A DNA stretch of 62,888 nt, counting the filler, from Sanchytrium tribonematis (lineage: Eukaryota): NCBI GenBank assembly GCA_018985235.1. It is 15 parts of 15 records of this genome, joined end to end, with 100 filler letters (N's around TTAATTAATTAA, not from the genome) between each part and the next. Parts side by side here need not be neighbours in the genome. Positions count along the whole stretch, not along the records: positions 22,548 to 40,894 come from JADGIG010000115.1; 14 more parts are not named here. One strand, written 5' to 3'. The notes beneath the pieces are model-generated. The model saw only the letters and a program-made list of their open reading frames with translations. It was not told the DNA's origin and ran no database searches. Both the position numbers and the translations under genes were made by a program. Shown one piece after another: positions 1 to 62,888 of this stretch (position 1 is its first letter; the number at the start of each line of letters is the position of its first letter).

Positions 1-905
1 CTTCTTGTGTCACTTGCATTGAATTCTAAAATATCAAATCCACACTCCTTGGCGGCAACGTGAGCCATAGATGTCTTACCAATTCCTGGAGCCCCTGCGA
101 GCATCACCGCTCTCTTACCTTTTGTGTCGCTTGTAAACCCGTTCAAAAAATCACACAAGCGTTTGTATGTTTGTGAATTTCCAGCTAGGTCTTGCATAGT
201 CTTAGGTCTATACTTTTCAACAAATATGGGGGTATCAACCGTTGGAGTTTTAAAGAAGCCTGATGGGTGGGCAGTTACATTCAAATCTGCCTTGTGAATT
301 TTAGGCTTTTTTGGACTAATAACATTAACGATCTGAACAGAATCTTCTACCTGATTGCTTTTAATTTTGGCTCTCTTGGGGGTTGCCGGCTTTGAGCTGA
401 CTAATACGATGTCTTCATCTGCTGCTTTCCCAGCAGCGCCAGCAGTGTTTTCGATTACAATTTGTTCCACTTTATCTGAATCTAAATGGGATTTCTTCTT
501 TTTATTTGGAGTAGGAGAGACAACAGCTTTTCGCTTATTACCAGTATTTTCCGGATTTAAAACCCTTTCCTTCACTAGTTCGACAAACTCTTCTTCGGTT
601 AACATTGTAATATTTAATGCTTTCGCCTTCTCAACTTTCTTAGGCCCAGGCTCGCTTCCACACACCATATAACTAGTTTTTTTGGAAGGAGCTGTTGTGG
701 CCTTCCCGGCCATACTATTAACCAAATCTTTAGCTTCGTCTCTTCCAAAATTTTCCATGTCACCCGTAAATACAAATGTTAAATTTTCTAGACAGGTTGG
801 ATGATATCCTATGTTTAAACCTTCTCTTCCTCCTTTGACTTCTTTTTCTTTTGCTTTCTTTGCAAAAAAATTCCGCTTTACAGGTTTGTTGCTAAAAGCC
901 TCCAT
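1..905 (-). CDS. RFC1: Replication factor C subunit 1, 5' part (runs off the window)
   Basis: Read by hand, not in the ORF track. ATG at 905, BRCT domain (CLENLTFVFTG...APSKKTSY), Walker A GAPGIGKTS and EFNASDTR. Confidence 0.93.
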   Translation of the reverse strand, partial: MEAFSNKPVKRNFFAKKAKEKEVKGGREGLNIGYHPTCLENLTFVFTGDMENFGRDEAKDLVNSMAGKATTAPSKKTSYMVCGSEPGPKKVEKAKALNITMLTEEEFVELVKERVLNPENTGNKRKAVVSPTPNKKKKSHLDSDKVEQIVIENTAGAAGKAADEDIVLVSSKPATPKRAKIKSNQVEDSVQIVNVISPKKPKIHKADLNVTAHPSGFFKTPTVDTPIFVEKYRPKTMQDLAGNSQTYKRLCDFLNGFTSDTKGKRAVMLAGAPGIGKTSMAHVAAKECGFDILEFNASDTR

Positions 906-1049
906 TGTGTATCAAAAATTTGACATCAATTTTTTGCGACTCGAATGCTCTCTCGAGTTCACTGGCACAAATGATAAGATTTACAGAATTATGTAAAGAA
1001 AGCTTTATAGATCCCTTCGCATTGATAAGCTCTCCTTGTTTCTTTATTA

Positions 1050-4000
1050 ATGAAGTTACTACACAAAACCATAGTTCCCAGTACTTATGTGCGAGACATT
1101 TGCACAGGTTCATTTACTAAGCCTAAAGAACAGGAGATGGTGACTATTGGAGGATCATTATTAAGACTATTTAGTCTGACAAATGGCAAATTAATTTTGC
1201 TACAAGAATTCGATTTATTATGCACATTGTGCACAGTGAATGCCGTCAAGTTACCTGGCACTCATTTAGATCTAATATGTTTAACTTCTGATGGTGGTTT
1301 ATTCCACGTTTTTAAATTAGAGAATTGTCAATTGTTAAAAATACATGCCGAGGCCTTTGGAAGATCGGGGACGAGGCGTATTATTCCTGGAATTTACACT
1401 TCAGTTGATCCAAAAGGACGAGCAATTATGACTAGTGCCATTGAGTCCAAAAAAATTACCTACATTCTTAATAGGGATGATTCTAAATATTTAATTTCAT
1501 CTCCGTTGGAAATTAATTCGAACAAAACAATTGTCTTTGATAGCTGTGGTGTAGATGTTGGGTTTGATAATCCAGTTTTTGCAGTCTTAGAATGCCAATA
1601 TGACGACGCAACTAGAAACTCGGATTGGTATAATTTTTTGGAAAAACAAGTTGTCTTCTATGAATTAGATTTGGGATTAAATACTATGATTTTGAAATTT
1701 TCTCATAAAGTAGATAGTCAGTCCCATAAAGTAATTCAAGTTCCGAGTGGGCTAGGTCCAAGTGGTGTTTTAGTATTTGCTATTAATTCAGTCACATGGG
1801 TGCACCCAAAAAATGAACCAATTACAGCCCCTTATCCACAAAGAGACCTTGATGCAAACGTTATGGTCAATTGTGTCACTTTGTTTAAATCTAAAAAGCA
1901 GTTTTTTTACATTCTGCAATTTAATAATGGGGATGTTTTTAAATTAGAGTTTAAAGAAGAATTTCAATTTTATTATTTAGCTACTATGAAAGTATGCTCA
2001 CAAATTGCAGTTTTCAAGAGCGGTTTTATTTACTTTGCAAATAACTCGTTGTATCAAATTGAAAATTTAGGAGAGTCAACTTCTACTGAATATGAGGCAA
2101 AGCAGACAGGATCCTTATCAATCGCTCAAAACATGATAAATTTAACGCCTTTACTCCATATTTCAAAGTTTAAGGAATCATTATTTGCTTTAACAGGCAC
2201 TCATGACGAATCAAAGTATTCTTTAATTAAACATGGTTCTATGCCAACTGTTATTCAGAGCATCCCATTACCTGACATTCCAAAGAAAATGTTCTCATTT
2301 TTGTTAAATAGCTTAAATTATATTGCAATTTCATTTATTGAGTATACAATTATTCTAGAATTTGGGCAAACCATCAACCAAAAACAACTAGATTGTTGCA
2401 AATATGCATCTGTGTCTATCGGAACTTTTAAGCATGAGATTTTCCAAGTCACAAATGATTTCATCATGTATAAAAATCGTAATATATTCGAAGCTCCTAT
2501 AAAATTAGCAAGCCACAATGAAAAGCAATTACTGGTTTACTCTCAAAAGTCAGTAATTCTATTTGAACTGAATATTAATGATGATTTGCATGAGGTAATG
2601 AATCTGAGTTTAGAAAATGTCGTAGATATTTCTATTCCTCCACTTAAAAATGCCAATACATTGTTTTTCGTTGTCTTATTTGATCGGGAAATTCATATTT
2701 ATAATTTTAATGGTGAAATGTTAAGTATGACGATGCTTGGATATTCTGCTGTTAATTGTGAAATCTATTTGAGCAAAAATACGTATGCTTTGAATGTTTC
2801 AATGACAAGCGGGCATTGTTTTCATGCAAATTGCAATGAATCGGGTGACTTGTACAACTTAAATACCAAGTATATTTCTCATACCGTAAAATGTCACGAT
2901 CAGCTGATAATTGCTGATGATATTTGGGTAGATGACACCAATATTATCTTGAAAGATCAAATAGATGCAATTTATCTTAATGATATGTTATTTTCAGTTG
3001 ATTCAAAATCATTTGTGTATTGCAGTATCAATTTGCAAGACAAAATGAATATTAAGACTGCCAATTTACCAAACACACCAAAAATATGCTTAGACTACCA
3101 AAATCAAAAGCTTTTACTTTGCTCAGATAATTTCCAACCATTTGATGGATCATGGCAAAGTACCGCATTTTTGCTGTCGGATGATTTAAAAGCTTTACAT
3201 TTGTTTGATCTCAACGAGACCCCATTATCAGCATGTTTTTGTATATTAAAAGATGAAAAATATTTAGCAGTCAGTACTGCTGTTCAACTTAAATCTGTAG
3301 CGTTTGCTTTTCATAAGTCATACATCAAGTTATTTGATTCAAATTTCGAATTGGTGCATACAACAGAATTAAAAGATCTCTGTCATGCGCTACATCCATT
3401 TCACGAATTTTTAATGGCTGGAGTGCATAACAAAGTAGTTCTTTATGATGCTGGAAAAAAACAACTTTTAAAAAAATCAGAAGTTGGCAATGTCAATGAA
3501 AAAATCATAAAAATTCATTCTCAAGGTAATAGGATTTTCGTATCTGATTTGAATACCGGTTATGCTGTATTGGAGTATCTAGAGGGCGAATTTATACGAT
3601 TTTGCGATGATTATCTTCCAAGACATCCAAGTGCAAGCTATTTATTAGATTACGACACATTAATTAGTGGTGACAAATTCGGATTGATTAGTACATTGAG
3701 GGTTCCGGATAGACTCCGAGACGATTTGCAACAAGACATGTACGCCAACAGAATTTTATATCAACGGGGATTTCTCAATGGAGCACCACATCGCTTAGAA
3801 AAAGTCAACGAATTTTTTGTCAATGACTTGGTAACCCATTTTTCAAAAACGACCAGCGCATATGGTCCCATAATTTTAGCGAGTGGAATACACGGGAGTG
3901 TCATTGGCCTGATACCAATCCAATTAAAATCAGAATTCAAAGTTTTAGAACCATTAGAAGATCAAATGCGAATATTGATGAATACAATGAATCGAAGTCA

Positions 4001-4169
4001 TTTGGCATATCGATCTAGTTATGGGGCGTGCAAAGACGTCATTGATTTTGATCTCCTGATTCAATTTTTAGACTTGGATGCAACTACTCAAAATAAGTTG
4101 GCAGAAACTATAGAGTTGACTGTGTCTGAAATATGTACTATTATATATAAATTCAAATCAATAAATTAG
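1050..4169 (+). CDS. RSE1: Splicing factor SF3B3/Rse1 (U2 snRNP SF3b), shortened to 1039 aa
   Basis: FGRSGTRRIIPG, DPKGRA, ISSPLE, DVGFDNPVFAVLE, YELDLGLN, KKQLLKK, LDYDT..GDKFG, GAPH and HLAYRS motifs. Confidence 0.95.
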   Translation: MKLLHKTIVPSTYVRDICTGSFTKPKEQEMVTIGGSLLRLFSLTNGKLILLQEFDLLCTLCTVNAVKLPGTHLDLICLTSDGGLFHVFKLENCQLLKIHAEAFGRSGTRRIIPGIYTSVDPKGRAIMTSAIESKKITYILNRDDSKYLISSPLEINSNKTIVFDSCGVDVGFDNPVFAVLECQYDDATRNSDWYNFLEKQVVFYELDLGLNTMILKFSHKVDSQSHKVIQVPSGLGPSGVLVFAINSVTWVHPKNEPITAPYPQRDLDANVMVNCVTLFKSKKQFFYILQFNNGDVFKLEFKEEFQFYYLATMKVCSQIAVFKSGFIYFANNSLYQIENLGESTSTEYEAKQTGSLSIAQNMINLTPLLHISKFKESLFALTGTHDESKYSLIKHGSMPTVIQSIPLPDIPKKMFSFLLNSLNYIAISFIEYTIILEFGQTINQKQLDCCKYASVSIGTFKHEIFQVTNDFIMYKNRNIFEAPIKLASHNEKQLLVYSQKSVILFELNINDDLHEVMNLSLENVVDISIPPLKNANTLFFVVLFDREIHIYNFNGEMLSMTMLGYSAVNCEIYLSKNTYALNVSMTSGHCFHANCNESGDLYNLNTKYISHTVKCHDQLIIADDIWVDDTNIILKDQIDAIYLNDMLFSVDSKSFVYCSINLQDKMNIKTANLPNTPKICLDYQNQKLLLCSDNFQPFDGSWQSTAFLLSDDLKALHLFDLNETPLSACFCILKDEKYLAVSTAVQLKSVAFAFHKSYIKLFDSNFELVHTTELKDLCHALHPFHEFLMAGVHNKVVLYDAGKKQLLKKSEVGNVNEKIIKIHSQGNRIFVSDLNTGYAVLEYLEGEFIRFCDDYLPRHPSASYLLDYDTLISGDKFGLISTLRVPDRLRDDLQQDMYANRILYQRGFLNGAPHRLEKVNEFFVNDLVTHFSKTTSAYGPIILASGIHGSVIGLIPIQLKSEFKVLEPLEDQMRILMNTMNRSHLAYRSSYGACKDVIDFDLLIQFLDLDATTQNKLAETIELTVSEICTIIYKFKSIN

Positions 4170-4254
4170 TTTCGTGATTTTGGTGATTTTAAGGTCTGAG
4201 TTGTCTCACTAAGTCGATTCTCCTTGTCCGAAAAAACTCCGTGCGACGAGACGT

Positions 4255-5007
4255 ATGGATTTTTCCACTGAATTGATCATTGCGTCAATGCTCTTAGGAG
4301 GGTCGTCTCTGTTCTTTGTACAGGGACTGTTCAAAAGTTTTCTAGTGTTACCACTTAGTGGTAAATTAATTATTACTTTAACCGGTGTCATCACTTCTGG
4401 ATGTGATGCCTTTCTGGTGTTTTTATTTTTGTATTATTCTAATGGTGAAGATGCCATAATAGGGGTCTTTATGTCAATTTTATGGTTTTTGATGATACAG
4501 GCAACCACATGGATATATACTCTAAGAATAGTAACACTGGGGAAACCACATGCTGCTGATAAATATGTTAAACTGATACCCTTTGCATTTATAATAATAG
4601 AAATACCGGCTGCTGTGACTATTGCCCTAGAAGGATTTAATATTAAATACCACCCACTTTATCTGGATGTTTCCTTGGCGTTTACCATTATTGCAATAAT
4701 ATTAGAATTATTTATGTACACTATTTTAGTCAAGAAAACGATTTTTTTAATGAAGTACTCTAGTGAGCCTCACAAAGGATTAGTCAAGAATGTAAAAATT
4801 GCAATGGCAATTCTTATTGCTGCCAAATTTTTGATTGTTGTAGCAAAACTGCTGGGAAGTTCGCTAGACATGAGTATGAGGCCTTTCACACAGTTGGTCA
4901 GGATATACATTATTTTGCAGTTTTACGGCGACACCTTTTTGGAATTGGATAATGCCTGCAAGAATAGACGATACGACTCCTCTTATGAAGACACTGAAGT
5001 AAATTAA
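4255..5007 (+). CDS. Orphan membrane protein with about 7 TM segments (GPCR-like topology)
   Basis: 250-aa ORF with about seven hydrophobic segments and a polar C-tail. No family motif recognised. Confidence 0.6.
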   Translation: MDFSTELIIASMLLGGSSLFFVQGLFKSFLVLPLSGKLIITLTGVITSGCDAFLVFLFLYYSNGEDAIIGVFMSILWFLMIQATTWIYTLRIVTLGKPHAADKYVKLIPFAFIIIEIPAAVTIALEGFNIKYHPLYLDVSLAFTIIAIILELFMYTILVKKTIFLMKYSSEPHKGLVKNVKIAMAILIAAKFLIVVAKLLGSSLDMSMRPFTQLVRIYIILQFYGDTFLELDNACKNRRYDSSYEDTEVN

Positions 5008-5072
5008 TGCTTGTTTCGTGATAATTTTAAATAGATTAAACAATGCAGTAAATTAATTGGATATTCCTAAGT

Positions 5073-5870
5073 TTATTTTATCACGTGTCGAATGTAATCG
5101 GGAATCTTTAACTCCAAATTCAATTCATTGACAGAAGCATCATGTTCGAACTTATCAAGGCGAATTGTTGCTAAGCCGTATATATTTTTACCACTCCGAA
5201 CGTAATTCAAAATCTTACCAACAGATTTCCCTTGAATCACAATATTTTGACCATGAAGCTTTGGCACTTTGGTATGATCAACATCTTTAATTTTGAATGA
5301 TATTGTTCTTTTTCTAACGACACCTGTGTGTTTTGTTCTAATAATAAGTTCCTGTCCAGTATAGCATCCTTTATGAAAATCAATCGCATTCAATAAATCG
5401 AAATTCATATCAAAAGGTATCGATTTAGGAAAATCCGATGCTTCAGGTATGCCATTTTGATATCTATATACGGTGTACGTTTGCGCATCAGCTGTAACAG
5501 TTGGCGCGGTTTTCCTAATGTTTAAGGATCGATAACCCATAAGCGGTCTTGGGTCCTTAAATAGCTCACCATTCAAATTATTTGGCTTCGTATGATACCA
5601 GTCAACTTCTCCATGCACAGATTCCAACAGAATATCGCTTCTCAGCTTGTATTTAAGTATGTGCGATATCAGTGACTCCGAGACCATTTCTGGTACTTCC
5701 AAATAATTTGATGAATGAGATTTGTAATAAAATGCGTCTGTAATAACTCGTGATTGTGGAGTTAGGAATAATAGATAATTAATACTTGAATTGAGGTTAT
5801 TTGAGCATAAAGAAGTCAAAAAATTGTGAGCATCTTTGCCATGAACTTTGAAGATTCTTCGGTGAAGCAT
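5073..5870 (-). CDS. IBA57: Mitochondrial Fe-S assembly factor Iba57/CAF17 (YgfZ family)
   Basis: KGCYTGQE signature, DPR and G.VRKR motifs. Confidence 0.93.
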   Translation of the reverse strand: MLHRRIFKVHGKDAHNFLTSLCSNNLNSSINYLLFLTPQSRVITDAFYYKSHSSNYLEVPEMVSESLISHILKYKLRSDILLESVHGEVDWYHTKPNNLNGELFKDPRPLMGYRSLNIRKTAPTVTADAQTYTVYRYQNGIPEASDFPKSIPFDMNFDLLNAIDFHKGCYTGQELIIRTKHTGVVRKRTISFKIKDVDHTKVPKLHGQNIVIQGKSVGKILNYVRSGKNIYGLATIRLDKFEHDASVNELNLELKIPDYIRHVIK

Positions 5871-5911
5871 TGGTCAAAGTCTCCTTGAATTCAAATTTCA
5901 ATTTACAATCT

Positions 5912-7108
5912 TTATTGATTTTTGTATGGTGTTACTCCCAAACATTCACTTAGTTTTACAAACTTGTATCCTTTGTCCGTGAACAATTTTTTGATTTGAG
6001 GGATGATGCCACTGCAAACTTTGTGAATATCATGACAAAGTACAATGTGACCACCAACCGAGTCAGATGCCAATCCTGCTTTGATGTTATTCAAGGCTAA
6101 TGTTTGAGCTTGTGCAACGGTTTTACCAGCACCAATATTGGTGGCATCCTCAGTGTCGATTGACCAATTTACAGTTTTCAATCCCAATTGGTTCCAAATT
6201 CCAATTGTCTCAGAATTGGAGTCGCCATAAGGTGGTCGAAAGAATCGTGGGGTCTTTCCTGTTTTTGCGTAAATCAAGTTTGAAGTTGTTGTCATGTCAT
6301 TGACAAATACATCTTTTCCTCTTGTAGTCAAGTAGTTTGGACTTGACTGATGATAAAAGCTATGACTGGCAATCTCATGACCATTTGCCAATACATTCAA
6401 AGTTTTGCTTGAATCATAATATTCGTGGACTCCTAGGGTAAAAAAAGTCGAAGATATGCCATTACTTTTCAAAGCAGCTAATGTTACAGCGGTACCATCA
6501 TCAGAGCTTGGACCGTCATCAAAAGTCAAAGCAACAGTCTTCTTGGCAATACAATTTGTAAGAGGAGCTTTTAAGTAATACGTTACAGATGTAGCAGGCG
6601 CAGTAGGATATTTAGGAAACTCTCCGACACATTGGGTGCTAGTGCTAAATTTTGTCTGACAGCCTGGGCCGCAATGATCTTTTGTTCCGTCACTACTGGC
6701 AGTCCCACAAAAACCAAATTTGCTACAGCACGTACTTCCGCCACAGACTTTTCCGTTACTACCACATTGACCATCTGTAGAAATGTTGCTTGCTGTATTG
6801 GAAGTCGCACATAGAGTACTTGGATTGGAAAATGCTGACTGACATCCAGCGGCGCAATGAGCTGCAGTAGAACCACAAAATCCGTATTGACTGCAACAGT
6901 TGTTACTTGGGCATGTTTTACCATTGCTACCACAAATTCCATCAGTAGAAATCACTGGGGCTCCTCTTCTACTTCTTATGTTTGCTTTTGGAAGCAAAAT
7001 AAATTCATTTGGCATTGACTCTAATTCTGGAAATAAAGCAAACTCATTTCCTGCTGTGGATTTTTTGCAGAGACTACCAAAAGCAGCAGTAAGCGCGATG
7101 AGCATCAT
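5912..7108 (-). CDS. Secreted chitin deacetylase (CE4) with two hevein/CBM18 chitin-binding domains
   Basis: Short signal peptide, two CCSxxGFCG hevein repeats, and NodB motifs TFDDGP, HSFYH, RPPYG, LCHD. Confidence 0.92.
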   Translation of the reverse strand: MMLIALTAAFGSLCKKSTAGNEFALFPELESMPNEFILLPKANIRSRRGAPVISTDGICGSNGKTCPSNNCCSQYGFCGSTAAHCAAGCQSAFSNPSTLCATSNTASNISTDGQCGSNGKVCGGSTCCSKFGFCGTASSDGTKDHCGPGCQTKFSTSTQCVGEFPKYPTAPATSVTYYLKAPLTNCIAKKTVALTFDDGPSSDDGTAVTLAALKSNGISSTFFTLGVHEYYDSSKTLNVLANGHEIASHSFYHQSSPNYLTTRGKDVFVNDMTTTSNLIYAKTGKTPRFFRPPYGDSNSETIGIWNQLGLKTVNWSIDTEDATNIGAGKTVAQAQTLALNNIKAGLASDSVGGHIVLCHDIHKVCSGIIPQIKKLFTDKGYKFVKLSECLGVTPYKNQ

Positions 7109-7263
7109 TGTGGCTTGACTTTTCGCGAAATTTTATTTGTGGCCAATATTTGAGTTGAGCGATGGAAAACGAAGCCAGAATTTCTAAGTCAAAAGGAAAG
7201 TGGGAGATTTATATATTTTCTCCAACAAATCTGACTGAGAGGAGGAAACACCACAATTAACTG

Positions 7264-8040
7264 ATGTCTCGACCAGAATTATCACATCTCCCTGATCTAT
7301 ACTACAACAAAGATGAAGCAAAAAAGTATACGAACAATAGTCATATAATTAAAACTCAAGAAAAACTAACGACGCGCGCTATTGAATTATTAAATCTGCC
7401 AAATGGAATAATTTTAGACATTGGATGTGGATCCGGTTTAAGCAGTGACATTCTAGAGGAATCTCAATACACTTGCATAGGAATGGATATATCAAAAGAC
7501 ATGTTAGATTTAAATGACAATGAATGTTTATTGGCAGATATGGGAAATGGAATTGGTATGAGGCCTGGCTGTCTCGATGGAATTATCAGTATAAGTGCGC
7601 TGCAGTGGCTCTGCACTGTAAATTCAAATCAATCACCCTTTAAAAGATTACAAATTTTATTTAATTCCTGCTACATGGCACTTAGGAGAGGCGGTAAAGC
7701 TGTTTTTCAATTTTATCCAATGAATCAAGAACAAATTGATATGATCACGTCTTCAGCCATGCAATCTGGATTTTCAGGAGGATTATTAATAGACTATCCA
7801 AATTCAACAAAGGCTAAAAAATATTTTTTATGTTTATTTGCTGGATACACAAAAGAACAAGTTGATGCCCAAATGCCAAAAGCTCAAGGCGCGGAATATA
7901 GCAAGGCGCTTCGAAAAAAATCCAACGGTATTAGTAAGAAAGAATGGATCATGAAGAAGAAAGAATTATATATTAAAAGAGGCGTTTCAGTTCCGAAGGA
8001 TTCCAAATACACTGGTAGGAAACGAAGAACACAATTTTAG
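7264..8040 (+). CDS. BUD23: 18S rRNA m7G methyltransferase Bud23/WBSCR22
   Basis: MSRPE start, LDIGCGSGLS, ISISALQWLC, DYPNSTKAKK, DSKYTGRKR. Confidence 0.96.
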   Translation: MSRPELSHLPDLYYNKDEAKKYTNNSHIIKTQEKLTTRAIELLNLPNGIILDIGCGSGLSSDILEESQYTCIGMDISKDMLDLNDNECLLADMGNGIGMRPGCLDGIISISALQWLCTVNSNQSPFKRLQILFNSCYMALRRGGKAVFQFYPMNQEQIDMITSSAMQSGFSGGLLIDYPNSTKAKKYFLCLFAGYTKEQVDAQMPKAQGAEYSKALRKKSNGISKKEWIMKKKELYIKRGVSVPKDSKYTGRKRRTQF

Positions 8041-8052
8041 TAAATATTTTAA

Positions 8053-9114
8053 TCATAAACATTTCCAGGTACCAATGGATATCAAGTCATTGATTTTTGA
8101 AATTGATTTTAATCGATGTACCAATGCTATCATCACAGCGTCATCTTTGTCTTCACAAAACTTTAGTAAATTTGGACTCCAGTCTAAATTTGTACTTATT
8201 CTCTTCTTTTTGTTACTCCGTTGGTCATTTTCAATTTTGTTTTTAAACTCCGTAGCAAGTTTATAATTTTGAGATCTCAGAGCTTGAGTAGTGGGTCCCC
8301 AAATTTTGTATGTATTGTAAACACTTTCACTGTCGACAGCTACGATTTCAGACGCTTTATCGTTCTCGACGCTAAAAAATGCCTGCGGAATTCCATTTAA
8401 ATATTGTAACGTAGACTCTTTCGTCCAATTACCTTCTATTTTGCCAAATTCTGCATTTTTTTCATCAAAAAGTTTACAGTTATATAAAAAGTAATCTCCA
8501 CTAAAATATCCTTTGCCAAAAAATTCAAAATCTGCTGTAAATCCAGATTTGCTTACAACATAAACATGGTCTAATATTTCAAAATAAGGACTAATCTGGT
8601 ATAGCCCTCTCATCAACAGATGTGGTAGACTAATTAGATAAACATCATCTTTGACATTTATAACAATTCTCCCACTGGGAACAATATCGACGTGCGTACC
8701 TTTAAAGGTCGTGTAAGGTTGAATGTGACCATTTAAAGTCAAATTTTCGCCACATTTGATCTCAAAAGCAGTCACAGGTGGGTGATGAGAAACTTGTTCT
8801 GTGAAAATCTCGCATCTACCTGCTTTTGCTAAATATTGTTCACCTAAAACTGGGTTGTATGGCTTTTTTTCATAACCTCTACTCGCATAACTTCCATGAA
8901 GTGTCGACAAGAACCATTTGCAAACAGCAACTATTCTTTCTTTCGGATCGTTCAATTCTGAAATGTTTTCAAGTAATTCAGGATGGTCCATCCAATATTT
9001 CGAATACTCTGTCATTGAGTATCCATTAAGCAGCACTGAGGGTGCACTCACTTGACTCAGATCGCCCACAACAGACTTCAAACTCCTCAGAAAATCTAGA
9101 AGCTGCTCACTCAT
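8053..9114 (-). CDS. KES1: Oxysterol-binding protein, short Kes1/Osh4 type
   Basis: GDLS..SAP, YW.DHPEL, EKKPYNPVLGE and EQVSHHPP fingerprint. Confidence 0.88.
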   Translation of the reverse strand: MSEQLLDFLRSLKSVVGDLSQVSAPSVLLNGYSMTEYSKYWMDHPELLENISELNDPKERIVAVCKWFLSTLHGSYASRGYEKKPYNPVLGEQYLAKAGRCEIFTEQVSHHPPVTAFEIKCGENLTLNGHIQPYTTFKGTHVDIVPSGRIVINVKDDVYLISLPHLLMRGLYQISPYFEILDHVYVVSKSGFTADFEFFGKGYFSGDYFLYNCKLFDEKNAEFGKIEGNWTKESTLQYLNGIPQAFFSVENDKASEIVAVDSESVYNTYKIWGPTTQALRSQNYKLATEFKNKIENDQRSNKKKRISTNLDWSPNLLKFCEDKDDAVMIALVHRLKSISKINDLISIGTWKCL

Positions 9115-9221
9115 TTGTTTGAAAACTTTAAAGGAGTAAGCACAAAATCCTACAAATCATCTTTTATTCAGACCAATAATCAAGAAATAAACAAACTAAA
9201 ACTACAGGGAGTGTGATCCTG

Positions 9222-9812
9222 TCAGGCATGGATTTGCAAGCAAACATAGCATGACCCATCAACTTCCATATTAATATTGGTTCGTCCACAATATTTACAA
9301 CCGCTTGTCAAAACCTTATTTCTTTTCAGCTTTTTCAAGTGCTCAATTACCCAATATATCAGAGGCACTAAAAGTGTTACCAATTTGTAATAATTTTCGG
9401 TTATAAATTGGTGGCTATTGACCACCATTCCAAGACTATACCCAGTGAAGTCTAATTTTGAGTGAACAAATAGATGCGGTAAAGCTATTGCATGTCCAAT
9501 GCCAGCAACACTGGACAACAAGCAAAACATGTCTAGAAAATTTGACAATTTGTACAATGGACGAATAAATTCTCTTCCTTTATAAATATGTACAAGAGTC
9601 TGTATAGACCTGATTAAGATGTATCGCTTAAATCCGGAGGTCCAACGTAAGCCAAAACAATTTTCTACGACGCTATTCTTGTTCAAATAAAACAATAACC
9701 AAACAAAAGGTTCCATAAACTTCAATTTGGGAGCTTCCTCAATATATTTTTCGTAGTGTTCAGATAATTGATGCTCGAATCTTTCAGCCAAAAATGCGAC
9801 TGCTGCCATCAT
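9222..9812 (-). CDS. Highly reduced Pex2/Pex12-family peroxin with truncated RING
   Basis: SVVENCFGLR resembles Pex12 SFxENFYGLKR. C-terminal CKYC...CYVC follows a TM segment. Confidence 0.5.
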   Translation of the reverse strand: MMAAVAFLAERFEHQLSEHYEKYIEEAPKLKFMEPFVWLLFYLNKNSVVENCFGLRWTSGFKRYILIRSIQTLVHIYKGREFIRPLYKLSNFLDMFCLLSSVAGIGHAIALPHLFVHSKLDFTGYSLGMVVNSHQFITENYYKLVTLLVPLIYWVIEHLKKLKRNKVLTSGCKYCGRTNINMEVDGSCYVCLQIHA

Positions 9813-9853
9813 TTAGAGATATTTGAGGGAGAACTTTGTAAAACAAGATTTAA

Positions 9854-10945
9854 ATGCACCCACCTTTAATCTTTACACCGAATGAACATGTTAAAAGATC
9901 TCAAGACCTGCAAACTAGAAACAAAAAAGTGATAGAGTTTTACAAAGATCAAAATGAAGTTCTGAAGAGATATGATAAACTCTTACAAAAGTTAAATTAT
10001 AAAGATTTAGAAGTGGATGAAGAACGAATCGCTAATAGAGATCATGCAAAGTACTTGATTTATGTCTCGTTTGTTGTGACTGTCACTATATTTGTGGGTA
10101 TGATCATTTTAGCCATTACTTCGAAATCTATCAGCATTTTGGCAGCATCGTTGGATGCCATGCTTGATTTAGTGAGCAATTCGATTTTATTTTTGACTCA
10201 CAGAGTTATGGCTAAGAAGAACTTCTATAACTACCCAATTGGTAGAAGTAGAGTTGAAAATATAGGTATTATTTTATATTCAAGCGTGATGTCAACATTT
10301 GCAATTCAAGTAATGGTCGAAGCCATTAAAAAATTCATCGCAATTGGAAATCATGAGAATGTTGACTTGAATTTGGCGCTAGACCCATTCACCATTGGAA
10401 TGCTGATATACGTTGTCGTGATAAAAACCGGACTATATTTTATATGTCTCAGATACGCTAAAGTTTCTAAATCAGCAGAAACATTAGCAATTGATCACCG
10501 TAATGATTTAATGTTTAATATTCTCAGTTTTGCTATGGGATTCGCTGCGTATTACAGCAATCAGTACTTTTTGGATCCCCTTGGAGGTATGTTATTAAGT
10601 TTGTTTATTTTGGTCAGTTGGGCCAAACTGGGACTTGAACAAATTGCTGTTGTAACTGGAAAGGCTGCAGATAAGAAATTTATCAACGAGATTACATTCT
10701 TAGTATGTCACTTTGACACACTTATTTTACAGATAGATACTGTCAGATGTTATCATTTAAGTGATAATTATTTGGTTGAAGTAGATATTGTTATGGCTCC
10801 TGATCTTCCTTTAAAGACTGCTCACGATGTGGGACAAAGTCTTCAAGATTTTCTAGAAGAATGCCCTGGAGTCGAAAGGGCATATGTGCACTTGGATTGG
10901 GAAGTGGAACATAAAATAGAGCATCAATTTAATCTTAACAAATAA
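9854..10945 (+). CDS. Cation diffusion facilitator, Mn-CDF (MTP8-11-like)
   Basis: ASLDAMLD, YPIGRSRVE, DHRND, D.VRCYH, VEVDIV, HDVG.SLQ, VERAYVHLD. Confidence 0.9.
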   Translation: MHPPLIFTPNEHVKRSQDLQTRNKKVIEFYKDQNEVLKRYDKLLQKLNYKDLEVDEERIANRDHAKYLIYVSFVVTVTIFVGMIILAITSKSISILAASLDAMLDLVSNSILFLTHRVMAKKNFYNYPIGRSRVENIGIILYSSVMSTFAIQVMVEAIKKFIAIGNHENVDLNLALDPFTIGMLIYVVVIKTGLYFICLRYAKVSKSAETLAIDHRNDLMFNILSFAMGFAAYYSNQYFLDPLGGMLLSLFILVSWAKLGLEQIAVVTGKAADKKFINEITFLVCHFDTLILQIDTVRCYHLSDNYLVEVDIVMAPDLPLKTAHDVGQSLQDFLEECPGVERAYVHLDWEVEHKIEHQFNLNK

Positions 10946-10950
10946 TTAAT

Positions 10951-12582
10951 TTATAATTTTAAACCGTAAGCATCTCTAAACCTTTGGGGTATTGAAGACA
11001 CAACGGCCTTATTTTCAACATCGTTCATGTGAATACTTCTTGTGAGATCGGGAGAATACCTTGTCATGGGATCTGCAGTCCATTTGCCGCTCTGCACCGA
11101 TAACTTTGAAAATGTTTTCCATTCTAATAAACGAAAGCAATATCTTCTTTCACGTTCGACTTCCTCTTTGTCTATACCTAAAGCCAGCTGATGAGCGCTC
11201 CAAACAGCGTCTAAAGAATTGTGAAAACCTCTATTCACCCCTAGACCTTGAGGCCAATACGGATTCTGAAGTGCATCTCCAATAGGTAGAATTAAAACAT
11301 CGCTTTCCCACTTTAAAGGTTGCACGCAGACTCCTTTGCAGGAAAAATCAAAAGCTTGCACACCGTTTCTGTCGCAGATTGGAGCAGAATCCGGGACACC
11401 CGCCGACTGCGCTAAGATTCTTCCAAGATCTCTCAGTTTCTGGAAATCCATGTTGTCTTTGATTAATGTATCCTTAACTTTTGCAAAAACATCCCTAACG
11501 ACACCAAAATTTCTTAATGTAGCAAGTTTTGTTGTAGCAGCAATAAAATGAATTTGATTGCCCCGCATATACTCCATATTTTCGAGATCGACTCCGAGCT
11601 CGATAAGTCTACCCAAAGGACCTTTTTTCCAATCTGCAGAGGCCCTCCATACCTGAAATTCATCCAGTTGCCTTTCTTCCTTTGTAGGATTTGAAGAAAA
11701 CTCTAAGTTTACAACAATTCCAATTGCTTCGCTGTATTTTGCTACTTTTCTGTCAAATCCTAGCCTTCGTATCAAACGTGAGGATTCTCCTTCTGCTATC
11801 AACAAAGTATTAAAGTCGACCAGAGTTGATTTTTTTAGATAATCTGCGTCCGATTCCCTCAGGACTGGCGATTTGAATATGGCAGAGTCCTCTGATATGG
11901 CCTTTTCGAAAAAATCAACTTTTGAAGTTTGTTCTAATTTGTCAGTGTCAGTTTCACACGGTTTTAACGCAAGCTCATTCGTTTCTATCATGGGATTTTG
12001 AAGATAGGCTCTGGCTGCTTCTGAAGGCAATGCCCAAATACAATAATTCGAAGAATTTGTAAAACTTGGATGCAGTATTCCACAGACGCCTTCTCCAAAG
12101 TTAACTGTGACACCGAACAGCAAGCACACTTTAAGAAGGCACAATTGAATTTCTCGCGTGCCAAGATGTAGCAATCCGTGGGATTTAAATCCAGGTACAA
12201 ATATATTTAAACCAAAGCCCATCATGTCATCCACAGTTGCCTGCCAAGTTTTCAGAATATTGTGCCTAGAACAGGAACTTCGAAGCTCGATTAAGGTCAC
12301 ATGATGACCTAATAAAGCAAGTTCTACTGCAGCTCGTAGTCCACAAGGACCAGCACCACTAACAACGACTTTGCTTTTTGTTTTAATACTATCTGAATTG
12401 TATCTTTTGTCTAATGTACTAAATAATTGTTTGTGTTTAAATGGAAGGCTGGGCAAAATGCCATTTCTTATTGAAACGTAACCAGTTCCACCAGATACTT
12501 CTTTGACTTTTTCAAAAGCTTCAATTGTTGGAATTGCGTCATTTGCATTGATAAACTCTTCAAATAAAATTTTAACAACCAT
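10951..12582 (-). CDS. Stand-alone MICAL-type flavoprotein monooxygenase (no CH/LIM domains)
   Basis: GAGPCGLRAAVELALLG, SRHNIL, QLCLLKVCLLFGV, DLEN, FDFS and GDALQNPYWPQGLGVNRGF match the MICAL MO domain. Confidence 0.85.
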   Translation of the reverse strand: MVVKILFEEFINANDAIPTIEAFEKVKEVSGGTGYVSIRNGILPSLPFKHKQLFSTLDKRYNSDSIKTKSKVVVSGAGPCGLRAAVELALLGHHVTLIELRSSCSRHNILKTWQATVDDMMGFGLNIFVPGFKSHGLLHLGTREIQLCLLKVCLLFGVTVNFGEGVCGILHPSFTNSSNYCIWALPSEAARAYLQNPMIETNELALKPCETDTDKLEQTSKVDFFEKAISEDSAIFKSPVLRESDADYLKKSTLVDFNTLLIAEGESSRLIRRLGFDRKVAKYSEAIGIVVNLEFSSNPTKEERQLDEFQVWRASADWKKGPLGRLIELGVDLENMEYMRGNQIHFIAATTKLATLRNFGVVRDVFAKVKDTLIKDNMDFQKLRDLGRILAQSAGVPDSAPICDRNGVQAFDFSCKGVCVQPLKWESDVLILPIGDALQNPYWPQGLGVNRGFHNSLDAVWSAHQLALGIDKEEVERERRYCFRLLEWKTFSKLSVQSGKWTADPMTRYSPDLTRSIHMNDVENKAVVSSIPQRFRDAYGLKL

Positions 12583-12605
12583 AATCGTTTCAGATTATCT
12601 CCACA

Positions 12606-13187
12606 TCATGTTGGATTTCTCATTAAAATGCTAATCCTTCTTTTATTTTCCAACTTCCATTCACTGGGAAAATTAATATCATATTTTCTATAAAGCGCGT
12701 GTTGAAAATATTTTCTAACATTTCCATGCTGGATGTATAAAGAATATCTTGGCAAATATGCATAAAATTCATCAATTTCAAATTGGTATTCTGTCTCCTT
12801 TTTAAAATGCATAACAGAATTACTCAATAGACTTAGTCCGCAAATATGAGGTCCTGCGTAGTGATCTAAGTGATGCTTAATGAAGCCGTCAGTTTGCAAG
12901 TCTAGTATATGGAAATCCTGCCATTTTAAATGAAACCTATTCAAAGTGTCCATAATCTTATCTTTAAGTGGCATTTCTTTAGTTAAGCATTCCCTGTAGT
13001 TTGATATCACAGTGTCAAAATGGGCTGGTTCGTAACTGAACTTTTTCAACTTTGCATTTGCAAAATCGACCAGAATCTTTTCATCGTGATCATCTATAAA
13101 ATCTGGAATGATTTGAATATCGAGATTGTCGTTAATATTTTTAGTAGGTGAGTATATAAATTTTAGGCGTTTTAAAACTTTTAACAT
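12606..13187 (-). CDS. ALKBH7: AlkB homolog 7, 2OG-Fe(II) dioxygenase (mitochondrial)
   Basis: HFD.VI..YRE, HILDL, HLD (HxD), GLSLLS, RYSLYI, RRIS..R. Confidence 0.88.
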   Translation of the reverse strand: MLKVLKRLKFIYSPTKNINDNLDIQIIPDFIDDHDEKILVDFANAKLKKFSYEPAHFDTVISNYRECLTKEMPLKDKIMDTLNRFHLKWQDFHILDLQTDGFIKHHLDHYAGPHICGLSLLSNSVMHFKKETEYQFEIDEFYAYLPRYSLYIQHGNVRKYFQHALYRKYDINFPSEWKLENKRRISILMRNPT

Positions 13188-13276
13188 TTCTGTATCTGTT
13201 TGAAATATCCCTTGTCACTCTATGAAAAATACAAATGCAGATTCCAAATTTAAATTTATTATTGAGCGTGATTTCT

Positions 13277-14422
13277 TTATGGATAGATTATATATTTTCT
13301 GTATTTTTGAGGAATAATACTGTATAGGTTTTTAGACTCAAGCCATTTTTTGGAAAATAAGCGAGACTGATATTTATGTCCAGTATCACACAATATTGTC
13401 ACTATTCTGTGACCTGGTCCTAACATTTTCGCGACTTTTGTAGCCGCAACAATGTTCATTGCAGAAGAAGCACCAACTAGAATCCCTTCTTCATCAATCA
13501 GTCTGAATACCATTAAAATGGTTTCCTCATCTGGTATATGAACAGAATCATCGATTAAATGAAAACCCTCTGCAAGGTTATTGGTTATTCTACCTTGACC
13601 AATGCCTTCTGTTATTGAGTTTGTGCCTACTGGTGACACATTTAATCCTCTGGATTTTACAGCATTAAATAAGCAAGCCCCGGGTGGATCTGCAAGAACA
13701 ATTCTTGTATATGGACTATTTTGTTTTATGTATTTGGCTACTCCTGCCAAGGTTCCACCACTTCCAGTCCCACAAACAAATGCGCTTAAATTGTGAGATT
13801 TGTATTTGCGTATGACATATTCCATTGGAGAAAAGGTACCTTTATAATATTCAGGCGTGCCGTCTTGTTTGAAAATTGCAGGCTGATACATCGGTGAAAA
13901 TTCAGCACAATTTCGAAGAATTTCCGGACCAGTTGTCTCATAATGGGCCTTCGTATTGGCAGTATTATCGAATTGGTCCGTCCAAAAATGATGTTTGTTA
14001 ATTTTGGCATAATTCATAGCTTGTTTGTTGTAATTCAAAGGGTCTGCAAATGGTTTTACCGGAACTGGATATACCTGAGCTCCCAATAATTTTAAAATAT
14101 CTACTTTCTCTTGACTTTGAGTGTTTGGCATGAACATTACAGCATTAAATCCTTTTGACCTACAAAGGTGCAAAAGTGCAATTGCAGTATTACCAGCACT
14201 ACCTTCGACAATGGTGACGTCTTTTGGTTTTAAATGCGCATTATCAGGACTTTTTAATTTTTTTTCAACGTCCATAAGTAAATACTTGGCTGCTCGGTCT
14301 TTAACGCTTCCGCATGGATTCATAAATTCGCACTTGGCCAATATTTCACATTGTGTTTCTTTAAAAAGAGATTGTAATCGAACTAAGGAAGTATTGCCAA
14401 TTAAATGTGTGAGTAGACTCAT
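13277..14422 (-). CDS. Cysteine synthase (O-acetylserine sulfhydrylase, PLP-dependent)
   Basis: KCEFMNPCGSVKDRAA, EGSAGNT, QFDN.AN, GTGSGGT, ITEGIGQGR, TILCD. Carries an insertion of about 35 aa. Confidence 0.93.
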   Translation of the reverse strand: MSLLTHLIGNTSLVRLQSLFKETQCEILAKCEFMNPCGSVKDRAAKYLLMDVEKKLKSPDNAHLKPKDVTIVEGSAGNTAIALLHLCRSKGFNAVMFMPNTQSQEKVDILKLLGAQVYPVPVKPFADPLNYNKQAMNYAKINKHHFWTDQFDNTANTKAHYETTGPEILRNCAEFSPMYQPAIFKQDGTPEYYKGTFSPMEYVIRKYKSHNLSAFVCGTGSGGTLAGVAKYIKQNSPYTRIVLADPPGACLFNAVKSRGLNVSPVGTNSITEGIGQGRITNNLAEGFHLIDDSVHIPDEETILMVFRLIDEEGILVGASSAMNIVAATKVAKMLGPGHRIVTILCDTGHKYQSRLFSKKWLESKNLYSIIPQKYRKYIIYP

Positions 14423-14435
14423 GTATTATAATCCC

Positions 14436-14624
14436 CTATTTATTATCTTCATATCCATTTAGTCCAGAAAAACGACTTTCTGGAAGCGGATATCCATGTG
14501 GAATTGGAAATTTCTTATGGTCTTTAAAATTAAATGAAAAAACTGCAATCACTGGTGCCGCAAGGCCCAGAACTGTCGCAACAGATGCCACAGGATATTT
14601 GAAGACGAATTGACGAAGAGACAT
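14436..14624 (-). CDS. Complex I accessory 9.5 kDa subunit (fungal NI9M / NDUFA3-like)
   Basis: 62 aa, one TM segment, then PIPHGYPLP...GYED tail typical of NI9M. Confidence 0.8.
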   Translation of the reverse strand: MSLRQFVFKYPVASVATVLGLAAPVIAVFSFNFKDHKKFPIPHGYPLPESRFSGLNGYEDNK

Positions 14625-14753
14625 CGAAACAGGGATCTCTCACTTTTAATTTCATTTAGAAAACCTTTGAATTTGTTAATAATCGTTCATTTCTTTAATT
14701 TGTCAAGTATTTATTATGGTTATTGAAACTTCAAAGAAATTGTATTCAGGAGA

Positions 14754-15728
14754 ATGCAACGGAGGTTTTTGTCAAAGCTTAAATTTTACAGCCAACAATT
14801 ACACGATCTTCGACACATAAAAGACAAAGATTTATTAGAATTGGCAAAAGCAGAAATAGAGGAAGTACATCATGGCAGAGATGAAATTATAAACGATTAT
14901 TTTCGAAAGAATTTACCAAAATCTATGATAGTGGAATTTCGAACTGGAGCTGGTGGTGATGAAAGTGCTCTTTTTGTGCAAGAATTATCACAGATGTACG
15001 AGCTTTTCTGGGATCATTTAGGATGGAAAAAGGAAACGATGGAAAGTGTTAAAGCAAACAAGGGCTTAAGACAAATATCATATCGATTAGATGGTAACCG
15101 TTTTAGATTCCTTCAACAAGAAGCAGGCGTTCATAGAGTTCAAAGAGTACCAGAAACTGAAACTAAAGGTAGGATTCATACTTCCACTGTGACTGTTGCT
15201 GTTCTTCCTGAAATGGAAATCGCTAATGTGATTATCAATGAAGAAGATTTAGAGATTCAAACTTTTCGGGCGTCTGGTAAGGGTGGTCAACATGTTAATA
15301 AAACAGAAAGTGCTGTAAGAGTGAAACACATTCCTTCTGGGTTGGTAGTTTCCTGTCAGGACGAGAGGTCCCAACACTTGAACAAGGCGAAATGTTTAAA
15401 AGTACTGACTTTCAGACTCCAACAACAAGAATCTCAATCTAAGTCTGATCTTACAATGGGGAAACGAAAGGACCAAGTAGGTAGCGGAGGAAGAAATGAA
15501 AGAATACGAACCTTTAATTATCCTCAAAATCGAATTACTGACCATAGAATAGCCAAATCGATACCTCTTCATGAATTCAGACCAGGTTCATTTGCAGAAG
15601 ATTTGATCTACCAAACTCCTATAGAATGTCATCAATATGGAGACTTGTTGGCAGAGTTGACCAGATTACATGAAATTAACTTACTTCAAGAAAAATTGGA
15701 TGGGTCTATATATGAGAATTTATTTTAA
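14754..15728 (+). CDS. MRF1: Mitochondrial peptide chain release factor 1
   Basis: GAGGDE, EAGVHRVQRVPETE (PxT), GGQHVN, RIRTFNYPQ, and a presequence-like N-terminus. Confidence 0.93.
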   Translation: MQRRFLSKLKFYSQQLHDLRHIKDKDLLELAKAEIEEVHHGRDEIINDYFRKNLPKSMIVEFRTGAGGDESALFVQELSQMYELFWDHLGWKKETMESVKANKGLRQISYRLDGNRFRFLQQEAGVHRVQRVPETETKGRIHTSTVTVAVLPEMEIANVIINEEDLEIQTFRASGKGGQHVNKTESAVRVKHIPSGLVVSCQDERSQHLNKAKCLKVLTFRLQQQESQSKSDLTMGKRKDQVGSGGRNERIRTFNYPQNRITDHRIAKSIPLHEFRPGSFAEDLIYQTPIECHQYGDLLAELTRLHEINLLQEKLDGSIYENLF

Positions 15729-15741
15729 AAGTGTACATAAA

Positions 15742-18219
15742 CTATTTGAATGCCATACTGACACGTTGGACCAGTCTCACTTTACTGGCCATTTTTTTTA
15801 AGGAAGTGGATTGAAGATTTTGTAGGGCGGCTTTACATTTCGAACAGTTGTATTGAGCGCCCATCCTGTAATAATGTGTGGCTGTCTCAATATTTGGAGC
15901 TTGATGCAAACCTTTTTCGTAAGATTTACCCATAAGAAAAAATGCCGGAACCACCAATTCACGAACCGCATCTAATAAAAGCTGCCTACTTATATCTAAT
16001 CTTTCAGCTTCAGGCATTTGCATCCCAAACCCATGAAAATAAATTTGAGATAATTCGATAAGAGCCTGCTTGTATCCTGAATCTATTGCCGATTTAAGGC
16101 AAAATATAGCCTTGTTGATATCGAAAAAAGGTTCTATAAAATGATTTGCTTCAAGATTTGCATATATGATTCCCAGTAATTTCCAAGCTGCTGGATTATT
16201 TCCTTGTTCCGCAGCGATAGTCAAAGCCTCAATGGCACGTGGTATATTCAAAGTGATTCCGACGCCCCTTAGATAACATTCACCCAAATTTAAGTATGCC
16301 TTCATATACTTTTTTTCAGCAGCCAGTAAAAACCACTGAAAAGCATCCTGTGGCCTTTCTTTTTGAATTTCCTTGCCAAAAAAATTCATTGCAGATGGGT
16401 TTCCCTTATCAGCTGCTCTCCTTAGGTGAATCATGCCTTTGTCATATTTTGGAGGCTGGCATTGTTTTAGGTAAAAGTAACCCAACCTTAGATGTGCATA
16501 ATCATTATCACTTTCTGCTGCTTTTTTAAAATATTCCAATGCGATATTCAAATCAGTATTGACATATCTTCCACTGCTGTGCATGTCACCTAATTTAATT
16601 TGTGCCTTGACATTTCCCTCACAAGCATGTTTGTATAATATGTCAATCCCTTTTTTTATAGAATCGTCATCATTCTTCGCAAACAGTCCTTCACAGTAAT
16701 CAATTATAGTTGATTGTTTTTCAGTGTCGTGAAGCGGGTCCATTATTTTTTGACGTTGAGAAATAAAAGATTTGCTATTTGTCACACTCGAAGGGTTGCT
16801 TTCAGCTTTTATGGCAGGTTTTTCAATATCACAACCAGGAATATTACTAAGGTCATCTATAATTTCTTGAAAAGAGTACCGTTTATAACTGTCAAAGATT
16901 AAGCAATTTGTGATCAAGTGCCATATCCGTGGATCGCATTTGACTAATTTAGCTGGCATGCCACCATTCATTACTATTTGTTTAACTTTTTCATCAGAAT
17001 CACCACAATAAGGGGGCCGGTAATTATTGAAAACTTCATATATCGTCATTCCAAAAGCATAACTATCAACTGGGAAATCAGGCTGTTCTTTTCGCATCAG
17101 TTCTGGTGCCATCCATCTCAAAGTACCCCCAATAACAACGGGATCTTCCTCAGCATCCTTGACAAAAGAAAATCCGAAATCACATACTTTTGCAGTTCCC
17201 TCGCCGTTAACTAGAATATTGATAGCTTTCATATCACCATGAATGACACTATTCTCATGCAAATGTCTCATGCCTAAAGCTGCTTCTTTGAGGGTCCTAA
17301 TCCTTTGATCGGGGTATCTTTTTAAGTAAGATATCAAATGCCCATTTTGCATATACTCACAAACCATAAATGGCTTTTCAACAGTATGACAGGCTCCATA
17401 TAAGTTTAATACATGTGGGTGGTGATTCAATTCAAAATACCACACTTCCACTTCTTTTACGAAATCTTTTAGTCGTTCAGTCCTTTTATCAGTCTTCCGC
17501 ATGACTTTAATTGCAACATTGGAACGGTTCCACTCACCAATGTAAATGTCTCCGTAGCCACCGCTCGCAATTTTGTGCTTCAGTGTGATTTCCCATTGTG
17601 GAATTAGCCATTTCTCTTTGCTGGCTTGTTGTCCGCTTAGTCTTTGGATGCAAGAACTTGCAGATATTAAAAATTGCTTTTCGACGTCATTCTTTATCAT
17701 TTTCATACGCTTTTCCATAATAAATAAAGCTTCCATATACTGTTCTTCCCGTAATTCCAATGCGTCAATCAATTTCTCTTCCCTATTTTCTAATTCTTGT
17801 AAATACTTTAGAATGACAACGTTATCAGCCTTTTTGTCTTCTTCGTCTTCATCTCTTATTTTTTTAGCATCCAAAAATAATTGGCACTCAATAGAATCAG
17901 CCAAACTAGTCAGCCGTTCGTTAAAGTCCTTCAGAGATCGATGAAATCCATCTGCGTTCAAAACTCTTTGTAAAAGCTGGCATTTTGCGTGTTCGGCTAG
18001 AAAAACCTCAATGTCTTTTAACAGATTTTCAAATTGTCTCGACAATTCAGATAGATTTTTCTTTTTTGCGACTACATCCGCATATTTTATAAAATCCTCA
18101 CATCGGTCCACTAGTCGCAAAATTTGTAGTTGATTAATTTTTAACTTGTTGGCCCTATTCCTAACGAAAACGAATGCACTAAATGCACCTGACAAAAGCG
18201 GAGCAGCCACGACTATCAT
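15742..18219 (-). CDS. MLKL-like N-terminal helical domain + TKL protein kinase + SEL1 repeats
   Basis: First ATG at 18219. N-terminal 4HB-like region (INQLQILRLVDRC...LKDFNERL), intact VAIK/HGDMKAIN/DFG/APE, several SEL1 repeats (AQIKLGDM, AYLNLGECYLRGVG). Confidence 0.88.
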   Translation of the reverse strand: MIVVAAPLLSGAFSAFVFVRNRANKLKINQLQILRLVDRCEDFIKYADVVAKKKNLSELSRQFENLLKDIEVFLAEHAKCQLLQRVLNADGFHRSLKDFNERLTSLADSIECQLFLDAKKIRDEDEEDKKADNVVILKYLQELENREEKLIDALELREEQYMEALFIMEKRMKMIKNDVEKQFLISASSCIQRLSGQQASKEKWLIPQWEITLKHKIASGGYGDIYIGEWNRSNVAIKVMRKTDKRTERLKDFVKEVEVWYFELNHHPHVLNLYGACHTVEKPFMVCEYMQNGHLISYLKRYPDQRIRTLKEAALGMRHLHENSVIHGDMKAINILVNGEGTAKVCDFGFSFVKDAEEDPVVIGGTLRWMAPELMRKEQPDFPVDSYAFGMTIYEVFNNYRPPYCGDSDEKVKQIVMNGGMPAKLVKCDPRIWHLITNCLIFDSYKRYSFQEIIDDLSNIPGCDIEKPAIKAESNPSSVTNSKSFISQRQKIMDPLHDTEKQSTIIDYCEGLFAKNDDDSIKKGIDILYKHACEGNVKAQIKLGDMHSSGRYVNTDLNIALEYFKKAAESDNDYAHLRLGYFYLKQCQPPKYDKGMIHLRRAADKGNPSAMNFFGKEIQKERPQDAFQWFLLAAEKKYMKAYLNLGECYLRGVGITLNIPRAIEALTIAAEQGNNPAAWKLLGIIYANLEANHFIEPFFDINKAIFCLKSAIDSGYKQALIELSQIYFHGFGMQMPEAERLDISRQLLLDAVRELVVPAFFLMGKSYEKGLHQAPNIETATHYYRMGAQYNCSKCKAALQNLQSTSLKKMASKVRLVQRVSMAFK

Positions 18220-18417
18220 GTTTGAAAGGAGTCCACATGTAACAGTTACACTAGATTTAGACAATTATATACGTCAATACAGTGAAGCCAGTTTCTCGCT
18301 GATAATTAGCTTGACAATTACTTGCTCTGTCAGCGAATTTATTAGATTTACATACCACGTTAATCTGATTTTTAAATTTTTCGAATTTTACTTTTTCCCT
18401 CCCTAAAAATATCTACG

Positions 18418-18517
18418 NNNNNNNNNNNNNNNNNNNNNNNNNNNNNNNNNNNNNNNNNNNNTTAATTAATTAANNNNNNNNNNNNNNNNNNNNNNNNNNN
18501 NNNNNNNNNNNNNNNNN
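18418..18517. other. Artificial contig linker (N-run + TTAATTAATTAA + N-run), first of 14
   Basis: Identical 100-nt linkers also start at 20434, 22448, 40895, 42905, 44913, 46919, 48924, 50928, 52932, 54925, 56917, 58908 and 60899. The core gives stops in all six frames. Confidence 0.99.
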
Positions 18518-18591
18518 TTCCAATCACAACAACATTGTACAACATGGGTCACACTTCAAAATACAAAAGCACGCTGTCAAAAATAAGGGGT

Positions 18592-19653
18592 ATGTTGTTT
18601 GTGAATTTGCCATTTGTTCATTGCTTAATAGGAAATGCTCGATGGCCAAAAGTTAGTGCCGTAGTAAAAGAGTCTAATCCTGTGAAGCAATGGAATATGA
18701 TATATGAATACGAATTTTATAACGCAGAGGAAAAGTTCAAAATTAAGCGTCTACATAAAATATTTATTCGATTATCTAAAAAAGAAGGCTATTTAGATAG
18801 TCTGACAGATTTGCAAAAGTCAGAATTCTCTAAAGTTCATCACGAGGCCAATCTCTTGTACGATATTTCGGAAAAGCAATACGGTTCAAATGAAAATCTT
18901 GCGGTTCGTACAAAAAAGTCAATTGATTATCAAGATTTAATCCCTGTTTCCCAGTATGCATCTAGAGCCGGTGATTTAATTATGAAACTGAATATATTGC
19001 ACAATGAACCACAGAGTCACTTAGCTACCGAGAATGTGGAATATCACATACCTTACATGGTTGCATCTGCTTATCGAATTTTGGTTGGCATCACGCGAAA
19101 ATTTAAAAATGAGCAAAGTTTATATGACTTTCATCAATCAATTGATGCCACTCAATTGGATTCAATGTATAGCACAATGAGAATTCACGACCAACATATG
19201 TTAGAAAGTTCTGATTCCGCAATTACTAAACGTCAACTGGCATTTGATCAATTCTTATACTTGTTTTGGAATGGATATTTCAACAAACGTCGAGCATTCC
19301 AATTTGAAGCCATTAAAAGAGAAGTGTACAAGGGTGCTGCAGCATTTGGAATAGTTAAAGGACAATCTTTGCAGTTTGCTGGTTATAACTTGGCTATTAT
19401 TAGTAGAAAATATTCAGGAGTGAAGATTGAAAAAGATGGAAAAATACTAAATGGAAGACAAATATTGGAAGACAAGAGTAATTTCCTAAACAATGTCGCA
19501 TCAGTTACTAATGATGATGATTTCATGGATCTCGTCATCGCTGCACAATTACTTGATTATTTTGTTTACAACATACACCTGCAATTTGCTATGAACAATA
19601 GAGAAGCCAATAAGTTCAGAGAATTACTTCCAACATTAGAATTAAAGCAATAA
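18592..19653 (+). CDS. Orphan protein, probably secreted
   Basis: Long ORF. Likely ATG at 18592 follows AAGGGGT and starts a short hydrophobic leader MLFVNLPFVHC. No domain recognised. Confidence 0.6.
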   Translation: MLFVNLPFVHCLIGNARWPKVSAVVKESNPVKQWNMIYEYEFYNAEEKFKIKRLHKIFIRLSKKEGYLDSLTDLQKSEFSKVHHEANLLYDISEKQYGSNENLAVRTKKSIDYQDLIPVSQYASRAGDLIMKLNILHNEPQSHLATENVEYHIPYMVASAYRILVGITRKFKNEQSLYDFHQSIDATQLDSMYSTMRIHDQHMLESSDSAITKRQLAFDQFLYLFWNGYFNKRRAFQFEAIKREVYKGAAAFGIVKGQSLQFAGYNLAIISRKYSGVKIEKDGKILNGRQILEDKSNFLNNVASVTNDDDFMDLVIAAQLLDYFVYNIHLQFAMNNREANKFRELLPTLELKQ

Positions 19654-19660
19654 ACTATAT

Positions 19661-20433
19661 TTACTGAATATACTCTTTTAATTTCATTAATCTCTCTATA
19701 GCCCCATAAATCATCTCATCATCTTTACAAAAACACAATCTAATATAATTCTCACCAATATGTGCATTTTGTGGTAAATAAAAGGAACTAGGGGGAATAC
19801 ATGCTACTTTAATATGCGTGGTCAACCACCAACACATTTGCCAATCTCTACCACGTGGTTTAATATCCTCAGGAATGATTTGCAAGTGATGTTTGGGAAT
19901 ATGGATATTCTGAGTATTGACGAGAATGAAATAAGAGCCATCAGGGACAGTAAATTGTAAATTTAATGAATTTAAACAATCTACTAATAAATCACGTTTC
20001 TTTTGTAATAGGGTGCGTTGTTGGCTAAAGAATTTACGGTCTGGTTCTAATTGGAATCCAATGTTGATGAGATGTTGGAGGGGTTGATTGGGACAGAATA
20101 CGATGCGAGAATGTGCGATTAAAATGTGTTTTAGAATCTCCGATTTTGCAATGGCCCATCCAATTCTGTGGCCTGTGGCTGAGAACATCTTACCGGCACT
20201 TCCAATGGTGACTGTGTAATCATGCATATGTGGTAATGTGCAAAATGGGATATGTTTGACATTAAATGTTAATTCTGAATAAACTTCATCAGAAATAACT
20301 AGAATATTGTGATGTTTGATGATTTTGGATAATTCCAACATTTCTGAGTGATTGAATACTTTGCCACTTGGATTATGAGGGGTGTTGAATATGATAATCT
20401 TGGTTTTATTGGAAATAGTGGATTTTAACAAAT
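19661..20433 (-). CDS. BNA3: Kynurenine aminotransferase (class I), 3' part, cut by contig end
   Basis: NTPHNPSGKVF, SDEVY, GSAGKMFSATG.R.GW, RGRDW, IPPS.FY, RLCFCK. Confidence 0.9.
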
Positions 20434-20535
20434 NNNNNNNNNNNNNNNNNNNNNNNNNNNNNNNNNNNNNNNNNNNNTTAATTAATTAANNNNNNNNNNN
20501 NNNNNNNNNNNNNNNNNNNNNNNNNNNNNNNNNCA

Positions 20536-20634
20536 CATTATGATATTTCTATGTTTTGTATCAATATATTGGCACTTATATTAAATTTGCGACCGAAGAT
20601 TCTCTCCGAGGATGGCCCAAAGAAGACAAAATAA
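20536..20634 (+). CDS. Possible C-terminal fragment of an ER membrane protein (ends in KKTK)
   Basis: Frame open from contig start: hydrophobic FCINILALIL then a KKxx-type tail and TAA. Confidence 0.3.
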   Translation, partial: HYDISMFCINILALILNLRPKILSEDGPKKTK

Positions 20635-20636
20635 AT

Positions 20637-20963
20637 TTATTGTGTATCTGTGAGAATTTTTAAGAGTGAGATCAATTCATCTTCCTCGCCTGCTTTAGCT
20701 TCGGAAAGATACTCTTCCAAATCACCAAGAGTAACCTTGGGAGGTCTGGCCTTATTAGATAATTTACAAATGTGGGTTTGAACTATTCTATCAACAACAT
20801 TAACTGGAAGCCGTTTTTCCAAATTATCATTTTGCACAATATAATTAACAACTTTCAAAATCCTTTGGGTCATGGTTTGGAAAAGTATAGGGTCGCTCAT
20901 TTTCATTTCATACCAGTTAATTGACTGTACTGTCTGATGAAATTCCTCTAAATTTAATGTCAT
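20637..20963 (-). CDS. Small hypothetical protein (about 108 aa)
   Basis: ATG at 20963 preceded by CAAGGAG element. Fills the space next to RAD7. Confidence 0.5.
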   Translation of the reverse strand: MTLNLEEFHQTVQSINWYEMKMSDPILFQTMTQRILKVVNYIVQNDNLEKRLPVNVVDRIVQTHICKLSNKARPPKVTLGDLEEYLSEAKAGEEDELISLLKILTDTQ

Positions 20964-20978
20964 TACTCCTTGATTCCA

Positions 20979-22447
20979 ATGTCCCACAGAAGAAGTACAA
21001 GAAATGGAAGCAACCAGATCCGTGGACCGACTTCAGCCCTAACTAGCTTTTTGAGAAGCAAGGGAATAGTTGCAAGAAACATTAATGCTTATGGTAGAGT
21101 TAATAGTCTATCGGAACCTGAAGAAATTCTATTTGATATTCCGGAGCGAGAGGTCCGGTATTCAAAGTGTTGCCTCAAATGCTTTATTGAAATTCCAAAA
21201 TACTATGAAAGAAAGTCCATTAATTTGTGCAACAAATGCGCTGAAGATGTCAAAAACCTTGTTCGAATTCGATCTGCTACTAACACAAACAAACTTAAAT
21301 CTATATGGAAAATTCCAGACGAATTTTTGGTGCTCAAAGAAAAACCTGAGGAGTTTCCTTCGCTAATTGTTCGAGCCATCAAAGTCTTAATCGAAAATAT
21401 CGACTCAGTGGAAGATGTGGGACTCATTCCAGATTCTGCTTTGAAAAAAGTTTTTAAACTTGTTTGTAGATATCGCAAGCTGGATTCCAGAGTATTGCGT
21501 ATTTTATTGAACCCACTTAGCGAAGAAATATATTTACCTGATTGTAACCAATTGTCCGAGGCAGACTTTCACTTTGTAATTAATAGCTGTGAAAATGCGG
21601 AAAAAATAGAAATCAGCTTTGCCTCGCAGCTCAGAAATGGTATTTCATTGTTTTCCAAGTTTATGCCAAGTTTGACCCAATTGACTATTCACGGAGCATA
21701 TTTGGCGAGTGACGCTGAATGGGCAAGTCTTTTTAGAGGAATGAATTGTCTAATAAGTGTTAAATTATATCATGCATCAAAATTTTCCAAATTGGCCTGT
21801 GAGAGTTTAGTAAAACTGAATAACGCCTCTAAAAAAGTAATAGAACTTGCATTAACCGATACCAATCACTTGGATGGAGAATGCCTTACCATTTTAAGTG
21901 CTCTTTCAACATTAGAGACGTTAAATTTGTCAAATCCTTTTCACATGATTGAAACAGAAGCTTGGGTCGATTTGCTCAAGGCCGTTGGTCCAAATTTAAG
22001 AGAACTGGTTTTAAATTCTTGTTCAAGCATCAATGATGTAGTTTTGCTTCAGGGAATAAGTCCATTTTGTGTATCTCTGAATTACTTATCTTTGGAGAAT
22101 GCTGATATCAGTGATGAATCCCTGCTGCAAACATTTGATTCATTTCAAACTCATGTTCCTAATCACCAATTTCATTTTTTAAGTTTTCAAAATTGTCACA
22201 AACTAAGCCATGTATCAATCATTAGCATCTTAAGAGACTTTGGGTCATCATTAGAATATCTAAATATCAATGTGGCATTCGTGATTTGTCATCAGATGTT
22301 TTTGTTGCAATAGCCTCTACTTGTAGGAATTTGAAGCATTTAGATACGTCTTGGTGTTGGAATTTCGATGAACTAGCATTTGATGCTATTAAAGAAAATT
22401 GTGACAATATAGAATTTATTAATTGTTTCGGATGTCCACAATTATCT
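20979..22447 (+). CDS. RAD7: Nucleotide excision repair LRR protein Rad7, with a 2-nt frameshift near 22272 and cut by contig end
   Basis: RGPTSALTSFL..GI motif and CC-type LRRs. The LRR continues as GIRDLSSDVF...LDTSWC in another frame. Confidence 0.85.
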
Positions 22448-22547
22448 NNNNNNNNNNNNNNNNNNNNNNNNNNNNNNNNNNNNNNNNNNNNTTAATTAAT
22501 TAANNNNNNNNNNNNNNNNNNNNNNNNNNNNNNNNNNNNNNNNNNNN

Positions 22548-23321
22548 ATTAAAACTTTCCAGGGATAATGCGCTTATTTCATTACCATGCAAAGCATATA
22601 TAGTCTTTGTGGTTCCAAACATTTTCCTTACCGATCCACGGGAGTTGACGAGTGCAACTCTATGAGATATTCCAAAGGGATGAAATCTAATGATCTCCAA
22701 AATACCAGTTTCCGTGGCTCCAATGAAGTACGTCACCCCATTAAACCAAAAAGATTCAACCAACTGAAATTTAAATACGCTTGAAAAAACAACATGATCC
22801 CCCTTAAAAATTATGCCGTTACTAAAGCTAAAGCATCTGCCAGGTATCTCAGAATCGTATAATACCCGTGATCCTTTAATTTTTCTAGTAAATAAATCGT
22901 TTGTTGTGAAAATTTCAGCAGATTCAGCATCTATTGAGTAGGATCTACTAAAAAGCAAACTGTCCATCAAATATGCTTTGTCTCCCAATATATCATTCCA
23001 TGTCCTCATTTCTGGTAATTCAGTTTCTGTATCAATTTTTGTTGCTGTAAGCGCCCATGGGTTCCAAACAGGATTTTGGGTACTTTTCGAATGCACTTTA
23101 ATGTTAAATTGTGTGAAAATATCTGCATAGTCTGTCTGAGAACTATTCTCATTAACCTCTATCGATTTAGTCTGAACATAATTTTGATAATGTATAAAAG
23201 GCTTGGATTCTGTCAAAATAACCGGCTCTTCTTCAGAAACCTCAAAGTCATCTTCATAAATTGATGATTTCTTCATATCTTCAATTTCTTCAAAATCATC
23301 ATCGTAATTTAAGTGAGACAT
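22548..23321 (-). CDS. Divergent WDR60/DYNC2I1-like dynein-2 intermediate chain fragment (3' cut)
   Basis: NYDDDFE...YEDDFE acidic motif, LC8-type QT sites (YVQT, SSQTD, STQNP), then a beta-rich region. Confidence 0.45.
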
Positions 23322-23345
23322 TTGCAAGAGTTTCAAATATTCTAA

Positions 23346-23696
23346 TCATTTACTCTTTCCTAAATCATGAATTTTGCAATTGAGGGGCTGTTTCCAAGCC
23401 TCTGGATCGCTGCAATCACAGCATCCACCTGCACCTAGAGAAAAATGATACGAAACTAAGTGATCATCATGGTTTGTACTTTTAAAACAATCAGCGCACA
23501 ATACACATGTGTTGTCAATACCGCAAGTCTTGCAAGAATAAACAATATCGCCCTTGCTAAATATTCTACCACAATAAGATTGCTCCTTCGATTTTTCAAA
23601 TTTTTCGAAAAAGACAGGATTCAGTTGAGATTTAAGATGATTTATAATATTTAGTGAATCCTTCTCGCTTTCTATGATAGTTCGCATTTCATTCAT
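23346..23696 (-). CDS. Stand-alone UBR-box (N-recognin zinc finger) protein
   Basis: CGRIF..GD.VYSCKTCG.D.TCVLC..CF...H..H...GGCCDC.DPEAW...C.IH followed by a stop. Confidence 0.85.
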   Translation of the reverse strand: MNEMRTIIESEKDSLNIINHLKSQLNPVFFEKFEKSKEQSYCGRIFSKGDIVYSCKTCGIDNTCVLCADCFKSTNHDDHLVSYHFSLGAGGCCDCSDPEAWKQPLNCKIHDLGKSK

Positions 23697-23730
23697 TTCA
23701 AAATCTGATTATCCGCCTGTTACAAGTTGG

Positions 23731-24018
23731 ATGAAAATTCCCAGGGAAATTGTGCAATTTGGAGCTTTCGTTGGATCAATTTTGTTTGCTACATACTCTA
23801 TCGCAAACATGAATCAGACACGACTTAGTCCGGAAATAGTTCATAAAGATCCGCAGCCTATAGATGAGTCAAAAAATGAATGGATTCAAACTGAAGAGCC
23901 AGTCGAACTTCCAAAATTTAAAAAAACGAAACATCAAAAGAATTTAAGCTTGCAAGAAGAATATGCGAAATTGAGTGGACTAACTGACTGGGAGTCAAAG
24001 AGAGTACCTAGGTCATAA
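23731..24018 (+). CDS. COX16: Cytochrome c oxidase assembly protein Cox16
   Basis: N-terminal TM segment, then SLQEEY.KL and DWE.KRVPR. Confidence 0.8.
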   Translation: MKIPREIVQFGAFVGSILFATYSIANMNQTRLSPEIVHKDPQPIDESKNEWIQTEEPVELPKFKKTKHQKNLSLQEEYAKLSGLTDWESKRVPRS

Positions 24019-24022
24019 TTGA

Positions 24023-25104
24023 CTATTTATTTTCGTGATACCTTTCTTTAGGCAAAGTGTTTTTCTTTGACCAAAATATTCCACAAGCCTAAATAAGTTA
24101 AATATTACATTACAAAGAGTCCGAGGGCCGTTTGGACCTCTTCTCATGACTGGAGTAAAAATCCCACTCAGCAAACACCAATTACATTTCCAGCTTTGAC
24201 GAAACTCACTTACTTGTTCTCTTCCATCAAAGTTGAACACTCGTGCAGATGCCCCAAAACCCCTGTGATGCTTTGGCGCCTTTGCCTCAACTTCGATTTT
24301 GTCCGCTTCGCTCAATAAGTGTAATGTTTCGTGGTCAACCCTAACTTCATCATATATCATATTTGGAGGTTTTTCTAAAATCTGATTTGGATCTATTTTG
24401 AAGCTTTTAACTGCATAAGACGGCTGATAGTAATCAAACTTTCTTCGTCGTCGTCTGGAAGTTTTGGATAGACGCTTTTCAATTTGGCTTTCATCCAAAT
24501 AAGTAAAAATTGGAAATTTGCTATTAGATTGTGGTATATGATTAACAACTTCATCGGCTTGTAATCCATAATAAATTTGGTCACAAATCGTAAATGCGAT
24601 CAGATTTTCCCAAGCAGTTCCTAATCCTAATTCTGTGCAATAAATATAGGTAAAATCTTCTACGGTGACTCCACTGTCTAAATCCCAATAAAATTCGTCG
24701 TATATATGTAGTGAAAAATGATTTTGGTCAATTATTATGGCAATATACCGCGATTCTTCGACTTCTTTTGTATTCATGAGAGGGTGATCGGTAGGGTCTG
24801 AAATTTGTTGCACCATTTGTGTAATGCAGGTATTTCCCAACGTTCCAACATTAATTCCGTAATCATTTAGAGTCAAATCAATAAGATATTTGGGTGTATA
24901 TAGGTTCTCGAAAGCATTCCATAAAAACTGTTCTCTAATTTTCATGCCATCATAGTCTACACTTAAGTTGATTGGAATCAAAAGACAATTAGGCGATGGT
25001 TCGGTATAAAAATAAATATGGTTTGTTCCTGTTGCCTTCGGAAGTTGTACAAGTCGCTTTTTGGTCTCTTCAATGTCACTCAGTGATTCTATGGACTCGC
25101 TCAT
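24023..25104 (-). CDS. SFH1: SNF5-domain RSC subunit Sfh1 with C-terminal GATA zinc finger (2 exons: 25104-24109, 24088-24023)
   Basis: LIPI...D...IREQFLWN and DEFYWDL SNF5 repeats. The GATA finger CNWC...RRGPNGPRTLCN|ACG is completed only after removing a 20-nt intron. Confidence 0.85.
24089..24108 (-). other. 20-nt spliceosomal intron GTAATATTTAACTTATTTAG
   Basis: Removal restores LCNACG of the GATA finger. Confidence 0.92.
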
Positions 25105-25196
25105 TACTTCCCCTGTTTGGGGCAGTTGGATTTGCCAAATTATGTGATTTGTTGGCAAATCTTGGCATTTAAAGTAACTGATGGGAATGTTAACCC

Positions 25197-25772
25197 ATGC
25201 GGGTAACTGACGGTGTTCAGTATTTTTTGTCGGCTTATTGTATCTTCGTCACCATTGGGTCAATTTGCTTATTTGCGAATGAATTATATATATTTTATTT
25301 GACGAATATCACATTTATAAGCTTGACCATTTACATGACTTTATACAGAGTTCTACCCCCAAGACTTGCTAATTACATGTATTCGACCTTACTTACTTTG
25401 CATATAATTGTTCCAGGCGTTTTTTGGCTATTTTTAAGAGACACTATTAACATGAATTCGCGTCTATCGCTTGCTTGGAATGTAATGCTACACGGAACAG
25501 ATTTAATTGTTATTTTTATCCATTTTTTAATTACAGACAACGAATTACCAATGATTTCAATATTATGGAATTTAGGTACATCAATGCTATACCTTAGCTG
25601 GGCTTGGTTTTGCTATTTTTTGACGCATAAATTTGTTTATCCGTTTGTGGATTTGAATAATTCATTGGCCAAATTTTTGTATCCGGGATTATTTATTCTA
25701 GTTGGACTTATATCGCTCATGTGGTGTAAAATCCATAAGTGGAGAAGAAATAGGAATAAATTGCCAAAGTAA
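25197..25772 (+). CDS. FAR-17a/AIG1-like multi-pass membrane protein
   Basis: FYLTN, V.GVFW, LHG and VYPF motifs with 6 TM segments. Confidence 0.75.
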   Translation: MRVTDGVQYFLSAYCIFVTIGSICLFANELYIFYLTNITFISLTIYMTLYRVLPPRLANYMYSTLLTLHIIVPGVFWLFLRDTINMNSRLSLAWNVMLHGTDLIVIFIHFLITDNELPMISILWNLGTSMLYLSWAWFCYFLTHKFVYPFVDLNNSLAKFLYPGLFILVGLISLMWCKIHKWRRNRNKLPK

Positions 25773-26459
25773 TTATATTTTATTTTCGTAATGCTTGAGC
25801 AGGTATTGCATACAAGCGCGATGCTCCGCCATTGGGATGCTATTACCAATTCCTATTCCAAGAAGTTGCGTATCATTAAATGCCCCAATTTCAAATACTG
25901 GTGAATGACTGAATCGCCCACTTTCTTTAAGTATTTTGAATTCTACCTTAATGTTAAGCAGTTCTTGGACAAGTCTCCTAGGTTCGTCAATTTTAAGAAT
26001 TTCATCTAAATTCAATGAAGTGTTACTGAGTAGCATTTCCTTAACAAATTTTTGTGCCTCGGCAAAACCATGACTATGGGAAAAGTAACCAACAAGAGCA
26101 AAAACAATATTTTTAAGTCGGCCATCTAATATCTTCTCAGAGTTGAACTCATCATATACCCGATGGATTCCCAACTGTTTTGCAAACTTCCCCAATACTT
26201 TTGAATTCATGTACGCCTGAACTCCGTTTTCGATCATGTTTTCTGGTGCCCGTGGCCACTTTTCCATCACAAATTGATACACTATGGTGTGCATCGCGCT
26301 TTTACCAAAACCTTTGAACGCCGAATTGGTTGCAGATGTGTCATGGAATGGGCCAACAGGATTTGTAGCCGGATTTGCAAATATTTTAGAAGCCTCTTCT
26401 TTCGGCAACCGTAGCCTTGCTAGCAGTGCTGCGACTTCGCCTGTTTGTACACCTCTCAT
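25773..26459 (-). CDS. MRPL44: Mitoribosomal protein mL44 (RNase III-like + dsRBD)
   Basis: ESGRFSHSPVF.IG and G.G.SI.MAEHRA. Confidence 0.85.
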   Translation of the reverse strand: MRGVQTGEVAALLARLRLPKEEASKIFANPATNPVGPFHDTSATNSAFKGFGKSAMHTIVYQFVMEKWPRAPENMIENGVQAYMNSKVLGKFAKQLGIHRVYDEFNSEKILDGRLKNIVFALVGYFSHSHGFAEAQKFVKEMLLSNTSLNLDEILKIDEPRRLVQELLNIKVEFKILKESGRFSHSPVFEIGAFNDTQLLGIGIGNSIPMAEHRACMQYLLKHYENKI

Positions 26460-26499
26460 CTCCTAGTTTTACAGGATTCGATCTTAAAACATTTGCCAA

Positions 26500-26865
26500 A
26501 TGAAGCCAAGTGGAAGAATATTTACCGTCGATAGTGGATCTGATAAATTTGTAGAGCTTTACTATTCGACTTTCGATACAATTCGACAAGGCCTTATCAA
26601 TTATTACGCAAATAATGCTACTTTAGTCTGGAACGGCAATTGCATTAATTTTCAAAATTTAAATGAATTTTTTGGAAGCACTCCAGCAAGCTTTCATACA
26701 ATTGAATCATATGATGCTCATCCCATTTCTGCAGACACATTTCTGGTCCATGTTAACGGATCAGTTCAATATGGAGAGCTCGTAAAATCATTTTCGCAGA
26801 CTTTCCTATTAAAGCAAGATTCAAAAACAAAAATAATATCAGATCATTTTCGATTTCTCAACTAA
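26500..26865 (+). CDS. NXT1: NTF2-related export protein Nxt1
   Basis: FV.LYY.T.D..R, ATLVWNGN, V.GSV.YG, FSQTF, SD.FR. Confidence 0.85.
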   Translation: MKPSGRIFTVDSGSDKFVELYYSTFDTIRQGLINYYANNATLVWNGNCINFQNLNEFFGSTPASFHTIESYDAHPISADTFLVHVNGSVQYGELVKSFSQTFLLKQDSKTKIISDHFRFLN

Positions 26866-26920
26866 TAAGTATTGAATTTTAATTTAGAAAATTATTACTA
26901 TATCATCAACATTTATTTAT

Positions 26921-28447
26921 TCAAAATAGTACCGGGTAGTTAAATTCTTGCCTATCTTCTTCATGCTTTGAATTTAACCAACTAGAAACGCGCTCATTAG
27001 TGCGGGATCTCATGCGATAAATTTTTAAAGAAGATTCTGATTGCTGTGAGAAAAACCTTTTATGCTGATCTTGATACAAATTACTTTTCTCTATATGGTA
27101 CTTCAAATCTGGATTCTCTTGCCTGACAATTGAAATTGCACTAAGTTTCTTTGAAGAAGATTTTGATTTCCGTGAGAGCGAGTGCCACACTGATTTAATA
27201 AAACTTCCTTTATCGGATCTATCTAATGATTTGAACGCTTCCAAATCTTTAATATTTTGGGAAACTTCAAGCTGGCCTTTTATTGATTTGATTCTTTGCT
27301 TTAGTGCCACAACACTATCAGTTTCGTATTTGATAACTGCAAGATTTAAATTGTTTGTGTAATCCGTATCCAATTTATCTGAACTATCGTAAATTGGTTT
27401 AATGATTCCTGTAGCACCTCTTAAAGCATCGTTGCCATATGCTTGTGTAAATTTTTTGAATTCAATTTCATGATTGTCGAGGATATTATTAATATCCTTG
27501 ATGGTTGCAAGTATGTCATTGGATTTCAAAGAGTTTAAAGAATAATCATTTTCCAATTCCCACAGACCTTTTCGACATTCGACAAGGTTGTCACTTAAAT
27601 CAGTTATCAGTAATTCGACTGACGAAGCCTGTTCCGGTAGATCTGACTCTTTCATTTTAGGTACTTTCAATGATTCGCAGCGTATTCTTTCAATGGATTT
27701 CAATCGCGGCTTTGCTTTAGCTACATAGCTTTTCAAAAACTCTGGAAGATCTAACGGTAGTAAAAACTCGCTCAAATTAAACTCTGAGCACAAAACTATA
27801 GGCCCTTCAAAAGCTTGGAGTGGAGGTACATTATTCCAAATCATTTGGAGCTTCCCTGGGGCAGGAATTTTAGAGAGTAAAGTTGCCTTCCAAGATTCAA
27901 CTCTATAGAGTAATCCATGATGTTCTAATTTTTTCAAGATTCGAATACTTTTTTCAGACATCTGAAAAGCTATGCAATACCTCGAGTTTTGTACTTTTTC
28001 ATTGTCTTCATTTTCGGCTGAGTAGAAATTTGCCATGGAATGATAATAAAACGATTTTGCCAATGACAAACTCTTAACATCCAGCGGAAGTTCCTTAAAT
28101 GTTTTTGATATTTTACTGAATCCATCTGATATTGATACGCTCATTTTAGCCATCAAAGCTTTGGAAAACCTTCCATCTTTTTTGGCTTGTAAAAAATATA
28201 ATTCACTCGCTTCAAGTAAAGTAATTTCTTTTAAAATTAAATAAATGACATCTAATTCGCTAGACTCTAGATGAAGAAAGACTCCTGCGGCTTGAGCAAG
28301 CAAATTAGACGCTTCCTTGAACGATTTTCCGCATTCTAAACCATTAAATGCATTTTCACGTAAGTAGAATGCATATAGCACCAAGTCTTTTACGTTTGGA
28401 ACTAAATTGATAAGTTCTTGAGAAGCAAAGAAGACATCTCGTTTCAT
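26921..28447 (-). CDS. Divergent BRO1-domain protein (Alix/Rim20-like)
   Basis: EA..L.QAAGVF, LLEASEL....A, MAKM and AKS.YY.S.A.FY resemble the BRO1 core. The N-terminal part of BRO1 appears missing. Confidence 0.6.
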   Translation of the reverse strand: MKRDVFFASQELINLVPNVKDLVLYAFYLRENAFNGLECGKSFKEASNLLAQAAGVFLHLESSELDVIYLILKEITLLEASELYFLQAKKDGRFSKALMAKMSVSISDGFSKISKTFKELPLDVKSLSLAKSFYYHSMANFYSAENEDNEKVQNSRYCIAFQMSEKSIRILKKLEHHGLLYRVESWKATLLSKIPAPGKLQMIWNNVPPLQAFEGPIVLCSEFNLSEFLLPLDLPEFLKSYVAKAKPRLKSIERIRCESLKVPKMKESDLPEQASSVELLITDLSDNLVECRKGLWELENDYSLNSLKSNDILATIKDINNILDNHEIEFKKFTQAYGNDALRGATGIIKPIYDSSDKLDTDYTNNLNLAVIKYETDSVVALKQRIKSIKGQLEVSQNIKDLEAFKSLDRSDKGSFIKSVWHSLSRKSKSSSKKLSAISIVRQENPDLKYHIEKSNLYQDQHKRFFSQQSESSLKIYRMRSRTNERVSSWLNSKHEEDRQEFNYPVLF

Positions 28448-28485
28448 CAAGCCCAAAATACGGCCTAGAAATTTTTTGAATGAGA

Positions 28486-30823
28486 CTATAATTTACTTAA
28501 TGCTTCAACATATTGACGCTGATACTCTTTAAGTAATTTCAAAGTTGCTGGGTTTGGTTTGCTACATACGTTTCGAATCATTTCGTAGAACACCTGTTGG
28601 ATTTTTAAAAGATTTACACTCGAGTCGATATAAATTAAATTCTGCTCGTCTTCATACAAATCTTTCGCCATTTCTCGAGCATCCTCTACAAGTTCTACAG
28701 GTAATGCTGCATTTTTGGCTAAATCAATTCCATAAAATCGACTCTTGGATGCACCCTCTTGAATTTCATAATAATATTGAATTCCATTTTGCCGAACTTC
28801 TGAATGAAAATGAATTTGAATAATTCCAGGATATTGTTCAAGTGGCTCGATTAATTCTTCTATATGGGTAACCATGAACGTAATTGCTTGAGAATTTAAC
28901 AGTCTTTCGATGGTAGCAAGCGATATGGCAATTGCATCTATATGACAAGTCCCTCTTGCCAGTTCGTCTATTATAACAAGAGATTTAGGAGTCACTTTGT
29001 CAAAAATATATGAAAGCGACCTCATTTCCTTCACAAAAGTACTTGCATTTGTGGCCAAATCATCGTCATTTCCAATTCTTGTTAAAATGCTTTCAAATAT
29101 TGGAAAATACATCAATTCACAAGGAACATAACATCCCATTTGACACATCACAACTAAAATCGAAATCTGTTTAGTGTAAACTGATTTACCAGACATATTC
29201 GCACCAGATATAACTTGGATTCTGGATTCGCGACTTGCATAACAATCATTGGGATGTGATTTCATTTTCATTGAAATCCTGGTAGGATGGTGGCCTTGTT
29301 TGAAGGCAAGAACTTCAGAAAATTGCGGTCTGACAGTTTCGTGTACAGAGGAATACTTTGAAAGTGAGTATATAACATCAATTGACGCGATTTTGTCACT
29401 TATCGTATACCATAGCTCCATACTTTCTCTCAAAAAATTTATAAGATCTCTCAAAACTCTAGGTAAGTAGTAAATACATCTCAGATCGAATATCAACTTC
29501 ACAAAGGTTTTCTGTTATCCTTTCATTTAATTTCATCAAGTCCATTGTGGTGAAAGTAATTTTTTTCCCTTTTTTCTTTCGCTCAATAAATTGTTCATTT
29601 AGTTCGTGTTCTCTTTCTTTAAAAGCTGAAAAACGATACCCTTTTCTACCTTCAAATACGATTTGGTACTCAATTCCAGTCTCTTCCGAGTAAGAGGCAC
29701 ACAAGTCATACACATCATCTACAGTTTCTTTATACATTTGTCTTGCCACATCTAACATCCCATCAATCTCAGGCTTAATCGCAAAAACCTTTTGATTTAA
29801 AAGCCCTCTTTTATTATTTTCAAACACCATTTCATCTGATATGATTGCATCTAGCCTTAAAAAGATTCTATCCACCAATTCTTCTGAAATGGAGTCTAAC
29901 AACGGCGATAATAGAAATTTTTCAGAATTGGCCATTTTCATCAGCGAAATTAAAGAGTTACAAATTTTTTTAAAATCAAAGCACATTGACACATTTTGAT
30001 TCAACTGTCCGTACTTGTTTTTTAAAGCAATTTGATTTTTTACGAGAAACAATATCAACTTATCAATATCACCAAGGGATACTAAATAATCTCTGATAGA
30101 TTTCATGATGTCCTGATTATCAATCAGATATTGCACACAATTTTGACGACTTTCAATCAAAGATTCACTGGTACTAGGTTGTAGGATATTGGTTCTCAAT
30201 TTTCTGCTTCCCATTTTAGTACAGCAATAATTAAGAGCGTTGTAAAGGCTCCCGGTATTTTTCATGCCAGCCTGATTTTGAACCAGTTCTAAATATTTTG
30301 CGGTTGTATGATCAATCATCATTGTATCCTCTACGGCGCAAACTTTGAAATTTAAGCTATTTAAAGCAAACATTTCAGTACTGCCAGTAAGATATTTAAA
30401 AAGAGCACCAACACAACTTAAGGAAAAGAAAAGATCTTTTGTAAGACTTCTTATATTTGCCTTTTGAGAAAGTAAAGCGAAATTTTCAATCATGTGTTTT
30501 CCGTGCTGGTCATTAAAATATTTTCTATCGATTGGAATAAGATCCGCAGAGGTGTATTCGTTCAGGGTTTTCATCAAATGTTCACTCATGTGAATATTTG
30601 GAAATAGAATCACATCAGGATCAATTACCATGAGTCTTGTAAGAAGCAGCTCATAAGTTTTAGCATCTGAGAATTCGCTTAATTGAATTTCGCAAGATGA
30701 AGTATCGCATGCAGCTACCCCAATTTGTGGAACATGTCCTCTTGATTCTGATATTACTGCATAAATGTTTGCTTGCTTCCCAGAAGTAGTTTTTGAGATT
30801 GTGCTTACATTAGCAAGTGACAT
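28486..30823 (-). CDS. MSH4: Meiotic MutS homolog 4 (2 exons: 30823-29478, 29458-28486)
   Basis: ISESRG..IG, LELV.N, G.R.LR.NILQP, LDVAR, GANMSGKS, NASTF..EM, DELARGT. Halves joined by a 19-nt intron. Confidence 0.92.
29459..29477 (-). other. 19-nt spliceosomal intron GTATTTACTACTTACCTAG
   Basis: Joins the two MSH4 ORFs in frame (IRSE-I-VLRDL). Confidence 0.92.
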
Positions 30824-30865
30824 TTGTAGTTTCAAAACTTTAAAGACCGTAAAAGTGACAAATAA

Positions 30866-31868
30866 ATGTCAAATGTTATACTAAATCTTAACATTTTCGA
30901 AATTAGGAGAGTGCTCAGACCTTTGCCAATGAAACAAGAAAATTTGATCGAAGCGACAGAGTTTCTAAAATCCTTTGATAATCCTACATTATACAAAACA
31001 AGCGACCAAATTGAAAATATTGAGAATATTTTTTATGACCAACAATCACAGTGTGACTCTCTTAAGCGACTTTTAGATGAAATACCGAGATTTCCTTCTA
31101 AAAGTTTGCAGCAGGAAAAACAGCGTCGATGTACGGAGCTTCAAAAGGAATTACTAGTTAAAGAAGAGTCTAAGGATTCTTTGCGCGAAAGCTTGCAAAC
31201 TGAAATCGAAGCAGTGGTAGACATGATTGAGAAGTTACGACATCTACTGTCTCGGATTCAAGAAAAATCAGCCAAATTAGACGCTGTTCGACGATCTTTA
31301 GACGAGAAGTTACAGGAGGCTCAATCTTCATTTGACAAACGCATTACAGAACAACAGCAATTTCAAGAAAATATTTTGGAAAGAAGAAAAGTCTTGGATG
31401 GTCTCGAAAACAAAGAGACAGAAATTAAGGAGCTTCTTGACAAGTTACAGTCTGAATTAAAATTGAAAGAGCAAGAAATAGCATCGTACGAAGAAAGTAA
31501 GCTCAGTTTGAAAATCAAAATCGAAGAACAACAAGCCTATTTAATTGATAGAGATTCGAAGATTGATGAAGTTTACCAAGAACAATTTACGAAGACAAAT
31601 TTCCTTAAAGAAATATTTAACGAATCAGACATGAAGACTCAAGTTAAATTGAAAAGAAAGACACTTTTTAAAGAGTTTGAGCAGCTTGGGTAATTCTAAC
31701 TAATTAAGATGGAAAATTAGTGAAAGTGGAGATCAAATCTACCAATTTGAAAAGGAAGGTAAATCTGCAACTATAAGTACAGACGTATTTTTCCCTTATA
31801 CCAAAAGTTGTACTGTAAATGGGCATGAAATCGGGTCAAGTTTACTTCAAAGTCTTCAAAATTTATAA
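30866..31868 (+). CDS. Coiled-coil protein, possibly Spc7/KNL1 C-terminal-like (2 exons: 30866-31689, 31709-31868)
   Basis: Long heptad region. Splicing gives FEQLGWKIS plus a beta-rich tail. Family assignment is weak. Confidence 0.6.
31690..31708 (+). other. 19-nt spliceosomal intron GTAATTCTAACTAATTAAG (AAG acceptor)
   Basis: Removes the stop and opens a further 160-nt exon that fills the gap to the next gene. Confidence 0.8.
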
Positions 31869-31877
31869 ATTTATTAT

Positions 31878-32201
31878 TTAGTTTAAGAAATATTCTGCTA
31901 GTAATCCCTGTCCACAGTTTGTCCAAGCTAGAAATCGATTCAATTCGTCATCTTCGGAAGTTTGGGCTTCAGAAATACCTACTTCTGCGTCACTTACATT
32001 TTGCTTAGCAAATGGCTCTGACTTTCTAATCAAAGTCTCAATAGAAGAATCATCAGATTTGACTGTCAAAATATCTTCAGGGTTTGCTTCTGCAATATAC
32101 ACTGCGTCCAATGGTAAAACTACGGGCACGTAGTCCCCAAATTCATCTCTTTTAACTTTTAGCCCAGAACTTAAAAAAATTACTAAAAATAAACTTAACA
32201 T
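31878..32201 (-). CDS. Small orphan secreted protein
   Basis: 107 aa, hydrophobic leader MLSLFLVIFLSSG followed by a KR site. Confidence 0.55.
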   Translation of the reverse strand: MLSLFLVIFLSSGLKVKRDEFGDYVPVVLPLDAVYIAEANPEDILTVKSDDSSIETLIRKSEPFAKQNVSDAEVGISEAQTSEDDELNRFLAWTNCGQGLLAEYFLN

Positions 32202-32294
32202 CGATGGCTTGAAAATCTCAACCCGAAGTTTTAAAATTGGATGTAGATGCTCTTGAATCGCGAGTCAATACTATTCAAGAAAAGGAGGTAATAT

Positions 32295-34027
32295 ATGATA
32301 CCTGAAATAATTGAGAAATTCTGCAATAATTTACTATTTGATGAAGCGCTGATTTATGCAGAATTATTATACAGCCAAAATAATTCTGTAGATAATTTGG
32401 AGGTATTGGCGAAAGTGTTATATAACATGCAAAGGTATGAATGTGCATTTGAATTAATTCAAAAAGAATTGAAGCATAAAAAGTTAACGGATAAAACACT
32501 CACTATATATGGCTTTTGTTCGATATATATCAGTCCTGAAAAAGGTTTGAAAGCGATCAAGTCTTACCTGATTAAAAATGAAGGTTCAGAATATTTGCAC
32601 ATAATATACGCTCGATTAAATAGACTTAATGGAGATGTCACCAATAGCAAGAGACACTTTGAAAAGGCTATTGAGCTAAATCCGTTGCTTTTGAATGCAT
32701 ATCGAGAAGCAATGAAACTTGGAAGTACTATGGATCACTCATTTCCTATAAAGATGAATCAATCATCTGACGAACCACTCGAAGAAGAACACGGGGATCC
32801 AGGAATCGTAACTAGAGCTCATCAATCAAATCTTGAGTCAAATTTAATGATAACAAAAAATAATCTTAAAATTTCGACATCATTGAAGCGGAAATCTTCG
32901 GACATTTCATCATTTAAACAAAATCATCCAAAGAAAAAACCCAAATCCTCACCTCCACAATTTGAAATTAACGAGGAAGCGCAAGATCACATCAAGTGTG
33001 AAATGGCTGTTTTTAAATGTATCTGTCAAAGAGATTTTCAAGCGGCTTTGAAAATTTTGAGAGAGTTTGACTCTTTGAACAAGTTTAACTCTTTTATATC
33101 CATTTTGAGAATTATTTGTCAACATGAGCTTAATTTACCAAAATCGGAAACGTTGTTTTCCATTTCAGTACATGTTGAAAAATATGAGCTTCATCTCGAA
33201 GGTCTGGAATATCTTCTTGCTATATTATGGATGTATCAAGATAGTGAGAGGCTTTCGAAGCTAAAATCGCAGTTGAAGAAGAGGTTCCCGAATTCTTTTC
33301 AGTATTATTTATGTAAAGGTTGTTCAAATTCCTTAGAGGGCGAGACAGAGGAAGCTATAAAAGCTTTGACAATGGCAACAAATCTAGATGAGTCGGGATT
33401 TGCTGCAAGTTTATCAGGATGGGTGCTCCTACCAGATGAAAAATTCGACCTTGCTATGCAGCTCTTTAATATCGCCAAAAAAAGAAACTCCACAGACGCT
33501 CGCGCACTTACAGGGTTAGGCTGTGTATATTTGAGAACCAACAATGTCCATAATGCATTAATTGCTCTGCAAGACTCCGAGCGACTTAAAAATAATTCAG
33601 AAACAAACAAGCTGTTATTATCCGAGGCCTTAAGAAAATCCGGCAAACTTGTTGAAGCTTATGAAGTCATAAATGGAGCGTTGTCTTTATTTCCAAAAGA
33701 GCGTACTTTGATTAATGAAAAAATAGTTTTATGCCTGAAAATGAATCAATATACTGTATTTTTATTTTAACACAGGAAGCGGCCAAAGAACTTGAGTCCC
33801 TCAAATCAATAGGGCGTCAGCATCCTTCGGTCAAAATTCTATCAGCGCAGCTTGCTTTACTTTCTGGAAATATCGGCGAATCTCACGGACAATATATGGA
33901 GGTAATTGCTGATGATATTGCCATTATAAATCAAATGCAGATGGGATTAGAAGAAATTTTTTACCCCCAAGATACCCAACATGACTTCAGCGCATTTGAT
34001 GAGGTCAAAATTAGGCCAATTGAATAA
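32295..34027 (+). CDS. CDC27: APC/C TPR subunit Cdc27-like (2 exons: 32295-33755, 33776-34027)
   Basis: ALIYAELL N-terminus, A.ELNP, LEG.EY...LW, A..GLG.VY, and EAAKELE.LK after splicing. Confidence 0.75.
33756..33775 (+). other. 20-nt spliceosomal intron GTATTTTTATTTTAACACAG
   Basis: Joins MNQYT to EAAKELESLK in frame. Confidence 0.9.
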
Positions 34028-34067
34028 AATTGTTCCTTCAAAGGATCAAACAAATTGTACTATTTTA

Positions 34068-36746
34068 ATGATAATTGCACCAGTGACTTGTATCAAATGT
34101 GATGAAGATATTGTCTATTGTGGGGTTGGTTCATACATCTTAAAATATAATTTGCACACTACGCAGAAAAATTATATACGAATTTTTAATCATCAAAGAA
34201 TTCACAACATAATCATATATAATAACAATGTCTTGATAAATGGTGGCAGAATTGTTTGCTTGACCGACATTAACTTCAAAAAAACGATTTACTTTGAAAA
34301 AGATTCGGAATGGTTTATGGATATTTCCTTACGCAACAATGAAATATGCTTGTTGACTTCAAATAGCTTATCAATTGAACTCGATTCTAAATTGAACATA
34401 ACATCGCAATATAAATGCAAATCAGATTTAAGTTTCTACTCTTGCTTGATTGACAATAATAGAAATAGAAATATTGGAGCCAATGTTTTTGGAGAATTGA
34501 CAATTTGGGATAAAAATGGCGTTTTAGAATTTTTTAAACTTCACAATGGATTCATAATTAAGATGAAGCTAATAGATGGATATCTTCTCACTTGTTCTGA
34601 GGATCGCACGGCAAAATTGACAAATTTGGAAACTAAAATTTCGGTAATTTTTTCTGTAGAGAAAGGCCGAGTTTGGAATGCTTGCGCAAACTCTCACCAC
34701 TTATTTTGTGTATCAGAGGATGCTGGAGTTCATGTCTTCGATCTTGAATTCCCCAGAGAGAAGGAGGTGGTAAAAGCTCCGATAGTTGTGTTGAATGGAC
34801 ATGACCCAAAGCATTTATGGTCTATCGATAATTTGCCTAAACACAAAATTTTATTGACCGGTGGGAATGATGGTGGCTTAGTACAATGGCCCCTCGAATT
34901 CAAATCTAGCTTTGTTGAGACAAGAGATGAATTAAAATCTTCATCGCCAAATTACTTGCCGCTTGAACATGCTCGCTCAGTTCACGCAGTTGGGAATTCG
35001 AAATTTATTTGTATCACAAATATCGGAAGAATTTTTGAGGTTTTTCAAAACCAGTGGGCTTTGTTAGCCAATCTATCGTTTAGCAAATCATATTTTCAAA
35101 GTTTTCAAATTAGCAATTTTATCATTTTTGGTGATTTGGCCGGTAACATTGTTATTTGGGACTGGAAAAATAGGATCGTAAAATTGAAAGAAGCTCAATT
35201 TACTCAAAAAATTGTATCAATTGAAGCCTTATTCTTGGAAGAAAATATGGCTATTGCAATTCAATTGGTGGATAGCACAGTAGCTTGCGTGAAATTTGAT
35301 TCGGAATTTAAAATTGAATGGTCAAAGCATTTATCTCTGCTGACTAACTTTACTTCCTTTACAGCTGATCAGCGGCACTTCATTTTTGGTACCAGAGAGG
35401 GATTCATTCATGTTTTTGATAAAGATTTAAACTATTTGAGAAAATACAATGCACATCATGGTGATAGAGTAAGTGATTTAAGATTCGAGTCTAAGATTTT
35501 GCAAACTTGTGGAAGAAATGGTTGTGTTACATTTTGGAAGCATAATGGCCTAGATTTTGATTTAATAATGGAGAGTAAAGTCACAAAGGGATGGACAGAA
35601 AAAATTATCAACAAAGATTTATTAGTAACATTTTTCAAAAAATCTATGAAAATTTATTCAATATCTGAAGGGCGGGAGACCGTATCAGTCGAATGTGGTG
35701 GAGTTCATAGATCTTATTCTGTCTCTTCGAATAAGGATAACGTTGATTTTGGGTTTCTACAAGGGACTCAATTATATACTTTTAAACACTTTTATTCTCA
35801 ACAATTCAAACAAATTTCACCTTCATTATTTGGTCGAGAATTGCGGGACTGTATTTGGAGCAGAGATATTCTAATTTGTGCTGGTGAAAATGGCTATTTA
35901 AAAGGATTTAAATTCATTGACAACTCTTGGCAAAATATTTGCAATCTGAAAGCCAGTGAAACAGTCATTAAAAGCATTTCGCTTTATAACGACATTTTAT
36001 TTTCTTGTGGTGGAAAAGAAACCATTACTGCTTGGAAAATAAGCTCTGAATCATCTTCTTTGAGTATAGCTCACTTGGCTGACTGTCCTCAGTCAAGTTC
36101 AATTGAGGAAGTTCGATGTATGTCAATTGACTATAACTTATTTGAAGACAAGATTGTATTAGTTGTAGGATACTCGGATGGGTATATACGATATTTTACT
36201 TTTGATGATGCCTTGAAAAGATTCAGTCAAATTTGTGAAATCTATATTGATTCGTGTATATTCTCTCTGTATTTTATTAATCGATTCACATTAGACTGTT
36301 TGTGCAGCACGAGTAAAGGTGAATTGGCATTGGTCAGTCTTACAAACAATATTTTTAAAAGCCCTGCCCAGTTCTCAAAAAATCGATTTGTCAAATCCAA
36401 CAGATATGATTACAAATACAAGACTAAGGTCATGGCGACCGGAATCCATGATTTTCTGATTGATGGAAACATTGTATATTGTGTAGGAGACGATGGCTAT
36501 GTAGCCACTTGTGATTTAAAGATTGATTGCAAAATAACTCAGGAGTGGTTTGTTTCCAATTCACCACTTACAACTATATGTAAACTAAATGATTCAATAT
36601 ACGTCTCTGGTCTTGACCAAAATATTTATGCACTCCATTCAAATGGGTTCGAACTGTACAAGAGAACTTGTATCTCTGATATTTCAAAAATAGTGCCTCA
36701 CTATGGGAAAATACTAGTTGCAGGATTCGGCATAGAATTTTATTAG
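34068..36746 (+). CDS. WDR6: WD40 protein WDR6/Trm734 (tRNA 2'-O-methylation cofactor)
   Basis: PVT start, CSEDRT, GRVW, TGGNDG, CGGVHRS, GRE, R.M, SGLDQ and G.GIE. Confidence 0.85.
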   Translation: MIIAPVTCIKCDEDIVYCGVGSYILKYNLHTTQKNYIRIFNHQRIHNIIIYNNNVLINGGRIVCLTDINFKKTIYFEKDSEWFMDISLRNNEICLLTSNSLSIELDSKLNITSQYKCKSDLSFYSCLIDNNRNRNIGANVFGELTIWDKNGVLEFFKLHNGFIIKMKLIDGYLLTCSEDRTAKLTNLETKISVIFSVEKGRVWNACANSHHLFCVSEDAGVHVFDLEFPREKEVVKAPIVVLNGHDPKHLWSIDNLPKHKILLTGGNDGGLVQWPLEFKSSFVETRDELKSSSPNYLPLEHARSVHAVGNSKFICITNIGRIFEVFQNQWALLANLSFSKSYFQSFQISNFIIFGDLAGNIVIWDWKNRIVKLKEAQFTQKIVSIEALFLEENMAIAIQLVDSTVACVKFDSEFKIEWSKHLSLLTNFTSFTADQRHFIFGTREGFIHVFDKDLNYLRKYNAHHGDRVSDLRFESKILQTCGRNGCVTFWKHNGLDFDLIMESKVTKGWTEKIINKDLLVTFFKKSMKIYSISEGRETVSVECGGVHRSYSVSSNKDNVDFGFLQGTQLYTFKHFYSQQFKQISPSLFGRELRDCIWSRDILICAGENGYLKGFKFIDNSWQNICNLKASETVIKSISLYNDILFSCGGKETITAWKISSESSSLSIAHLADCPQSSSIEEVRCMSIDYNLFEDKIVLVVGYSDGYIRYFTFDDALKRFSQICEIYIDSCIFSLYFINRFTLDCLCSTSKGELALVSLTNNIFKSPAQFSKNRFVKSNRYDYKYKTKVMATGIHDFLIDGNIVYCVGDDGYVATCDLKIDCKITQEWFVSNSPLTTICKLNDSIYVSGLDQNIYALHSNGFELYKRTCISDISKIVPHYGKILVAGFGIEFY

Positions 36747-37157
36747 GAAGTCTTTGTTCTTTCGTCAATTATACTATCTAATTCCCTTTTTTCTTGTGTC
36801 AAAGCACACGAGTAACAAAATAAATGAAGACAATAATCACCTACATAAACATTTTATACCTAAATATTCGTCTTCGTGTATAAAAAATCGCCCTCTCACG
36901 ATAACTCGCTGAGCTCCACTTAATAAAAAATGCTTCAGCATAGGAATGGTAACAATATATAACATTATTGAGTTAAAGTAACTTTGATCAGGGTCTAACA
37001 TTTCCCTTAGATCAGCATAAACCACACAGGGACAGAAACAAGCTCTGCAGAATGTAAATGGCTTTTGCCAGAAATTCCACATAGGAAATTTCCAGCCTCT
37101 TTCCTGAATCGGCGTCCAGCCTAAATCAGTATCAATTTCTTCTTTTTGATAAGCCAT
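36743..37157 (-). CDS. PLAC8/cornifelin-family Cys-rich protein (2 exons: 37157-36860, 36840-36743)
   Basis: CFCPCV in exon 1. DYCLHLFCYSCALTQEKREL in exon 2 after splicing. Confidence 0.88.
36841..36859 (-). other. 19-nt spliceosomal intron GTATAAAATGTTTATGTAG
   Basis: Removal restores the PLAC8 C-terminal D.C..H.FC..CAL.QE motif. Confidence 0.92.
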
Positions 37158-37197
37158 TTATAAATCGATGTTTTGAAATTGCGACGTATAAATTTAT

Positions 37198-37840
37198 TTA
37201 CATTTTAAATTCATATTTTATTGGCTGCATATAATGTGTACTGCTATATCTTACTTTCCAAAGATCCTCAATTATTCATTTATACCTTTTCTCTAATTGT
37301 GATACTCGGAAATCGATAAACCTCGAATTCTGGATATTTCTCGAAACATTTTAAATCTAATCCATTAACACAATTATTGCTTTCATTTTGAATCGGATTA
37401 CCTGATATAAACCATTTTTCTAATTCAGTTGCTTTTTCATTTTCATAATTTGCGCTCATAGATTCTGGCTCAAAATTAGTCTTATCTGTCTGGGAAATGT
37501 CCCAAAGTGAATCATGAAATTTATGGTAGAGGCATGGAGTGATGTTTCCGCATAATTGGTCAGAATAATTAACCCAATTTGGACTTGTCTTTAAACTGAT
37601 ATTGGATATTCCATGGTCTACACTAGATTCTGTAGAATTAATACAGTATGCTTTAAGGAAAGAAAAACCGTGTTGTAGTGAATCATAGATGGCACAAACT
37701 GCATTTTTACAACTCACTTGAATTTGGTTCTGTGTATACTCACTTAATTCAGGTAAATGTACTTCATGGCTCTTTATTTCTGGTTTCTCTAGAGTTTTAA
37801 AATTTTGCTGCAATTTGGAAATAAAGTCATAGTCAAACAT
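37198..37840 (-). CDS. Hypothetical protein (2 exons: 37840-37286, 37266-37198)
   Basis: Long ORF extended by a consensus-matching 19-nt intron. No family recognised. Confidence 0.55.
37267..37285 (-). other. 19-nt candidate intron GTATAAATGAATAATTGAG (GAG acceptor)
   Basis: AAG|GTA donor, T-8/A-6 consensus, opens a 23-codon terminal exon. No homology support. Confidence 0.6.
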
Positions 37841-37974
37841 GGCCAAAATATTTTTACTTCGTGACGACCCTTAACTACATTTTGAATTATTTTTCATATC
37901 ACTTATTTATTACATCAGAAAATTAATCAATATCACAATTAAAAATTCTCCTTGAATCACATCGTTTAAAATTT

Positions 37975-39112
37975 ATGTCTAACAATAATCATTCTGATGT
38001 TGATTCTAACTGTCTTATGATCGAGCAACAAGACAACAAAGCTTCTAGGAAACTGATTTATGCCTCAATTTTATGCTTTCTTTTCTTTTTGGCGGAATTG
38101 CTTGGTGGAATATTCGCCAATTCACTCGCATTAATTTCAGATTCTTTCCATATGTTATCCGATGTATCAGGATTTGCTATTTCATTGGCAAGTATTTGGA
38201 TTGCAAGTAAACCAAAAACATCGAGGCATTCTTTTGGATTTCACCGCGCTGAAATAATTGGTGCTGTATTGTCTGTATTATTAATTTGGGTTTTGACGGG
38301 AATTCTTCTCAGTGAAGCAGTGGAGCGTATAAAAAATCCAGTCGAGATAAATGCTCCAATTATGCTGCTAACAAGTATTGCTGGACTTGTTGTCAATATT
38401 GTTGTTCTATTTGTACTTGGTGGTCATCATCACGCTGGACATTCTCACCATCACCCAAATATCGAAGAACTCGGTGAGGAAATCGAATCTGGTAGAAACA
38501 GAATGACAAACTCCGTTGCAGGTAGCAATTCTGCTTCTCCATCTCCAACTAGGATTACGCTGGTGGAACCGGACGTGCGGGTCACTGAAGAAAGACACGA
38601 TAACATTAATATCAGAGCAGCCATAATCCACGCACTTGGTGACGCCTTGTTTAGTGTAGGTGTGATTATTGCCTCATTAATAATTTATTTTAAACCAGAA
38701 TACCACATCGTTGATCCCATCTCTACCATATTTTTTAGTATCATTGTTTTATTTACTACTCTCCGAATTTTAAAAGACAGCTTATTTGTTTTAATGGAGG
38801 CATCACCAAGCAATATCGATGTCGACAGACTCAAGTTTGAACTAAGTGGAATTGCTGGAGTGAATGATATTCATTGTTTCCATGTTTGGCTACTATCTAT
38901 TGGAAGGGTAATTTTGGTTTATTTAGACAGCCCTATCAGTTCATTTGGCAACTGACCCATCAGAAATTAGAGATTTAAAAGATCTGCATAGAATATTGGC
39001 CGACGCAGAGCATATCGCTTATAACATATTTAATATCGACCATTGTACAATTCAAATTGAAATTCCAAGAGACGGTGTAAAATCTGGATGCAGAACACCA
39101 TCCAACCAATAA
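37975..39112 (+). CDS. Zinc transporter, ZnT2/SLC30-like CDF (2 exons: 37975-38907, 38927-39112)
   Basis: SLAL.SD.FHMLSD, FG.HRAE, His-rich loop, NINIRAA.IH.LGD, HVW. ALSVHL and HCTIQIE appear after splicing. Confidence 0.93.
38908..38926 (+). other. 19-nt spliceosomal intron GTAATTTTGGTTTATTTAG
   Basis: Removal restores the ZnT cytosolic domain (SVH...HxTIQxE). Confidence 0.93.
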
Positions 39113-39113
39113 A

Positions 39114-39980
39114 TTATTGTGATTTAGTGCATTCTACAACGTAATGATAAACATTCGGGGCATAGTTCTTGACTTTCCTGGCTGATTTTGGTTGCATGTC
39201 AGAATCCAATTTAGTATAAAGCTCTTCTTCACTAGTGCTGCATTCGTGGATAATCATTTCACCAGACCCAAATACAATTTTCTTCGCTAAATTCCACATT
39301 CCTTTCGAAGTTGGCAAAAGTCCACAAAGAACAAGATCAGCATTTAAACCTGAAAGATATCGCTCATATTCATGATGGTTTCCAGGGCACACCACAATAA
39401 CTTTTTGATTAATATAATTATTGAGATTTTCGATTTTATCCACCCCAAATTTCCAGTACACCTTGGTTTTGATATCCATAAGTTCTGCAATACTTTCAAT
39501 CTCGCCATATATGTTTTTTCCATCAACTGTAAAAGTATCTTTTTTATACAAAACAACAATTCGTTGCTTGTTTAGATTCGCACCGATAATCATACCGGCG
39601 ATACTGAAAGGATTCCATTCACAAGCTATAACGCATTTGCCTTGACTATATAGTGGAAAACACCAATATCCAATTCCAGCACATAGATCAACCACCAAAT
39701 TTGCTTTTTTTTGACCAATGACTTGTTTTTCAAAATGATTGCCTTTGGAAAACATAGTCTTTAATGGATACCAACTATAGAAAATCCCAAATTGCTTTGC
39801 TTTTGCCCAATATTGGTCAAAATTTCCCATCAGCGGCTTCAATTGAGGCGTTCTTAAAGTATCATTCAAAATTTTGTCAATATATGCAACGTGGGTACAT
39901 TTTAATTTTTTAGCAAGTTCCTCGGGATTCGGATATTCTTTTTTGACAAGCAGCATTGTGTCATACCTCTCATAGCTCAT
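39114..39980 (-). CDS. TYW2: tRNA wybutosine-synthesizing protein 2 (Trm12/TYW2)
   Basis: TMFSKGN..EK, VDLCAGIGY, ACEWNP, GLLPTS, IHE, VKNYAP.V.H.V. Confidence 0.88.
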   Translation of the reverse strand: MSYERYDTMLLVKKEYPNPEELAKKLKCTHVAYIDKILNDTLRTPQLKPLMGNFDQYWAKAKQFGIFYSWYPLKTMFSKGNHFEKQVIGQKKANLVVDLCAGIGYWCFPLYSQGKCVIACEWNPFSIAGMIIGANLNKQRIVVLYKKDTFTVDGKNIYGEIESIAELMDIKTKVYWKFGVDKIENLNNYINQKVIVVCPGNHHEYERYLSGLNADLVLCGLLPTSKGMWNLAKKIVFGSGEMIIHECSTSEEELYTKLDSDMQPKSARKVKNYAPNVYHYVVECTKSQ

Positions 39981-40022
39981 TTTCTCAAGTTGCAAGGAGA
40001 TTAAATTTGTCACACAATTTTA

Positions 40023-40859
40023 TTAATTGTCCATATTCCAGAAACACAACATTTTATCATAAAATGAACAAGTGGCTACTTTAGTTTGGTTAAGCCACAC
40101 AGCTCCGTAAACCATTGATTCGTGTTTTGAAAAAGTTTGCAGAATTTGATTTTGCCTCAAATCTACAATGTGTGCACCACCATGCATTGCAGCAATCAAC
40201 CATATTTGATCATTGTTTGGATTCTTTTTCATTCTCCATATTCCACCTCCACAGTCTAATTCTGATTCGATTCTGTTTGGCGTTCTTGAATCCACAATAC
40301 GGACTTTTTCGTCATAGTTTCCACATAGAATATTATTGTCATAAATTTCAAGACAAGATACACCCATTTCAAAAGTTTTCTTCCAAATTGGTTCTTTGGA
40401 AGCATTGATATCCCAAAAATTTAAGTTACAATCATCTGCACCAGAAACAATATTGGCATGATTTTGCCAGCAACAACTCCATACTTCCAAACTATGTCCT
40501 TTAATGTCTTGCATCAAGGTTCTAGTATTAGTGTCGAAAATATGCAGATAACCCAAGGAATCGGAAATAAGACACATTCCCAAATTTGATACAGACAATG
40601 ACAATCCAATCCCATTTGATATCTCATAGCATTCTTTGTCTTCACCAATTACGATAAGTTCACCCTCAGAAGTCACGCCATATAGTCTTTCCTTGTACAC
40701 TTCGATATCCAGCACACCGTTTCCTCTGTAATACTCCGCAGATCTAGAAGCAATTTTACCGACTCTTTTTGAATCTTGTAATTCATAGCATGCATAAACG
40801 AGCTGGTCATCGAAAATTTCTAAATCATCGGGAGTAAATTCCAACTCCAAGTGTTCCAT
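40023..40859 (-). CDS. DPH7: Diphthine methylesterase Dph7/Rrt2 (WDR85)
   Basis: YEL...R.G, H.LE.W, SGADD, YDE, GGGIWR, AAMH.G, HESMVYG..W, CSFYD. Confidence 0.92.
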   Translation of the reverse strand: MEHLELEFTPDDLEIFDDQLVYACYELQDSKRVGKIASRSAEYYRGNGVLDIEVYKERLYGVTSEGELIVIGEDKECYEISNGIGLSLSVSNLGMCLISDSLGYLHIFDTNTRTLMQDIKGHSLEVWSCCWQNHANIVSGADDCNLNFWDINASKEPIWKKTFEMGVSCLEIYDNNILCGNYDEKVRIVDSRTPNRIESELDCGGGIWRMKKNPNNDQIWLIAAMHGGAHIVDLRQNQILQTFSKHESMVYGAVWLNQTKVATCSFYDKMLCFWNMDN

Positions 40860-40994
40860 TTAGAAAATATTTATTAAACTTCAACCATTTCTCGNNNNNN
40901 NNNNNNNNNNNNNNNNNNNNNNNNNNNNNNNNNNNNNNTTAATTAATTAANNNNNNNNNNNNNNNNNNNNNNNNNNNNNNNNNNNNNNNNNNNN

Positions 40995-41710
40995 TTTATA
41001 GTATCATACCTTGAATTGAAAGGTATGAATCTAAATGGAGTGATTTTATCAGCATCTCTACCTCCCAGTATCCAGTTATTAACCATTGGATCATGTACTT
41101 TAACTTGTATTATTCCACCAGATCTCCCAAGCACCATTCTCACGCTCATTTTAGATAATAATGGATTAACTGGTTCGATTCCAGCCACTTTACCTTCCAA
41201 TTTAGTCATATTTAGTGCTATAAACAATCGATTAAAAGGGGTTTTACCCATTTTTCCAAATACCGTGCAGCAAATTCTTGTAAGTGGCAATATCTTATTT
41301 GGTGAAATACCATTACTACCCAGTGGATTGACTGTATTTGGTTCAAGTGGAAATCAATTAAATGGAACATTAAAAAATTTTCCAGACACAGTCACTAGCA
41401 TTGGACTAAATAATAATTTATTGACGGGTAAATTGGGTGCTTTGCCTAGTCAATTGCAAGGTTTAGCACTTACAGCGAATCTATTGGATGGTGATTTACC
41501 AGATTCATGGCCAGTTGGTCTCAAATCTCTTTATATCGATGATAATTATTTTACTGGTGTGTTTCCAGTTCAATTGTTGGGTCAATTAGATGTATTATAC
41601 ATTCAATTCAATTTTTTTACTGGCTGTTTAAATGTAACATTGGTTTGCTTATCCTGTAATATGGACTCGAATTCGTTTCAAGGAAAAGTTGCTTTTCAAA
41701 AACCCACTGA
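40995..41710 (+). pseudogene. LRR receptor-like protein fragment, interrupted by a transposon
   Basis: LxLxxNxLTGxIP..LP repeats, paralogous to 61023+. Similarity stops abruptly at FQKPT, where the paralogs continue FQKPNYL/LQKPTYL. Confidence 0.8.
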
Positions 41711-42904
41711 GGGGGATTCAAGTCACCGGTAGAACTTTGGTGAGATAAATTGATTGGCTTAATTTGTGCAAATGTTTGACCATCTCCTTTCATTCTTCAA
41801 CTTGCAATTCACTTGGGTGAACGGGTGAAGCAAATGTCGGACTCGTCAGATGAAGATTTAATTATTATTAAGTACCTACATTCCAAACAACAGAAGCCAA
41901 AAAGACAACCAAGGACCCATTATCATCCAATTGTGAAAATTAGAGACTGGTTTGAAGTGAATGTTCCACAATTATCCGAAAGCCGGTACAAATACTTCTT
42001 TCGAATGACTAAAAGTCATTATGAGTACTTTAAGCAAACAATACTAAATAGCGGGTCACCATATCTTGAAAATTTGAATATTGGCAAATTGCATATTTTA
42101 TTGGAAACAACGCGGACACTACAGAAATTAGTGATAGATTTAACATTTCAGCAGGAAGTGTAATATATTATATTGATCAGATGTTACAATTAATAAATGA
42201 CATTTATGGAATTTATGTCAAATGGCCAGCACAAGAGGAAAAAAGACAAATAAAGCATAGATTCTGGTTGACGTCATTGTTTGATAATTGTATTGGTGCA
42301 GTTGATGGTACTCATTGCAGCATTCCTGGAATAGGCAAATTCAAGCAAAGTTATGTTACTAGAAAATGCCAATACGGCATCAATATTACTGCAGTTTGCA
42401 CACCCAGCAAACAGATTTTTTATGCTGTGGTTGGAGCACCAGGATCATATCACGATAATCGTGTTTGGGAGTTGAATGATATTTTTAAAAATTCAAACAA
42501 TTACTTCCAAAATCAAGAATATCTCTTCGGGGATAGTGCCTATACATTGAATGAGCGCATGATGACACCATATATTGGTAATGTTGATCAAAACAAAAGG
42601 AATTTCAATTTTAAGCACTCTCAAGGACGAGTCATCATTGAAAATACATTCGGTTTATTAAAAGGTAGATTTAAGATAATGGGCCAACAAATGAAGTGTA
42701 TGAAGCTTTCCAAATATGTGTTAATATCTAAAGCATGTATTACAGTACATAATATAATAATAGAATATGACAAATTGTGTAATTTAGAAACTAATTTTGA
42801 AATTGAGGAAGATGACTTATACATTTCAGATTGGAATGAAATGCAACAATTGAATCAACATGGAACATCAGTAACAGGTGTATCTATCACTGGACATTCA
42901 AGAC
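41711..42904 (+). mobile_element. PIF/Harbinger DNA transposon, left end plus transposase (frameshifted, cut by contig end)
   Basis: Starts TGA|GGGGGATTCAAG (3-bp TSD-like plus G-rich terminus). Transposase from ATG 41834 has FRM, an HTH, GAVDGTH, G..HD, GDSAY and R..IEN.FG.LK.RF. Frame changes near 42085. Confidence 0.88.
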
Positions 42905-43188
42905 NNNNNNNNNNNNNNNNNNNNNNNNNNNNNNNNNNNNNNNNNNNNTTAATTAATTAANNNNNNNNNNNNNNNNNNNNNNNNNNNNNNNNNNNNNNNN
43001 NNNNCCGATTATCGGATATGTCCTTGATTGTTTGCGTGTAATATTGGTGCGCCCCCGTCGTTATCGCCAACATTCTTTAAGGTATTATCAAATTATTTTA
43101 TTTGAATTAACTTTCGACAATACGGTTTTTATTAAAAGGGGATTTTAGTAATTTAAAATATGAAGCAACTTAACAATCAGGTTTATTT

Positions 43189-43338
43189 GCAGTGGTACAC
43201 CAAGTGAAAAGAGTCGCCTAAGCGTTCCTTAATTATTGATTGATAAATGTTGTGATTAAATATTTTATTACTCCATAAATTTCAAGCTGAACAATCAAAT
43301 GGATTTTTATTTCCTTTTCAAATATTCAAAAGCATATT
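43189..43338. repeat. Imperfect direct repeat of about 150 bp, copy 1
   Basis: GCAGTGGTA...GTTGTGATTAAATA...TTTCCTTTTCAAATATTCAAA matches 44307-44469. Confidence 0.85.
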
Positions 43339-43425
43339 GACATTTAAAATGTAAACTAGACTAGGTGAGGCAATTGACTCTAAAGAATTTGATTTGGACA
43401 AGGAACACCTCATCTATGGAAGATT

Positions 43426-44205
43426 TCATTTAAATGTGTTCTTGAATTCGTAGTAGTTAGCATGAGCTTCTTTTATAGTCTTGAACAAGTTTTTATCCTT
43501 GTATCCAAATCCTGTGAAAAATTCATTCCATGCTCTATCATGATCCACATAATTTTCATAAATCCAAATATAACCATGTTGAAGATTGTCTGATGCACTA
43601 ATTTGACTATCAGTCGGATCTCCATAAGCATTGATTATCGCCCATTTATCATTTTCACAGTAGTTGCCATTGAAATTGATTTGAATCGTTTGGTGAGAAT
43701 ACAAAGCATTCAAGTCAGCCAATGCATCCTTAGAATAAGACGGAATAGCTTTGATCAGCTTCTGAAGAATTTGTAAATCATCTTCACAAAGTTGGTTGTT
43801 GCTGATGTCCAAATACTCCAATTGGCTAATATCCAGTTCATTTAATTTACAGTAATCAACAATATTTATGTATATATCATTAAAGTAAATGCATGAATCT
43901 TTAAAGCTTTCTAGAATAGATGATTGTACTTTACGTTGGAAATTGAGTCCGAATGAATTGGTTTTGGTTGATATTAGCATTACAGGTGTTAAATCAGGTG
44001 CAAATAACTCTCTATTAAATTGTTTTGCTAATTTGATATGTTTTGGAGCGTGTTTTCTAGCCATGGCTAAAAAATCATCATCTGTGTATTCAAAACAATC
44101 TTCAATTGTAACGATATCAAAAGCATCTCTAAGCAACACATCATACTTGTTGCTCTTTCTCATTTCGTTGAATCGTGTGGCAATGACTTCGTCACTGGGG
44201 TACAT
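43426..44205 (-). CDS. Orphan protein with a degenerate LRR
   Basis: LEYLDISNNQL and INFNGN LRR-like strands, C-terminal IWI...W...H..YY. Confidence 0.65.
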   Translation of the reverse strand: MYPSDEVIATRFNEMRKSNKYDVLLRDAFDIVTIEDCFEYTDDDFLAMARKHAPKHIKLAKQFNRELFAPDLTPVMLISTKTNSFGLNFQRKVQSSILESFKDSCIYFNDIYINIVDYCKLNELDISQLEYLDISNNQLCEDDLQILQKLIKAIPSYSKDALADLNALYSHQTIQINFNGNYCENDKWAIINAYGDPTDSQISASDNLQHGYIWIYENYVDHDRAWNEFFTGFGYKDKNLFKTIKEAHANYYEFKNTFK

Positions 44206-44306
44206 CAAACAAATGAAATTGTCAACGCTAGTAAGCGAAAAGCGTTGACAATTCGATTGTTTTGCGACATTTGTTTTTATCTGGTATAGAAAAATTAAAA
44301 TTACAC

Positions 44307-44469
44307 GCAGTGGTATATCAAATGCAAAAGGGTTGCCTTGGCGTTCCTACATGATTGATTGATTGATAAAAGTTGTGATTAAATAGTTTTATTACTTGTA
44401 CTCTATAAATTTCGAGATGAGCTTCCAAATATATTTAATTTTTCCTTTTCAAATATTCAAATGCATATT
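44307..44469. repeat. Imperfect direct repeat, copy 2 (overlaps the 3' end of the DPP pseudogene)
   Basis: Aligns with 43189-43338 with small indels. Confidence 0.85.
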
Positions 44470-44912
44470 CATAAACATTGTATCTGTAGCTACCCATGCT
44501 ATGCCTTACATAAGGAAAAACTTTCATTTCAACTTTCGCGTGTATACATAGTGTCGTACAAGAGCCAATCTGTCACAGGAGCAACACAAACAATAGCATT
44601 GAACAAATGTTCCTTATCGTATTCTGCAATTTTAAGACCCAAATAACCACCATAACTCCATCCAAAATAATTAACCGATTTAACATCTGCCAAATCTAAA
44701 AGATATTTGGCAAAAATAAGCATTCCATTTGCTTCCTGCACACCCAATTGTCGATTGATTGAATATTTTTCATTTGCAAATGTTCCAGGACCATCTACAA
44801 TATAAACAATATAATCTCTATTTACGACTTCAATATGCATATGATCAATGTCATACTTATAAGATACTGACTGACTATCAGGTCCTTGATAGGGATGTAT
44901 CAAAACAGGGTA
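44435..44912 (-). pseudogene. Dipeptidyl peptidase IV (S9B) 3' fragment with internal deletion and frameshift
   Basis: YPVL..Y.GP.SQ, GWSYGGY and APVTDW..YDT.YT, then jumps out of frame to MKVFP...HSM...YAFEYL. The catalytic Asp segment is missing. Confidence 0.75.
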
Positions 44913-45012
44913 NNNNNNNNNNNNNNNNNNNNNNNNNNNNNNNNNNNNNNNNNNNNTTAATTAATTAANNNNNNNNNNNNNNNNNNNNNNNNNNNNNNNN
45001 NNNNNNNNNNNN

Positions 45013-46630
45013 ATTTTACCATATAAGGTCCTTCTAATGAATATCCCAATTTACGATAATAATCACGTGTCCCTACACCTGCAATCACTCCCAATTTCAC
45101 ACTACCATGTTCATCACGCGCAATTCTCTCTGCTTCTTCCATTAATAATGTCCCAAATCCCTGATGTTGAAATTTAGTAGGATCTCTAGAATGAATCCCC
45201 ACGACACTCCCATACACATGTAATTCTCTCACAATACTCTGTGGCACTTGATTCACTATTAATTCTTTTCTAAAAGTGGTTTCACTGCATTTACGCAATC
45301 TTAATAATCCAATTAATAAATCTTGATTGGCATCTTCATAAGAAATAAAAGATTCCCATCCACCATTAGCAACATAATCACGACGGATTAATTCAACGTG
45401 ATTTGGGACTATTTTAGAGTGTATTTCTGCAATACCGACTTCTCTAGATCGCACATCTCTACATTTTAATTTTAAATCTTTCATTCGTTGCATGGCTAAT
45501 TCTCTGATATTGCCATGTTCTACACCAGATGTGACTAATGGCATTGGAATATCCCTTTGAACACGGTAGACTCTGACCCAGGGTGGCACGACACTCAATA
45601 TTTTAGCCAATAAATCAATTAAATCATTTGGTTTATAATTCTTGAATCTGCCTTGTCGCCATAATTCATAGATACCAGTACCACGAATGACTAATAATGG
45701 ATATATTTTGAGTCCATCAGCTCTGAATTTGGGAGAATCAAAGAATTCATCGAATTGGTCTAAATCTCTTTCCATGTTGACATTTGGGAGATTTGGCATC
45801 ATATGGGCTACTACTTTATATCCAGCATCTTTAGAGAGTTGGAATGATTCACAAACTGCTTTGACTGTGTGTCCTCTGTTCGTATCACGTGCTACATCTT
45901 CATACACACTTTGTACGCCAATTTCTAATCTAGTGCATCCATATTTGAGTAAATCATTGATGTGTGGTTTTAAACAGTAGTCAGGGCGTGTTTCTATGGT
46001 GATTCCAATACATTTGGTGGTAGATTGCTCGCTATAAAGCACAGATTCATCAATATTGAGTGAATCATGGCCAGAAAGCGCATTGTGTAATTGAGACACG
46101 AAGGCATCCCTGTAATCAGATGGTAAACTCATAAATGTGCCACCCATGATGATATATTCTACTTTATCGCAATTATGGCCTAATTGTTCTAATTGCTTTA
46201 ATCTGCCACGTGCTTGTTCGTATGGGTCATATCTGGCACGGATAGCACGCATAGAAGTGGGTTCGAATCCAGTATAAGATTGAGTAGAATATTCAAAGTC
46301 AGAATCGGGTCCACCAGGGCAATAACTGCAAACATGTTTCGTATAGGCGATATGGGGACATCGATGGGGTTTAGCCATGACTGCGACAACCGCAATACCA
46401 CTAGCAGTTCTAATGGGTTTGGCTTTTAATCGTGGCAATAACGATTTCTTATGTTTCTCAGGGACACACGCAATAATGTCAACTAAACGGGGTTGGCTAG
46501 ATAATCTATATTTTCTGGATATTTTAGATTTTAGAGCATTTAAATTACAGGATTCATTTGGTTTTAGTTGGATTAAATGGTTGACGATTTCAGTACACGC
46601 TAAAACAGTTGCATCTTTTTGAAGCGACAT
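45013..46630 (-). CDS. ELP3: Elongator complex catalytic subunit 3 (radical SAM + KAT), last codons cut
   Basis: [19 protein letters not shown]...C.YCPGG, ETRPD, RELHVYG, QHQGFG. Confidence 0.97.
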
Positions 46631-46726
46631 GGCAACTCCTTGTTTAATCCGATTTTAGACCAACACGAGTCCATTTCGACTGCACGAGTCAAATGAGTTT
46701 AATGGTTGTCAAATCAATTGTCAAAC

Positions 46727-46918
46727 ATGGGATTTTTAGAGACTACCAAAGAGAATTTGAAAACTGGAAAGACGTGCGTGTATGCGAAATGGTGTGCCGT
46801 TATTGGCTTCAATTTAGCATTAATTGCATTGATATTGGGATATGTGTATGGCTATAATGCGGATTCAACTGGTATTATATTTCTGATATTAATTGGGATA
46901 TTTGTAGAAGTGGGATTG
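46727..46918 (+). CDS. Tvp18-like Golgi membrane protein, 5' fragment
   Basis: E.LKT....VYA.W followed by TM segments and FVE. Cut by contig end. Confidence 0.5.
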
Positions 46919-47018
46919 NNNNNNNNNNNNNNNNNNNNNNNNNNNNNNNNNNNNNNNNNNNNTTAATTAATTAANNNNNNNNNNNNNNNNNNNNNNNNNN
47001 NNNNNNNNNNNNNNNNNN

Positions 47019-47718
47019 TGGATGATTTGTTGGTATTTGGAGATGGTTTGATGATTTGTGGATCATCTAATTGGTAATTTAAGATATAACTACCATTTTT
47101 CATCTTATTCATGATTAAATAAGGTTGATCGATTAAATTGACTTGAAAACCAACTATATATCTGATTTTATCATTTAATGTGATTGGAATGAGGGAGACT
47201 AGATTGATAAACGGCTCACCATCCTTTTTATAGTTGATTAAAGAGAATTGACCTTCTTTAAAATGTGTAATAGATTGTTTAATTTGATAAACGACATTAT
47301 TATCTGTATATCTTCTGACTTCTCCACATTTGATGACATTGCTATTGGGTGGTGCTTGTAGAAATCTACAGTTCTTGCCAATACATTCATCTGATGAATA
47401 ACCCGTTAATTTGGTGAATGCATCAGAAACATAAATAATGGGATGATCTGGGAGTAAAAAGTCAGATACGACGAATGAACAACTTAAATCAACTGGTCCA
47501 AGATGGATTTGAGGATTAGATCGATGGTAGACATGGGATAGAGTGGATAACAAGTCAAATCCAGTGCTGGAATAGAGACCTGGCATAGATTGTGATTTAT
47601 CTGATGATTGTGGGGTGCTTTCTTGTTTATTGGATGCTTTTAGGGTATTAGAGATGGGATTGGTAGAGTTTGTTGCTGTGTTTTGAGTTCGATTTGTAAA
47701 ATATTTGGAATCGGACAT
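47019..47718 (-). CDS. wc-1: White collar-1-like LOV blue-light photoreceptor, 5' part
   Basis: YSSTGFD, R.NPQI.LGPVD.SCSF, PIIY.S..F..LTGY, GKNCRFLQ (photoactive Cys), INYKK.G.PF.N, GFQV.L..QP. Confidence 0.92.
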
Positions 47719-48257
47719 TTTTGGACGCCACTTTGATTTGGGGGGATTTGTGAGAAAATAGATGAATCGAGTCATTTGATTGGTGGAAAGATGATTTTAA
47801 AAGTGGCACCTGGTGGAATCTAGAGACGGGTGACTATGTGAGTCATGATGATACTAGATGATGGACATAAATATAAAATACGCTTATTAACATGTGAATA
47901 ACATTAAAATGGGTTGTTATTGTCCATCAAAAATCGATTTATTGTTTCATGGCGCGAAAACGTCATGATGAGTCATTTCTTCGTCATTCTATTTCAGGGA
48001 ATCGCAATCAATAAGCGATGTAATAATGAGTAAGGATGATGACGAGTGAGCTCATGTCATAGAATGACAGAATACGTATCAAAATCAATGTGTTTAGTGC
48101 TGATTTGTTAATCTGTTCAAACATTGCTTTAATAGAAAGTTGAGAGGCACAAATTTATTATGACCCACGCATATAATTGAAGAAACATTAGATCTTTAAA
48201 TGGCATTGATTAATTGGTCAACAACCCTTTCAAATCCCCTTGCAAAACCCTTTTAAA

Positions 48258-48923
48258 ATGATATTCATTCCATTTGCATTGGCAACATCCTGTTCTGATT
48301 GTACGGCATCCAACTGTCAATTCAATGCAGATGATAAGAATCTACCAGACTACATTGATAAATTGAATCAATACTGTGTTTCCCAATGTGAATCATACAT
48401 CAAATCATCCATTTCCTGTCTATCCACCAATAAATGCAATACGGACACCACCATATTCTATTGGAATGCAAGATGTGCGAATATCAACCACAATAATTGC
48501 ATTTCTGATAGATTGCAATATTGGATCAATAGAAGTTATAAATCATTGGATGATGTGATATTTGACAATATTAAAGGAAAAAACCCTGGTATTCCATGTA
48601 ATGATTGTACTAAGTTGTTGTATAGTATTGAGAAACAAGATGATTCGACGTGGGTGCGAAATATGACTGATATTATCACTAAAAGTTGTGGAACTTCATT
48701 TTTAAATGGCAATTATGACACGAAACAAATGATTTCATTGGATTCTAACGTAGCTAGTGGGACTGTGAATGGTACAAATAGCAGTGGCACATCCAATTCA
48801 GATATTGGATTGATTATTGGATTAATTGTAGCTGTAATTGCATTACTGTTGATTTCATTGTATTTTTACAAGAGTTACAAGAGAAGACAAAGAAAGAAGC
48901 AAATTCCTGTCGCAGATAGTTTT
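48258..48923 (+). CDS. Cys-rich type I membrane protein (3' cut)
   Basis: Short leader MIFIPFALA, Cys-rich ectodomain, TM IGLIIGLIVAVIALLLISLYFY and a basic stop-transfer segment. Confidence 0.75.
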
Positions 48924-49023
48924 NNNNNNNNNNNNNNNNNNNNNNNNNNNNNNNNNNNNNNNNNNNNTTAATTAATTAANNNNNNNNNNNNNNNNNNNNN
49001 NNNNNNNNNNNNNNNNNNNNNNN

Positions 49024-49601
49024 AGAGATTCTAAAGGCTCGATAGATTCGAAAAATATGTGTCCGTTGTCGCACAGCACTAGCGCTATCTTGATTGTGTA
49101 GTAAAGACATTCATTACTCTTCACCTTCAAAATACAATTGTTCAATTTGTAGTATGACTTGAGACCACTGTAAAGAGTATCGCAAATAAGTATTCCAATA
49201 CATTGGATAAATTTAATTGAAAAGAGATGAAAATGATTTTTCAAGAAATAGCTTAACGAATTTAAGAGCGATTCACACAATTCATTGTCAATATCAGAGA
49301 AAAATCTCTTCAAATAGAAATGTTCCAACTGCTCAATACAGTTGCTTACTGTATAATGGCCACCATTTGTTGACAATGACTTGAGAAGCATTCCGATAGA
49401 CTTATCAACCGAGCTGTGGAGGTTGTTTGTGGAAAATAATAAATAAATGTAATTTCCAATGGAAGTATTGTGGAAGTGATGTTTCAATAACATACACACT
49501 AGCAAATTTATATTACTTATTATTTGAGGTTGTGTGTCATCGAGACTATTATTGGCTTCCAACCACTGGATGACATCTTCTGAAGATACTTGTGCTTTCA
49601 T
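49024..49601 (-). CDS. Hypothetical helical protein (3' cut)
   Basis: ORF open to the contig end. ATG directly preceded by AGGAG. Confidence 0.55.
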
Positions 49602-49670
49602 CTCCTAATTTCTCCCCTTAATCAGTATATTCTATAAATGCCATGTTGATCAACTCATAATAATATTTAT

Positions 49671-50870
49671 TTACTTTTTGCTTTTAGTAATCTTCAACAT
49701 TTTAACGTCAAATACTAGGGTTGAATTACCTGGGATTTCAGGAGGAGATCCTTTCTTACCATAAGCCAAATTAGCAGGAATAGTTAATTTCCTGGTGCTG
49801 CCTTCCGTCATACCGACAATGCCAAGATCCCAACCACGAATAACCTCACCCTTTCCGATTGTAAAGTTGAATGGTTTTCCCTTCATATTTGAATCAAAAG
49901 TCTTACCAGTTGTGAGACGTCCCAAGTATCTAACCGACACTTTGTCACCTGATTTACACTTGTATCCATTTTGGACATTCATCTCCTTCACAACGATTCC
50001 TTCTTTAGTCACAGTTTCGCCTTTTTTATTGATTTCTTCCTTTGATTTGACCTCCTTCTTTGCCGTTTCTTCTTTCTTTGTTTTTTTCGTTGGTGCAACT
50101 TGTTCAGGTTGCTTTCTTTTGCTAGGTTGCTTGAATTCTTCAACAACATCTTCAGCTTCGTCCATACTAGAACCTTCTGAGAGTTGGTCCAAGTAATTTT
50201 GAATATCTTCATCGGCGACATTCTTTTTTCCAGTTGCTTTTTGAACCGCTTCAAGAAGCTCCTTGTAATCTTCTGCAGCTGCTTCTTCGTTAGAAGACTC
50301 CTCATCTTCAATAGTTGCCAAATATTCTGCAATGTCTTCCTCATTGACATCATCAGATCCCTTCCATTTCTTAATTTCGTCCATTAATTCTTCAAATTGC
50401 TTTTCGTCAATTTCGTCTTCAGAGCCAGCATCTTCTGCTTCTGGCATTACTTTATCCTGCTTTTCTGAAGGCTTTTCTTCGTCTAATTCAACAATTTTAG
50501 CACCTACGTCTTCTTCAGAAATGGATTCAGAATTGTCTGATTCTGCCATAGTATATTGATAATCTTCATCAAGTTCGTCTAAATCTTCCATATCTTCCAA
50601 AAGCAATTCTCCGACGAGAGAAATGTCGTTTGGCCCATCACATTCAAAAGTTACTACTTCTCCGATTTCAAAAATTGATGCCAATTCGATTTGCTCAGTG
50701 CGGTCAGTAGTTAAGTGACCCAATACAAAAGTTTGATTGTCTACTGTGACTTTTAAAGTAGTTCTACCTTTTGCAAATGATCTGAGGGAGCAGCCCGTTA
50801 ACTTCATTGGAACTTGGATAGTCTGCGTGTATTTTTTACTTTTGTCGATGTTGAGTCCTAGAAATGCCAT
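49671..50870 (-). CDS. FPR4: Nucleolar FKBP peptidyl-prolyl isomerase (Fpr3/Fpr4 type)
   Basis: Nucleoplasmin-like N-domain, acidic and basic linker, FKBP motifs RY.GRL..GK.FD, EVIRGWD and IP.NSTL.FDV. Confidence 0.92.
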   Translation of the reverse strand: MAFLGLNIDKSKKYTQTIQVPMKLTGCSLRSFAKGRTTLKVTVDNQTFVLGHLTTDRTEQIELASIFEIGEVVTFECDGPNDISLVGELLLEDMEDLDELDEDYQYTMAESDNSESISEEDVGAKIVELDEEKPSEKQDKVMPEAEDAGSEDEIDEKQFEELMDEIKKWKGSDDVNEEDIAEYLATIEDEESSNEEAAAEDYKELLEAVQKATGKKNVADEDIQNYLDQLSEGSSMDEAEDVVEEFKQPSKRKQPEQVAPTKKTKKEETAKKEVKSKEEINKKGETVTKEGIVVKEMNVQNGYKCKSGDKVSVRYLGRLTTGKTFDSNMKGKPFNFTIGKGEVIRGWDLGIVGMTEGSTRKLTIPANLAYGKKGSPPEIPGNSTLVFDVKMLKITKSKK

Positions 50871-51027
50871 TTGTTTGATCCTTTATTCTCCCTTGTACAA
50901 ATACATATTGTACTTTTGCATAAATCANNNNNNNNNNNNNNNNNNNNNNNNNNNNNNNNNNNNNNNNNNNNTTAATTAATTAANNNNNNNNNNNNNNNNN
51001 NNNNNNNNNNNNNNNNNNNNNNNNNNN

Positions 51028-51115
51028 CTCGTTATAAGATTCCAGAACGAAATTGGTAAATCACCAAATACAGGTCATCGCTATCTTGAAAGCCAAACAA
51101 AGTGGACAAAAACAT
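51028..51115. repeat. 88-bp exact direct repeat, copy 1 (cut by contig start)
   Basis: Identical to 51780-51867. Confidence 0.92.
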
Positions 51116-51779
51116 AGATCAGATGGTGCTCAAATAGATTAACAAGTAAAATCTTCGCACTGCTTTTGTTTCCCATTAGTGTCAGCATGAATGGAACTGA
51201 GACTCAATAGTTACTAAATAGGTGCTTGATGAATATACTGCAGTCAGATCTAGCACACCGGGTTTTCAACATCAATAAGTGACTACGCAATAGTGGTTCT
51301 ACATCTAGGTACTATTTCTTACTGCATGACCGCCGAGAACCATATCCCATGTGGGAATAAATCGTAATCATTCCAATCTTATTTATATACGACGTAAATC
51401 TCAACATCCTGAGGTAAGTACACATTAGCGCTCTACATCTCGTCCAGCTTTCTTCTTCAACTGTCGTATAGACTCTTACATTCAATATGACGTTTATCCT
51501 CACCATGTGATAATAATTCATTCCAGTCTTATATGCAAGAAACAATCTACCAATGTTGTGTGTTTACTTGATGCATCTTTCATATGTACCACTTGTTCGA
51601 TATTCTTCTTTAAACAATCTTTTGGAAGTCATGGTTGAATCGTGCTCTTCCAAAATTGAACAAAGGTGAAAGTCAATGGAGTGTGAATGGACGCTGTACT
51701 AGGTGGTGTATACATGGCTGAGCATCTTATTGTACCAATTACATGGCAAGACTAGGATATTTTAATATATCACCACCGT

Positions 51780-51867
51780 CTCGTTATAAGATTCCAGAAC
51801 GAAATTGGTAAATCACCAAATACAGGTCATCGCTATCTTGAAAGCCAAACAAAGTGGACAAAAACAT
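51780..51867. repeat. 88-bp exact direct repeat, copy 2
   Basis: CTCGTTATAAGATTCC...GTGGACAAAAACAT. Confidence 0.92.
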
Positions 51868-51945
51868 TCACTGATTAATGTTTAATACGTTAACACGCTG
51901 CCCACGATGGGTGAAGACATGATATATGAAATATTTAATATATTT

Positions 51946-52386
51946 TTATTGATCGTCACGCATATTTTGCTCAAGGATTTCGTTTAGTTCGTTTTCGAGA
52001 GTAGTAAAATAATCGATTTCTTTTTGATACATTTTACAACGAACAAATTTTAATCTTTCTTTAACGCTTTCCATTACTTTAGGACGATGTCGATTCATTT
52101 CATTTAAGGACATATTTGGATCCAATGATCTTAAAATACGCATAGAAAAGTCTTCCTTATTAAAATTTCGTCCTGTAGGAGATACCAGAAAGAGTCTTTC
52201 AAGATGATAATCTACAATTGGCTTAAAACTTTTAAATTCTCGCGGTCTTGTATAATAAGTGCGACCGTGTAAGTTGCTATTCTGTTGTTGATGTAAACTA
52301 CGGTCAAAGGATTCTCCGTAACCCTGAGATGCCATTTCGGTATAATATTCTTCACTCTGTCTAGCCGAGTTATTCGGATAAGACAT
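51946..52386 (-). CDS. Orphan 146-aa protein in a repeat-rich contig
   Basis: ATG-initiated ORF. No family recognised. Confidence 0.45.
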   Translation of the reverse strand: MSYPNNSARQSEEYYTEMASQGYGESFDRSLHQQQNSNLHGRTYYTRPREFKSFKPIVDYHLERLFLVSPTGRNFNKEDFSMRILRSLDPNMSLNEMNRHRPKVMESVKERLKFVRCKMYQKEIDYFTTLENELNEILEQNMRDDQ

Positions 52387-52480
52387 GAAGTTTCACCAAA
52401 CAAACTTTACTTTTTGAAACTTCGTATTCTTAAAATAATTTCTTAGTTATTAATTTGAAATATGGATAATGATTGTTTTG

Positions 52481-52541
52481 CTAGTTGGAAAAAATACTGA
52501 TATGCAATCATGGGTTCCTAGTTCGAATCTTGGGACCCCCG
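52481..52541 (+). pseudogene. Degenerate tRNA-like sequence (tRNA pseudogene or SINE head)
   Basis: TAGTTGG A-box-like, T-arm CCTAG-TTCGAAT-CTTGG and 3' GACCCCC. No matching 5' acceptor strand. Confidence 0.35.
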
Positions 52542-52698
52542 GAAATAAGTTGCAGAATTCACTAGGAATTCTCACAAATAGTTCGAGAAATCAAGGTAAA
52601 TCTTGCAAGGAGAAAATTTACATAATTTACTTCAATTTCTCATAGATTGATTGAGAATTTCCTCAATATCTTGTACATGTACTTGAGTAATCGAGTAG

Positions 52699-52931
52699 TG
52701 CAATTGACGAATATGCACTTGACAAATATGCAATTGAAATATATGCACTTGACGAATATGCACTTGACAAATATGCACTTGAAATATATGCACTTGACAA
52801 ATATGCACTTGAAATATATGCAATTGACGAATATGCACTTGACAAATATGCACTTGAAATATATGCACTTGAAATATATGCACTTGACGAATATGCACTT
52901 GAAATATATGCACTTGACAAATATGCACTTG
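52699..52931. repeat. 15-bp minisatellite ATATGCA(C/A)TTGA(CAA/AAT/CGA), about 15 copies, runs into contig end
   Basis: Tandem units read directly from the sequence. Confidence 0.95.
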
Positions 52932-53066
52932 NNNNNNNNNNNNNNNNNNNNNNNNNNNNNNNNNNNNNNNNNNNNTTAATTAATTAANNNNNNNNNNNNN
53001 NNNNNNNNNNNNNNNNNNNNNNNNNNNNNNNAATTCTATCAAACTCATTTCATCCCCTATTTGTAA

Positions 53067-53468
53067 ATGACAAAAAGATCTCTAGATATCAGTGGGTCCG
53101 CACGTAAACAAAGATTCGCACATTTCAATGCGCCATCTCATTTAAGACGTAAATTAATGAGTGCCAGTTTAAACAAAGAATTAAGAAAACAATACAATGC
53201 TAGATCATTACCTATCCGTAAAGATGATGAAGTATTAGTCGTCCGTGGTGGATTTAAAGGAAGAGAAGGCAAAGTCGTCAATGTTTACAGAAAGAAATTC
53301 GTGATTCACATCGAAAGAGTTGTAAAAGAAAAGATGAATAAGCAAACTGTGCCTATTGGAGTACATCCAAGTAATGTTATTATTACTAAAATCCATTTGG
53401 ATAAGAATAGAAAAAGCTTGTTGGACAGAAAAGACAAGACTAAACATGTGCAAAAAATGCAAGAATAA
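53067..53468 (+). CDS. RPL26: 60S ribosomal protein L26 (uL24)
   Basis: [32 protein letters not shown]. Confidence 0.97.
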
Positions 53469-53505
53469 ATCTATTTCATGCCAATTTATCCTCCATTTAT
53501 TCATT

Positions 53506-54015
53506 TTAAACGAGTAGTAATGTTGACACAGTCAAGATTGAATACACAAATGTATTTGCTGATGAGCTGGCATCAGAATTGGTTGAATTGTCATTTTGGG
53601 TGTCATTTCCGGATTGATATAGTGCAGCACACTTTTCCACCTTTTCTCTCTGACCTGGTTCTGTTTCTTGAGTGCTATTTCCTTTCAATACCATTTTTGA
53701 AATAAATTGAGCGCATTTGTCAGGACAAGTCAACGTGCGTTCAATAAAATTGGGATCTGCAGCACACACTTGGTCGTCTTCTTTGTGGCAACGAATAGCA
53801 ACAGGCCATATTGTCTCACTTTTTAAGTCATTTCGATTGCATTTTGTCAAAAGTAAATTTGTTGAATCCGCACATTTTGAACAAGTATCAGGTATAGAAG
53901 TTGACTTCATGCACGTGAGCACAGCGTCATATGCAGTGGAGCAAGTATTTGAGAGGGCAGAAGTTGTCATGTTATAAAATTTGGAACAACTTTCCTTTAT
54001 TTTATTATAGACCAA
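53506..54015 (-). CDS. Cys-rich, probably GPI-anchored surface protein, start uncertain
   Basis: Cys-rich domain, N/S/T linker and hydrophobic C-terminus. No clean ATG plus signal peptide found. Confidence 0.5.
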   Translation of the reverse strand: MVYNKIKESCSKFYNMTTSALSNTCSTAYDAVLTCMKSTSIPDTCSKCADSTNLLLTKCNRNDLKSETIWPVAIRCHKEDDQVCAADPNFIERTLTCPDKCAQFISKMVLKGNSTQETEPGQREKVEKCAALYQSGNDTQNDNSTNSDASSSANTFVYSILTVSTLLLV

Positions 54016-54183
54016 TCACAGACCAAAGTGATAAACGGCAAGGTAATTATCTGATTGCAGCTATACAATTGGAAGGATAAAATTAGATAATCTTGCCCAA
54101 AATCAAAATTAATCCAGAGAATTGAGAGCAAAATCGTTGCAGTCAGAAAATTGATATCATTTCTTATCTAATTTCCAATCTAT

Positions 54184-54924
54184 TTATTCAACTTTTACCT
54201 CATTCAAAGCATCTTCCAGTTCGTGAATCATTTGTTTGACAGTGAATTTCTTTCTTTGTTTGTTGAATCTGCTCATATCTTGCCAAATTTGCTTATTTGT
54301 CAATAATTCATGTAAATAAATACTCATTTCTTCGCTGATACTCTCAAAATTCCCTTCATTTACCAAATAACCAGATTGTTTCATAATAATTGTTTCTTTG
54401 ACACCTCCAGAATTCATTCCAATTACAGGTATTCCATAACTCATGGCTTCAATGGGGACTATTCCAAAGTGTTCATGACTGGGTGTATAGATAATTGCTT
54501 TAGATTTGCTTAAAATAAATTGTTTTTGCAAATTCGTGCAAGATTTAATAAATGTCACAGATTTGGATAAATCAATTTCTGACACTTCTACACCATTGAA
54601 TACATTATAATCTAGTTGTAATTCATTACAGATATCTATTAGATGTTCCAATGTGGTCAAATTCTCTTGTAAATTCACATCAAATCCACCAACTAATAAT
54701 AATTTAATATTAGAAATTGGCAAATTTGAATGCTTCATTCTATTTATTAGTTTATGATATGCATAAATAGCGCGTTGAATTTGTTTTTTACCCTCAAATC
54801 TGTTAATACTGCTAATCACTTGATAATTTGATGCAAATAATTCATTTCCAGTATATTTGATATATTCTGTCCCTGGATATAATACTTGAATATTCTTGCT
54901 TCCAAATGTATTTTTATAAATTTG
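54184..54924 (-). CDS. ALG2: Alpha-1,3/1,6-mannosyltransferase Alg2, 3' part
   Basis: VLYP, SINRFE.KK, GG.D...EN, YTPS.EHFGIVPIEAM, NSGG..ET. Confidence 0.92.
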   Translation of the reverse strand, partial: QIYKNTFGSKNIQVLYPGTEYIKYTGNELFASNYQVISSINRFEGKKQIQRAIYAYHKLINRMKHSNLPISNIKLLLVGGFDVNLQENLTTLEHLIDICNELQLDYNVFNGVEVSEIDLSKSVTFIKSCTNLQKQFILSKSKAIIYTPSHEHFGIVPIEAMSYGIPVIGMNSGGVKETIIMKQSGYLVNEGNFESISEEMSIYLHELLTNKQIWQDMSRFNKQRKKFTVKQMIHELEDALNEVKVE

Positions 54925-55024
54925 NNNNNNNNNNNNNNNNNNNNNNNNNNNNNNNNNNNNNNNNNNNNTTAATTAATTAANNNNNNNNNNNNNNNNNNNN
55001 NNNNNNNNNNNNNNNNNNNNNNNN

Positions 55025-55690
55025 TGATTTTTGATGAATGTTGCTGCTATTGCTGAGTAGAAGCTCAATTGTTTCGCTTATTTTCGAATGAAGCATATGT
55101 TTTTCTGAATCACATATGCTACTTTTTTTTATTGCTTCTAAAGCTGCTATATATTGTTCAACATAAGCTGGGATCTCCCTCAGATGTTTGACATGGCCAA
55201 TAATGCTCTGTAAGTCTTCATTGTCAGATGAACTTGTTCGTAACTCCCCCAAATGAGCTTTAATAAATGATCTTATATTAGAAACATGTTTTTCCGGCTC
55301 ATTCTCCAGTAAAAATAACCGCCATTCTGCACCAATTTCAAGTTGTCGAAGAAATGGTACTAATTTATAACTTTCTTCTTTTAATAAATTCAATTTCTCG
55401 ATTAGTGAATTGGATTCGTCTTGATACATTTGATCAGCAGCTGCTTTTATTAGTAATCGAGGTTGTCTTGCTGATTCAGTGAGCACACTATTTGAGCCTG
55501 CAGGCAGTGCATCATAAAGTGATGTCCCCTCTCCATTGGTATTTGATGTAGCCATTGATTGGGATGAGGTAACTTGTTTTAATCCCACTGGTGGTAGAAG
55601 TGCATTAGCACCTGTTACTAAAGCACCAGCAATAGCAATACCTTCATAAACTCTTTTCATTGGAATTCCAAAAATCAATGCAAAAATCAT
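55025..55690 (-). CDS. Orphan secreted helical protein, paralog of 55644-56798 (3' cut)
   Basis: Leader MIFALIFG plus a second hydrophobic block ending ANA. Contains the F...HLG motif. Confidence 0.65.
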
Positions 55691-56798
55691 GTTTCCTCCC
55701 CCTCTCTAACAACGCAATAGAATCATTATCTAAAAGTAACAAAGTATCCAAAATAAGTTGTTTCAAATTCTGTGCTTCTGCCACAGTCATATTTTCAATT
55801 TGCCACACTGGATGAGACCCATAAATCAGATCGAAAGCATCATTTAATGCAATATAAAATGGAGTTATATTCAAATCCTTTAAATAATTAGCAAATTTTA
55901 TAATTTGTTGCAATTGGTCAATGGGTGTGAATTGGCTCACTCCCACGTGTTTATCAAGAAATACATCTAGTCCCTCACTCTCTGGATGATCTAAATACAT
56001 TTGTGCCTCATTGGAAATAGCTTGAAATTGATTTTTTAAATAAATCTCATGTATTTCCATGATTGTATGTATTATTGCATCAATACGAGGTGCTTTTACA
56101 TTAAATATCATTCTAGTGGCTTCTAATACTTGTTCTTGTGCATATGGCATGTAATGTGCCAATCTATTTACAATATCATTTGCATTTAAACTTGCAAATT
56201 CAAGAATAAATTGTATTTTATATTCTAAATCACCTGGCAAGACACCTAAATGTTTAATTACAAATTCATTCATTTCATGCATCTCTTGCTTTGATAGTGA
56301 ATGCTTTGCTTTTAATAATTGCAAGTATCTATTTGCTAGTTGCTTAATACTCTGAATTCTTGAATCATATCTCATTTTAGAATCATGAGAAACATGCAAT
56401 TGGGGCCATTTTGGAATGTCCAATCGAAATTTTTGTAATAAAGACATAAACCATGCTATTTGGGGAAGCTCAAATTCCGACTTTAAAGCATTCTCTGCCA
56501 TGGCTGATTGAATTTGTGCAGCTGCTTTTTGTATTTGATCTGGTAATTTCATTGGCAGCACTGCTGCGCTGGTCACACTACTTCCAACTTGCATCTCAGT
56601 TACTGTGGACGAGTCTACGGTTGATGCTTCTGTTGCTACTTGATACACTGCAGTTGAACCACGTCCTGCTGTTGAAGGTCTTGCTGATGAAGTACTTATA
56701 AATGCGTTAGTAGGTCCCAAAGCCAATGATCCCATGGACAATGCAGCAGCGATTGCCGCCGATTTTGCAGGCAAACTGTAAAGTACTGTCAACAACAT
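55644..56798 (-). CDS. Orphan secreted protein with two helical repeats
   Basis: Leader MLLTVLYS, second hydrophobic block ending TNA, S/T linker, repeats FVIKHLGV and FLDKHVGV. Confidence 0.7.
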   Translation of the reverse strand: MLLTVLYSLPAKSAAIAAALSMGSLALGPTNAFISTSSARPSTAGRGSTAVYQVATEASTVDSSTVTEMQVGSSVTSAAVLPMKLPDQIQKAAAQIQSAMAENALKSEFELPQIAWFMSLLQKFRLDIPKWPQLHVSHDSKMRYDSRIQSIKQLANRYLQLLKAKHSLSKQEMHEMNEFVIKHLGVLPGDLEYKIQFILEFASLNANDIVNRLAHYMPYAQEQVLEATRMIFNVKAPRIDAIIHTIMEIHEIYLKNQFQAISNEAQMYLDHPESEGLDVFLDKHVGVSQFTPIDQLQQIIKFANYLKDLNITPFYIALNDAFDLIYGSHPVWQIENMTVAEAQNLKQLILDTLLLLDNDSIALLERGRKHDFCIDFWNSNEKSL

Positions 56799-57016
56799 TT
56801 GATTTGGGGGAATCTCAGGTGATTCTCCTGTGATCCATTGTATTTTTCAAATGATGTCATTTACAAATCAGGTGTGACCATGTGATATCATGTGATTTAT
56901 TAAGTGTCACGTGAATNNNNNNNNNNNNNNNNNNNNNNNNNNNNNNNNNNNNNNNNNNNNTTAATTAATTAANNNNNNNNNNNNNNNNNNNNNNNNNNNN
57001 NNNNNNNNNNNNNNNN

Positions 57017-58907
57017 GGAAGGATTCCGTATTGTTTAAAACAATGCTACTAGCTATAATCACACTAGATGCTTTGTAAAATACACGCGTCACAACTAAAT
57101 TAATAAAAATAACTTGATTTGGCATCTGTGGTTGCAATTTCCAATCTATCAGGTAAATAGGACAAGTAGTATTTCTTACACATGCTATAATTAGCAACAT
57201 ATGAGCTATTCAGCAAGGGATTAAAGGATAAATCACAATTTGTCAATAAAGTCGTATTTTGTAATTGAACATCTAAAATAGACGTATTTCCTAGTACTAA
57301 GTATGTTGGTTTTTGCAAAATGACCTTGTCGTTGAAATAATTGCCCTCGTTCACTGGATCCCCTAATACGACATCCTTCAAAGAAGCAGGAAATGCAGGT
57401 AATGGACCTGTTAGAAAATTCCCCTGAATTCGCAACTGTTGTAGATTGGGTGGTAAAGTAGGAAGTGGCCCTTTTAGATTACATCTAATAAGTTGAAGCA
57501 CTTTCAAACTGCTAGGAAGTGCTTTTAATGTTTGATTCAAGTTTACATATTTTAATACTAAAGTCTCTAACCCCTCTGAAAATATTGGCAGTGGACCTCC
57601 AATGGTTGAACCTTCAATGCTGATATATTTCACATGCCCTGGAATATAGTCTGGTATTCTTGCTGTTTGGTTATAATTGCCAAAAATGTAAAGCGAATTC
57701 AAAGTTGAAGGAATATCTGTAATTGAAAATGCAAATCCATCTACAGTTTGTAATAGATCCCCTCCATCTATACTTAATTCTGTCACATTTAATCCCGCAC
57801 AATTTACATAATAACTGGTGTCACAGCAATTCTCATCCCTTAATGAATCGCTTTGAATTCCCATTTTTTGAAACATTTTATCAACCAATTTGCATGCACC
57901 CAGTGATGTCGGAATAGAATACTTTTGAATATCGGGTTCGCATTTTGTTAAATTGACCAAATTGGCTATTGAAATATTGTTTAATGAAACATCACAAGAT
58001 CGAATTACGTTCAAATTTGTTGTCACAACTTTCTCAATTAAATTATTTCTCAAATTCAGTTCATTATAAGCTGAAGGACCAAAATTTGACGCGTCTATAA
58101 TCCCTTTAATCTTATTATTTTTCAAATATAATTGGGTCCAAGTATTTCCCTTTAATTCATTTTCCACACTATCAAATTCATTGTCAGCAGCTGAAAACAT
58201 TTGTAGCTGAATTAAATTGGGAATGGTGCCATTAAGCTGATTCGTATCTAGGGCTAAATTGACTAGAGTATTGGGTAATTTGCCAGATATGGGGCCAGTA
58301 AAATAATTGTTGGAAAGGTACAGATTTTGTAAATTTGTAAAGCCTGACAAGTCTGGAAAGTTCCCTTTGATATCATTATAGCTTAAATCCAAGTCATGTA
58401 GCGTATCCGGCAATAATGTGGTGTTGATGGTGCCATTAAGTTTCAAATAGCGCAATCTAATGTTTGTGATTCTGTTGTTGTTACACACAGAGTAATACAT
58501 AAGAGAGTCACAGCAATTCTTTTTTTTAAATAAATAGTTGAAGCTATCCGGGGCAGTTAGATGCATATTTAACTGATTTAAAAATAAATAAAAATTTGGG
58601 CAATCGATGGAAGGTGGAGATTTGAATGATAAATTACATTTCGAGGTCAAAGCAATATCCGCCTGCATGTCTGGATCAAAATAATTATAGATTGTGTTGC
58701 AATTTTTTATCCCATTATTGTTTGGCACAAACAACCAATCAAATTCATTGTCAGAAAGATACAAAGTGGTTATATTGGGAGAAGAAATAGTTAAATTTCC
58801 AGAAAAGCTATTGGATGATAGATCTAGGGTCTGGACACTCTTAAAATCTAAAGGAATTGCTCCCGTGAAACTACAATATGACAAATCTACAATTTCTACA
58901 TTGTCTG
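57017..58907 (-). CDS. Multi-module LRR receptor-like protein, both ends cut (intron 57095-57113)
   Basis: Repeated modules of Cys cap (DC...NCC...C) + LRRs + CDLS.N. Frame continues to the contig end after a 19-nt intron. Confidence 0.85.
57095..57113 (-). other. 19-nt spliceosomal intron GTTATTTTTATTAATTTAG
   Basis: Removes the stop and joins to the open S-rich stalk frame. Fits the T-8/A-6 consensus. Confidence 0.72.
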
Positions 58908-59007
58908 NNNNNNNNNNNNNNNNNNNNNNNNNNNNNNNNNNNNNNNNNNNNTTAATTAATTAANNNNNNNNNNNNNNNNNNNNNNNNNNNNNNNNNNNNN
59001 NNNNNNN

Positions 59008-59136
59008 CAATTGTATTTCTTCTGATTCAATTAAATGTGGATTCGTCGATAAATCTGCTTTGATTTTAGCAGCAGTAAGTGTATTGGTAGCAACTAAATC
59101 TGGTGATAATTTGCGTAAGAAAATGCGGGATAGCAT
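59008..59136 (-). CDS. 5' fragment of a probable mitochondrial protein
   Basis: MLSRIFLRKLS presequence-like start, open to the contig end. Confidence 0.45.
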
Positions 59137-59362
59137 TTGTTTTGAAAAAATTTTGGTGTGAAATTGAACCCACAGCTTTTCATATTTTAATACGAATGGG
59201 CAACCACAATTTATTTATATTAATTTGCCATAATACACTTAAGCTTCAAAATTGTAAAGTAATAATATTTATGAGACATATCTCCATAAATGCACCATAC
59301 TTTTTATTGGTCAAAAACACGTGCTCAAATTTTAATGGTAAAATTGCAAATTTTCTAGTCAA

Positions 59363-60151
59363 ATGAGTGAAGAACAACCACAAGTAGCCGCAGCTGGAAC
59401 AGCAGCACCAGTCAAAGAAGAACGTCCACAAAGAAGAGGACGTGGTGGTCAAAGACCAAGACGTCAAAAAGGAGAAAAGGATGAATGGATTCCAGTTACA
59501 AAATTAGGTCGATTAGTCAAAGCTGGTATCATTACTTCTTTGGAACAAATTTACTTGTTTTCTTTGCCAATTAAGGAGTATCAAATTGTTGATCACTTTT
59601 TACCTAATTTGAAAGATGAGGTTATGAACATTCAGCCTGTTCAAAAGCAAACTCGTGCTGGTCAAAGAACTAGATTTAAGGCTACTGTTCTTATTGGAGA
59701 CTCTGACGGACACGTCGGATTAGGAGTCAAAACATCCAAAGAAGTAGCTGATTCTATTAAAGCTGGTATTATCTTGGCCAAATTATCTATTATCCCTGTC
59801 CGTCGTGGTTATTGGGGTACTAACCTTGGAGAGCCACACACTGTCCCTTGTAAAGTATCTGGAAAATGTGCTTCTGCGGCTGTTAAATTTATCCCTGCAC
59901 CTAAAGGTACTGATTTAGTTGCTGCTCCTGTTATGAAAAAACTATTACAGTTAGCTGGTATCAAAGATTGTTATACAGGATCTACTGGTTGTACAAGAAC
60001 CATTGCTAATTTCTTAAAAGCTGGATTTGTTGCTATTTCAAAGACCTACGGATTCTTGACACCTTCATTATGGCCTCAAACCAAATACTTGCCGTTACCA
60101 ACTGCTGAACATGCTGAGTTTTTGGCTAAAGAAGCAAAAAGAAAGCATTAA
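59363..60151 (+). CDS. RPS2: 40S ribosomal protein S2 (uS5)
   Basis: [35 protein letters not shown]. Confidence 0.98.
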
Positions 60152-60180
60152 GTAAATACAATGCACTTTTATCAACTACT

Positions 60181-60898
60181 TTATTGATTTTTAAATTTCT
60201 TTTTATAAGTCTCTACATCCTTATCTAAAGCTCGTTTTTGAGTGTCGGCCTTTTCCATGAACGCGTCTAATTTTTTAAGGTCCTTTGAATCTTTGGTTGT
60301 ATTTCTTATTTGTTTCCCTACTTGTTGCATTACTGTCAACACAACGCTTAATTGATTAGGTAACCAAGTAACAATTGGGCTGCCACCAGTAGCTAATTTA
60401 GTTTAAGATACCAACAGGATGATTTGAATATTTAATAATATATTCTTTTGTGAAATTCCAATGTCTATGTCGAAAATCTCGTACTTGATCCAATAAACTC
60501 AGGTATTTCAAGCTACTTTGGACATCTTTTAGAGCGTATGCCTTTACTCCTAGTTTTTTACTTTCATTTTCCACAAAAGTCAACCATTCAGTGTGGGCAT
60601 GGGGACGATAAGTTCGAAAGTCTTTCAAAATTTGCGTCAATGGATTGTCTGGCATCACATTGGTGATTTCTAATAGATTGTCACACGTTGGGATAATAGA
60701 ATCATTAGCACCTGATTCACCACGATAAGCCTGAGGATCTTTCGATACTCCTTCATAAATCACGCCGTTTGGAAAAATTTCCTCTTGATTTTTGATTCCC
60801 ATGATGAAAGTTCTAAATCTGTTATAATCTTGCGGTTTACTGGCTGCCCACATGGTTTCCATAACGATATTAATTTGATTCATGGTTTTGGTTAAATT
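60181..60898 (-). CDS. Indoleamine 2,3-dioxygenase (fungal IDO-gamma type), 3' part (intron 60393-60411)
   Basis: FRTFI.GI, RGESGANDS, DFR.YRP, FR.RHW.FTKEYI. HPVATGGSPIVTWLPNQL appears after splicing. Confidence 0.92.
60393..60411 (-). other. 19-nt spliceosomal intron GTATCTTAAACTAAATTAG
   Basis: Removal restores the conserved ATGGSP motif. Confidence 0.93.
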
Positions 60899-61022
60899 NN
60901 NNNNNNNNNNNNNNNNNNNNNNNNNNNNNNNNNNNNNNNNNNTTAATTAATTAANNNNNNNNNNNNNNNNNNNNNNNNNNNNNNNNNNNNNNNNNNNNTG
61001 GCTTGAGTAGCTTGTCACGTAA

Positions 61023-62634
61023 ATGAAGAAACACCTTTTGTTAAATTTGTTTTTGACCATTTTACACGCTACAGATTGTCAAGGCGCCATAAATTTCTTT
61101 ACTAGTTTGAATATGCAAACAACAGATGCATCAGAATACAATGCTATCCCTATAAATTGTTGTAATTACACTAGTGTTTCTAGTAAAATTACTATTACAT
61201 GTACAGCAACAACGATTTCTATGATCCAATTGCAATATATGAATATAAATGGAGTTATTAAGGGTGATTTAATGCCACAAAGTATTTCAGAATTGAATAT
61301 TCTAAATTGTTATAATTTAATTGGTAATATCCCAAATAATTTACCAAATTCATTGAAAATAATGCGATTAAATGATCTTGGACTTACTGGTAGTATTCCA
61401 TCCACACTTCCTACCAGTTTAATTATATTCAGTGCCCAGCACAATGCTTTGAGTGGTGCCATTCCCAATTTTCCACCCACCGTCCATCAAATCTTTTTGA
61501 ATGTGAATGCTTTGACTGGTTCTATTCCAACCACATGGCCAAGTGGATTGACAGTCTTTCAAGCTAATTATAATCAATTAAATGGTACATTAGACTATTT
61601 GCCTGATTCAGTCACCAATATTGATTTGGGAAATAATTTGTTTACTGGTAATTGTAACCATTTGCCGAGTCAATTAAAAACAATAGATATGAGCTCAAAT
61701 AAGATGTCTGGTCAATTAATGGAGAATTGGCCTGTTAATTTGGATTCATTTTCAATTTATCACAACCAATTTAGTGGAAAAATACCAACTCAATTATTGG
61801 AACAAGTGCATACTTTGACGATTTCTTCAAATTTATTCACTGGCTGTATAAGTTCAATTTTAATATGTTCTTATTGTTATTTAGGAGGAAATCAATTTGA
61901 AGGCTCCATTGTGTTTCAAAAACCCAATTATTTGGATATCTCATCTAATTTATTGACGGATATAAATGTGGTGGATATATCTGTATTAGGATTGTGTTTT
62001 TTAAATAATAATCCCATGTTAGGACTCATTGGTGAGCCGTATCTCTCTAAATGTCAAATTAACGGGATTTATAGTAAATCTGGAACTACAACAAAATGCT
62101 ATTTAAGCACTAAATCATTGGCTACCAGTACATCTAGTACCCAGCTATCGATTGCAAGTACTCCAAAAACTTCTATTTTAAGCAGTTCTGTTATTTTTCA
62201 GACAACTCCAACTCATTCAATAATCTTGAGTGAATCTTCGTTTACAGTCTTTGATTCATCAACTTTTTCCACCGATAAAGATTCAGAAACAGAATCTTAT
62301 ACATCTAGTACGAGTGAAATGGAATCATTAGAGATCAGATCTGTCCAGACACGTATTTAAATCTTATGTAGGACCATTTCATGACACAAAAACTACAATG
62401 TCACAAATTACAAACAGAACTATCCAATATACGAGCCTTTCAACCACTTTAAAAGCAACCACTTCATTATTTGTTGAGAAATGGCATGGGGCCATGGGCG
62501 CATTTGAATTGAAATTTGAAATCACACAAGTTTGTAAAATTGGATTTGATTTATTGATAATTGGATTCATTATGGCTAAAATGCCAATTAGATTCAAAAC
62601 TAGAACACAGAATCGGGTAATGAGTCATTACTAG
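61023..62634 (+). CDS. LRR receptor-like surface protein: signal, Cys cap, LRRs, S/T stalk, C-terminal TM (2 exons: 61023-62352, 62372-62634)
   Basis: NALSGAIP/NALTGSIP repeats. A 19-nt intron joins the 445-aa and 78-aa ORFs in frame. Confidence 0.88.
62353..62371 (+). other. 19-nt spliceosomal intron GTATTTAAATCTTATGTAG
   Basis: Links the stalk to the TM-containing exon. Confidence 0.85.
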
Positions 62635-62647
62635 TAGAATAAATGAA

Positions 62648-62888
62648 ATGTGGCTTGAAGATGCTTTTCATGAAATATTTTCAGTTCTGATTTTATACGC
62701 GACAGATTGTCAGACAACCATGACATTCTTCAGAGGCCTCAATATGCATATCACCAATACTGCAGATTACAATGCGATACCTGGTAGTTGCTGTGGATAC
62801 AAAAGTCCATTGACCAGTGGATATTCTCGAATTTCTATTACTTGCGTCTCAACAGCAGTTACTGGAATTGAATTGGGTATGGTAACAA
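62648..62888 (+). CDS. Tandem LRR paralog, 5' fragment
   Basis: Read by hand: MWLEDAFHEIFSVLILYATDCQTTMTFFRGLNMHIT..DYNAIP.SCC, closely similar to the N-terminus of 61023+. Confidence 0.8.
   Translation, partial: MWLEDAFHEIFSVLILYATDCQTTMTFFRGLNMHITNTADYNAIPGSCCGYKSPLTSGYSRISITCVSTAVTGIELGMVT

Follow-up and report, generated by a model that had tools for sequence, protein, structure and literature searches.

Do the genes of a tightly packed fungal genome share a short word immediately before their start codons, and if so, is that word read in the DNA or in the messenger? The question is raised by a stretch of 62,888 nucleotides (the window) in which 15 contigs of the sanchytrid Sanchytrium tribonematis are joined with filler, and all statistics given here come from this window alone. 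Sanchytrids are fungi parasitic on algae, and they are placed as sister to Blastocladiomycota (PMC8371127). The sanchytrid affinity of the window is reflected in its ELP3, which matches that of Amoeboradix gromovi at 88%. An initial annotation had described a CTCCTT/AAGGAG element beside start codons, and all 24 of the gene and motif pairs that it cited are present, each within 35 nt of an ATG, although ATG 18592 is weak, being the 17th codon of a reading frame that runs open from the beginning of its contig.

Form and enrichment of the element at gene starts

De novo motif discovery on start windows yields the consensus WCYCCTT, with an extended form WCYCCTT(G), the core CTCCT/AGGAG and TCTCCTT as its typical word. 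A first count used 47 mechanically defined upstream windows of 45 nt, with dinucleotide shuffles and 49 windows after stop codons as controls, and CTCCT/AGGAG is the top 5-mer there (17 windows, against 3.0 in the shuffles and 2 of 49 after stop codons). For a cleaned set, 12 of the 57 ORFs were removed because their starts are truncated or uncertain, and shared spacers were merged, leaving 42 start regions in which the start codons are mostly first-ATG calls. The core occupies 15 of these, where 2.6 are expected and the highest of 2000 shuffles gives 8; its z of 8.2 compares with a best value of 6.0 for any 5-mer across 500 shuffles. It is present in 17 of 42 start windows but in 9 of 323 windows before internal methionines (p=6e-12), and its density is 8.8/kb at starts, 0.96/kb in ORFs and 0.29/kb in the remaining non-ORF DNA. 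Matches to the weight matrix of at least 6 bits precede 27 of 42 genes, as against 48 of 323 internal Met windows. The contig groups contribute 7/13, 4/14 and 4/14, compared with 0.6, 0.4 and 0.9 in mononucleotide shuffles. Cross-validation is modest, with an AUC of 0.65 and 0.73 in two folds, and in the third fold training chose another word, GTGTCAA (AUC 0.59, not significant). A second word, TGTCA/TGACA, is not significant in the window (8 of 41 upstream windows vs 5.0), and a TATA-like excess is absent upstream of the starts (6 vs 8.8). Within ORFs AAGGAG is not avoided (15 vs 13.7 expected), and CTCCTT occurs once where 6.3 are expected, a deficit that ranks just 122 among 3401 6-mers.

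The claim that the element adjoins most start codons holds when CYCCY variants are admitted, a class drawn up only after the data had been seen, which precedes 25 of 42 genes (roughly 60%, up to ~45 nt from the ATG), whereas the exact core reaches only 40%. Seventeen genes, RPS2 among them, have no CYCCY within 45 nt upstream. Of the AGGG(G)/CCCC variants that had been proposed, AGGG/CCCT is enriched independently, being found in 9 of 24 core-less windows where 4.8 are expected (p=0.016), whereas CCCC/GGGG shows no excess (4 vs 3.5). The spacers had been called very AT-rich, but the GC content of start windows (0.336) is little below that of ORFs (0.353).

Could the word be an artefact of chance G/C words in AT-rich spacers, of double counting across divergent genes, or of AAG-GAG codons in neighbours? 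Three sites are indeed common to two genes, and these were counted twice in the original per-gene listing, real as its sites are; AGGAG is frequent on coding strands (36 occurrences in ORFs), and the variant class is post hoc. Against this, the excess persists after de-duplication, dinucleotide shuffling and the maximum over all 5-mers, all 15 core sites fall outside coding DNA, and the identical mechanical rule applied to 79 other eukaryotic ELP3 loci finds no enrichment (19 of 325 windows, where 23.3 are expected), the starts in those loci being mechanical and none of the loci having a secure placement within rozellids, aphelids or blastoclads. Contigs of run X1 match the first contig except at five bases, all of them outside the sites, and are not independent data. 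Such an artefact is thus highly improbable, and the compositional version of it was rejected since enrichment outlasts shuffling and de-duplication. WCYCCTT(G) is a real signal before many sanchytrid start codons and appears restricted to this lineage; our literature search found no publication on it.

Beyond the window, a broad metagenome scan gave one 2.6-kb sanchytrid locus among the best 80 of 277, and the one gene start of this second sanchytrid carries CAAGGGTG, which scores only 4.5 bits. Four scans of viral contigs with ELP3 or parts of it found no sanchytrid DNA, a sanchytrid-specific ELP3 pattern had no match in metagenome and genome contigs, and an RPS2 search of genome contigs had no sanchytrid match.

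Location of the sites

Sites were divided according to whether the C-rich or the G-rich strand has the sense of the gene (C and G orientation). In the C orientation, TCTCCTT stands before RSE1 (1031..1037, +; ATG 1050), the RFC1 start being 126 nt off with two ATGs between; before ORF 4255 in a tandem spacer (4219..4225, +); before ZnT (37947..37953, +; ATG 37975); before TYW2, again in a tandem spacer and with AAATTT ahead of the site (39994..40000, -; ATG 39980, minus); and, at a site absent from the initial annotation (41783..41789, +), 44 nt upstream of ORF 41834, the first in a DDE transposase gene. ACTCCTT precedes the KES1/oxysterol-binding gene in a tandem spacer (9131..9137, -; ATG 9114, minus) and the kinase/Sel1 gene (18226..18232, -; ATG 18219, minus), while TCCCCTT precedes ORF 48258 (48235..48241, +) and TCCCCTA precedes RPL26 (53053..53059, +; ATG 53067).

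In the G orientation, several genes on the minus strand have the C-rich word on the plus strand: IBA57/CAF17 in a tandem spacer (TCTCCTT, reading AAGGAGA, 5880..5886, +; ATG 5870), ORF 13187 (the variant ATCCCTT, reading AAGGGAT, 13207..13213, +; under the 6-bit threshold), cysteine synthase (TCCCCTA, reading TAGGGGA, 14432..14438, +; ATG 14422), the SFH1/SNF5-family gene (TCCCCTG, reading CAGGGGA, 25109..25115, +; ATG 25104), ELP3 (ACTCCTT, reading AAGGAGT, 46635..46641, +; ATG 46630), whose start agrees with the Amoeboradix protein, and FPR4/nucleoplasmin-FKBP (TCTCCCT, reading AGGGAGA, 50887..50893, +; ATG 50870). ORF 49601 (minus) has two sites, TCTCCTA and TCCCCTT (49601..49619, +), both G-oriented, and ORF 55690 (minus) has TCCCCCT (55697..55703, +), its ATG lying inside ORF 56798 so that the start is uncertain. 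ORF 56798 (minus) itself has two sites that face opposite ways, a C-oriented TCCCCCA and a G-oriented CAGGAGA, within 56805..56830. On the plus strand the G-rich word itself stands before BUD23 (GAGGAGG, 7239..7245, -; ATG 7264), MRF1 (CAGGAGA, 14747..14753, -), where it adjoins the ATG (14754), and the APC3/TPR gene called CDC27 (AAGGAGG, 32282..32288, -; ATG 32295). TAGGAGA (30904..30910, -) lies 18 nt before the in-frame ATG 30929 of ORF 30866, and its position suggests that this ORF may start at Met22; searches found no homologue with which to compare the start.

Divergent spacers hold the core in 7 of 12 cases (one copy each time), tandem spacers in 6 of 17 and convergent spacers in 0 of 13. 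Three of the divergent spacers, of 15–41 nt, have one site with no ATG to either side. These are the 41-nt spacer between ORF 9812 (C) and the cation-efflux gene 9854 (G), with TCTCCCT as its lone site (9826..9832, -); the 15-nt spacer that separates ORF 20963 (G) from an LRR gene labelled RAD7 (C; ATG 20979), with a lone ACTCCTT (20965..20971, +) that does not figure in the differences listed for a second copy, about 97% identical; and the 40-nt spacer in which a lone TCTCCTA (26459..26465, +) has its AGGAG adjoining the mL44 ATG (26459, minus), with NXT1 (ATG 26500) opposite. Thus the bidirectional role first suggested, one site for two genes, is plausible in these three short spacers only. 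The general claim that every site drives both flanking genes was rejected, since in 5 of the 7 longer divergent spacers the more distant gene is separated from the site by ATGs.

Distance to the start codon and the mode of reading

The two orientations are equally frequent overall (13 C:13 G), among genes without a divergent neighbour (8:8) and nearly so in tandem genes (6:5). Together with the empty convergent spacers, this bears out the proposal of a DNA-level element near starts. The element is nevertheless polar. In the C orientation the gap between core and ATG has a minimum of 7 and a median of 14 nt, CTCCT never being nearer than 7, whereas in the G orientation the minimum is 0 and the median 5 nt (0, 0, 1, 2, 5, 5, 5, 7, 10, 10, 17, 19, 22), and AGGAG may adjoin the ATG directly. 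The difference has p=0.013, or 0.007 when each site is assigned to its nearest gene, and the probability of zero C sites with a gap of at most 6 by chance is 0.003. "Orientation-independent" is hence right as to frequency but not as to position, where the orientations differ by ~8 nt.

An mRNA-level signal would explain the pattern differently: in the sense strand AGGAG would enhance translation, in Shine-Dalgarno fashion or otherwise, and CTCCTT would be a distinct pyrimidine-rich element of the initiator or leader, complementary by accident. Bacterial Shine-Dalgarno sequences read AGGAGG and lie about 5–10 nt from the start codon; 10 of 13 G-oriented sites are 0–10 nt upstream of the ATG, and CDC27 carries a perfect AAGGAGGT. 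But the C orientation accounts for half of the sites, including sites in tandem spacers where the opposite strand has no gene, identical degenerate variants occur in both orientations, and gaps of 0–2 nt fall below Shine-Dalgarno spacing. Eukaryotic 18S rRNA is not generally known to carry the anti-Shine-Dalgarno CCUCC. We consider an mRNA-level signal unlikely, and its Shine-Dalgarno form was rejected because both orientations are equal even without a divergent neighbour, besides the 0–2 nt gaps.

A site for one general regulatory transcription factor, working in either orientation and keeping promoters open while nearby YR dinucleotides set the start separately, is possible though doubtful. 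By analogy, a two-finger C2H2 protein would be the likely kind of binder; the yeast factors Msn2/4 and Adr1 bind AGGGG and GGAG, respectively, as upstream regulators of a subset of genes. Such a factor would account for the mostly single site per spacer in either orientation, for the tolerated T/C variation in the core and for the spread over 0–45 nt from the ATG. It fits poorly with AGGAG adjoining the ATG at mL44 and ORF 49601 and lying 1–2 nt away at MRF1 and ORF 20963, where the bound factor would overlap the start region, and a minimum distance that depends on orientation is unexpected for a position-free activator.

We give about an even chance to the reading that WCYCCTT(G) is a minimal core-promoter element, recognized as double-stranded DNA, that places the start of transcription. 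An axis 1–2 nt 3' of CYCCY equalizes either the minima (6, 6) or the medians (12, 12) of the two orientations, although the fit uses these very 26 distances and bootstrapping leaves a broad range (shift 5–15 nt). These distances suggest that a single reference point at the TT|G end suits both orientations, which would imply back-to-back start sites. A sequence-specific factor would bind the site, and initiation would occur near the TT|G end on whichever strand carries a gene, so that in the C orientation the motif would lie just upstream of the transcription start and in the G orientation within the first bases of the mRNA. Predicted 5' UTRs would be ~6–45 nt for both, and where head-to-head spacers are very short, a single site would serve two genes. 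At the kinase and RAD7 genes, out-of-frame ATGs stand within 10 nt upstream of the C-oriented sites, and therefore under scanning the mRNA would be expected to start downstream of them. Between sites and starts ATGs occur at 0 of 191 positions vs 6 of 514, a depletion that is not significant (p=0.2).

The orientation offset makes a sharp prediction of transcript 5' ends. As a side observation, introns of 19 nt are also predicted. Published sanchytrid proteomes are TransDecoder calls on genomic contigs (PMC8371127), and therefore the motif and the tiny introns could serve to correct start codons and gene models.

Comparison with known start signals

Several known systems share part of these features. 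The yeast STRE (AGGGG) and Adr1 (GGAG) sites have a similar AGGRG core and are orientation-free, but they are upstream regulatory sites of a gene subset rather than a word adjoining most start codons. The Shine-Dalgarno sequence has the same letters as the G orientation, often 4–10 nt before the ATG; here, in contrast, the complement is as frequent, several gaps are 0–2 nt, and the genes are nuclear and eukaryotic. In Trichomonas vaginalis, the core-promoter element m5 (CCTTT) is described as lying within 20 nt of the ATG, dictating the start site in a genome with short 5' UTRs, having a cognate binding protein and being a sense-strand word that contains the start site (PMC7370421). So far as that description goes, both are short CCTT-bearing elements near the ATG, but the lineage is unrelated, and the sanchytrid word has an extra CY/CT head, ends in CCTT(G) and occurs in both orientations.

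The closest likeness is to microsporidia, in which the passages drawn on describe a CCC-like or GGG-like signal just before start codons, found before nearly all genes after start correction and before non-coding RNA genes too, with transcription beginning a few bases beyond it and an AAATTT-like signal upstream of it chiefly at ribosomal-protein genes; there it is used as an annotation aid, with no binding factor named in those passages (PMC2803860; PMC11592040; PMC5499648). Its forms include TTTTTTTACCCC and, in Nosema apis, ACCCTT (PMC11592040), and in Encephalitozoon cuniculi such C/G signals close to the start go together with 5' UTRs shorter than 7 nt and with strand counts of 1474:117 in favour of the C-rich word on the coding strand (PMC2803860). 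On these accounts, both groups have a short C-rich word or its G-rich counterpart right before starts in a compact parasite genome, and ACCCTT resembles the sanchytrid variants ATCCCTT and TCCCCTT. They differ in that the sanchytrid core is mostly CTCC rather than CCC, its orientation is 13:13 instead of the 1474:117 reported for E. cuniculi (p=1.4e-8), and its site lies anywhere from 0 to 45 nt before the ATG, shifted according to orientation, where the microsporidian descriptions have it within ~15–20 nt. Sanchytrids are moreover a separate lineage (PMC8371127). The CCC/GGG triplet is not enriched, occurring in 18 of the 42 regions when dinucleotide shuffles give 17.6, though these shuffles keep CC frequency and CCC is, in raw density, twice as frequent as in the rest of the non-ORF DNA, so that a weak excess may exist. 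With the strand bias also absent, strict membership of the microsporidian class was rejected: the "CCC/GGG-like" of the first description is a resemblance. AAATTT is found in 10 of 41 windows where 4.5 are expected (p=0.008), largely in core-less ones (6/17), and in 7 of 49 3' flanks; RPS2 has two copies and no core, and RPL26 has a core variant within merely 35 nt of upstream DNA. The window is without a tRNA or Rfam match and contains no rRNA.

The likeness would more probably reflect convergence through genome compaction than inheritance. A counterpart of the signal in a fungal phylum whose reduction was separate would show that genomes under extreme compaction arrive repeatedly at a C/G-rich promoter word close to the start, and the sanchytrid element would offer a second system for finding the protein that reads such a signal. 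We tentatively entertain a stronger form, namely that sanchytrids independently evolved a one-word, polar, two-way initiator, with back-to-back starts on two strands at the TT|G end of CTCCTTG, the same 7–8 bp being upstream promoter on one side and first mRNA bases on the other, and 15 bp being enough for two genes. If true, this initiator together with 19-nt introns would represent a second, independent fungal route to the minimal gene-expression grammar of microsporidian or nucleomorph grade.

Enrichment of a short word before gene starts

The start-proximal element of the sanchytrid is real and statistically strong, and all 24 motif and ATG pairs cited in the initial annotation are found in the sequence. 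A mechanical set comprises 57 open reading frames (ORFs) no shorter than 100 codons. In 47 of them the 5′ frame is closed and 45 nt of upstream sequence are available, and the top words in these 47 windows, on either strand, are CTCC, CTCCT and CTCCTT for lengths of four, five and six. The core, CTCCT/AGGAG, occurs in 17/47 windows vs. 3.0 in dinucleotide shuffles, and in 2/49 windows after stops. Twelve ORFs were dropped for contig-end cuts, continuation exons or uncertain starts (ORF 30866 partly on account of its motif), and since this filter was post hoc, with the sequences already seen, the undropped count of 17/47 is the unbiased one. With these ORFs dropped and overlapping windows merged, 42 regions remain, of which 15 contain the core (2.6 expected; the highest count among 2000 shuffles was 8), 10 contain CTCCTT (1.0 expected), and 23 contain the broader class CYCCY, itself defined post hoc (7.1 expected). 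Plain CCC/GGG shows no excess in the same regions (18 vs. 17.6 expected). The core is found in 17/42 start windows as compared with 9/323 internal Met codons, and it is enriched in each of three contig groups separately. A de novo EM search of the two strands settled on TCTCCTT/AAGGAGA, at approximately 70% occupancy; cross-validated matrices were modest in two folds, and the third fold learned another word.

A second word, AAATTT, is modestly enriched, chiefly in windows without the core. It is present, with the core absent, before RPS2 (two copies, 59327–59353), a chitin deacetylase gene (7128–7133) and RFC1 (916–921), where it recalls a microsporidian ribosomal-protein signal. The chitin deacetylase gene is also preceded by TTTCGCGAAA (7119–7128), an E2F/SBF-like word; CGCG words have no overall enrichment. 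A DDE_Tnp_4 transposase gene in two ORFs (41834–42904) carries a perfect TCTCCTT 44 nt upstream.

Orientation and polarity of the element

The core is found in 7/12 divergent spacers (one copy each), 6/17 tandem and 0/13 convergent spacers; a few of these mechanically defined spacers are actually introns or contain 3′ exons. At genes that have no divergent neighbor, the matrix finds eight sites with the C-rich form on the coding strand (C orientation) and eight with the G-rich form (G orientation), so head-to-head pairs do not explain why both orientations occur. This equal usage points to recognition of the word as double-stranded DNA. The element had been called orientation-independent, which holds for the balanced usage; the element is nevertheless polar. 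Between the 5-mer's end and the ATG, the gap is 7–45 nt (median 14) in C orientation and 0–22 nt (median 5) in G orientation (p = 0.013, or 0.007 if each site is assigned to the nearest gene), an estimated shift of 8 nt (bootstrap 5–15).

The two gap distributions coincide when measured from a point 1–2 nt 3′ of CYCCY, which is the TT|G end of CTCCTTG. Because AGGAG can touch the ATG, transcription in G orientation would start upstream of the word or within it, unless the mRNA is almost leaderless; out-of-frame ATGs just upstream of the kinase and RAD7 sites suggest that in C orientation the mRNA starts at or after the site. The simplest joint reading, fitted to 26 distances, would place initiation near the TT|G end on either strand, giving 5′ UTRs that are short and about equally long either way, and judged from sequence the element is likely a two-way core promoter. 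ATGs are not significantly depleted between site and start (0/191 vs. 6/514 positions, p = 0.2); within ORFs AAGGAG shows no avoidance (15 vs. 13.7 expected), and the deficit of CTCCTT (1 vs. 6.3) takes only rank 122 among 3401 6-mers. The main rival to the promoter reading is that a general regulatory factor recognizes the word and start sites are chosen separately; a role as a translation signal is less likely. Three divergent spacers, of 15, 40 and 41 nt, have a single shared site with no ATG in between; in seven longer ones the site is close to just one of the two genes, and in five of the seven ATGs stand between it and the other.

Start codons and other local features

The first-ATG starts of three genes are probably wrong: COX16 (23697–23730), for which 23731 is likely, ORF 30866 (30866–30929), for which 30929 is likely, and a WDR6-like gene (33981–34068), for which 34068 is likely because 33981 would fall within the predicted 3′ exon of CDC27. 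A CCGCCTG variant is present in the COX16/UBR-box spacer. A tRNA-like 3′ half with a GTTCGAATC loop (52490–52545), given no call by ARAGORN or Rfam, has beside it, within 52607–52931, an orphan AAGGAGA (at 52607) and a tandemly repeated ORF ended by the contig edge.

Predicted 19-nt introns

At 10 ORF ends the frame opens again across a GT-AG gap of exactly 19 nt, and no other single gap length from 12 to 45 nt does this at more than 6 ends. Ultrasmall introns are predicted, their lengths peaking sharply at 19 nt. These include MSH4 (29459–29477, minus strand), with domains III–IV on one side and domain V on the other, and two with domain continuity: ZnT (38908–38926, plus), where ZT_dimer matches Pfam positions 1–30 and then 35–76, and PLAC8 (36841–36859, minus), with positions 1–79 and then 83–101. 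Others are in IDO (60393–60411, minus) and at 31690–31708 and 62353–62371 (both plus); that of CDC27 (33756–33775, plus) has 20 nt. At least one such candidate, in TYW2, looks like chance. A predicted 23-nt intron could join the two ORFs of the transposase gene. In coding strands, AATAAA is the most depleted 6-mer against synonymous shuffles (18 vs. 41.6), followed by the branch-point-like ACTAAT/CTAAT. The predicted size matches the 18–23 nt given for chlorarachniophyte nucleomorph introns in PMC4494063; no report of such introns in sanchytrids was found in the literature searched, and they perhaps deserve at least as much attention as the motif.

Affiliation of the window and distribution of the word

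The window consists of two contigs of approximately 18 kb and thirteen of approximately 1.9 kb, joined by N44-TTAATTAATTAA-N44 linkers, and its GC content is 35.0%. Its ELP3 is 88% identical to an Amoeboradix gromovi EukProt protein and to one ENA protein (77% at most to other named fungi), and a quick tree built from 43/121 sequences joins the three in a long-branch clade (SH-aLRT 100); with RPS2 agreeing, the window is therefore from a sanchytrid. Sanchytrids are the sister group of Blastocladiomycota, and their two published genomes have 10.5–11.2 Mb and 34.6–36.3% GC (PMC8371127). Most gene labels are backed by Pfam, including a gene with a MICAL-like monooxygenase domain (10951–12582) and a white-collar-like LOV/PAS fragment (47019–47775); the initial labels RAD7, ALKBH7 and 7TM had no Pfam match at E 1e-4. 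The contig of the RAD7-like LRR gene (20534–22447) has a second copy, ~97% identical, in DNA sequencing run X1; the window copy is frameshifted near 22271, where the other is 2 nt shorter. Alternative alleles or paralogues may thus be what the 1.9-kb contigs represent.

Other sanchytrid DNA was obtained from a single 2.6-kb environmental locus, L004 (ELP3 88–89% to sanchytrid proteins), whose one intact gene start has CAAGGGTG upstream (4.5 bits), a single case that proves nothing alone. ELP3 similarity in L004 ends ~80 nt from the contig start (1–100), a possible chimera or break; after ELP3 come a repeat protein rich in Gln, Gly and Met and a fragment that resembles a Y-family polymerase, so labeled by reading the translation (1140–1721). 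In 79 other eukaryotic ELP3 loci the core is not enriched (19/325 start windows vs. 23.3 expected; 0/100 vs. 3.4 in loci below 42% GC), and because these starts are mechanical, the result means that the word is not general, and nothing more.

Comparison with known signals

The element is apparently undescribed so far: full-text searches on sanchytrid promoters or motifs, on early-fungal core promoters, on CCC motifs beyond microsporidia, and on the word's own letters gave no description, subscription papers falling mostly outside. This concerns main texts, and relevant material could be present in the supplements to PMC8371127 and PMC3514677.

Encephalitozoon cuniculi has 5′ UTRs below 7 nt, a CCC-like signal in 1474 genes and a GGG-like one in 117, with AAATTT in addition at ribosomal-protein genes (PMC2803860); Nosema species carry ACCCC or ACCCTT within 20 bp of the start, GGG being not significant (PMC11592040), and Nematocida has the CCC motif in modified form (PMC3514677). 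Such signals also lie upstream of ncRNA genes (PMC5499648) and serve annotation (PMC10815200). Strand use differs between the sanchytrid and E. cuniculi (13:13 vs. 1474:117, p = 1.4e-8). Another analogue is the m5 element of Trichomonas, CCTTT (PMC7370421). Triplet enrichment and strand bias are two defining features of the microsporidian signal, and the sanchytrid word shows neither. Yeast STRE sites, Adr1 sites and Shine-Dalgarno spacing are further points of comparison. The description "CCC/GGG-like" is apt as a resemblance: by analogy the sanchytrid word likely works like the microsporidian signal, but its triplets are not enriched (18 vs. 17.6) and its strands are used alike (13:13).

What the first reader, a model, noticed from the sequence alone, without database searches (positions are those of the whole stretch)
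24089..62371. A fungal tiny-intron system: every detectable intron is 19-20 nt
Seen: ten GT-AG segments at 24089-24108, 29459-29477, 31690-31708, 33756-33775, 36841-36859, 37267-37285, 38908-38926, 57095-57113, 60393-60411 and 62353-62371. Eight are 19 nt and two are 20 nt. Each repairs a broken ORF. Four restore short conserved motifs exactly (GATA LCNACG, PLAC8 CALxQE, ZnT HxTIQxE, IDO ATGGSP), and two more join the halves of MSH4 and CDC27. No longer intron is needed anywhere in the window. Known: introns this small occur in chlorarachniophyte nucleomorphs and some ciliates, and are far below normal fungal sizes. Inference: an independent origin of a miniaturised splicing system in a fungus. 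I am not aware of it being described but cannot check the literature. Gene finders with default minimum intron sizes would truncate these genes.
Basis: partly seen in the sequence, partly recalled or inferred. Interest (0 to 1): 0.93.

Follow-up and report, generated by a model that had tools for sequence, protein, structure and literature searches.

The report
Tiny 19-20-base introns in sanchytrid fungi
Ten genes of this sanchytrid fungus are each interrupted by a 19-20-base GT...AG segment that is likely a spliceosomal intron, two of these genes break at the same codon in related species, and if RNA confirms the splicing these would be the shortest fungal introns I could find in print and would explain why public protein lists for the group cut such genes short.

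Summary
All ten segments are AT-rich GT...AG stretches of 19 nt (8) or 20 nt (2) on the gene strand. Three junctions (SFH1-GATA, MSH4, ZnT) are fixed exactly by homologues with intron length left free. Three more are supported by domain continuity or gap filling. Four rest on consensus and gene packing alone. New here: all ten carry T at -8 and A at -6 from the 3' end, a branch-point-like motif at the Stentor position (permutation P = 6.5e-5). The organism groups with Amoeboradix gromovi (Sanchytriomycota), next to Blastocladiomycota. Six of seven close orthologues of ZnT and SFH1 break at the same codon; their read-through tails imply introns of 19, 19, 20 and probably 21 nt. Deep DNA contigs bridge seven segments without gaps. 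No RNA run was listed, so splicing itself is not shown, and ten introns cannot fix the genome-wide size range. Ultra-short introns are known in ciliates, Mikrocytos, nucleomorphs, myxozoans and microsporidia (about 25 nt). I found no description in sanchytrids, whose published proteomes were ORF-called. The scan had no sanchytrid note; it has notes on 26-32-nt Rozella introns. Verdict: a new variant of a known kind.

The parts
24089..24108 (-). 20-nt phase-0 intron in the SFH1/SNF5-GATA gene (24023-25104); splits the GATA zinc finger
   Evidence: Relative P0394 (73%) is uninterrupted and matches the joined product to the last residue. The length-free spliced aligner returns exactly this segment. 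A. gromovi P0395 and P0396 break at the same codon with inferred 20- and 19-nt introns.
29459..29477 (-). 19-nt phase-2 intron in MSH4 (28486-30823)
   Evidence: Best profile score of 66 open alternatives (807.5 vs 796.6), gapless against 10 homologues, recovered by the length-free aligner with two different homologues. Relative P0122 (54%) is uninterrupted here.
31690..31708 (+). 19-nt phase-2 intron in an unidentified coiled-coil gene (30866-31868)
   Evidence: Consensus match with CTAAT. Adds 52-53 codons and shrinks the gap to the next gene from 184 to 9 nt. No homologue tested; Pfam, NCBIfam and Atlas gave nothing for exon 2.
33756..33775 (+). 20-nt phase-0 intron in CDC27/APC3 (32295-34027)
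   Evidence: Exon 1 matches human CDC27 up to residue 469 of 487. Exon 2 is only weakly TPR-like (E 0.2). Gap to the next ATG falls from 297 to 40 nt.
36841..36859 (-). 19-nt phase-1 intron in a PLAC8-family gene (36743-37157)
   Evidence: Pfam PLAC8 positions 1-79 lie upstream and 83-101 downstream, in different frames.
37267..37285 (-). 19-nt phase-0 candidate intron in an unidentified gene (37198-37843); ends in GAG; weakest of the ten
   Evidence: T-8 and A-6 present; adds 22 codons; gap 122 to 40 nt. No homologue.
38908..38926 (+). 19-nt phase-0 intron in a ZnT/SLC30 zinc transporter gene (37975-39112)
   Evidence: Best of 72 alternatives (431.6 vs 422.7; unspliced 386.9). 4 of 4 close orthologues, including A. 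gromovi P0276, break at the same codon. Tails imply 19 nt (P0277) and probably 21 nt (P0275). Paralogues P0278 and P0279 are uninterrupted.
57095..57113 (-). 19-nt phase-1 candidate intron in an LRR gene on a 1.9-kb piece; starts GTT
   Evidence: T-8 and A-6 present; the frame continues to the end of the piece. DNA run X1 covers it with no indel listed, but no listed contig bridges it by 31 letters on both sides.
60393..60411 (-). 19-nt phase-1 intron in an indoleamine 2,3-dioxygenase gene (60181-60898, 5'-partial)
   Evidence: Pfam IDO match stops at model position 362 of 412, three residues before the donor. Removal adds 70 codons and closes a 246-nt gap to 29 nt. The downstream motif is recalled, not tested.
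62353..62371 (+). 19-nt phase-1 candidate intron in an LRR / Ser-Thr-rich gene (61023-62634)
   Evidence: Consensus match; adds 87 codons with a hydrophobic stretch (19-residue hydropathy 1.77). No homologue tested.
26869..26887 (+). Additional 19-nt consensus match 3 nt after the stop of an NTF2/NXT1 gene; possible 3'-UTR intron, unverified
   Evidence: One of 20 consensus-like 19/20-mers in the window, 10 of which are the proposed introns.
1050..4169 (+). SF3B3/Rse1 gene (U2 snRNP subunit), 1039 aa, on another piece of the window
   Evidence: E 1.6e-103 to human SF3B3 (1217 aa); Pfam RSE1 propellers. That this piece belongs to the same organism was not tested.

Best explanation
The ten 19-20-nt GT...AG segments, each with T at -8 and A at -6, are likely U2-type spliceosomal introns that have shrunk to a nearly fixed length in the sanchytrid lineage. 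Shown: the ends, lengths and fixed T-8/A-6; exact restoration of three proteins; the same break in related species; the lineage. Inferred mechanism: U1/U6 would read a minimal GTA(w) donor. U2 would pair with the Y-T-W-A-Y motif and bulge the A, which sits at intron nucleotide 14 or 15, giving a 14-15-nt lariat loop. The AG would be chosen by a fixed distance of five bases after the branch A, with no polypyrimidine tract. Donor, branch site and acceptor abut, so the intron is predicted to be recognised as one unit (intron definition), which would hold its length at about 19-21 nt. The genome is intron-poor (10 in about 55 genes, one per gene). Single introns are absent in some relatives (P0394, P0122), which fits precise loss from an ancestor that had them, though gain is not excluded.
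For: Ends, lengths and motif. Length-free homologue alignment returns exactly 29459-29477, 24089-24108 and 38908-38926, while the same aligner finds 28 introns of 30-190 nt (median 55, none at or below 21) in 10 ELP3 loci of other eukaryotes. Profile scoring prefers the 19-nt cut over 65 and 71 alternatives. 6 of 7 close ZnT/SFH1 orthologues lose similarity at the same codon and continue with Val (GTN); the seventh (P0394) equals the joined product. Tails fit 20 nt (14 of 15 exon residues), 19 nt (7 of 7), 19 nt (8 of 12) against at most 4 for other lengths. A at -6 is forced by the tail in 3 of 4 inferred introns and possible in the fourth. DNA contigs at depth 220-315 bridge seven segments with 0 gaps. 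9 of 9 allelic differences in MSH4 exon 1 are synonymous. Removal brings six gaps from 90-297 nt to -4 to 40 nt, like the window's usual 1-66 nt. SF3B3 lies in the window; PRP8, BRR2, SF3B1 and a U2AF subunit are annotated for A. gromovi.
Against: Four of ten junctions have no homologue support; one ends in GAG and one starts GTT. The consensus is not sufficient: 10 further 19/20-mers match it, one (1773-1791) in frame inside SF3B3 coding sequence. Homology-free tests did not single the introns out: 4 of 38 predictions were exact, and the proposed cut ranked first in 1 of 10 genes. Relatives' intron lengths come from back-translating ORF tails, not from their DNA, and the 21-nt case has no testable exon residues. 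The run X1 may be the source of the window, so it is not independent. No U2 snRNA is in the window, so branch pairing is untested. All 9 placeable introns lie in the 3' half of the gene, opposite to the 5' bias of microsporidia; this is unexplained and may reflect missed 5' introns.
Confidence: 0.9

Rival explanations
1. The introns are real but are only the short class of a broader distribution; longer or in-frame introns exist elsewhere in the genome and were not sampled or not seen.
For: Only ten introns from 63 kb were seen; ten of ten allows up to about 26% longer ones (95% bound, my calculation). One relative's intron appears to be 21 nt. E. cuniculi has a 76-nt intron beside its ~25-nt ones (PMC6349667). 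Detection favours frame-breaking introns.
Against: Genes are packed 1-66 nt apart, leaving little room for unseen exons. A 12-80-nt motif scan found only two longer alternatives sharing an end with a 19/20-mer, plus one unsupported 41-mer, at real gene ends. All four lengths inferred from relatives are 19-21.
Confidence: 0.2
2. They are spliceosomal introns but inefficiently spliced, so retained forms are common and the 3' position limits the damage or gives a regulated truncated product. This is compatible with the main explanation.
For: Short microsporidian introns are spliced at under 20-25% (PMC6349667, PMC4435813) and Mikrocytos at 37-63% (PMC10245619). 9 of 9 placeable introns are in the 3' half (0.58-0.94 of the coding length).
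Against: Retention would cut the MSH4 ATPase domain, the GATA finger and the ZnT dimerisation domain. B. natans nucleomorph 18-21-nt introns are mostly over 80% spliced (PMC6009652).
Confidence: 0.25
3. The segments are disabling insertions in pseudogenes, or assembly or amplification artefacts.
For: The window is a fragmented assembly and carries at least one unexplained frameshift (about 22270).
Against: The same break occurs in six orthologues that are 66-77% identical to each other. Contigs bridge seven segments without gaps. 9 of 9 MSH4 variants are synonymous. All ten share GT..AG with T-8/A-6.
Confidence: 0.02
4. They are removed by a non-spliceosomal route (Ire1/tRNA-ligase type, which removes ~20-nt introns from fungal hacA; recalled) or bypassed by the ribosome.
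For: Size resembles the recalled hacA intron; a 14-15-nt lariat is sterically tight for a standard spliceosome.
Against: GT..AG ends, a branch-like A, AT-rich content, all three phases, unrelated genes, and retained spliceosome genes. Stem-loops at the ends were not tested.
Confidence: 0.03

Closest known systems
Stentor coeruleus 15/16-nt introns (PMC9505925, passages)
   Same: Two adjacent lengths, GUA donor, AU-rich, branch A at nucleotide 10 of 15 or 11 of 16, which is -6 from the end as here.
   Different: Ciliate; 4 nt shorter; 8,806 introns; no strong branch consensus, whereas here T-8 is also fixed.
Mikrocytos mackini 16/17-nt introns (PMC10245619, passages)
   Same: Parasite, narrow two-length distribution, few introns (224 in 179 genes), conserved sequence.
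   Different: Rhizarian; strongly reduced spliceosome shown there, not tested here; no introns in transporter or metabolic genes there, while ZnT and IDO carry them here.
Bigelowiella natans nucleomorph 18-21-nt introns (PMC6009652, passages)
   Same: Same size range and GT-AG ends.
   Different: No discernible branch A and 3.1 introns per gene there; here a fixed branch-like motif and about 0.2 per gene, in a main nucleus.
Microsporidian short introns (E. cuniculi ~25 nt) and Rozella (~30 nt) (PMC6349667, PMC2483917, passages)
   Same: Fungal-lineage parasites, intron-poor or short-intron genomes, CTAAY-type branch site close to the AG.
   Different: Longer and more variable; microsporidian ones are 5'-biased and mostly in ribosomal protein genes. 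Here they are 3'-biased, RPL26 and RPS2 lack introns, and the lineage groups with Blastocladiomycota, so the shrinkage is independent.
Myxobolid myxozoan and dicyemid ultra-short introns (PMC13644364, parts 1-2 of 3)
   Same: Parasites, donor reduced to GTa, no polypyrimidine tract.
   Different: Animals; median 22-27 nt with a broader spread; branch A's shift with intron length rather than staying at -6.

Membership tests
U2-type (major) spliceosomal introns | GT donor and AG acceptor | tested here: met
   10 of 10; the base before AG is T 7, C 1, A 1, G 1.
U2-type (major) spliceosomal introns | Branch-point adenosine in a YTRAY-like motif near the 3' end | tested here: met
   T-8 and A-6 in 10 of 10, permutation P 6.5e-5; A-6 forced in 3 of 4 relatives' inferred introns. 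Sequence motif only; branching not shown.
U2-type (major) spliceosomal introns | Precise removal restores the homologous protein | tested here: met
   Exact for 3 of 10; partial support for 3; no homologue for 4.
U2-type (major) spliceosomal introns | Organism encodes the major spliceosome | tested here: inconclusive
   SF3B3 in the window on a piece not tied to the intron-bearing piece; PRP8, BRR2, SF3B1 and U2AF annotated in A. gromovi; no snRNA in the window.
U2-type (major) spliceosomal introns | Segment is absent from mature mRNA, via a lariat | not testable with these tools
   No RNA holder listed.
U12-type (minor) introns | Extended donor RTATCCTT and branch TCCTTAAC (recalled consensus) | tested here: not met
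   Donors read GTA followed by A/T; none of the ten has either motif.
Ultra-short uniform introns of the Stentor/Mikrocytos kind | Nearly all introns of the genome within 2-3 nt of one length under about 22 nt | tested here: inconclusive
   10 of 10 here and 4 of 4 inferred in relatives are 19-21 nt; the whole genome was not available.
Ultra-short uniform introns of the Stentor/Mikrocytos kind | Branch A at a fixed distance from the 3' end | tested here: met
   -6 in 10 of 10, as in Stentor.
Ultra-short uniform introns of the Stentor/Mikrocytos kind | Reduced or altered spliceosomal factors | not tested
   Only SF3B3 length was seen (1039 vs 1217 aa); SLU7 and SNU114 names were not found in a truncated annotation file, which is no evidence of loss.
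Chlorarachniophyte nucleomorph introns | No discernible branch A; high density; nucleomorph genome | tested here: not met
   Branch-like motif present, density about 0.2 per gene, fungal nuclear genes.
Microsporidian short introns | About 25 nt, 5'-biased, often in ribosomal protein genes, microsporidian lineage | tested here: not met
   19-20 nt, 3' half in 9 of 9, RPL26 and RPS2 uninterrupted, sanchytrid lineage.
Sanchytriomycota (host lineage) | Groups with Amoeboradix gromovi, next to Blastocladiomycota | tested here: met
   ELP3 quick tree: 100 for the four-row clade, 97 with Blastocladiomycota; ZnT and SFH1 on the intron-bearing piece have A. gromovi among their 3-4 closest hits. One gene tree, no bootstrap.

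The most novel reading that the evidence does not exclude
The whole phylum Sanchytriomycota runs a length-ruled major spliceosome in which essentially all introns are 19-21 nt with the branch A locked at -6. These would be the shortest introns in any fungus, a further independent convergence on the Stentor geometry in a true fungal nucleus, hidden because the published genomes were annotated without introns. Introns would sit preferentially near gene 3' ends.
Probability: 0.6. Interest if true: 0.85.

Novelty: new variant of a known kind. Interest (0 to 1): 0.76.

Why it matters
The lower size limit for spliceosomal introns, and how a spliceosome handles a lariat of about 10-15 nt, are open questions studied in ciliates, Mikrocytos, nucleomorphs and myxozoans. 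A case in a fungal phylum next to Blastocladiomycota allows residue-level comparison of splicing factors with well-studied fungal spliceosomes, and shows convergence on the -6 branch position. In practice, public sanchytrid proteins are truncated wherever such an intron occurs (shown for the window's MSH4, ZnT and SFH1 and for two A. gromovi proteins). At about 0.2 introns per gene, on the order of a thousand or more genes per genome could be affected (extrapolation), which bears on published domain and gene-loss inferences for this phylum.

Tried and rejected
No whole genome is held, so no genome-wide length distribution. No RNA holder listed; this is no evidence on expression. A homology-free gene model with free intron length gave 38 predictions, 4 exact and many gene-fusing errors; its intron model was barely distinct from coding DNA and one training ORF was entered on the wrong strand. 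Codon-only scoring ranked the proposed cut first in 1 of 10 genes. Neither test is informative. The two longer 'introns' (69 and 99 nt) that the aligner placed in ZnT with distant homologues are in-frame and fall in a loop that close orthologues share at the same length, so I rejected them. The aligner control used 10 of the 80 ELP3 loci, chosen for long match spans. The metagenome scan gave one sanchytrid-like contig (L004, 2.6 kb), with no intron-bearing gene to read. Scans of GTDB with IDO and of viral contigs with SFH1 gave nothing useful. PDB searches with IDO, GATA and CDC27 second exons gave no significant hit. Atlas gave no usable hit for the 31710 exon and only weak, below-threshold hits for the 37286 protein. 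Rfam and ARAGORN found nothing. From memory, human MSH4 and CDC27 have introns at the equivalent codon and phase, which would make these ancient positions; a search for the MSH4 case found no paper, so this stays an untested recollection. The careful tree did not finish; the quick tree is reported.


Full report
Observation. The ten segments are present at the stated coordinates, on the strand of the interrupted gene, all GT..AG, eight of 19 nt and two of 20 nt. The window is 34% GC and is a concatenation of 15 pieces joined by N spacers: two of about 18.4 kb and thirteen of about 1.9 kb. Seven segments lie on piece 22548-40894, three on short pieces, and none on piece 1-18417. Seven contain an in-frame stop and three shift the frame; phases are 0 (4), 1 (4) and 2 (2), one per gene.

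They are in the DNA. One public DNA run (X1, possibly the source, so not independent) holds the stretch. Two of its contigs (depth 220 and 315) bridge the seven segments of the long piece with no gaps or joints. The piece with 57095 is covered with no indel listed, but no listed contig bridges it. Nine allelic differences in MSH4 exon 1 are all synonymous third-position changes, so that gene is under selection.

Aligned at the 3' end, all ten have T at -8 and A at -6 (consensus Y-T-W-A-Y-N-N-A-G), and nine start GTA. Shuffling the inner bases gives two or more invariant columns with P = 6.5e-5; 58 of 607 GT..AG 19/20-mers in the window have both letters. This looks like the CTRAY-type branch site, with the A at intron nucleotide 14 or 15. 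The consensus is not sufficient alone: 20 sites match a stricter version, 10 being the proposed introns, one lying 3 nt after the stop of an NXT1 gene (26869-26887, possible UTR intron), and one lying in frame within SF3B3 coding sequence.

Homologues fix three junctions. MSH4: the 19-nt cut scores best of 66 open alternatives and aligns without a gap to ten homologues. ZnT: best of 72. SFH1-GATA: an unnamed relative (P0394, 73%) is uninterrupted and matches the joined product to the last residue. A spliced aligner with free intron length (10 nt or more) returns exactly these three segments, while it finds 28 introns of 30-190 nt (median 55) in ten ELP3 loci of other eukaryotes. PLAC8 continues from Pfam position 79 to 83 across the segment, and the IDO match stops three residues before the donor. 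CDC27 exon 1 follows human CDC27 to residue 469 of 487, while exon 2 alone is only weakly TPR-like. For six genes, removal shrinks the gap to the neighbour from 90-297 nt to -4 to 40 nt, like other gaps in the long pieces. The segments at 31690, 37267, 57095 and 62353 have no homologue support; 37267 ends in GAG and is the weakest.

Lineage. The window's ELP3 is 88% identical to Amoeboradix gromovi and to an unnamed ENA protein, against 65-77% for the other listed hits. In a quick tree of 36 rows it forms a clade with these two and one metagenome contig (L004) at SH-aLRT 100, joined to Blastocladiomycota at 97. ZnT and SFH1, on the intron-rich piece, also have A. gromovi among their closest hits. 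The organism is therefore a sanchytrid.

The introns are shared across the lineage. All four close ZnT orthologues (67-71%) lose similarity at the same codon and continue with Val (GTN) and a short tail; two paralogues are uninterrupted. Two of three SFH1 orthologues do the same. Back-translating the tails gives 20 nt for A. gromovi SFH1 (14 of 15 next-exon residues; at most 4 for other lengths), 19 nt for P0396 (7 of 7), 19 nt for P0277 (8 of 12) and probably 21 nt for P0275 (no exon residues testable, but T-8, A-6 and TAG are all forced). P0274 and P0276 stop inside the intron; 19 and 20 nt are compatible, 18, 21 and 22 are not. These lengths are inferred from proteins, not read from DNA. 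P0394 and P0122 lack the break, so presence varies among relatives.

Mechanism. Shown: ends, lengths, motif, restoration, sharing. Inferred: removal by the major spliceosome, with a minimal GTA donor, U2 pairing at the Y-T-W-A-Y motif, a 14-15-nt lariat loop, and AG chosen at a fixed distance without a polypyrimidine tract. SF3B3 is in the window (E 1.6e-103; 1039 vs 1217 aa), on a piece not tied to the intron-bearing one. PRP8, BRR2, SF3B1 and a U2AF subunit are annotated for A. gromovi. No snRNA lies in the window, and no RNA holder was listed, so splicing, its efficiency and any spliceosome reduction are untested. Unexplained: all nine placeable introns lie at 0.58-0.94 of the coding length, opposite to the 5' bias of microsporidia; missed 5' introns could contribute, although a motif scan found no credible one.

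Comparison with what is known. Stentor has 15/16-nt introns with the branch A at nucleotide 10 or 11, that is -6 (PMC9505925, passages). Mikrocytos has 224 introns of 16/17 nt (PMC10245619, passages). The B. natans nucleomorph has 18-21-nt introns without a discernible branch A (PMC6009652, passages). Myxobolids have medians of 22-27 nt (PMC13644364, parts 1-2 of 3). In the fungal lineage, E. cuniculi introns are about 25 nt and two Rozella introns about 30 nt (PMC6349667, passages); median intron length was 29-197 nt in a set of single-cell genomes (PMC8042348, passages). Fixed branch-to-AG distances have evolved repeatedly in intron-poor lineages (PMC2483917, passages). Further passages were read in PMC4435813, PMC8476143, PMC10406608 and PMC10459994; none describes sanchytrid introns.

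Novelty. The sanchytrid genome paper predicted proteins from contigs with TransDecoder, and 'intron' occurs in its main text only in a reference title (PMC8371127, passages). Its supplements were searched, but one file is a scan and the annotation file is cut, so a remark there could be missed. Eight searches listed no paper on sanchytrid introns or on fungal introns of this size; the library lacks most subscription papers. The scan's own notes had nothing on this genome or on sanchytrids.

Verdict. Real feature; very likely spliceosomal introns (0.9); probably the dominant or only class in this phylum (0.6). The phenomenon is known elsewhere, so it is a new variant of a known kind, but apparently undescribed in true fungi and directly testable. 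Interest 0.76.

Noticed in passing
window 22250-22447 (+), gene from 20982: An LRR gene continues in another frame after about 22270; no GT..AG segment explains it. Probably a 1-2-nt assembly error near the end of a piece, or a pseudogene.
   Followed up: partly
window 41834-42904 (+): Harbinger-like DDE transposase (Pfam DDE_Tnp_4) with a frameshift near 42070-42110 that no intron explains.
   Followed up: partly
window 1773-1791 (+): A 19-mer matching the intron consensus lies in frame inside the SF3B3 coding sequence; splicing it would break a splicing-factor gene. Chance or a cryptic site.
   Followed up: no
window 26869-26887 (+): Consensus 19-mer 3 nt after the stop codon of an NTF2/NXT1 gene; possible 3'-UTR intron.
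   Followed up: partly
window 51028-51867: Two identical 88-nt direct repeats 752 nt apart flank a stretch with only broken ORFs; possibly a small mobile element or a local assembly duplication.
   Followed up: no
window 52654-52931: Tandem array with a 15-nt period running into the N spacer.
   Followed up: no
window 22650-23067, 29657-30050, 40026-40082: Run X1 shows two haplotypes at comparable depth in patches, suggesting heterozygosity or two strains.
   Followed up: partly
window 23346-23708 (-): A stand-alone UBR-box protein of about 115 residues, with no room for the rest of a Ubr1-type ligase.
   Followed up: no
window 47019-47796 (-): LOV/PAS-domain protein (Pfam PAS_9) resembling a White Collar-1 start, cut by the end of the piece; relevant to light sensing in this group (the WC-1 label is recalled).
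   Followed up: no
window 40995-41732, 57017-58907, 61023-62634, 62645-62888: Several related LRR genes, partly in tandem; X1 contigs are fragmented over one of them, as expected for an expanded family.
   Followed up: no
window 1-18417 versus 22548-40894: No intron is needed on the first 18.4-kb piece and seven on the second of equal size (two-sided binomial P about 0.016); clustering is unexplained.
   Followed up: no

What the first reader, a model, noticed from the sequence alone, without database searches (positions are those of the whole stretch)
29459..29477. Fixed-distance branch point: T at -8 and A at -6 in all ten introns, with any nAG acceptor
Seen: the last 8 nt are TTATTTAG, TTACCTAG, TAATTAAG, TAACACAG, TTATGTAG, TAATTGAG, TTATTTAG, TAATTTAG, TAAATTAG and TTATGTAG, i.e. 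invariant T-W-A-n-n-n-A-G. There is no room for a polypyrimidine tract, and the acceptors include TAG, CAG, AAG and GAG. Known: branch sites have the core TnA, and Stentor tiny introns also place an A six nt from the 3' end. Inference: the 3' splice site is measured from the branch A, giving a lariat loop of only 14-15 nt, convergent with ciliates. AT-richness makes single matches easy, but 10/10 at both positions is unlikely by chance.
Basis: partly seen in the sequence, partly recalled or inferred. Interest (0 to 1): 0.85.

Follow-up and report, generated by a model that had tools for sequence, protein, structure and literature searches.

The report
Ultra-short 19-base introns in a fungus
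Ten genes of a compact fungal genome carry 19-20-base inserts with intron ends, shorter than the fungal introns I found in print and all in the back half of their genes; they are likely spliced out using a branch adenine fixed six bases from the end, a spacing already reported for a yeast and a ciliate.

Summary
Confirmed: ten GT-AG inserts of 19 nt (8) or 20 nt (2), all with T at -8 and A at -6. A motif-blind scan recovers the pattern: 9 of 13 candidates of 19-20 nt have it, against 4 of 51 others (p=1.4e-5). Homologues put the best excision at exactly 19 nt in the MutS and IDO genes. The wider consensus, Y-T-W-A-Y, fits a U2 branch site. The closest named relative is the sanchytrid Amoeboradix gromovi.

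'Any nAG' is weak: 8 of 10 are YAG, and the AAG and GAG introns lack homology support. The fixed A(-6) without a pyrimidine tract is not ciliate-specific; it is published for Yarrowia lipolytica. No RNA or branch mapping was available, so ruler, first-AG scanning and a size floor cannot be separated.

What looks new: these introns are shorter than Encephalitozoon's 22-76 nt, and public proteins of this DNA miss them. They also sit at the 3' end of genes (mean position 0.82, p=5e-4), opposite to the 5' bias of intron-poor genomes. The scan's notes hold nothing on this genome; similar branch-ruler ideas exist for Neolecta (unchecked).

The parts
29459..29477 (-). 19-nt intron in MutS-family gene lacking domain I (MSH4-like, label recalled); TAG acceptor
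   Evidence: Best excision length against 4 homologues is 19 nt (score 888; next best length 847). This is the best-ranked GT-AG option (rank 6 of 1023 peptides; five non-canonical 19-nt cuts shifted by 1-6 nt score higher). Covered without differences by a Logan contig
24089..24108 (-). 20-nt intron in SNF5/GATA-finger gene; TAG
   Evidence: Pfam GATA positions 6-24 end at exon 1; exon 2 supplies the next cysteine of the finger (motif recalled). The only intron that breaks 5' anchoring of the T/A pair
31690..31708 (+). 19-nt candidate intron in a coiled-coil gene of unknown family; AAG acceptor
   Evidence: Joins 274 and 52 codons; exon 2 scores best in the predicted frame (4.9 bits; other five frames -14.7 or lower). 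No homologue; 31-nt TAG and 37-nt alternatives are in frame
33756..33775 (+). 20-nt intron in CDC27; CAG
   Evidence: Exon 1 matches human CDC27; exon 2 coding score 12.6 bits; exon 2 alone has no significant match
36841..36859 (-). 19-nt intron in PLAC8-family gene; TAG
   Evidence: Pfam PLAC8 positions 1-79 in exon 1 and 83-101 in exon 2
37267..37285 (-). 19-nt candidate intron in gene of unknown family; GAG acceptor (weakest of the ten)
   Evidence: Adds 22 codons, coding score 0.6 bits (others -4.1 or lower). The unspliced frame stops one codon later and could be the natural end
38908..38926 (+). 19-nt intron in zinc transporter (cation efflux) gene; TAG
   Evidence: Pfam ZT_dimer 1-30 in exon 1 and 35-76 in exon 2, contiguous. 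Adenosines only at 3, 4, 14 and 18
57095..57113 (-). 19-nt candidate intron with GTT donor in an LRR-like gene cut by contig ends; TAG
   Evidence: Joins 597 and at least 25 codons; coding score 0.2 bits; no family match for exon 2
60393..60411 (-). 19-nt intron in indoleamine 2,3-dioxygenase-family gene; TAG
   Evidence: The GT-AG cut gives the top-ranked of 653 peptides against 8 homologues, with a gapless junction against 18 homologues
62353..62371 (+). 19-nt candidate intron in an LRR-like gene; TAG
   Evidence: Joins 443 and 86 codons; coding score 3.4 bits (others -13.4 or lower). Identical in a Logan contig
26869..26887 (+). Extra 19-nt consensus match beginning 4 nt after the stop of the NTF2-like gene: possible 3' UTR intron
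   Evidence: Pattern match only; about 2 chance matches per length are expected
1050..4169 (+). SF3B3/Rse1, a U2 snRNP subunit: evidence that a spliceosome is encoded
   Evidence: phmmer E=1.6e-103 to human SF3B3; 1039 aa against 1217

Best explanation
These 19-20-nt GT-AG inserts are likely ordinary U2-type spliceosomal introns of a sanchytrid-like fungus, shrunk to near a working minimum, in which A(-6) is predicted to be the branch nucleotide. Inferred mechanism: the short donor (GTAW in 9 of 10) pairs with U1/U6, and U2 pairs with Y-T-W-[A]-Y at -9..-5 with the A bulged. Step 1 forms a 14-15 nt lariat loop. Step 2 docks the AG that lies three bases past the branch A, which is also the first AG, so no pyrimidine tract or long-range search is needed. 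The spacing is most likely invariant because deletion bias pushed it to the shortest distance this spliceosome accepts, while the 5' side tolerates one extra base. Shown: inserts, lengths, motif, frame restoration, an SF3B3 gene. Inferred: splicing, branch identity, the docking rule and the evolutionary cause.
For: The 19-nt excision optimum from homologues is independent of splice signals in 2 of 2 genes tested. Pfam domains continue across the junction in PLAC8 and ZT_dimer. Motif-blind enrichment p=1.4e-5. C at -9 in 5 of 10 against 8% background (p=5.5e-4, post hoc); Y at -9 and at -5 each 9 of 10 (p=0.04 each); mean U2 register 3.85 at -6, next best 3.15 (U2 motif recalled). The zinc-transporter intron has no other interior A. 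SF3B3 is present. The same spacing is published for Y. lipolytica and Stentor. Slu7 is described as unnecessary at branch-to-3' distances of 9 nt or less (PMC10158995).
Against: No spliced read or lariat was seen. In 3 of 10 introns another A scores higher for U2 pairing than A(-6), and in 2 more it ties. Four of ten introns have no homology support. A perfect 19-nt match lies on the sense strand inside the SF3B3 coding sequence (1773-1791), where splicing would break the frame, so the motif alone is not sufficient. In the MutS gene, homologues favour a cut shifted by 1-2 nt with non-canonical ends, by one residue. The sample is ten introns in 61 kb.
Confidence: 0.72

Rival explanations
1. Real introns, but position is set from the 5' end or by total length (branch A at +14), and the -6 spacing is a by-product of the 19-nt length.
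For: 8 of 10 introns are 19 nt, where 5' and 3' anchoring are identical; the 20-nt CDC27 intron has T12/A14 as well as T13/A15.
Against: The 20-nt SNF5 intron has C12/T14 and fits only 3' anchoring. In Stentor the putative branch A moves from 10 to 11 as length goes from 15 to 16.
Confidence: 0.1
2. Real introns, but some branch at an upstream A (about -10), giving a Stentor-sized 10-11 nt loop, or the AAG intron is really a 31-nt intron ending in TAG.
For: In the AAG intron the A at -10 has the best U2 register (5 against 4.5); in SNF5 it ties; A(-10) occurs in 6 of 10. The 31-nt TAG alternative is in frame.
Against: No such A exists in the zinc-transporter intron; only -6 is invariant.
Confidence: 0.1
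3. The inserts are not spliced: they are frame-breaking mutations, assembly errors or pseudogenes.
For: Public predicted proteins of this DNA follow the unspliced frames (P0001, 311 aa, exon 2 only; P0183, 275 aa), but this only reflects intron-unaware calling.
Against: Uniform length, GT-AG ends and a shared internal motif; exact 19-nt optimum from homologues; conserved domain halves intact on both sides. A second assembly shows the same letters, though it may derive from the same DNA.
Confidence: 0.04
4. The T-8/A-6 pattern is reader selection plus AT-richness.
For: Intron interiors are 88% A+T (133 of 152 nt); for the six best introns alone, two invariant columns arise in 2.6% of shuffles.
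Against: The motif-blind scan and length-peak tests; an invariant TnA arises in 0.05% of shuffles even for those six.
Confidence: 0.04

Closest known systems
Constrained branch-point-to-AG introns of Yarrowia lipolytica (also Trichomonas, Giardia); PMC2483917, passages
   Same: No pyrimidine tract; branch motif anchored at a fixed distance; TACTAAC-AC-AG puts T at -8 and A at -6 exactly as here; a fungus.
   Different: Y. lipolytica has a strong ACTAAC consensus and rather long introns; here only T-W-A is invariant and the whole intron is 19-20 nt.
Stentor coeruleus 15-16 nt introns; PMC9505925, passages
   Same: Narrow length range, AT-rich, GUA donor, putative branch A at -6 with weak consensus; extra base lies on the 5' side.
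   Different: Four bases shorter (10-nt loop against 14-15); unrelated lineage; T(-8) invariance was not described in the passages I saw.
Encephalitozoon cuniculi introns; PMC3629993, PMC6349667, PMC2483917, passages
   Same: Reduced parasite in or beside Fungi; tiny GT-AG introns with a TAAYTT branch hexamer.
   Different: 22-76 nt, strict GTAAGT-type donors, few dozen introns mostly in ribosomal protein genes with extreme 5' bias; here 19-20 nt, weak donors, varied genes, 3' clustered; RPL26 and RPS2 are intronless.
Bigelowiella natans nucleomorph (18-21 nt) and Mikrocytos (16-17 nt) introns; PMC10245619, PMC2483917, passages
   Same: Same size class and narrow range.
   Different: Not fungi; the nucleomorph introns are reported to show no branch-point signature.

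Membership tests
U2-type spliceosomal intron | GT...AG termini | tested here: met
   10 of 10
U2-type spliceosomal intron | Removal restores a conserved protein | tested here: met
   MutS, IDO, PLAC8, zinc transporter, GATA finger; weak for CDC27; not shown for 4 of 10
U2-type spliceosomal intron | Branch-site motif able to pair with U2 | tested here: met
   Y-T-W-A-Y at -9..-5; best mean register at -6. U2 motif recalled; this organism's U2 not seen
U2-type spliceosomal intron | Removed from mRNA via a lariat at the branch A | not testable with these tools
   No RNA holder listed
U2-type spliceosomal intron | Spliceosome encoded | tested here: inconclusive
   SF3B3 present; no Rfam match in the window; whole genome not held
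Yarrowia/Trichomonas-type constrained 3' end | Fixed branch-to-AG distance without pyrimidine tract | tested here: met
   10 of 10, if A(-6) is the branch
Yarrowia/Trichomonas-type constrained 3' end | Strong ACTAAC/WCTAAC consensus | tested here: not met
   0 of 10 carry it in the -6 register (sequences)
Heterotrich ciliate tiny introns | 15-16 nt length | tested here: not met
   19-20 nt; homology optimum 19
Microsporidian-type introns | Strict GTAAGT donor and 5' position in gene | tested here: not met
   0 of 10 GTAAGT; all in the 3' half
-3-blind ('any nAG') acceptor system | Verified non-YAG acceptors at about background frequency | tested here: inconclusive
   2 of 10 non-YAG against 56% RAG among all AG sites in the window; both unverified

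The most novel reading that the evidence does not exclude
This sanchytrid-like lineage has the shortest spliceosomal introns in Fungi (19-20 nt), defined by a U2 branch helix at a fixed six bases from the end and largely blind to the -3 base. They survive almost only within about 260 nt of the stop codon, because such signal-poor introns are spliced only with help from the 3'-end processing machinery: an inverted, 3'-terminal intron architecture.
Probability: 0.2. Interest if true: 0.85.

Novelty: new variant of a known kind. Interest (0 to 1): 0.6.

Why it matters
It would add an independent, fungal case of near-minimal introns, below the 22-nt floor I found reported for microsporidia. This is useful for the open question of the smallest substrate a spliceosome can handle, and A(-6) recurring in a yeast, a ciliate and here suggests a shared lower limit. 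Practically, about 10 of some 55 genes in this window (my estimate from the ORF lists) are interrupted, and at least two public proteins are truncated as a result. Published sanchytrid proteomes were predicted with TransDecoder on genomic contigs (PMC8371127), so gene-loss claims for this group may need rechecking. The 3' clustering runs against the 5' bias reported for intron-poor genomes (PMC532390) and is directly testable on the existing assemblies.

Tried and rejected
No whole genome is held, so no genome-wide logo, snRNA, U2AF, SF1 or Slu7 search was possible. No RNA holder listed; the only run is DNA and may be the source of the window, so searches are not independent support.

Related loci: the MutS alignment found none in metagenome contigs. 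ELP3 gave 80 loci, of which only L004 (2.6 kb, 88% identity, support 1.0) groups with the window, and it showed no 19-20 nt match to the intron pattern. An IDO query in prokaryote genomes gave one irrelevant hit. A 28-nt pattern found nothing in viral contigs.

The AAG gene has no homologue or family; a kinetochore RWD-type identity is only my guess. The GAG gene got no Atlas answer and only weak Pfam hits below cut-off. A fold of the AAG gene's exon 2 was not obtained. Paralogue contigs did not cover the LRR intron.

The ranks were distorted by a sliding scoring window and were redone. The 'PTC' label printed is a constant, not a result. Frame-joining candidates of other lengths were rejected as gene-end or intergenic joins without homology tests of each; in-frame 18- or 21-nt stopless introns would be invisible to these scans.

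Literature: 'sanchytri'+'intron' gave 9 papers and 'Amoeboradix'+'spliceosom' gave 1. In the two sanchytrid papers searched, the word intron occurs once each; the other hits were seen as listings only. Searches showed no fungal intron under 22 nt in listings; one search returned nothing. PMC3809491 (E. cuniculi intron structure) is not held. No supplements were read, and subscription journals and genome-portal annotations are not covered.

Full report
Setting. The window is 15 contigs joined by 100-nt linkers, about 35% GC, densely packed with eukaryotic genes in the standard code. The gene at the finding has MutS domains II-V. Its closest named full-length homologue is from Amoeboradix gromovi, 60% identical, with three unnamed proteins at 55-60% and others near 28%. 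I infer a sanchytrid or close relative; the species was not determined. No whole genome is held.

The introns. All ten octamers of the finding map to GT-AG inserts of 19 nt (8) or 20 nt (2) that join reading frames. For MutS and IDO I scored every frame-restoring deletion of 1-79 nt against homologues without using splice signals. The best length is 19 in both (888 against 847 next; 1760 against 1675). The GT-AG cut ranks 1 of 653 peptides for IDO and 6 of 1023 for MutS, where homologues prefer a cut shifted by 1-2 nt by one residue. Pfam PLAC8 and ZT_dimer continue across their junctions, and the GATA finger is cut at its intron. CDC27 exon 1 is identified, but exon 2 has no match alone. The four others rest on frame joining and a codon model: the predicted frame was best of six in 10 of 10, but only by 0.2-4.9 bits absolute in these four. 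Logan contigs show the same letters over eight of the introns, but may be the same DNA.

Is T-8/A-6 more than chance? Yes. Both are 10 of 10. Shuffles of the interiors gave an invariant TnA at any offset in 0 of 100,000 (all ten) and 0.05% (six best). A scan blind to these positions found them in 9 of 13 candidates of 19-20 nt and in 4 of 51 others, after dropping 3 rows that share an acceptor with a listed intron (p=1.4e-5). All 9 of the 19-20 nt candidates with a coding-like second exon have them. Pairing to the U2 branch-recognition motif (recalled) is best on average at -6; it is top or tied in 7 of 10 introns. The zinc-transporter intron has no other A between position 4 and the AG. A gene for the U2 subunit SF3B3 lies in the window.

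What does not hold. 'Any nAG': 8 of 10 acceptors are YAG, while RAG makes up 56% of AG sites in the window. The AAG and GAG introns have no homologue; the first has an in-frame 31-nt TAG alternative and the second could be a natural gene end. 'Measured from the branch A': no intron has an internal AG, so first-AG choice fits as well, and only the SNF5 intron separates 3' from 5' anchoring. The motif is also not sufficient: a perfect 19-nt match sits inside the SF3B3 coding sequence.

Mechanism. Most likely these are normal two-step U2-type splicing substrates with branch A(-6), a 14-15 nt loop and docking of the AG three bases downstream, at a spacing driven to the spliceosome's lower limit (inferred; confidence about 0.72). 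A review states that Slu7 is unnecessary at branch-to-3' distances of 9 nt or less (PMC10158995, passages), which fits but is untested here.

Unexpected: position. In the eight complete genes the introns lie at 0.58-0.94 of the coding length, mean 0.82 (p=5e-4 against uniform; p=0.01 for the five homology-backed ones). Seven of eight lie within 260 nt of the stop (p=4e-4, threshold chosen post hoc). The IDO intron is at 0.82-0.92 of five of six homologues; the sixth matched an earlier motif. Among 49 ORF starts, six 18-19 nt GT-AG candidates with an upstream ATG turned up; one has T-8/A-6 but is GC-rich and lies before an intact start. The all-position pattern list shows no 5' intron either. 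Intron-poor genomes are described as 5'-biased (PMC532390, passages; E. cuniculi, PMC6349667, passages), although filamentous fungi lose fewer introns at 3' ends. Possible causes, all untested: coupling to 3'-end processing (link recalled), tolerance of retention near the C-terminus, or cDNA-mediated loss sparing the last 250 nt. The A. gromovi MutS protein is one complete ORF across the site with no insertion, so that intron is lineage-restricted.

Comparison. The fixed A(-6) without a pyrimidine tract is published for Y. lipolytica, and most fungi lack the tract (PMC2483917, passages). Stentor has its putative branch A at 10 of 15 and 11 of 16 (PMC9505925, passages). Size class: nucleomorph 18-21 nt, Mikrocytos 16-17 nt (PMC10245619, passages), myxozoan medians 22-27 nt (PMC13644364, first third read), E. 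cuniculi 22-76 nt (PMC3629993, passages). I found no description of sanchytrid introns (searches; passages 15, 53). Their proteomes were called by TransDecoder on contigs (PMC8371127, section 18), and two public proteins of this DNA follow unspliced frames. The library lacks most subscription journals, and I read no supplements.

Verdict. Observation confirmed; interpretation partly supported; a new variant of a known kind. The branch geometry itself is known. The value lies in apparently unreported 19-20 nt fungal introns and their 3' clustering, on ten cases and without RNA evidence. Interest 0.6.

Noticed in passing
window, all ten introns: All lie in the 3' half of their genes; 7 of 8 in complete genes within 260 nt of the stop, opposite to the usual 5' bias.
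   Followed up: partly
26869-26887 +: Perfect 19-nt intron consensus starting 4 nt after the NTF2-like stop, in a short gap between convergent genes; possible 3' UTR intron.
   Followed up: partly
1773-1791 +: Perfect 19-nt consensus on the sense strand inside SF3B3; splicing would break the frame. Chance level, but a candidate for a feedback cryptic intron.
   Followed up: no
29457-29479 -: Homologues fit best if 19 nt are cut 1-2 nt upstream of the GT-AG position, as if an insertion had borrowed the host AG as acceptor; the intron is absent from A. gromovi. A hint of recent gain.
   Followed up: partly
41780-42904 +: Two overlapping ORFs resembling a Harbinger-type transposase (label recalled) with a frame change near 42070-42100 and no GT-AG pair seen there.
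   Followed up: no
40995-41729+, 57017-58907-, 61023-62634+, 62624-62888+: Several members of an expanded LRR-like family, two with tiny introns near the C-terminus (repeat type judged by eye; Pfam gave no hit for 61023-62357).
   Followed up: no
47020-47796 -: Protein with a LOV/PAS-like photosensor motif (recalled), cut by the contig end.
   Followed up: no
52632-52931: Short-period tandem repeat open in several frames at a contig end.
   Followed up: no
51028-51120 and about 51775-51865 +: A direct repeat of about 90 nt in an apparently non-coding contig.
   Followed up: no
22650-23067, 29657-30050, 40026-40082: Clusters of alternative bases in Logan contigs, suggesting heterozygosity or mixed strains.
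   Followed up: no
L004:1-2626: Metagenome contig of a close relative (ELP3 88% identical) with a repeat-rich ORF and a DNA polymerase kappa-like gene (label recalled); no tiny intron seen.
   Followed up: partly
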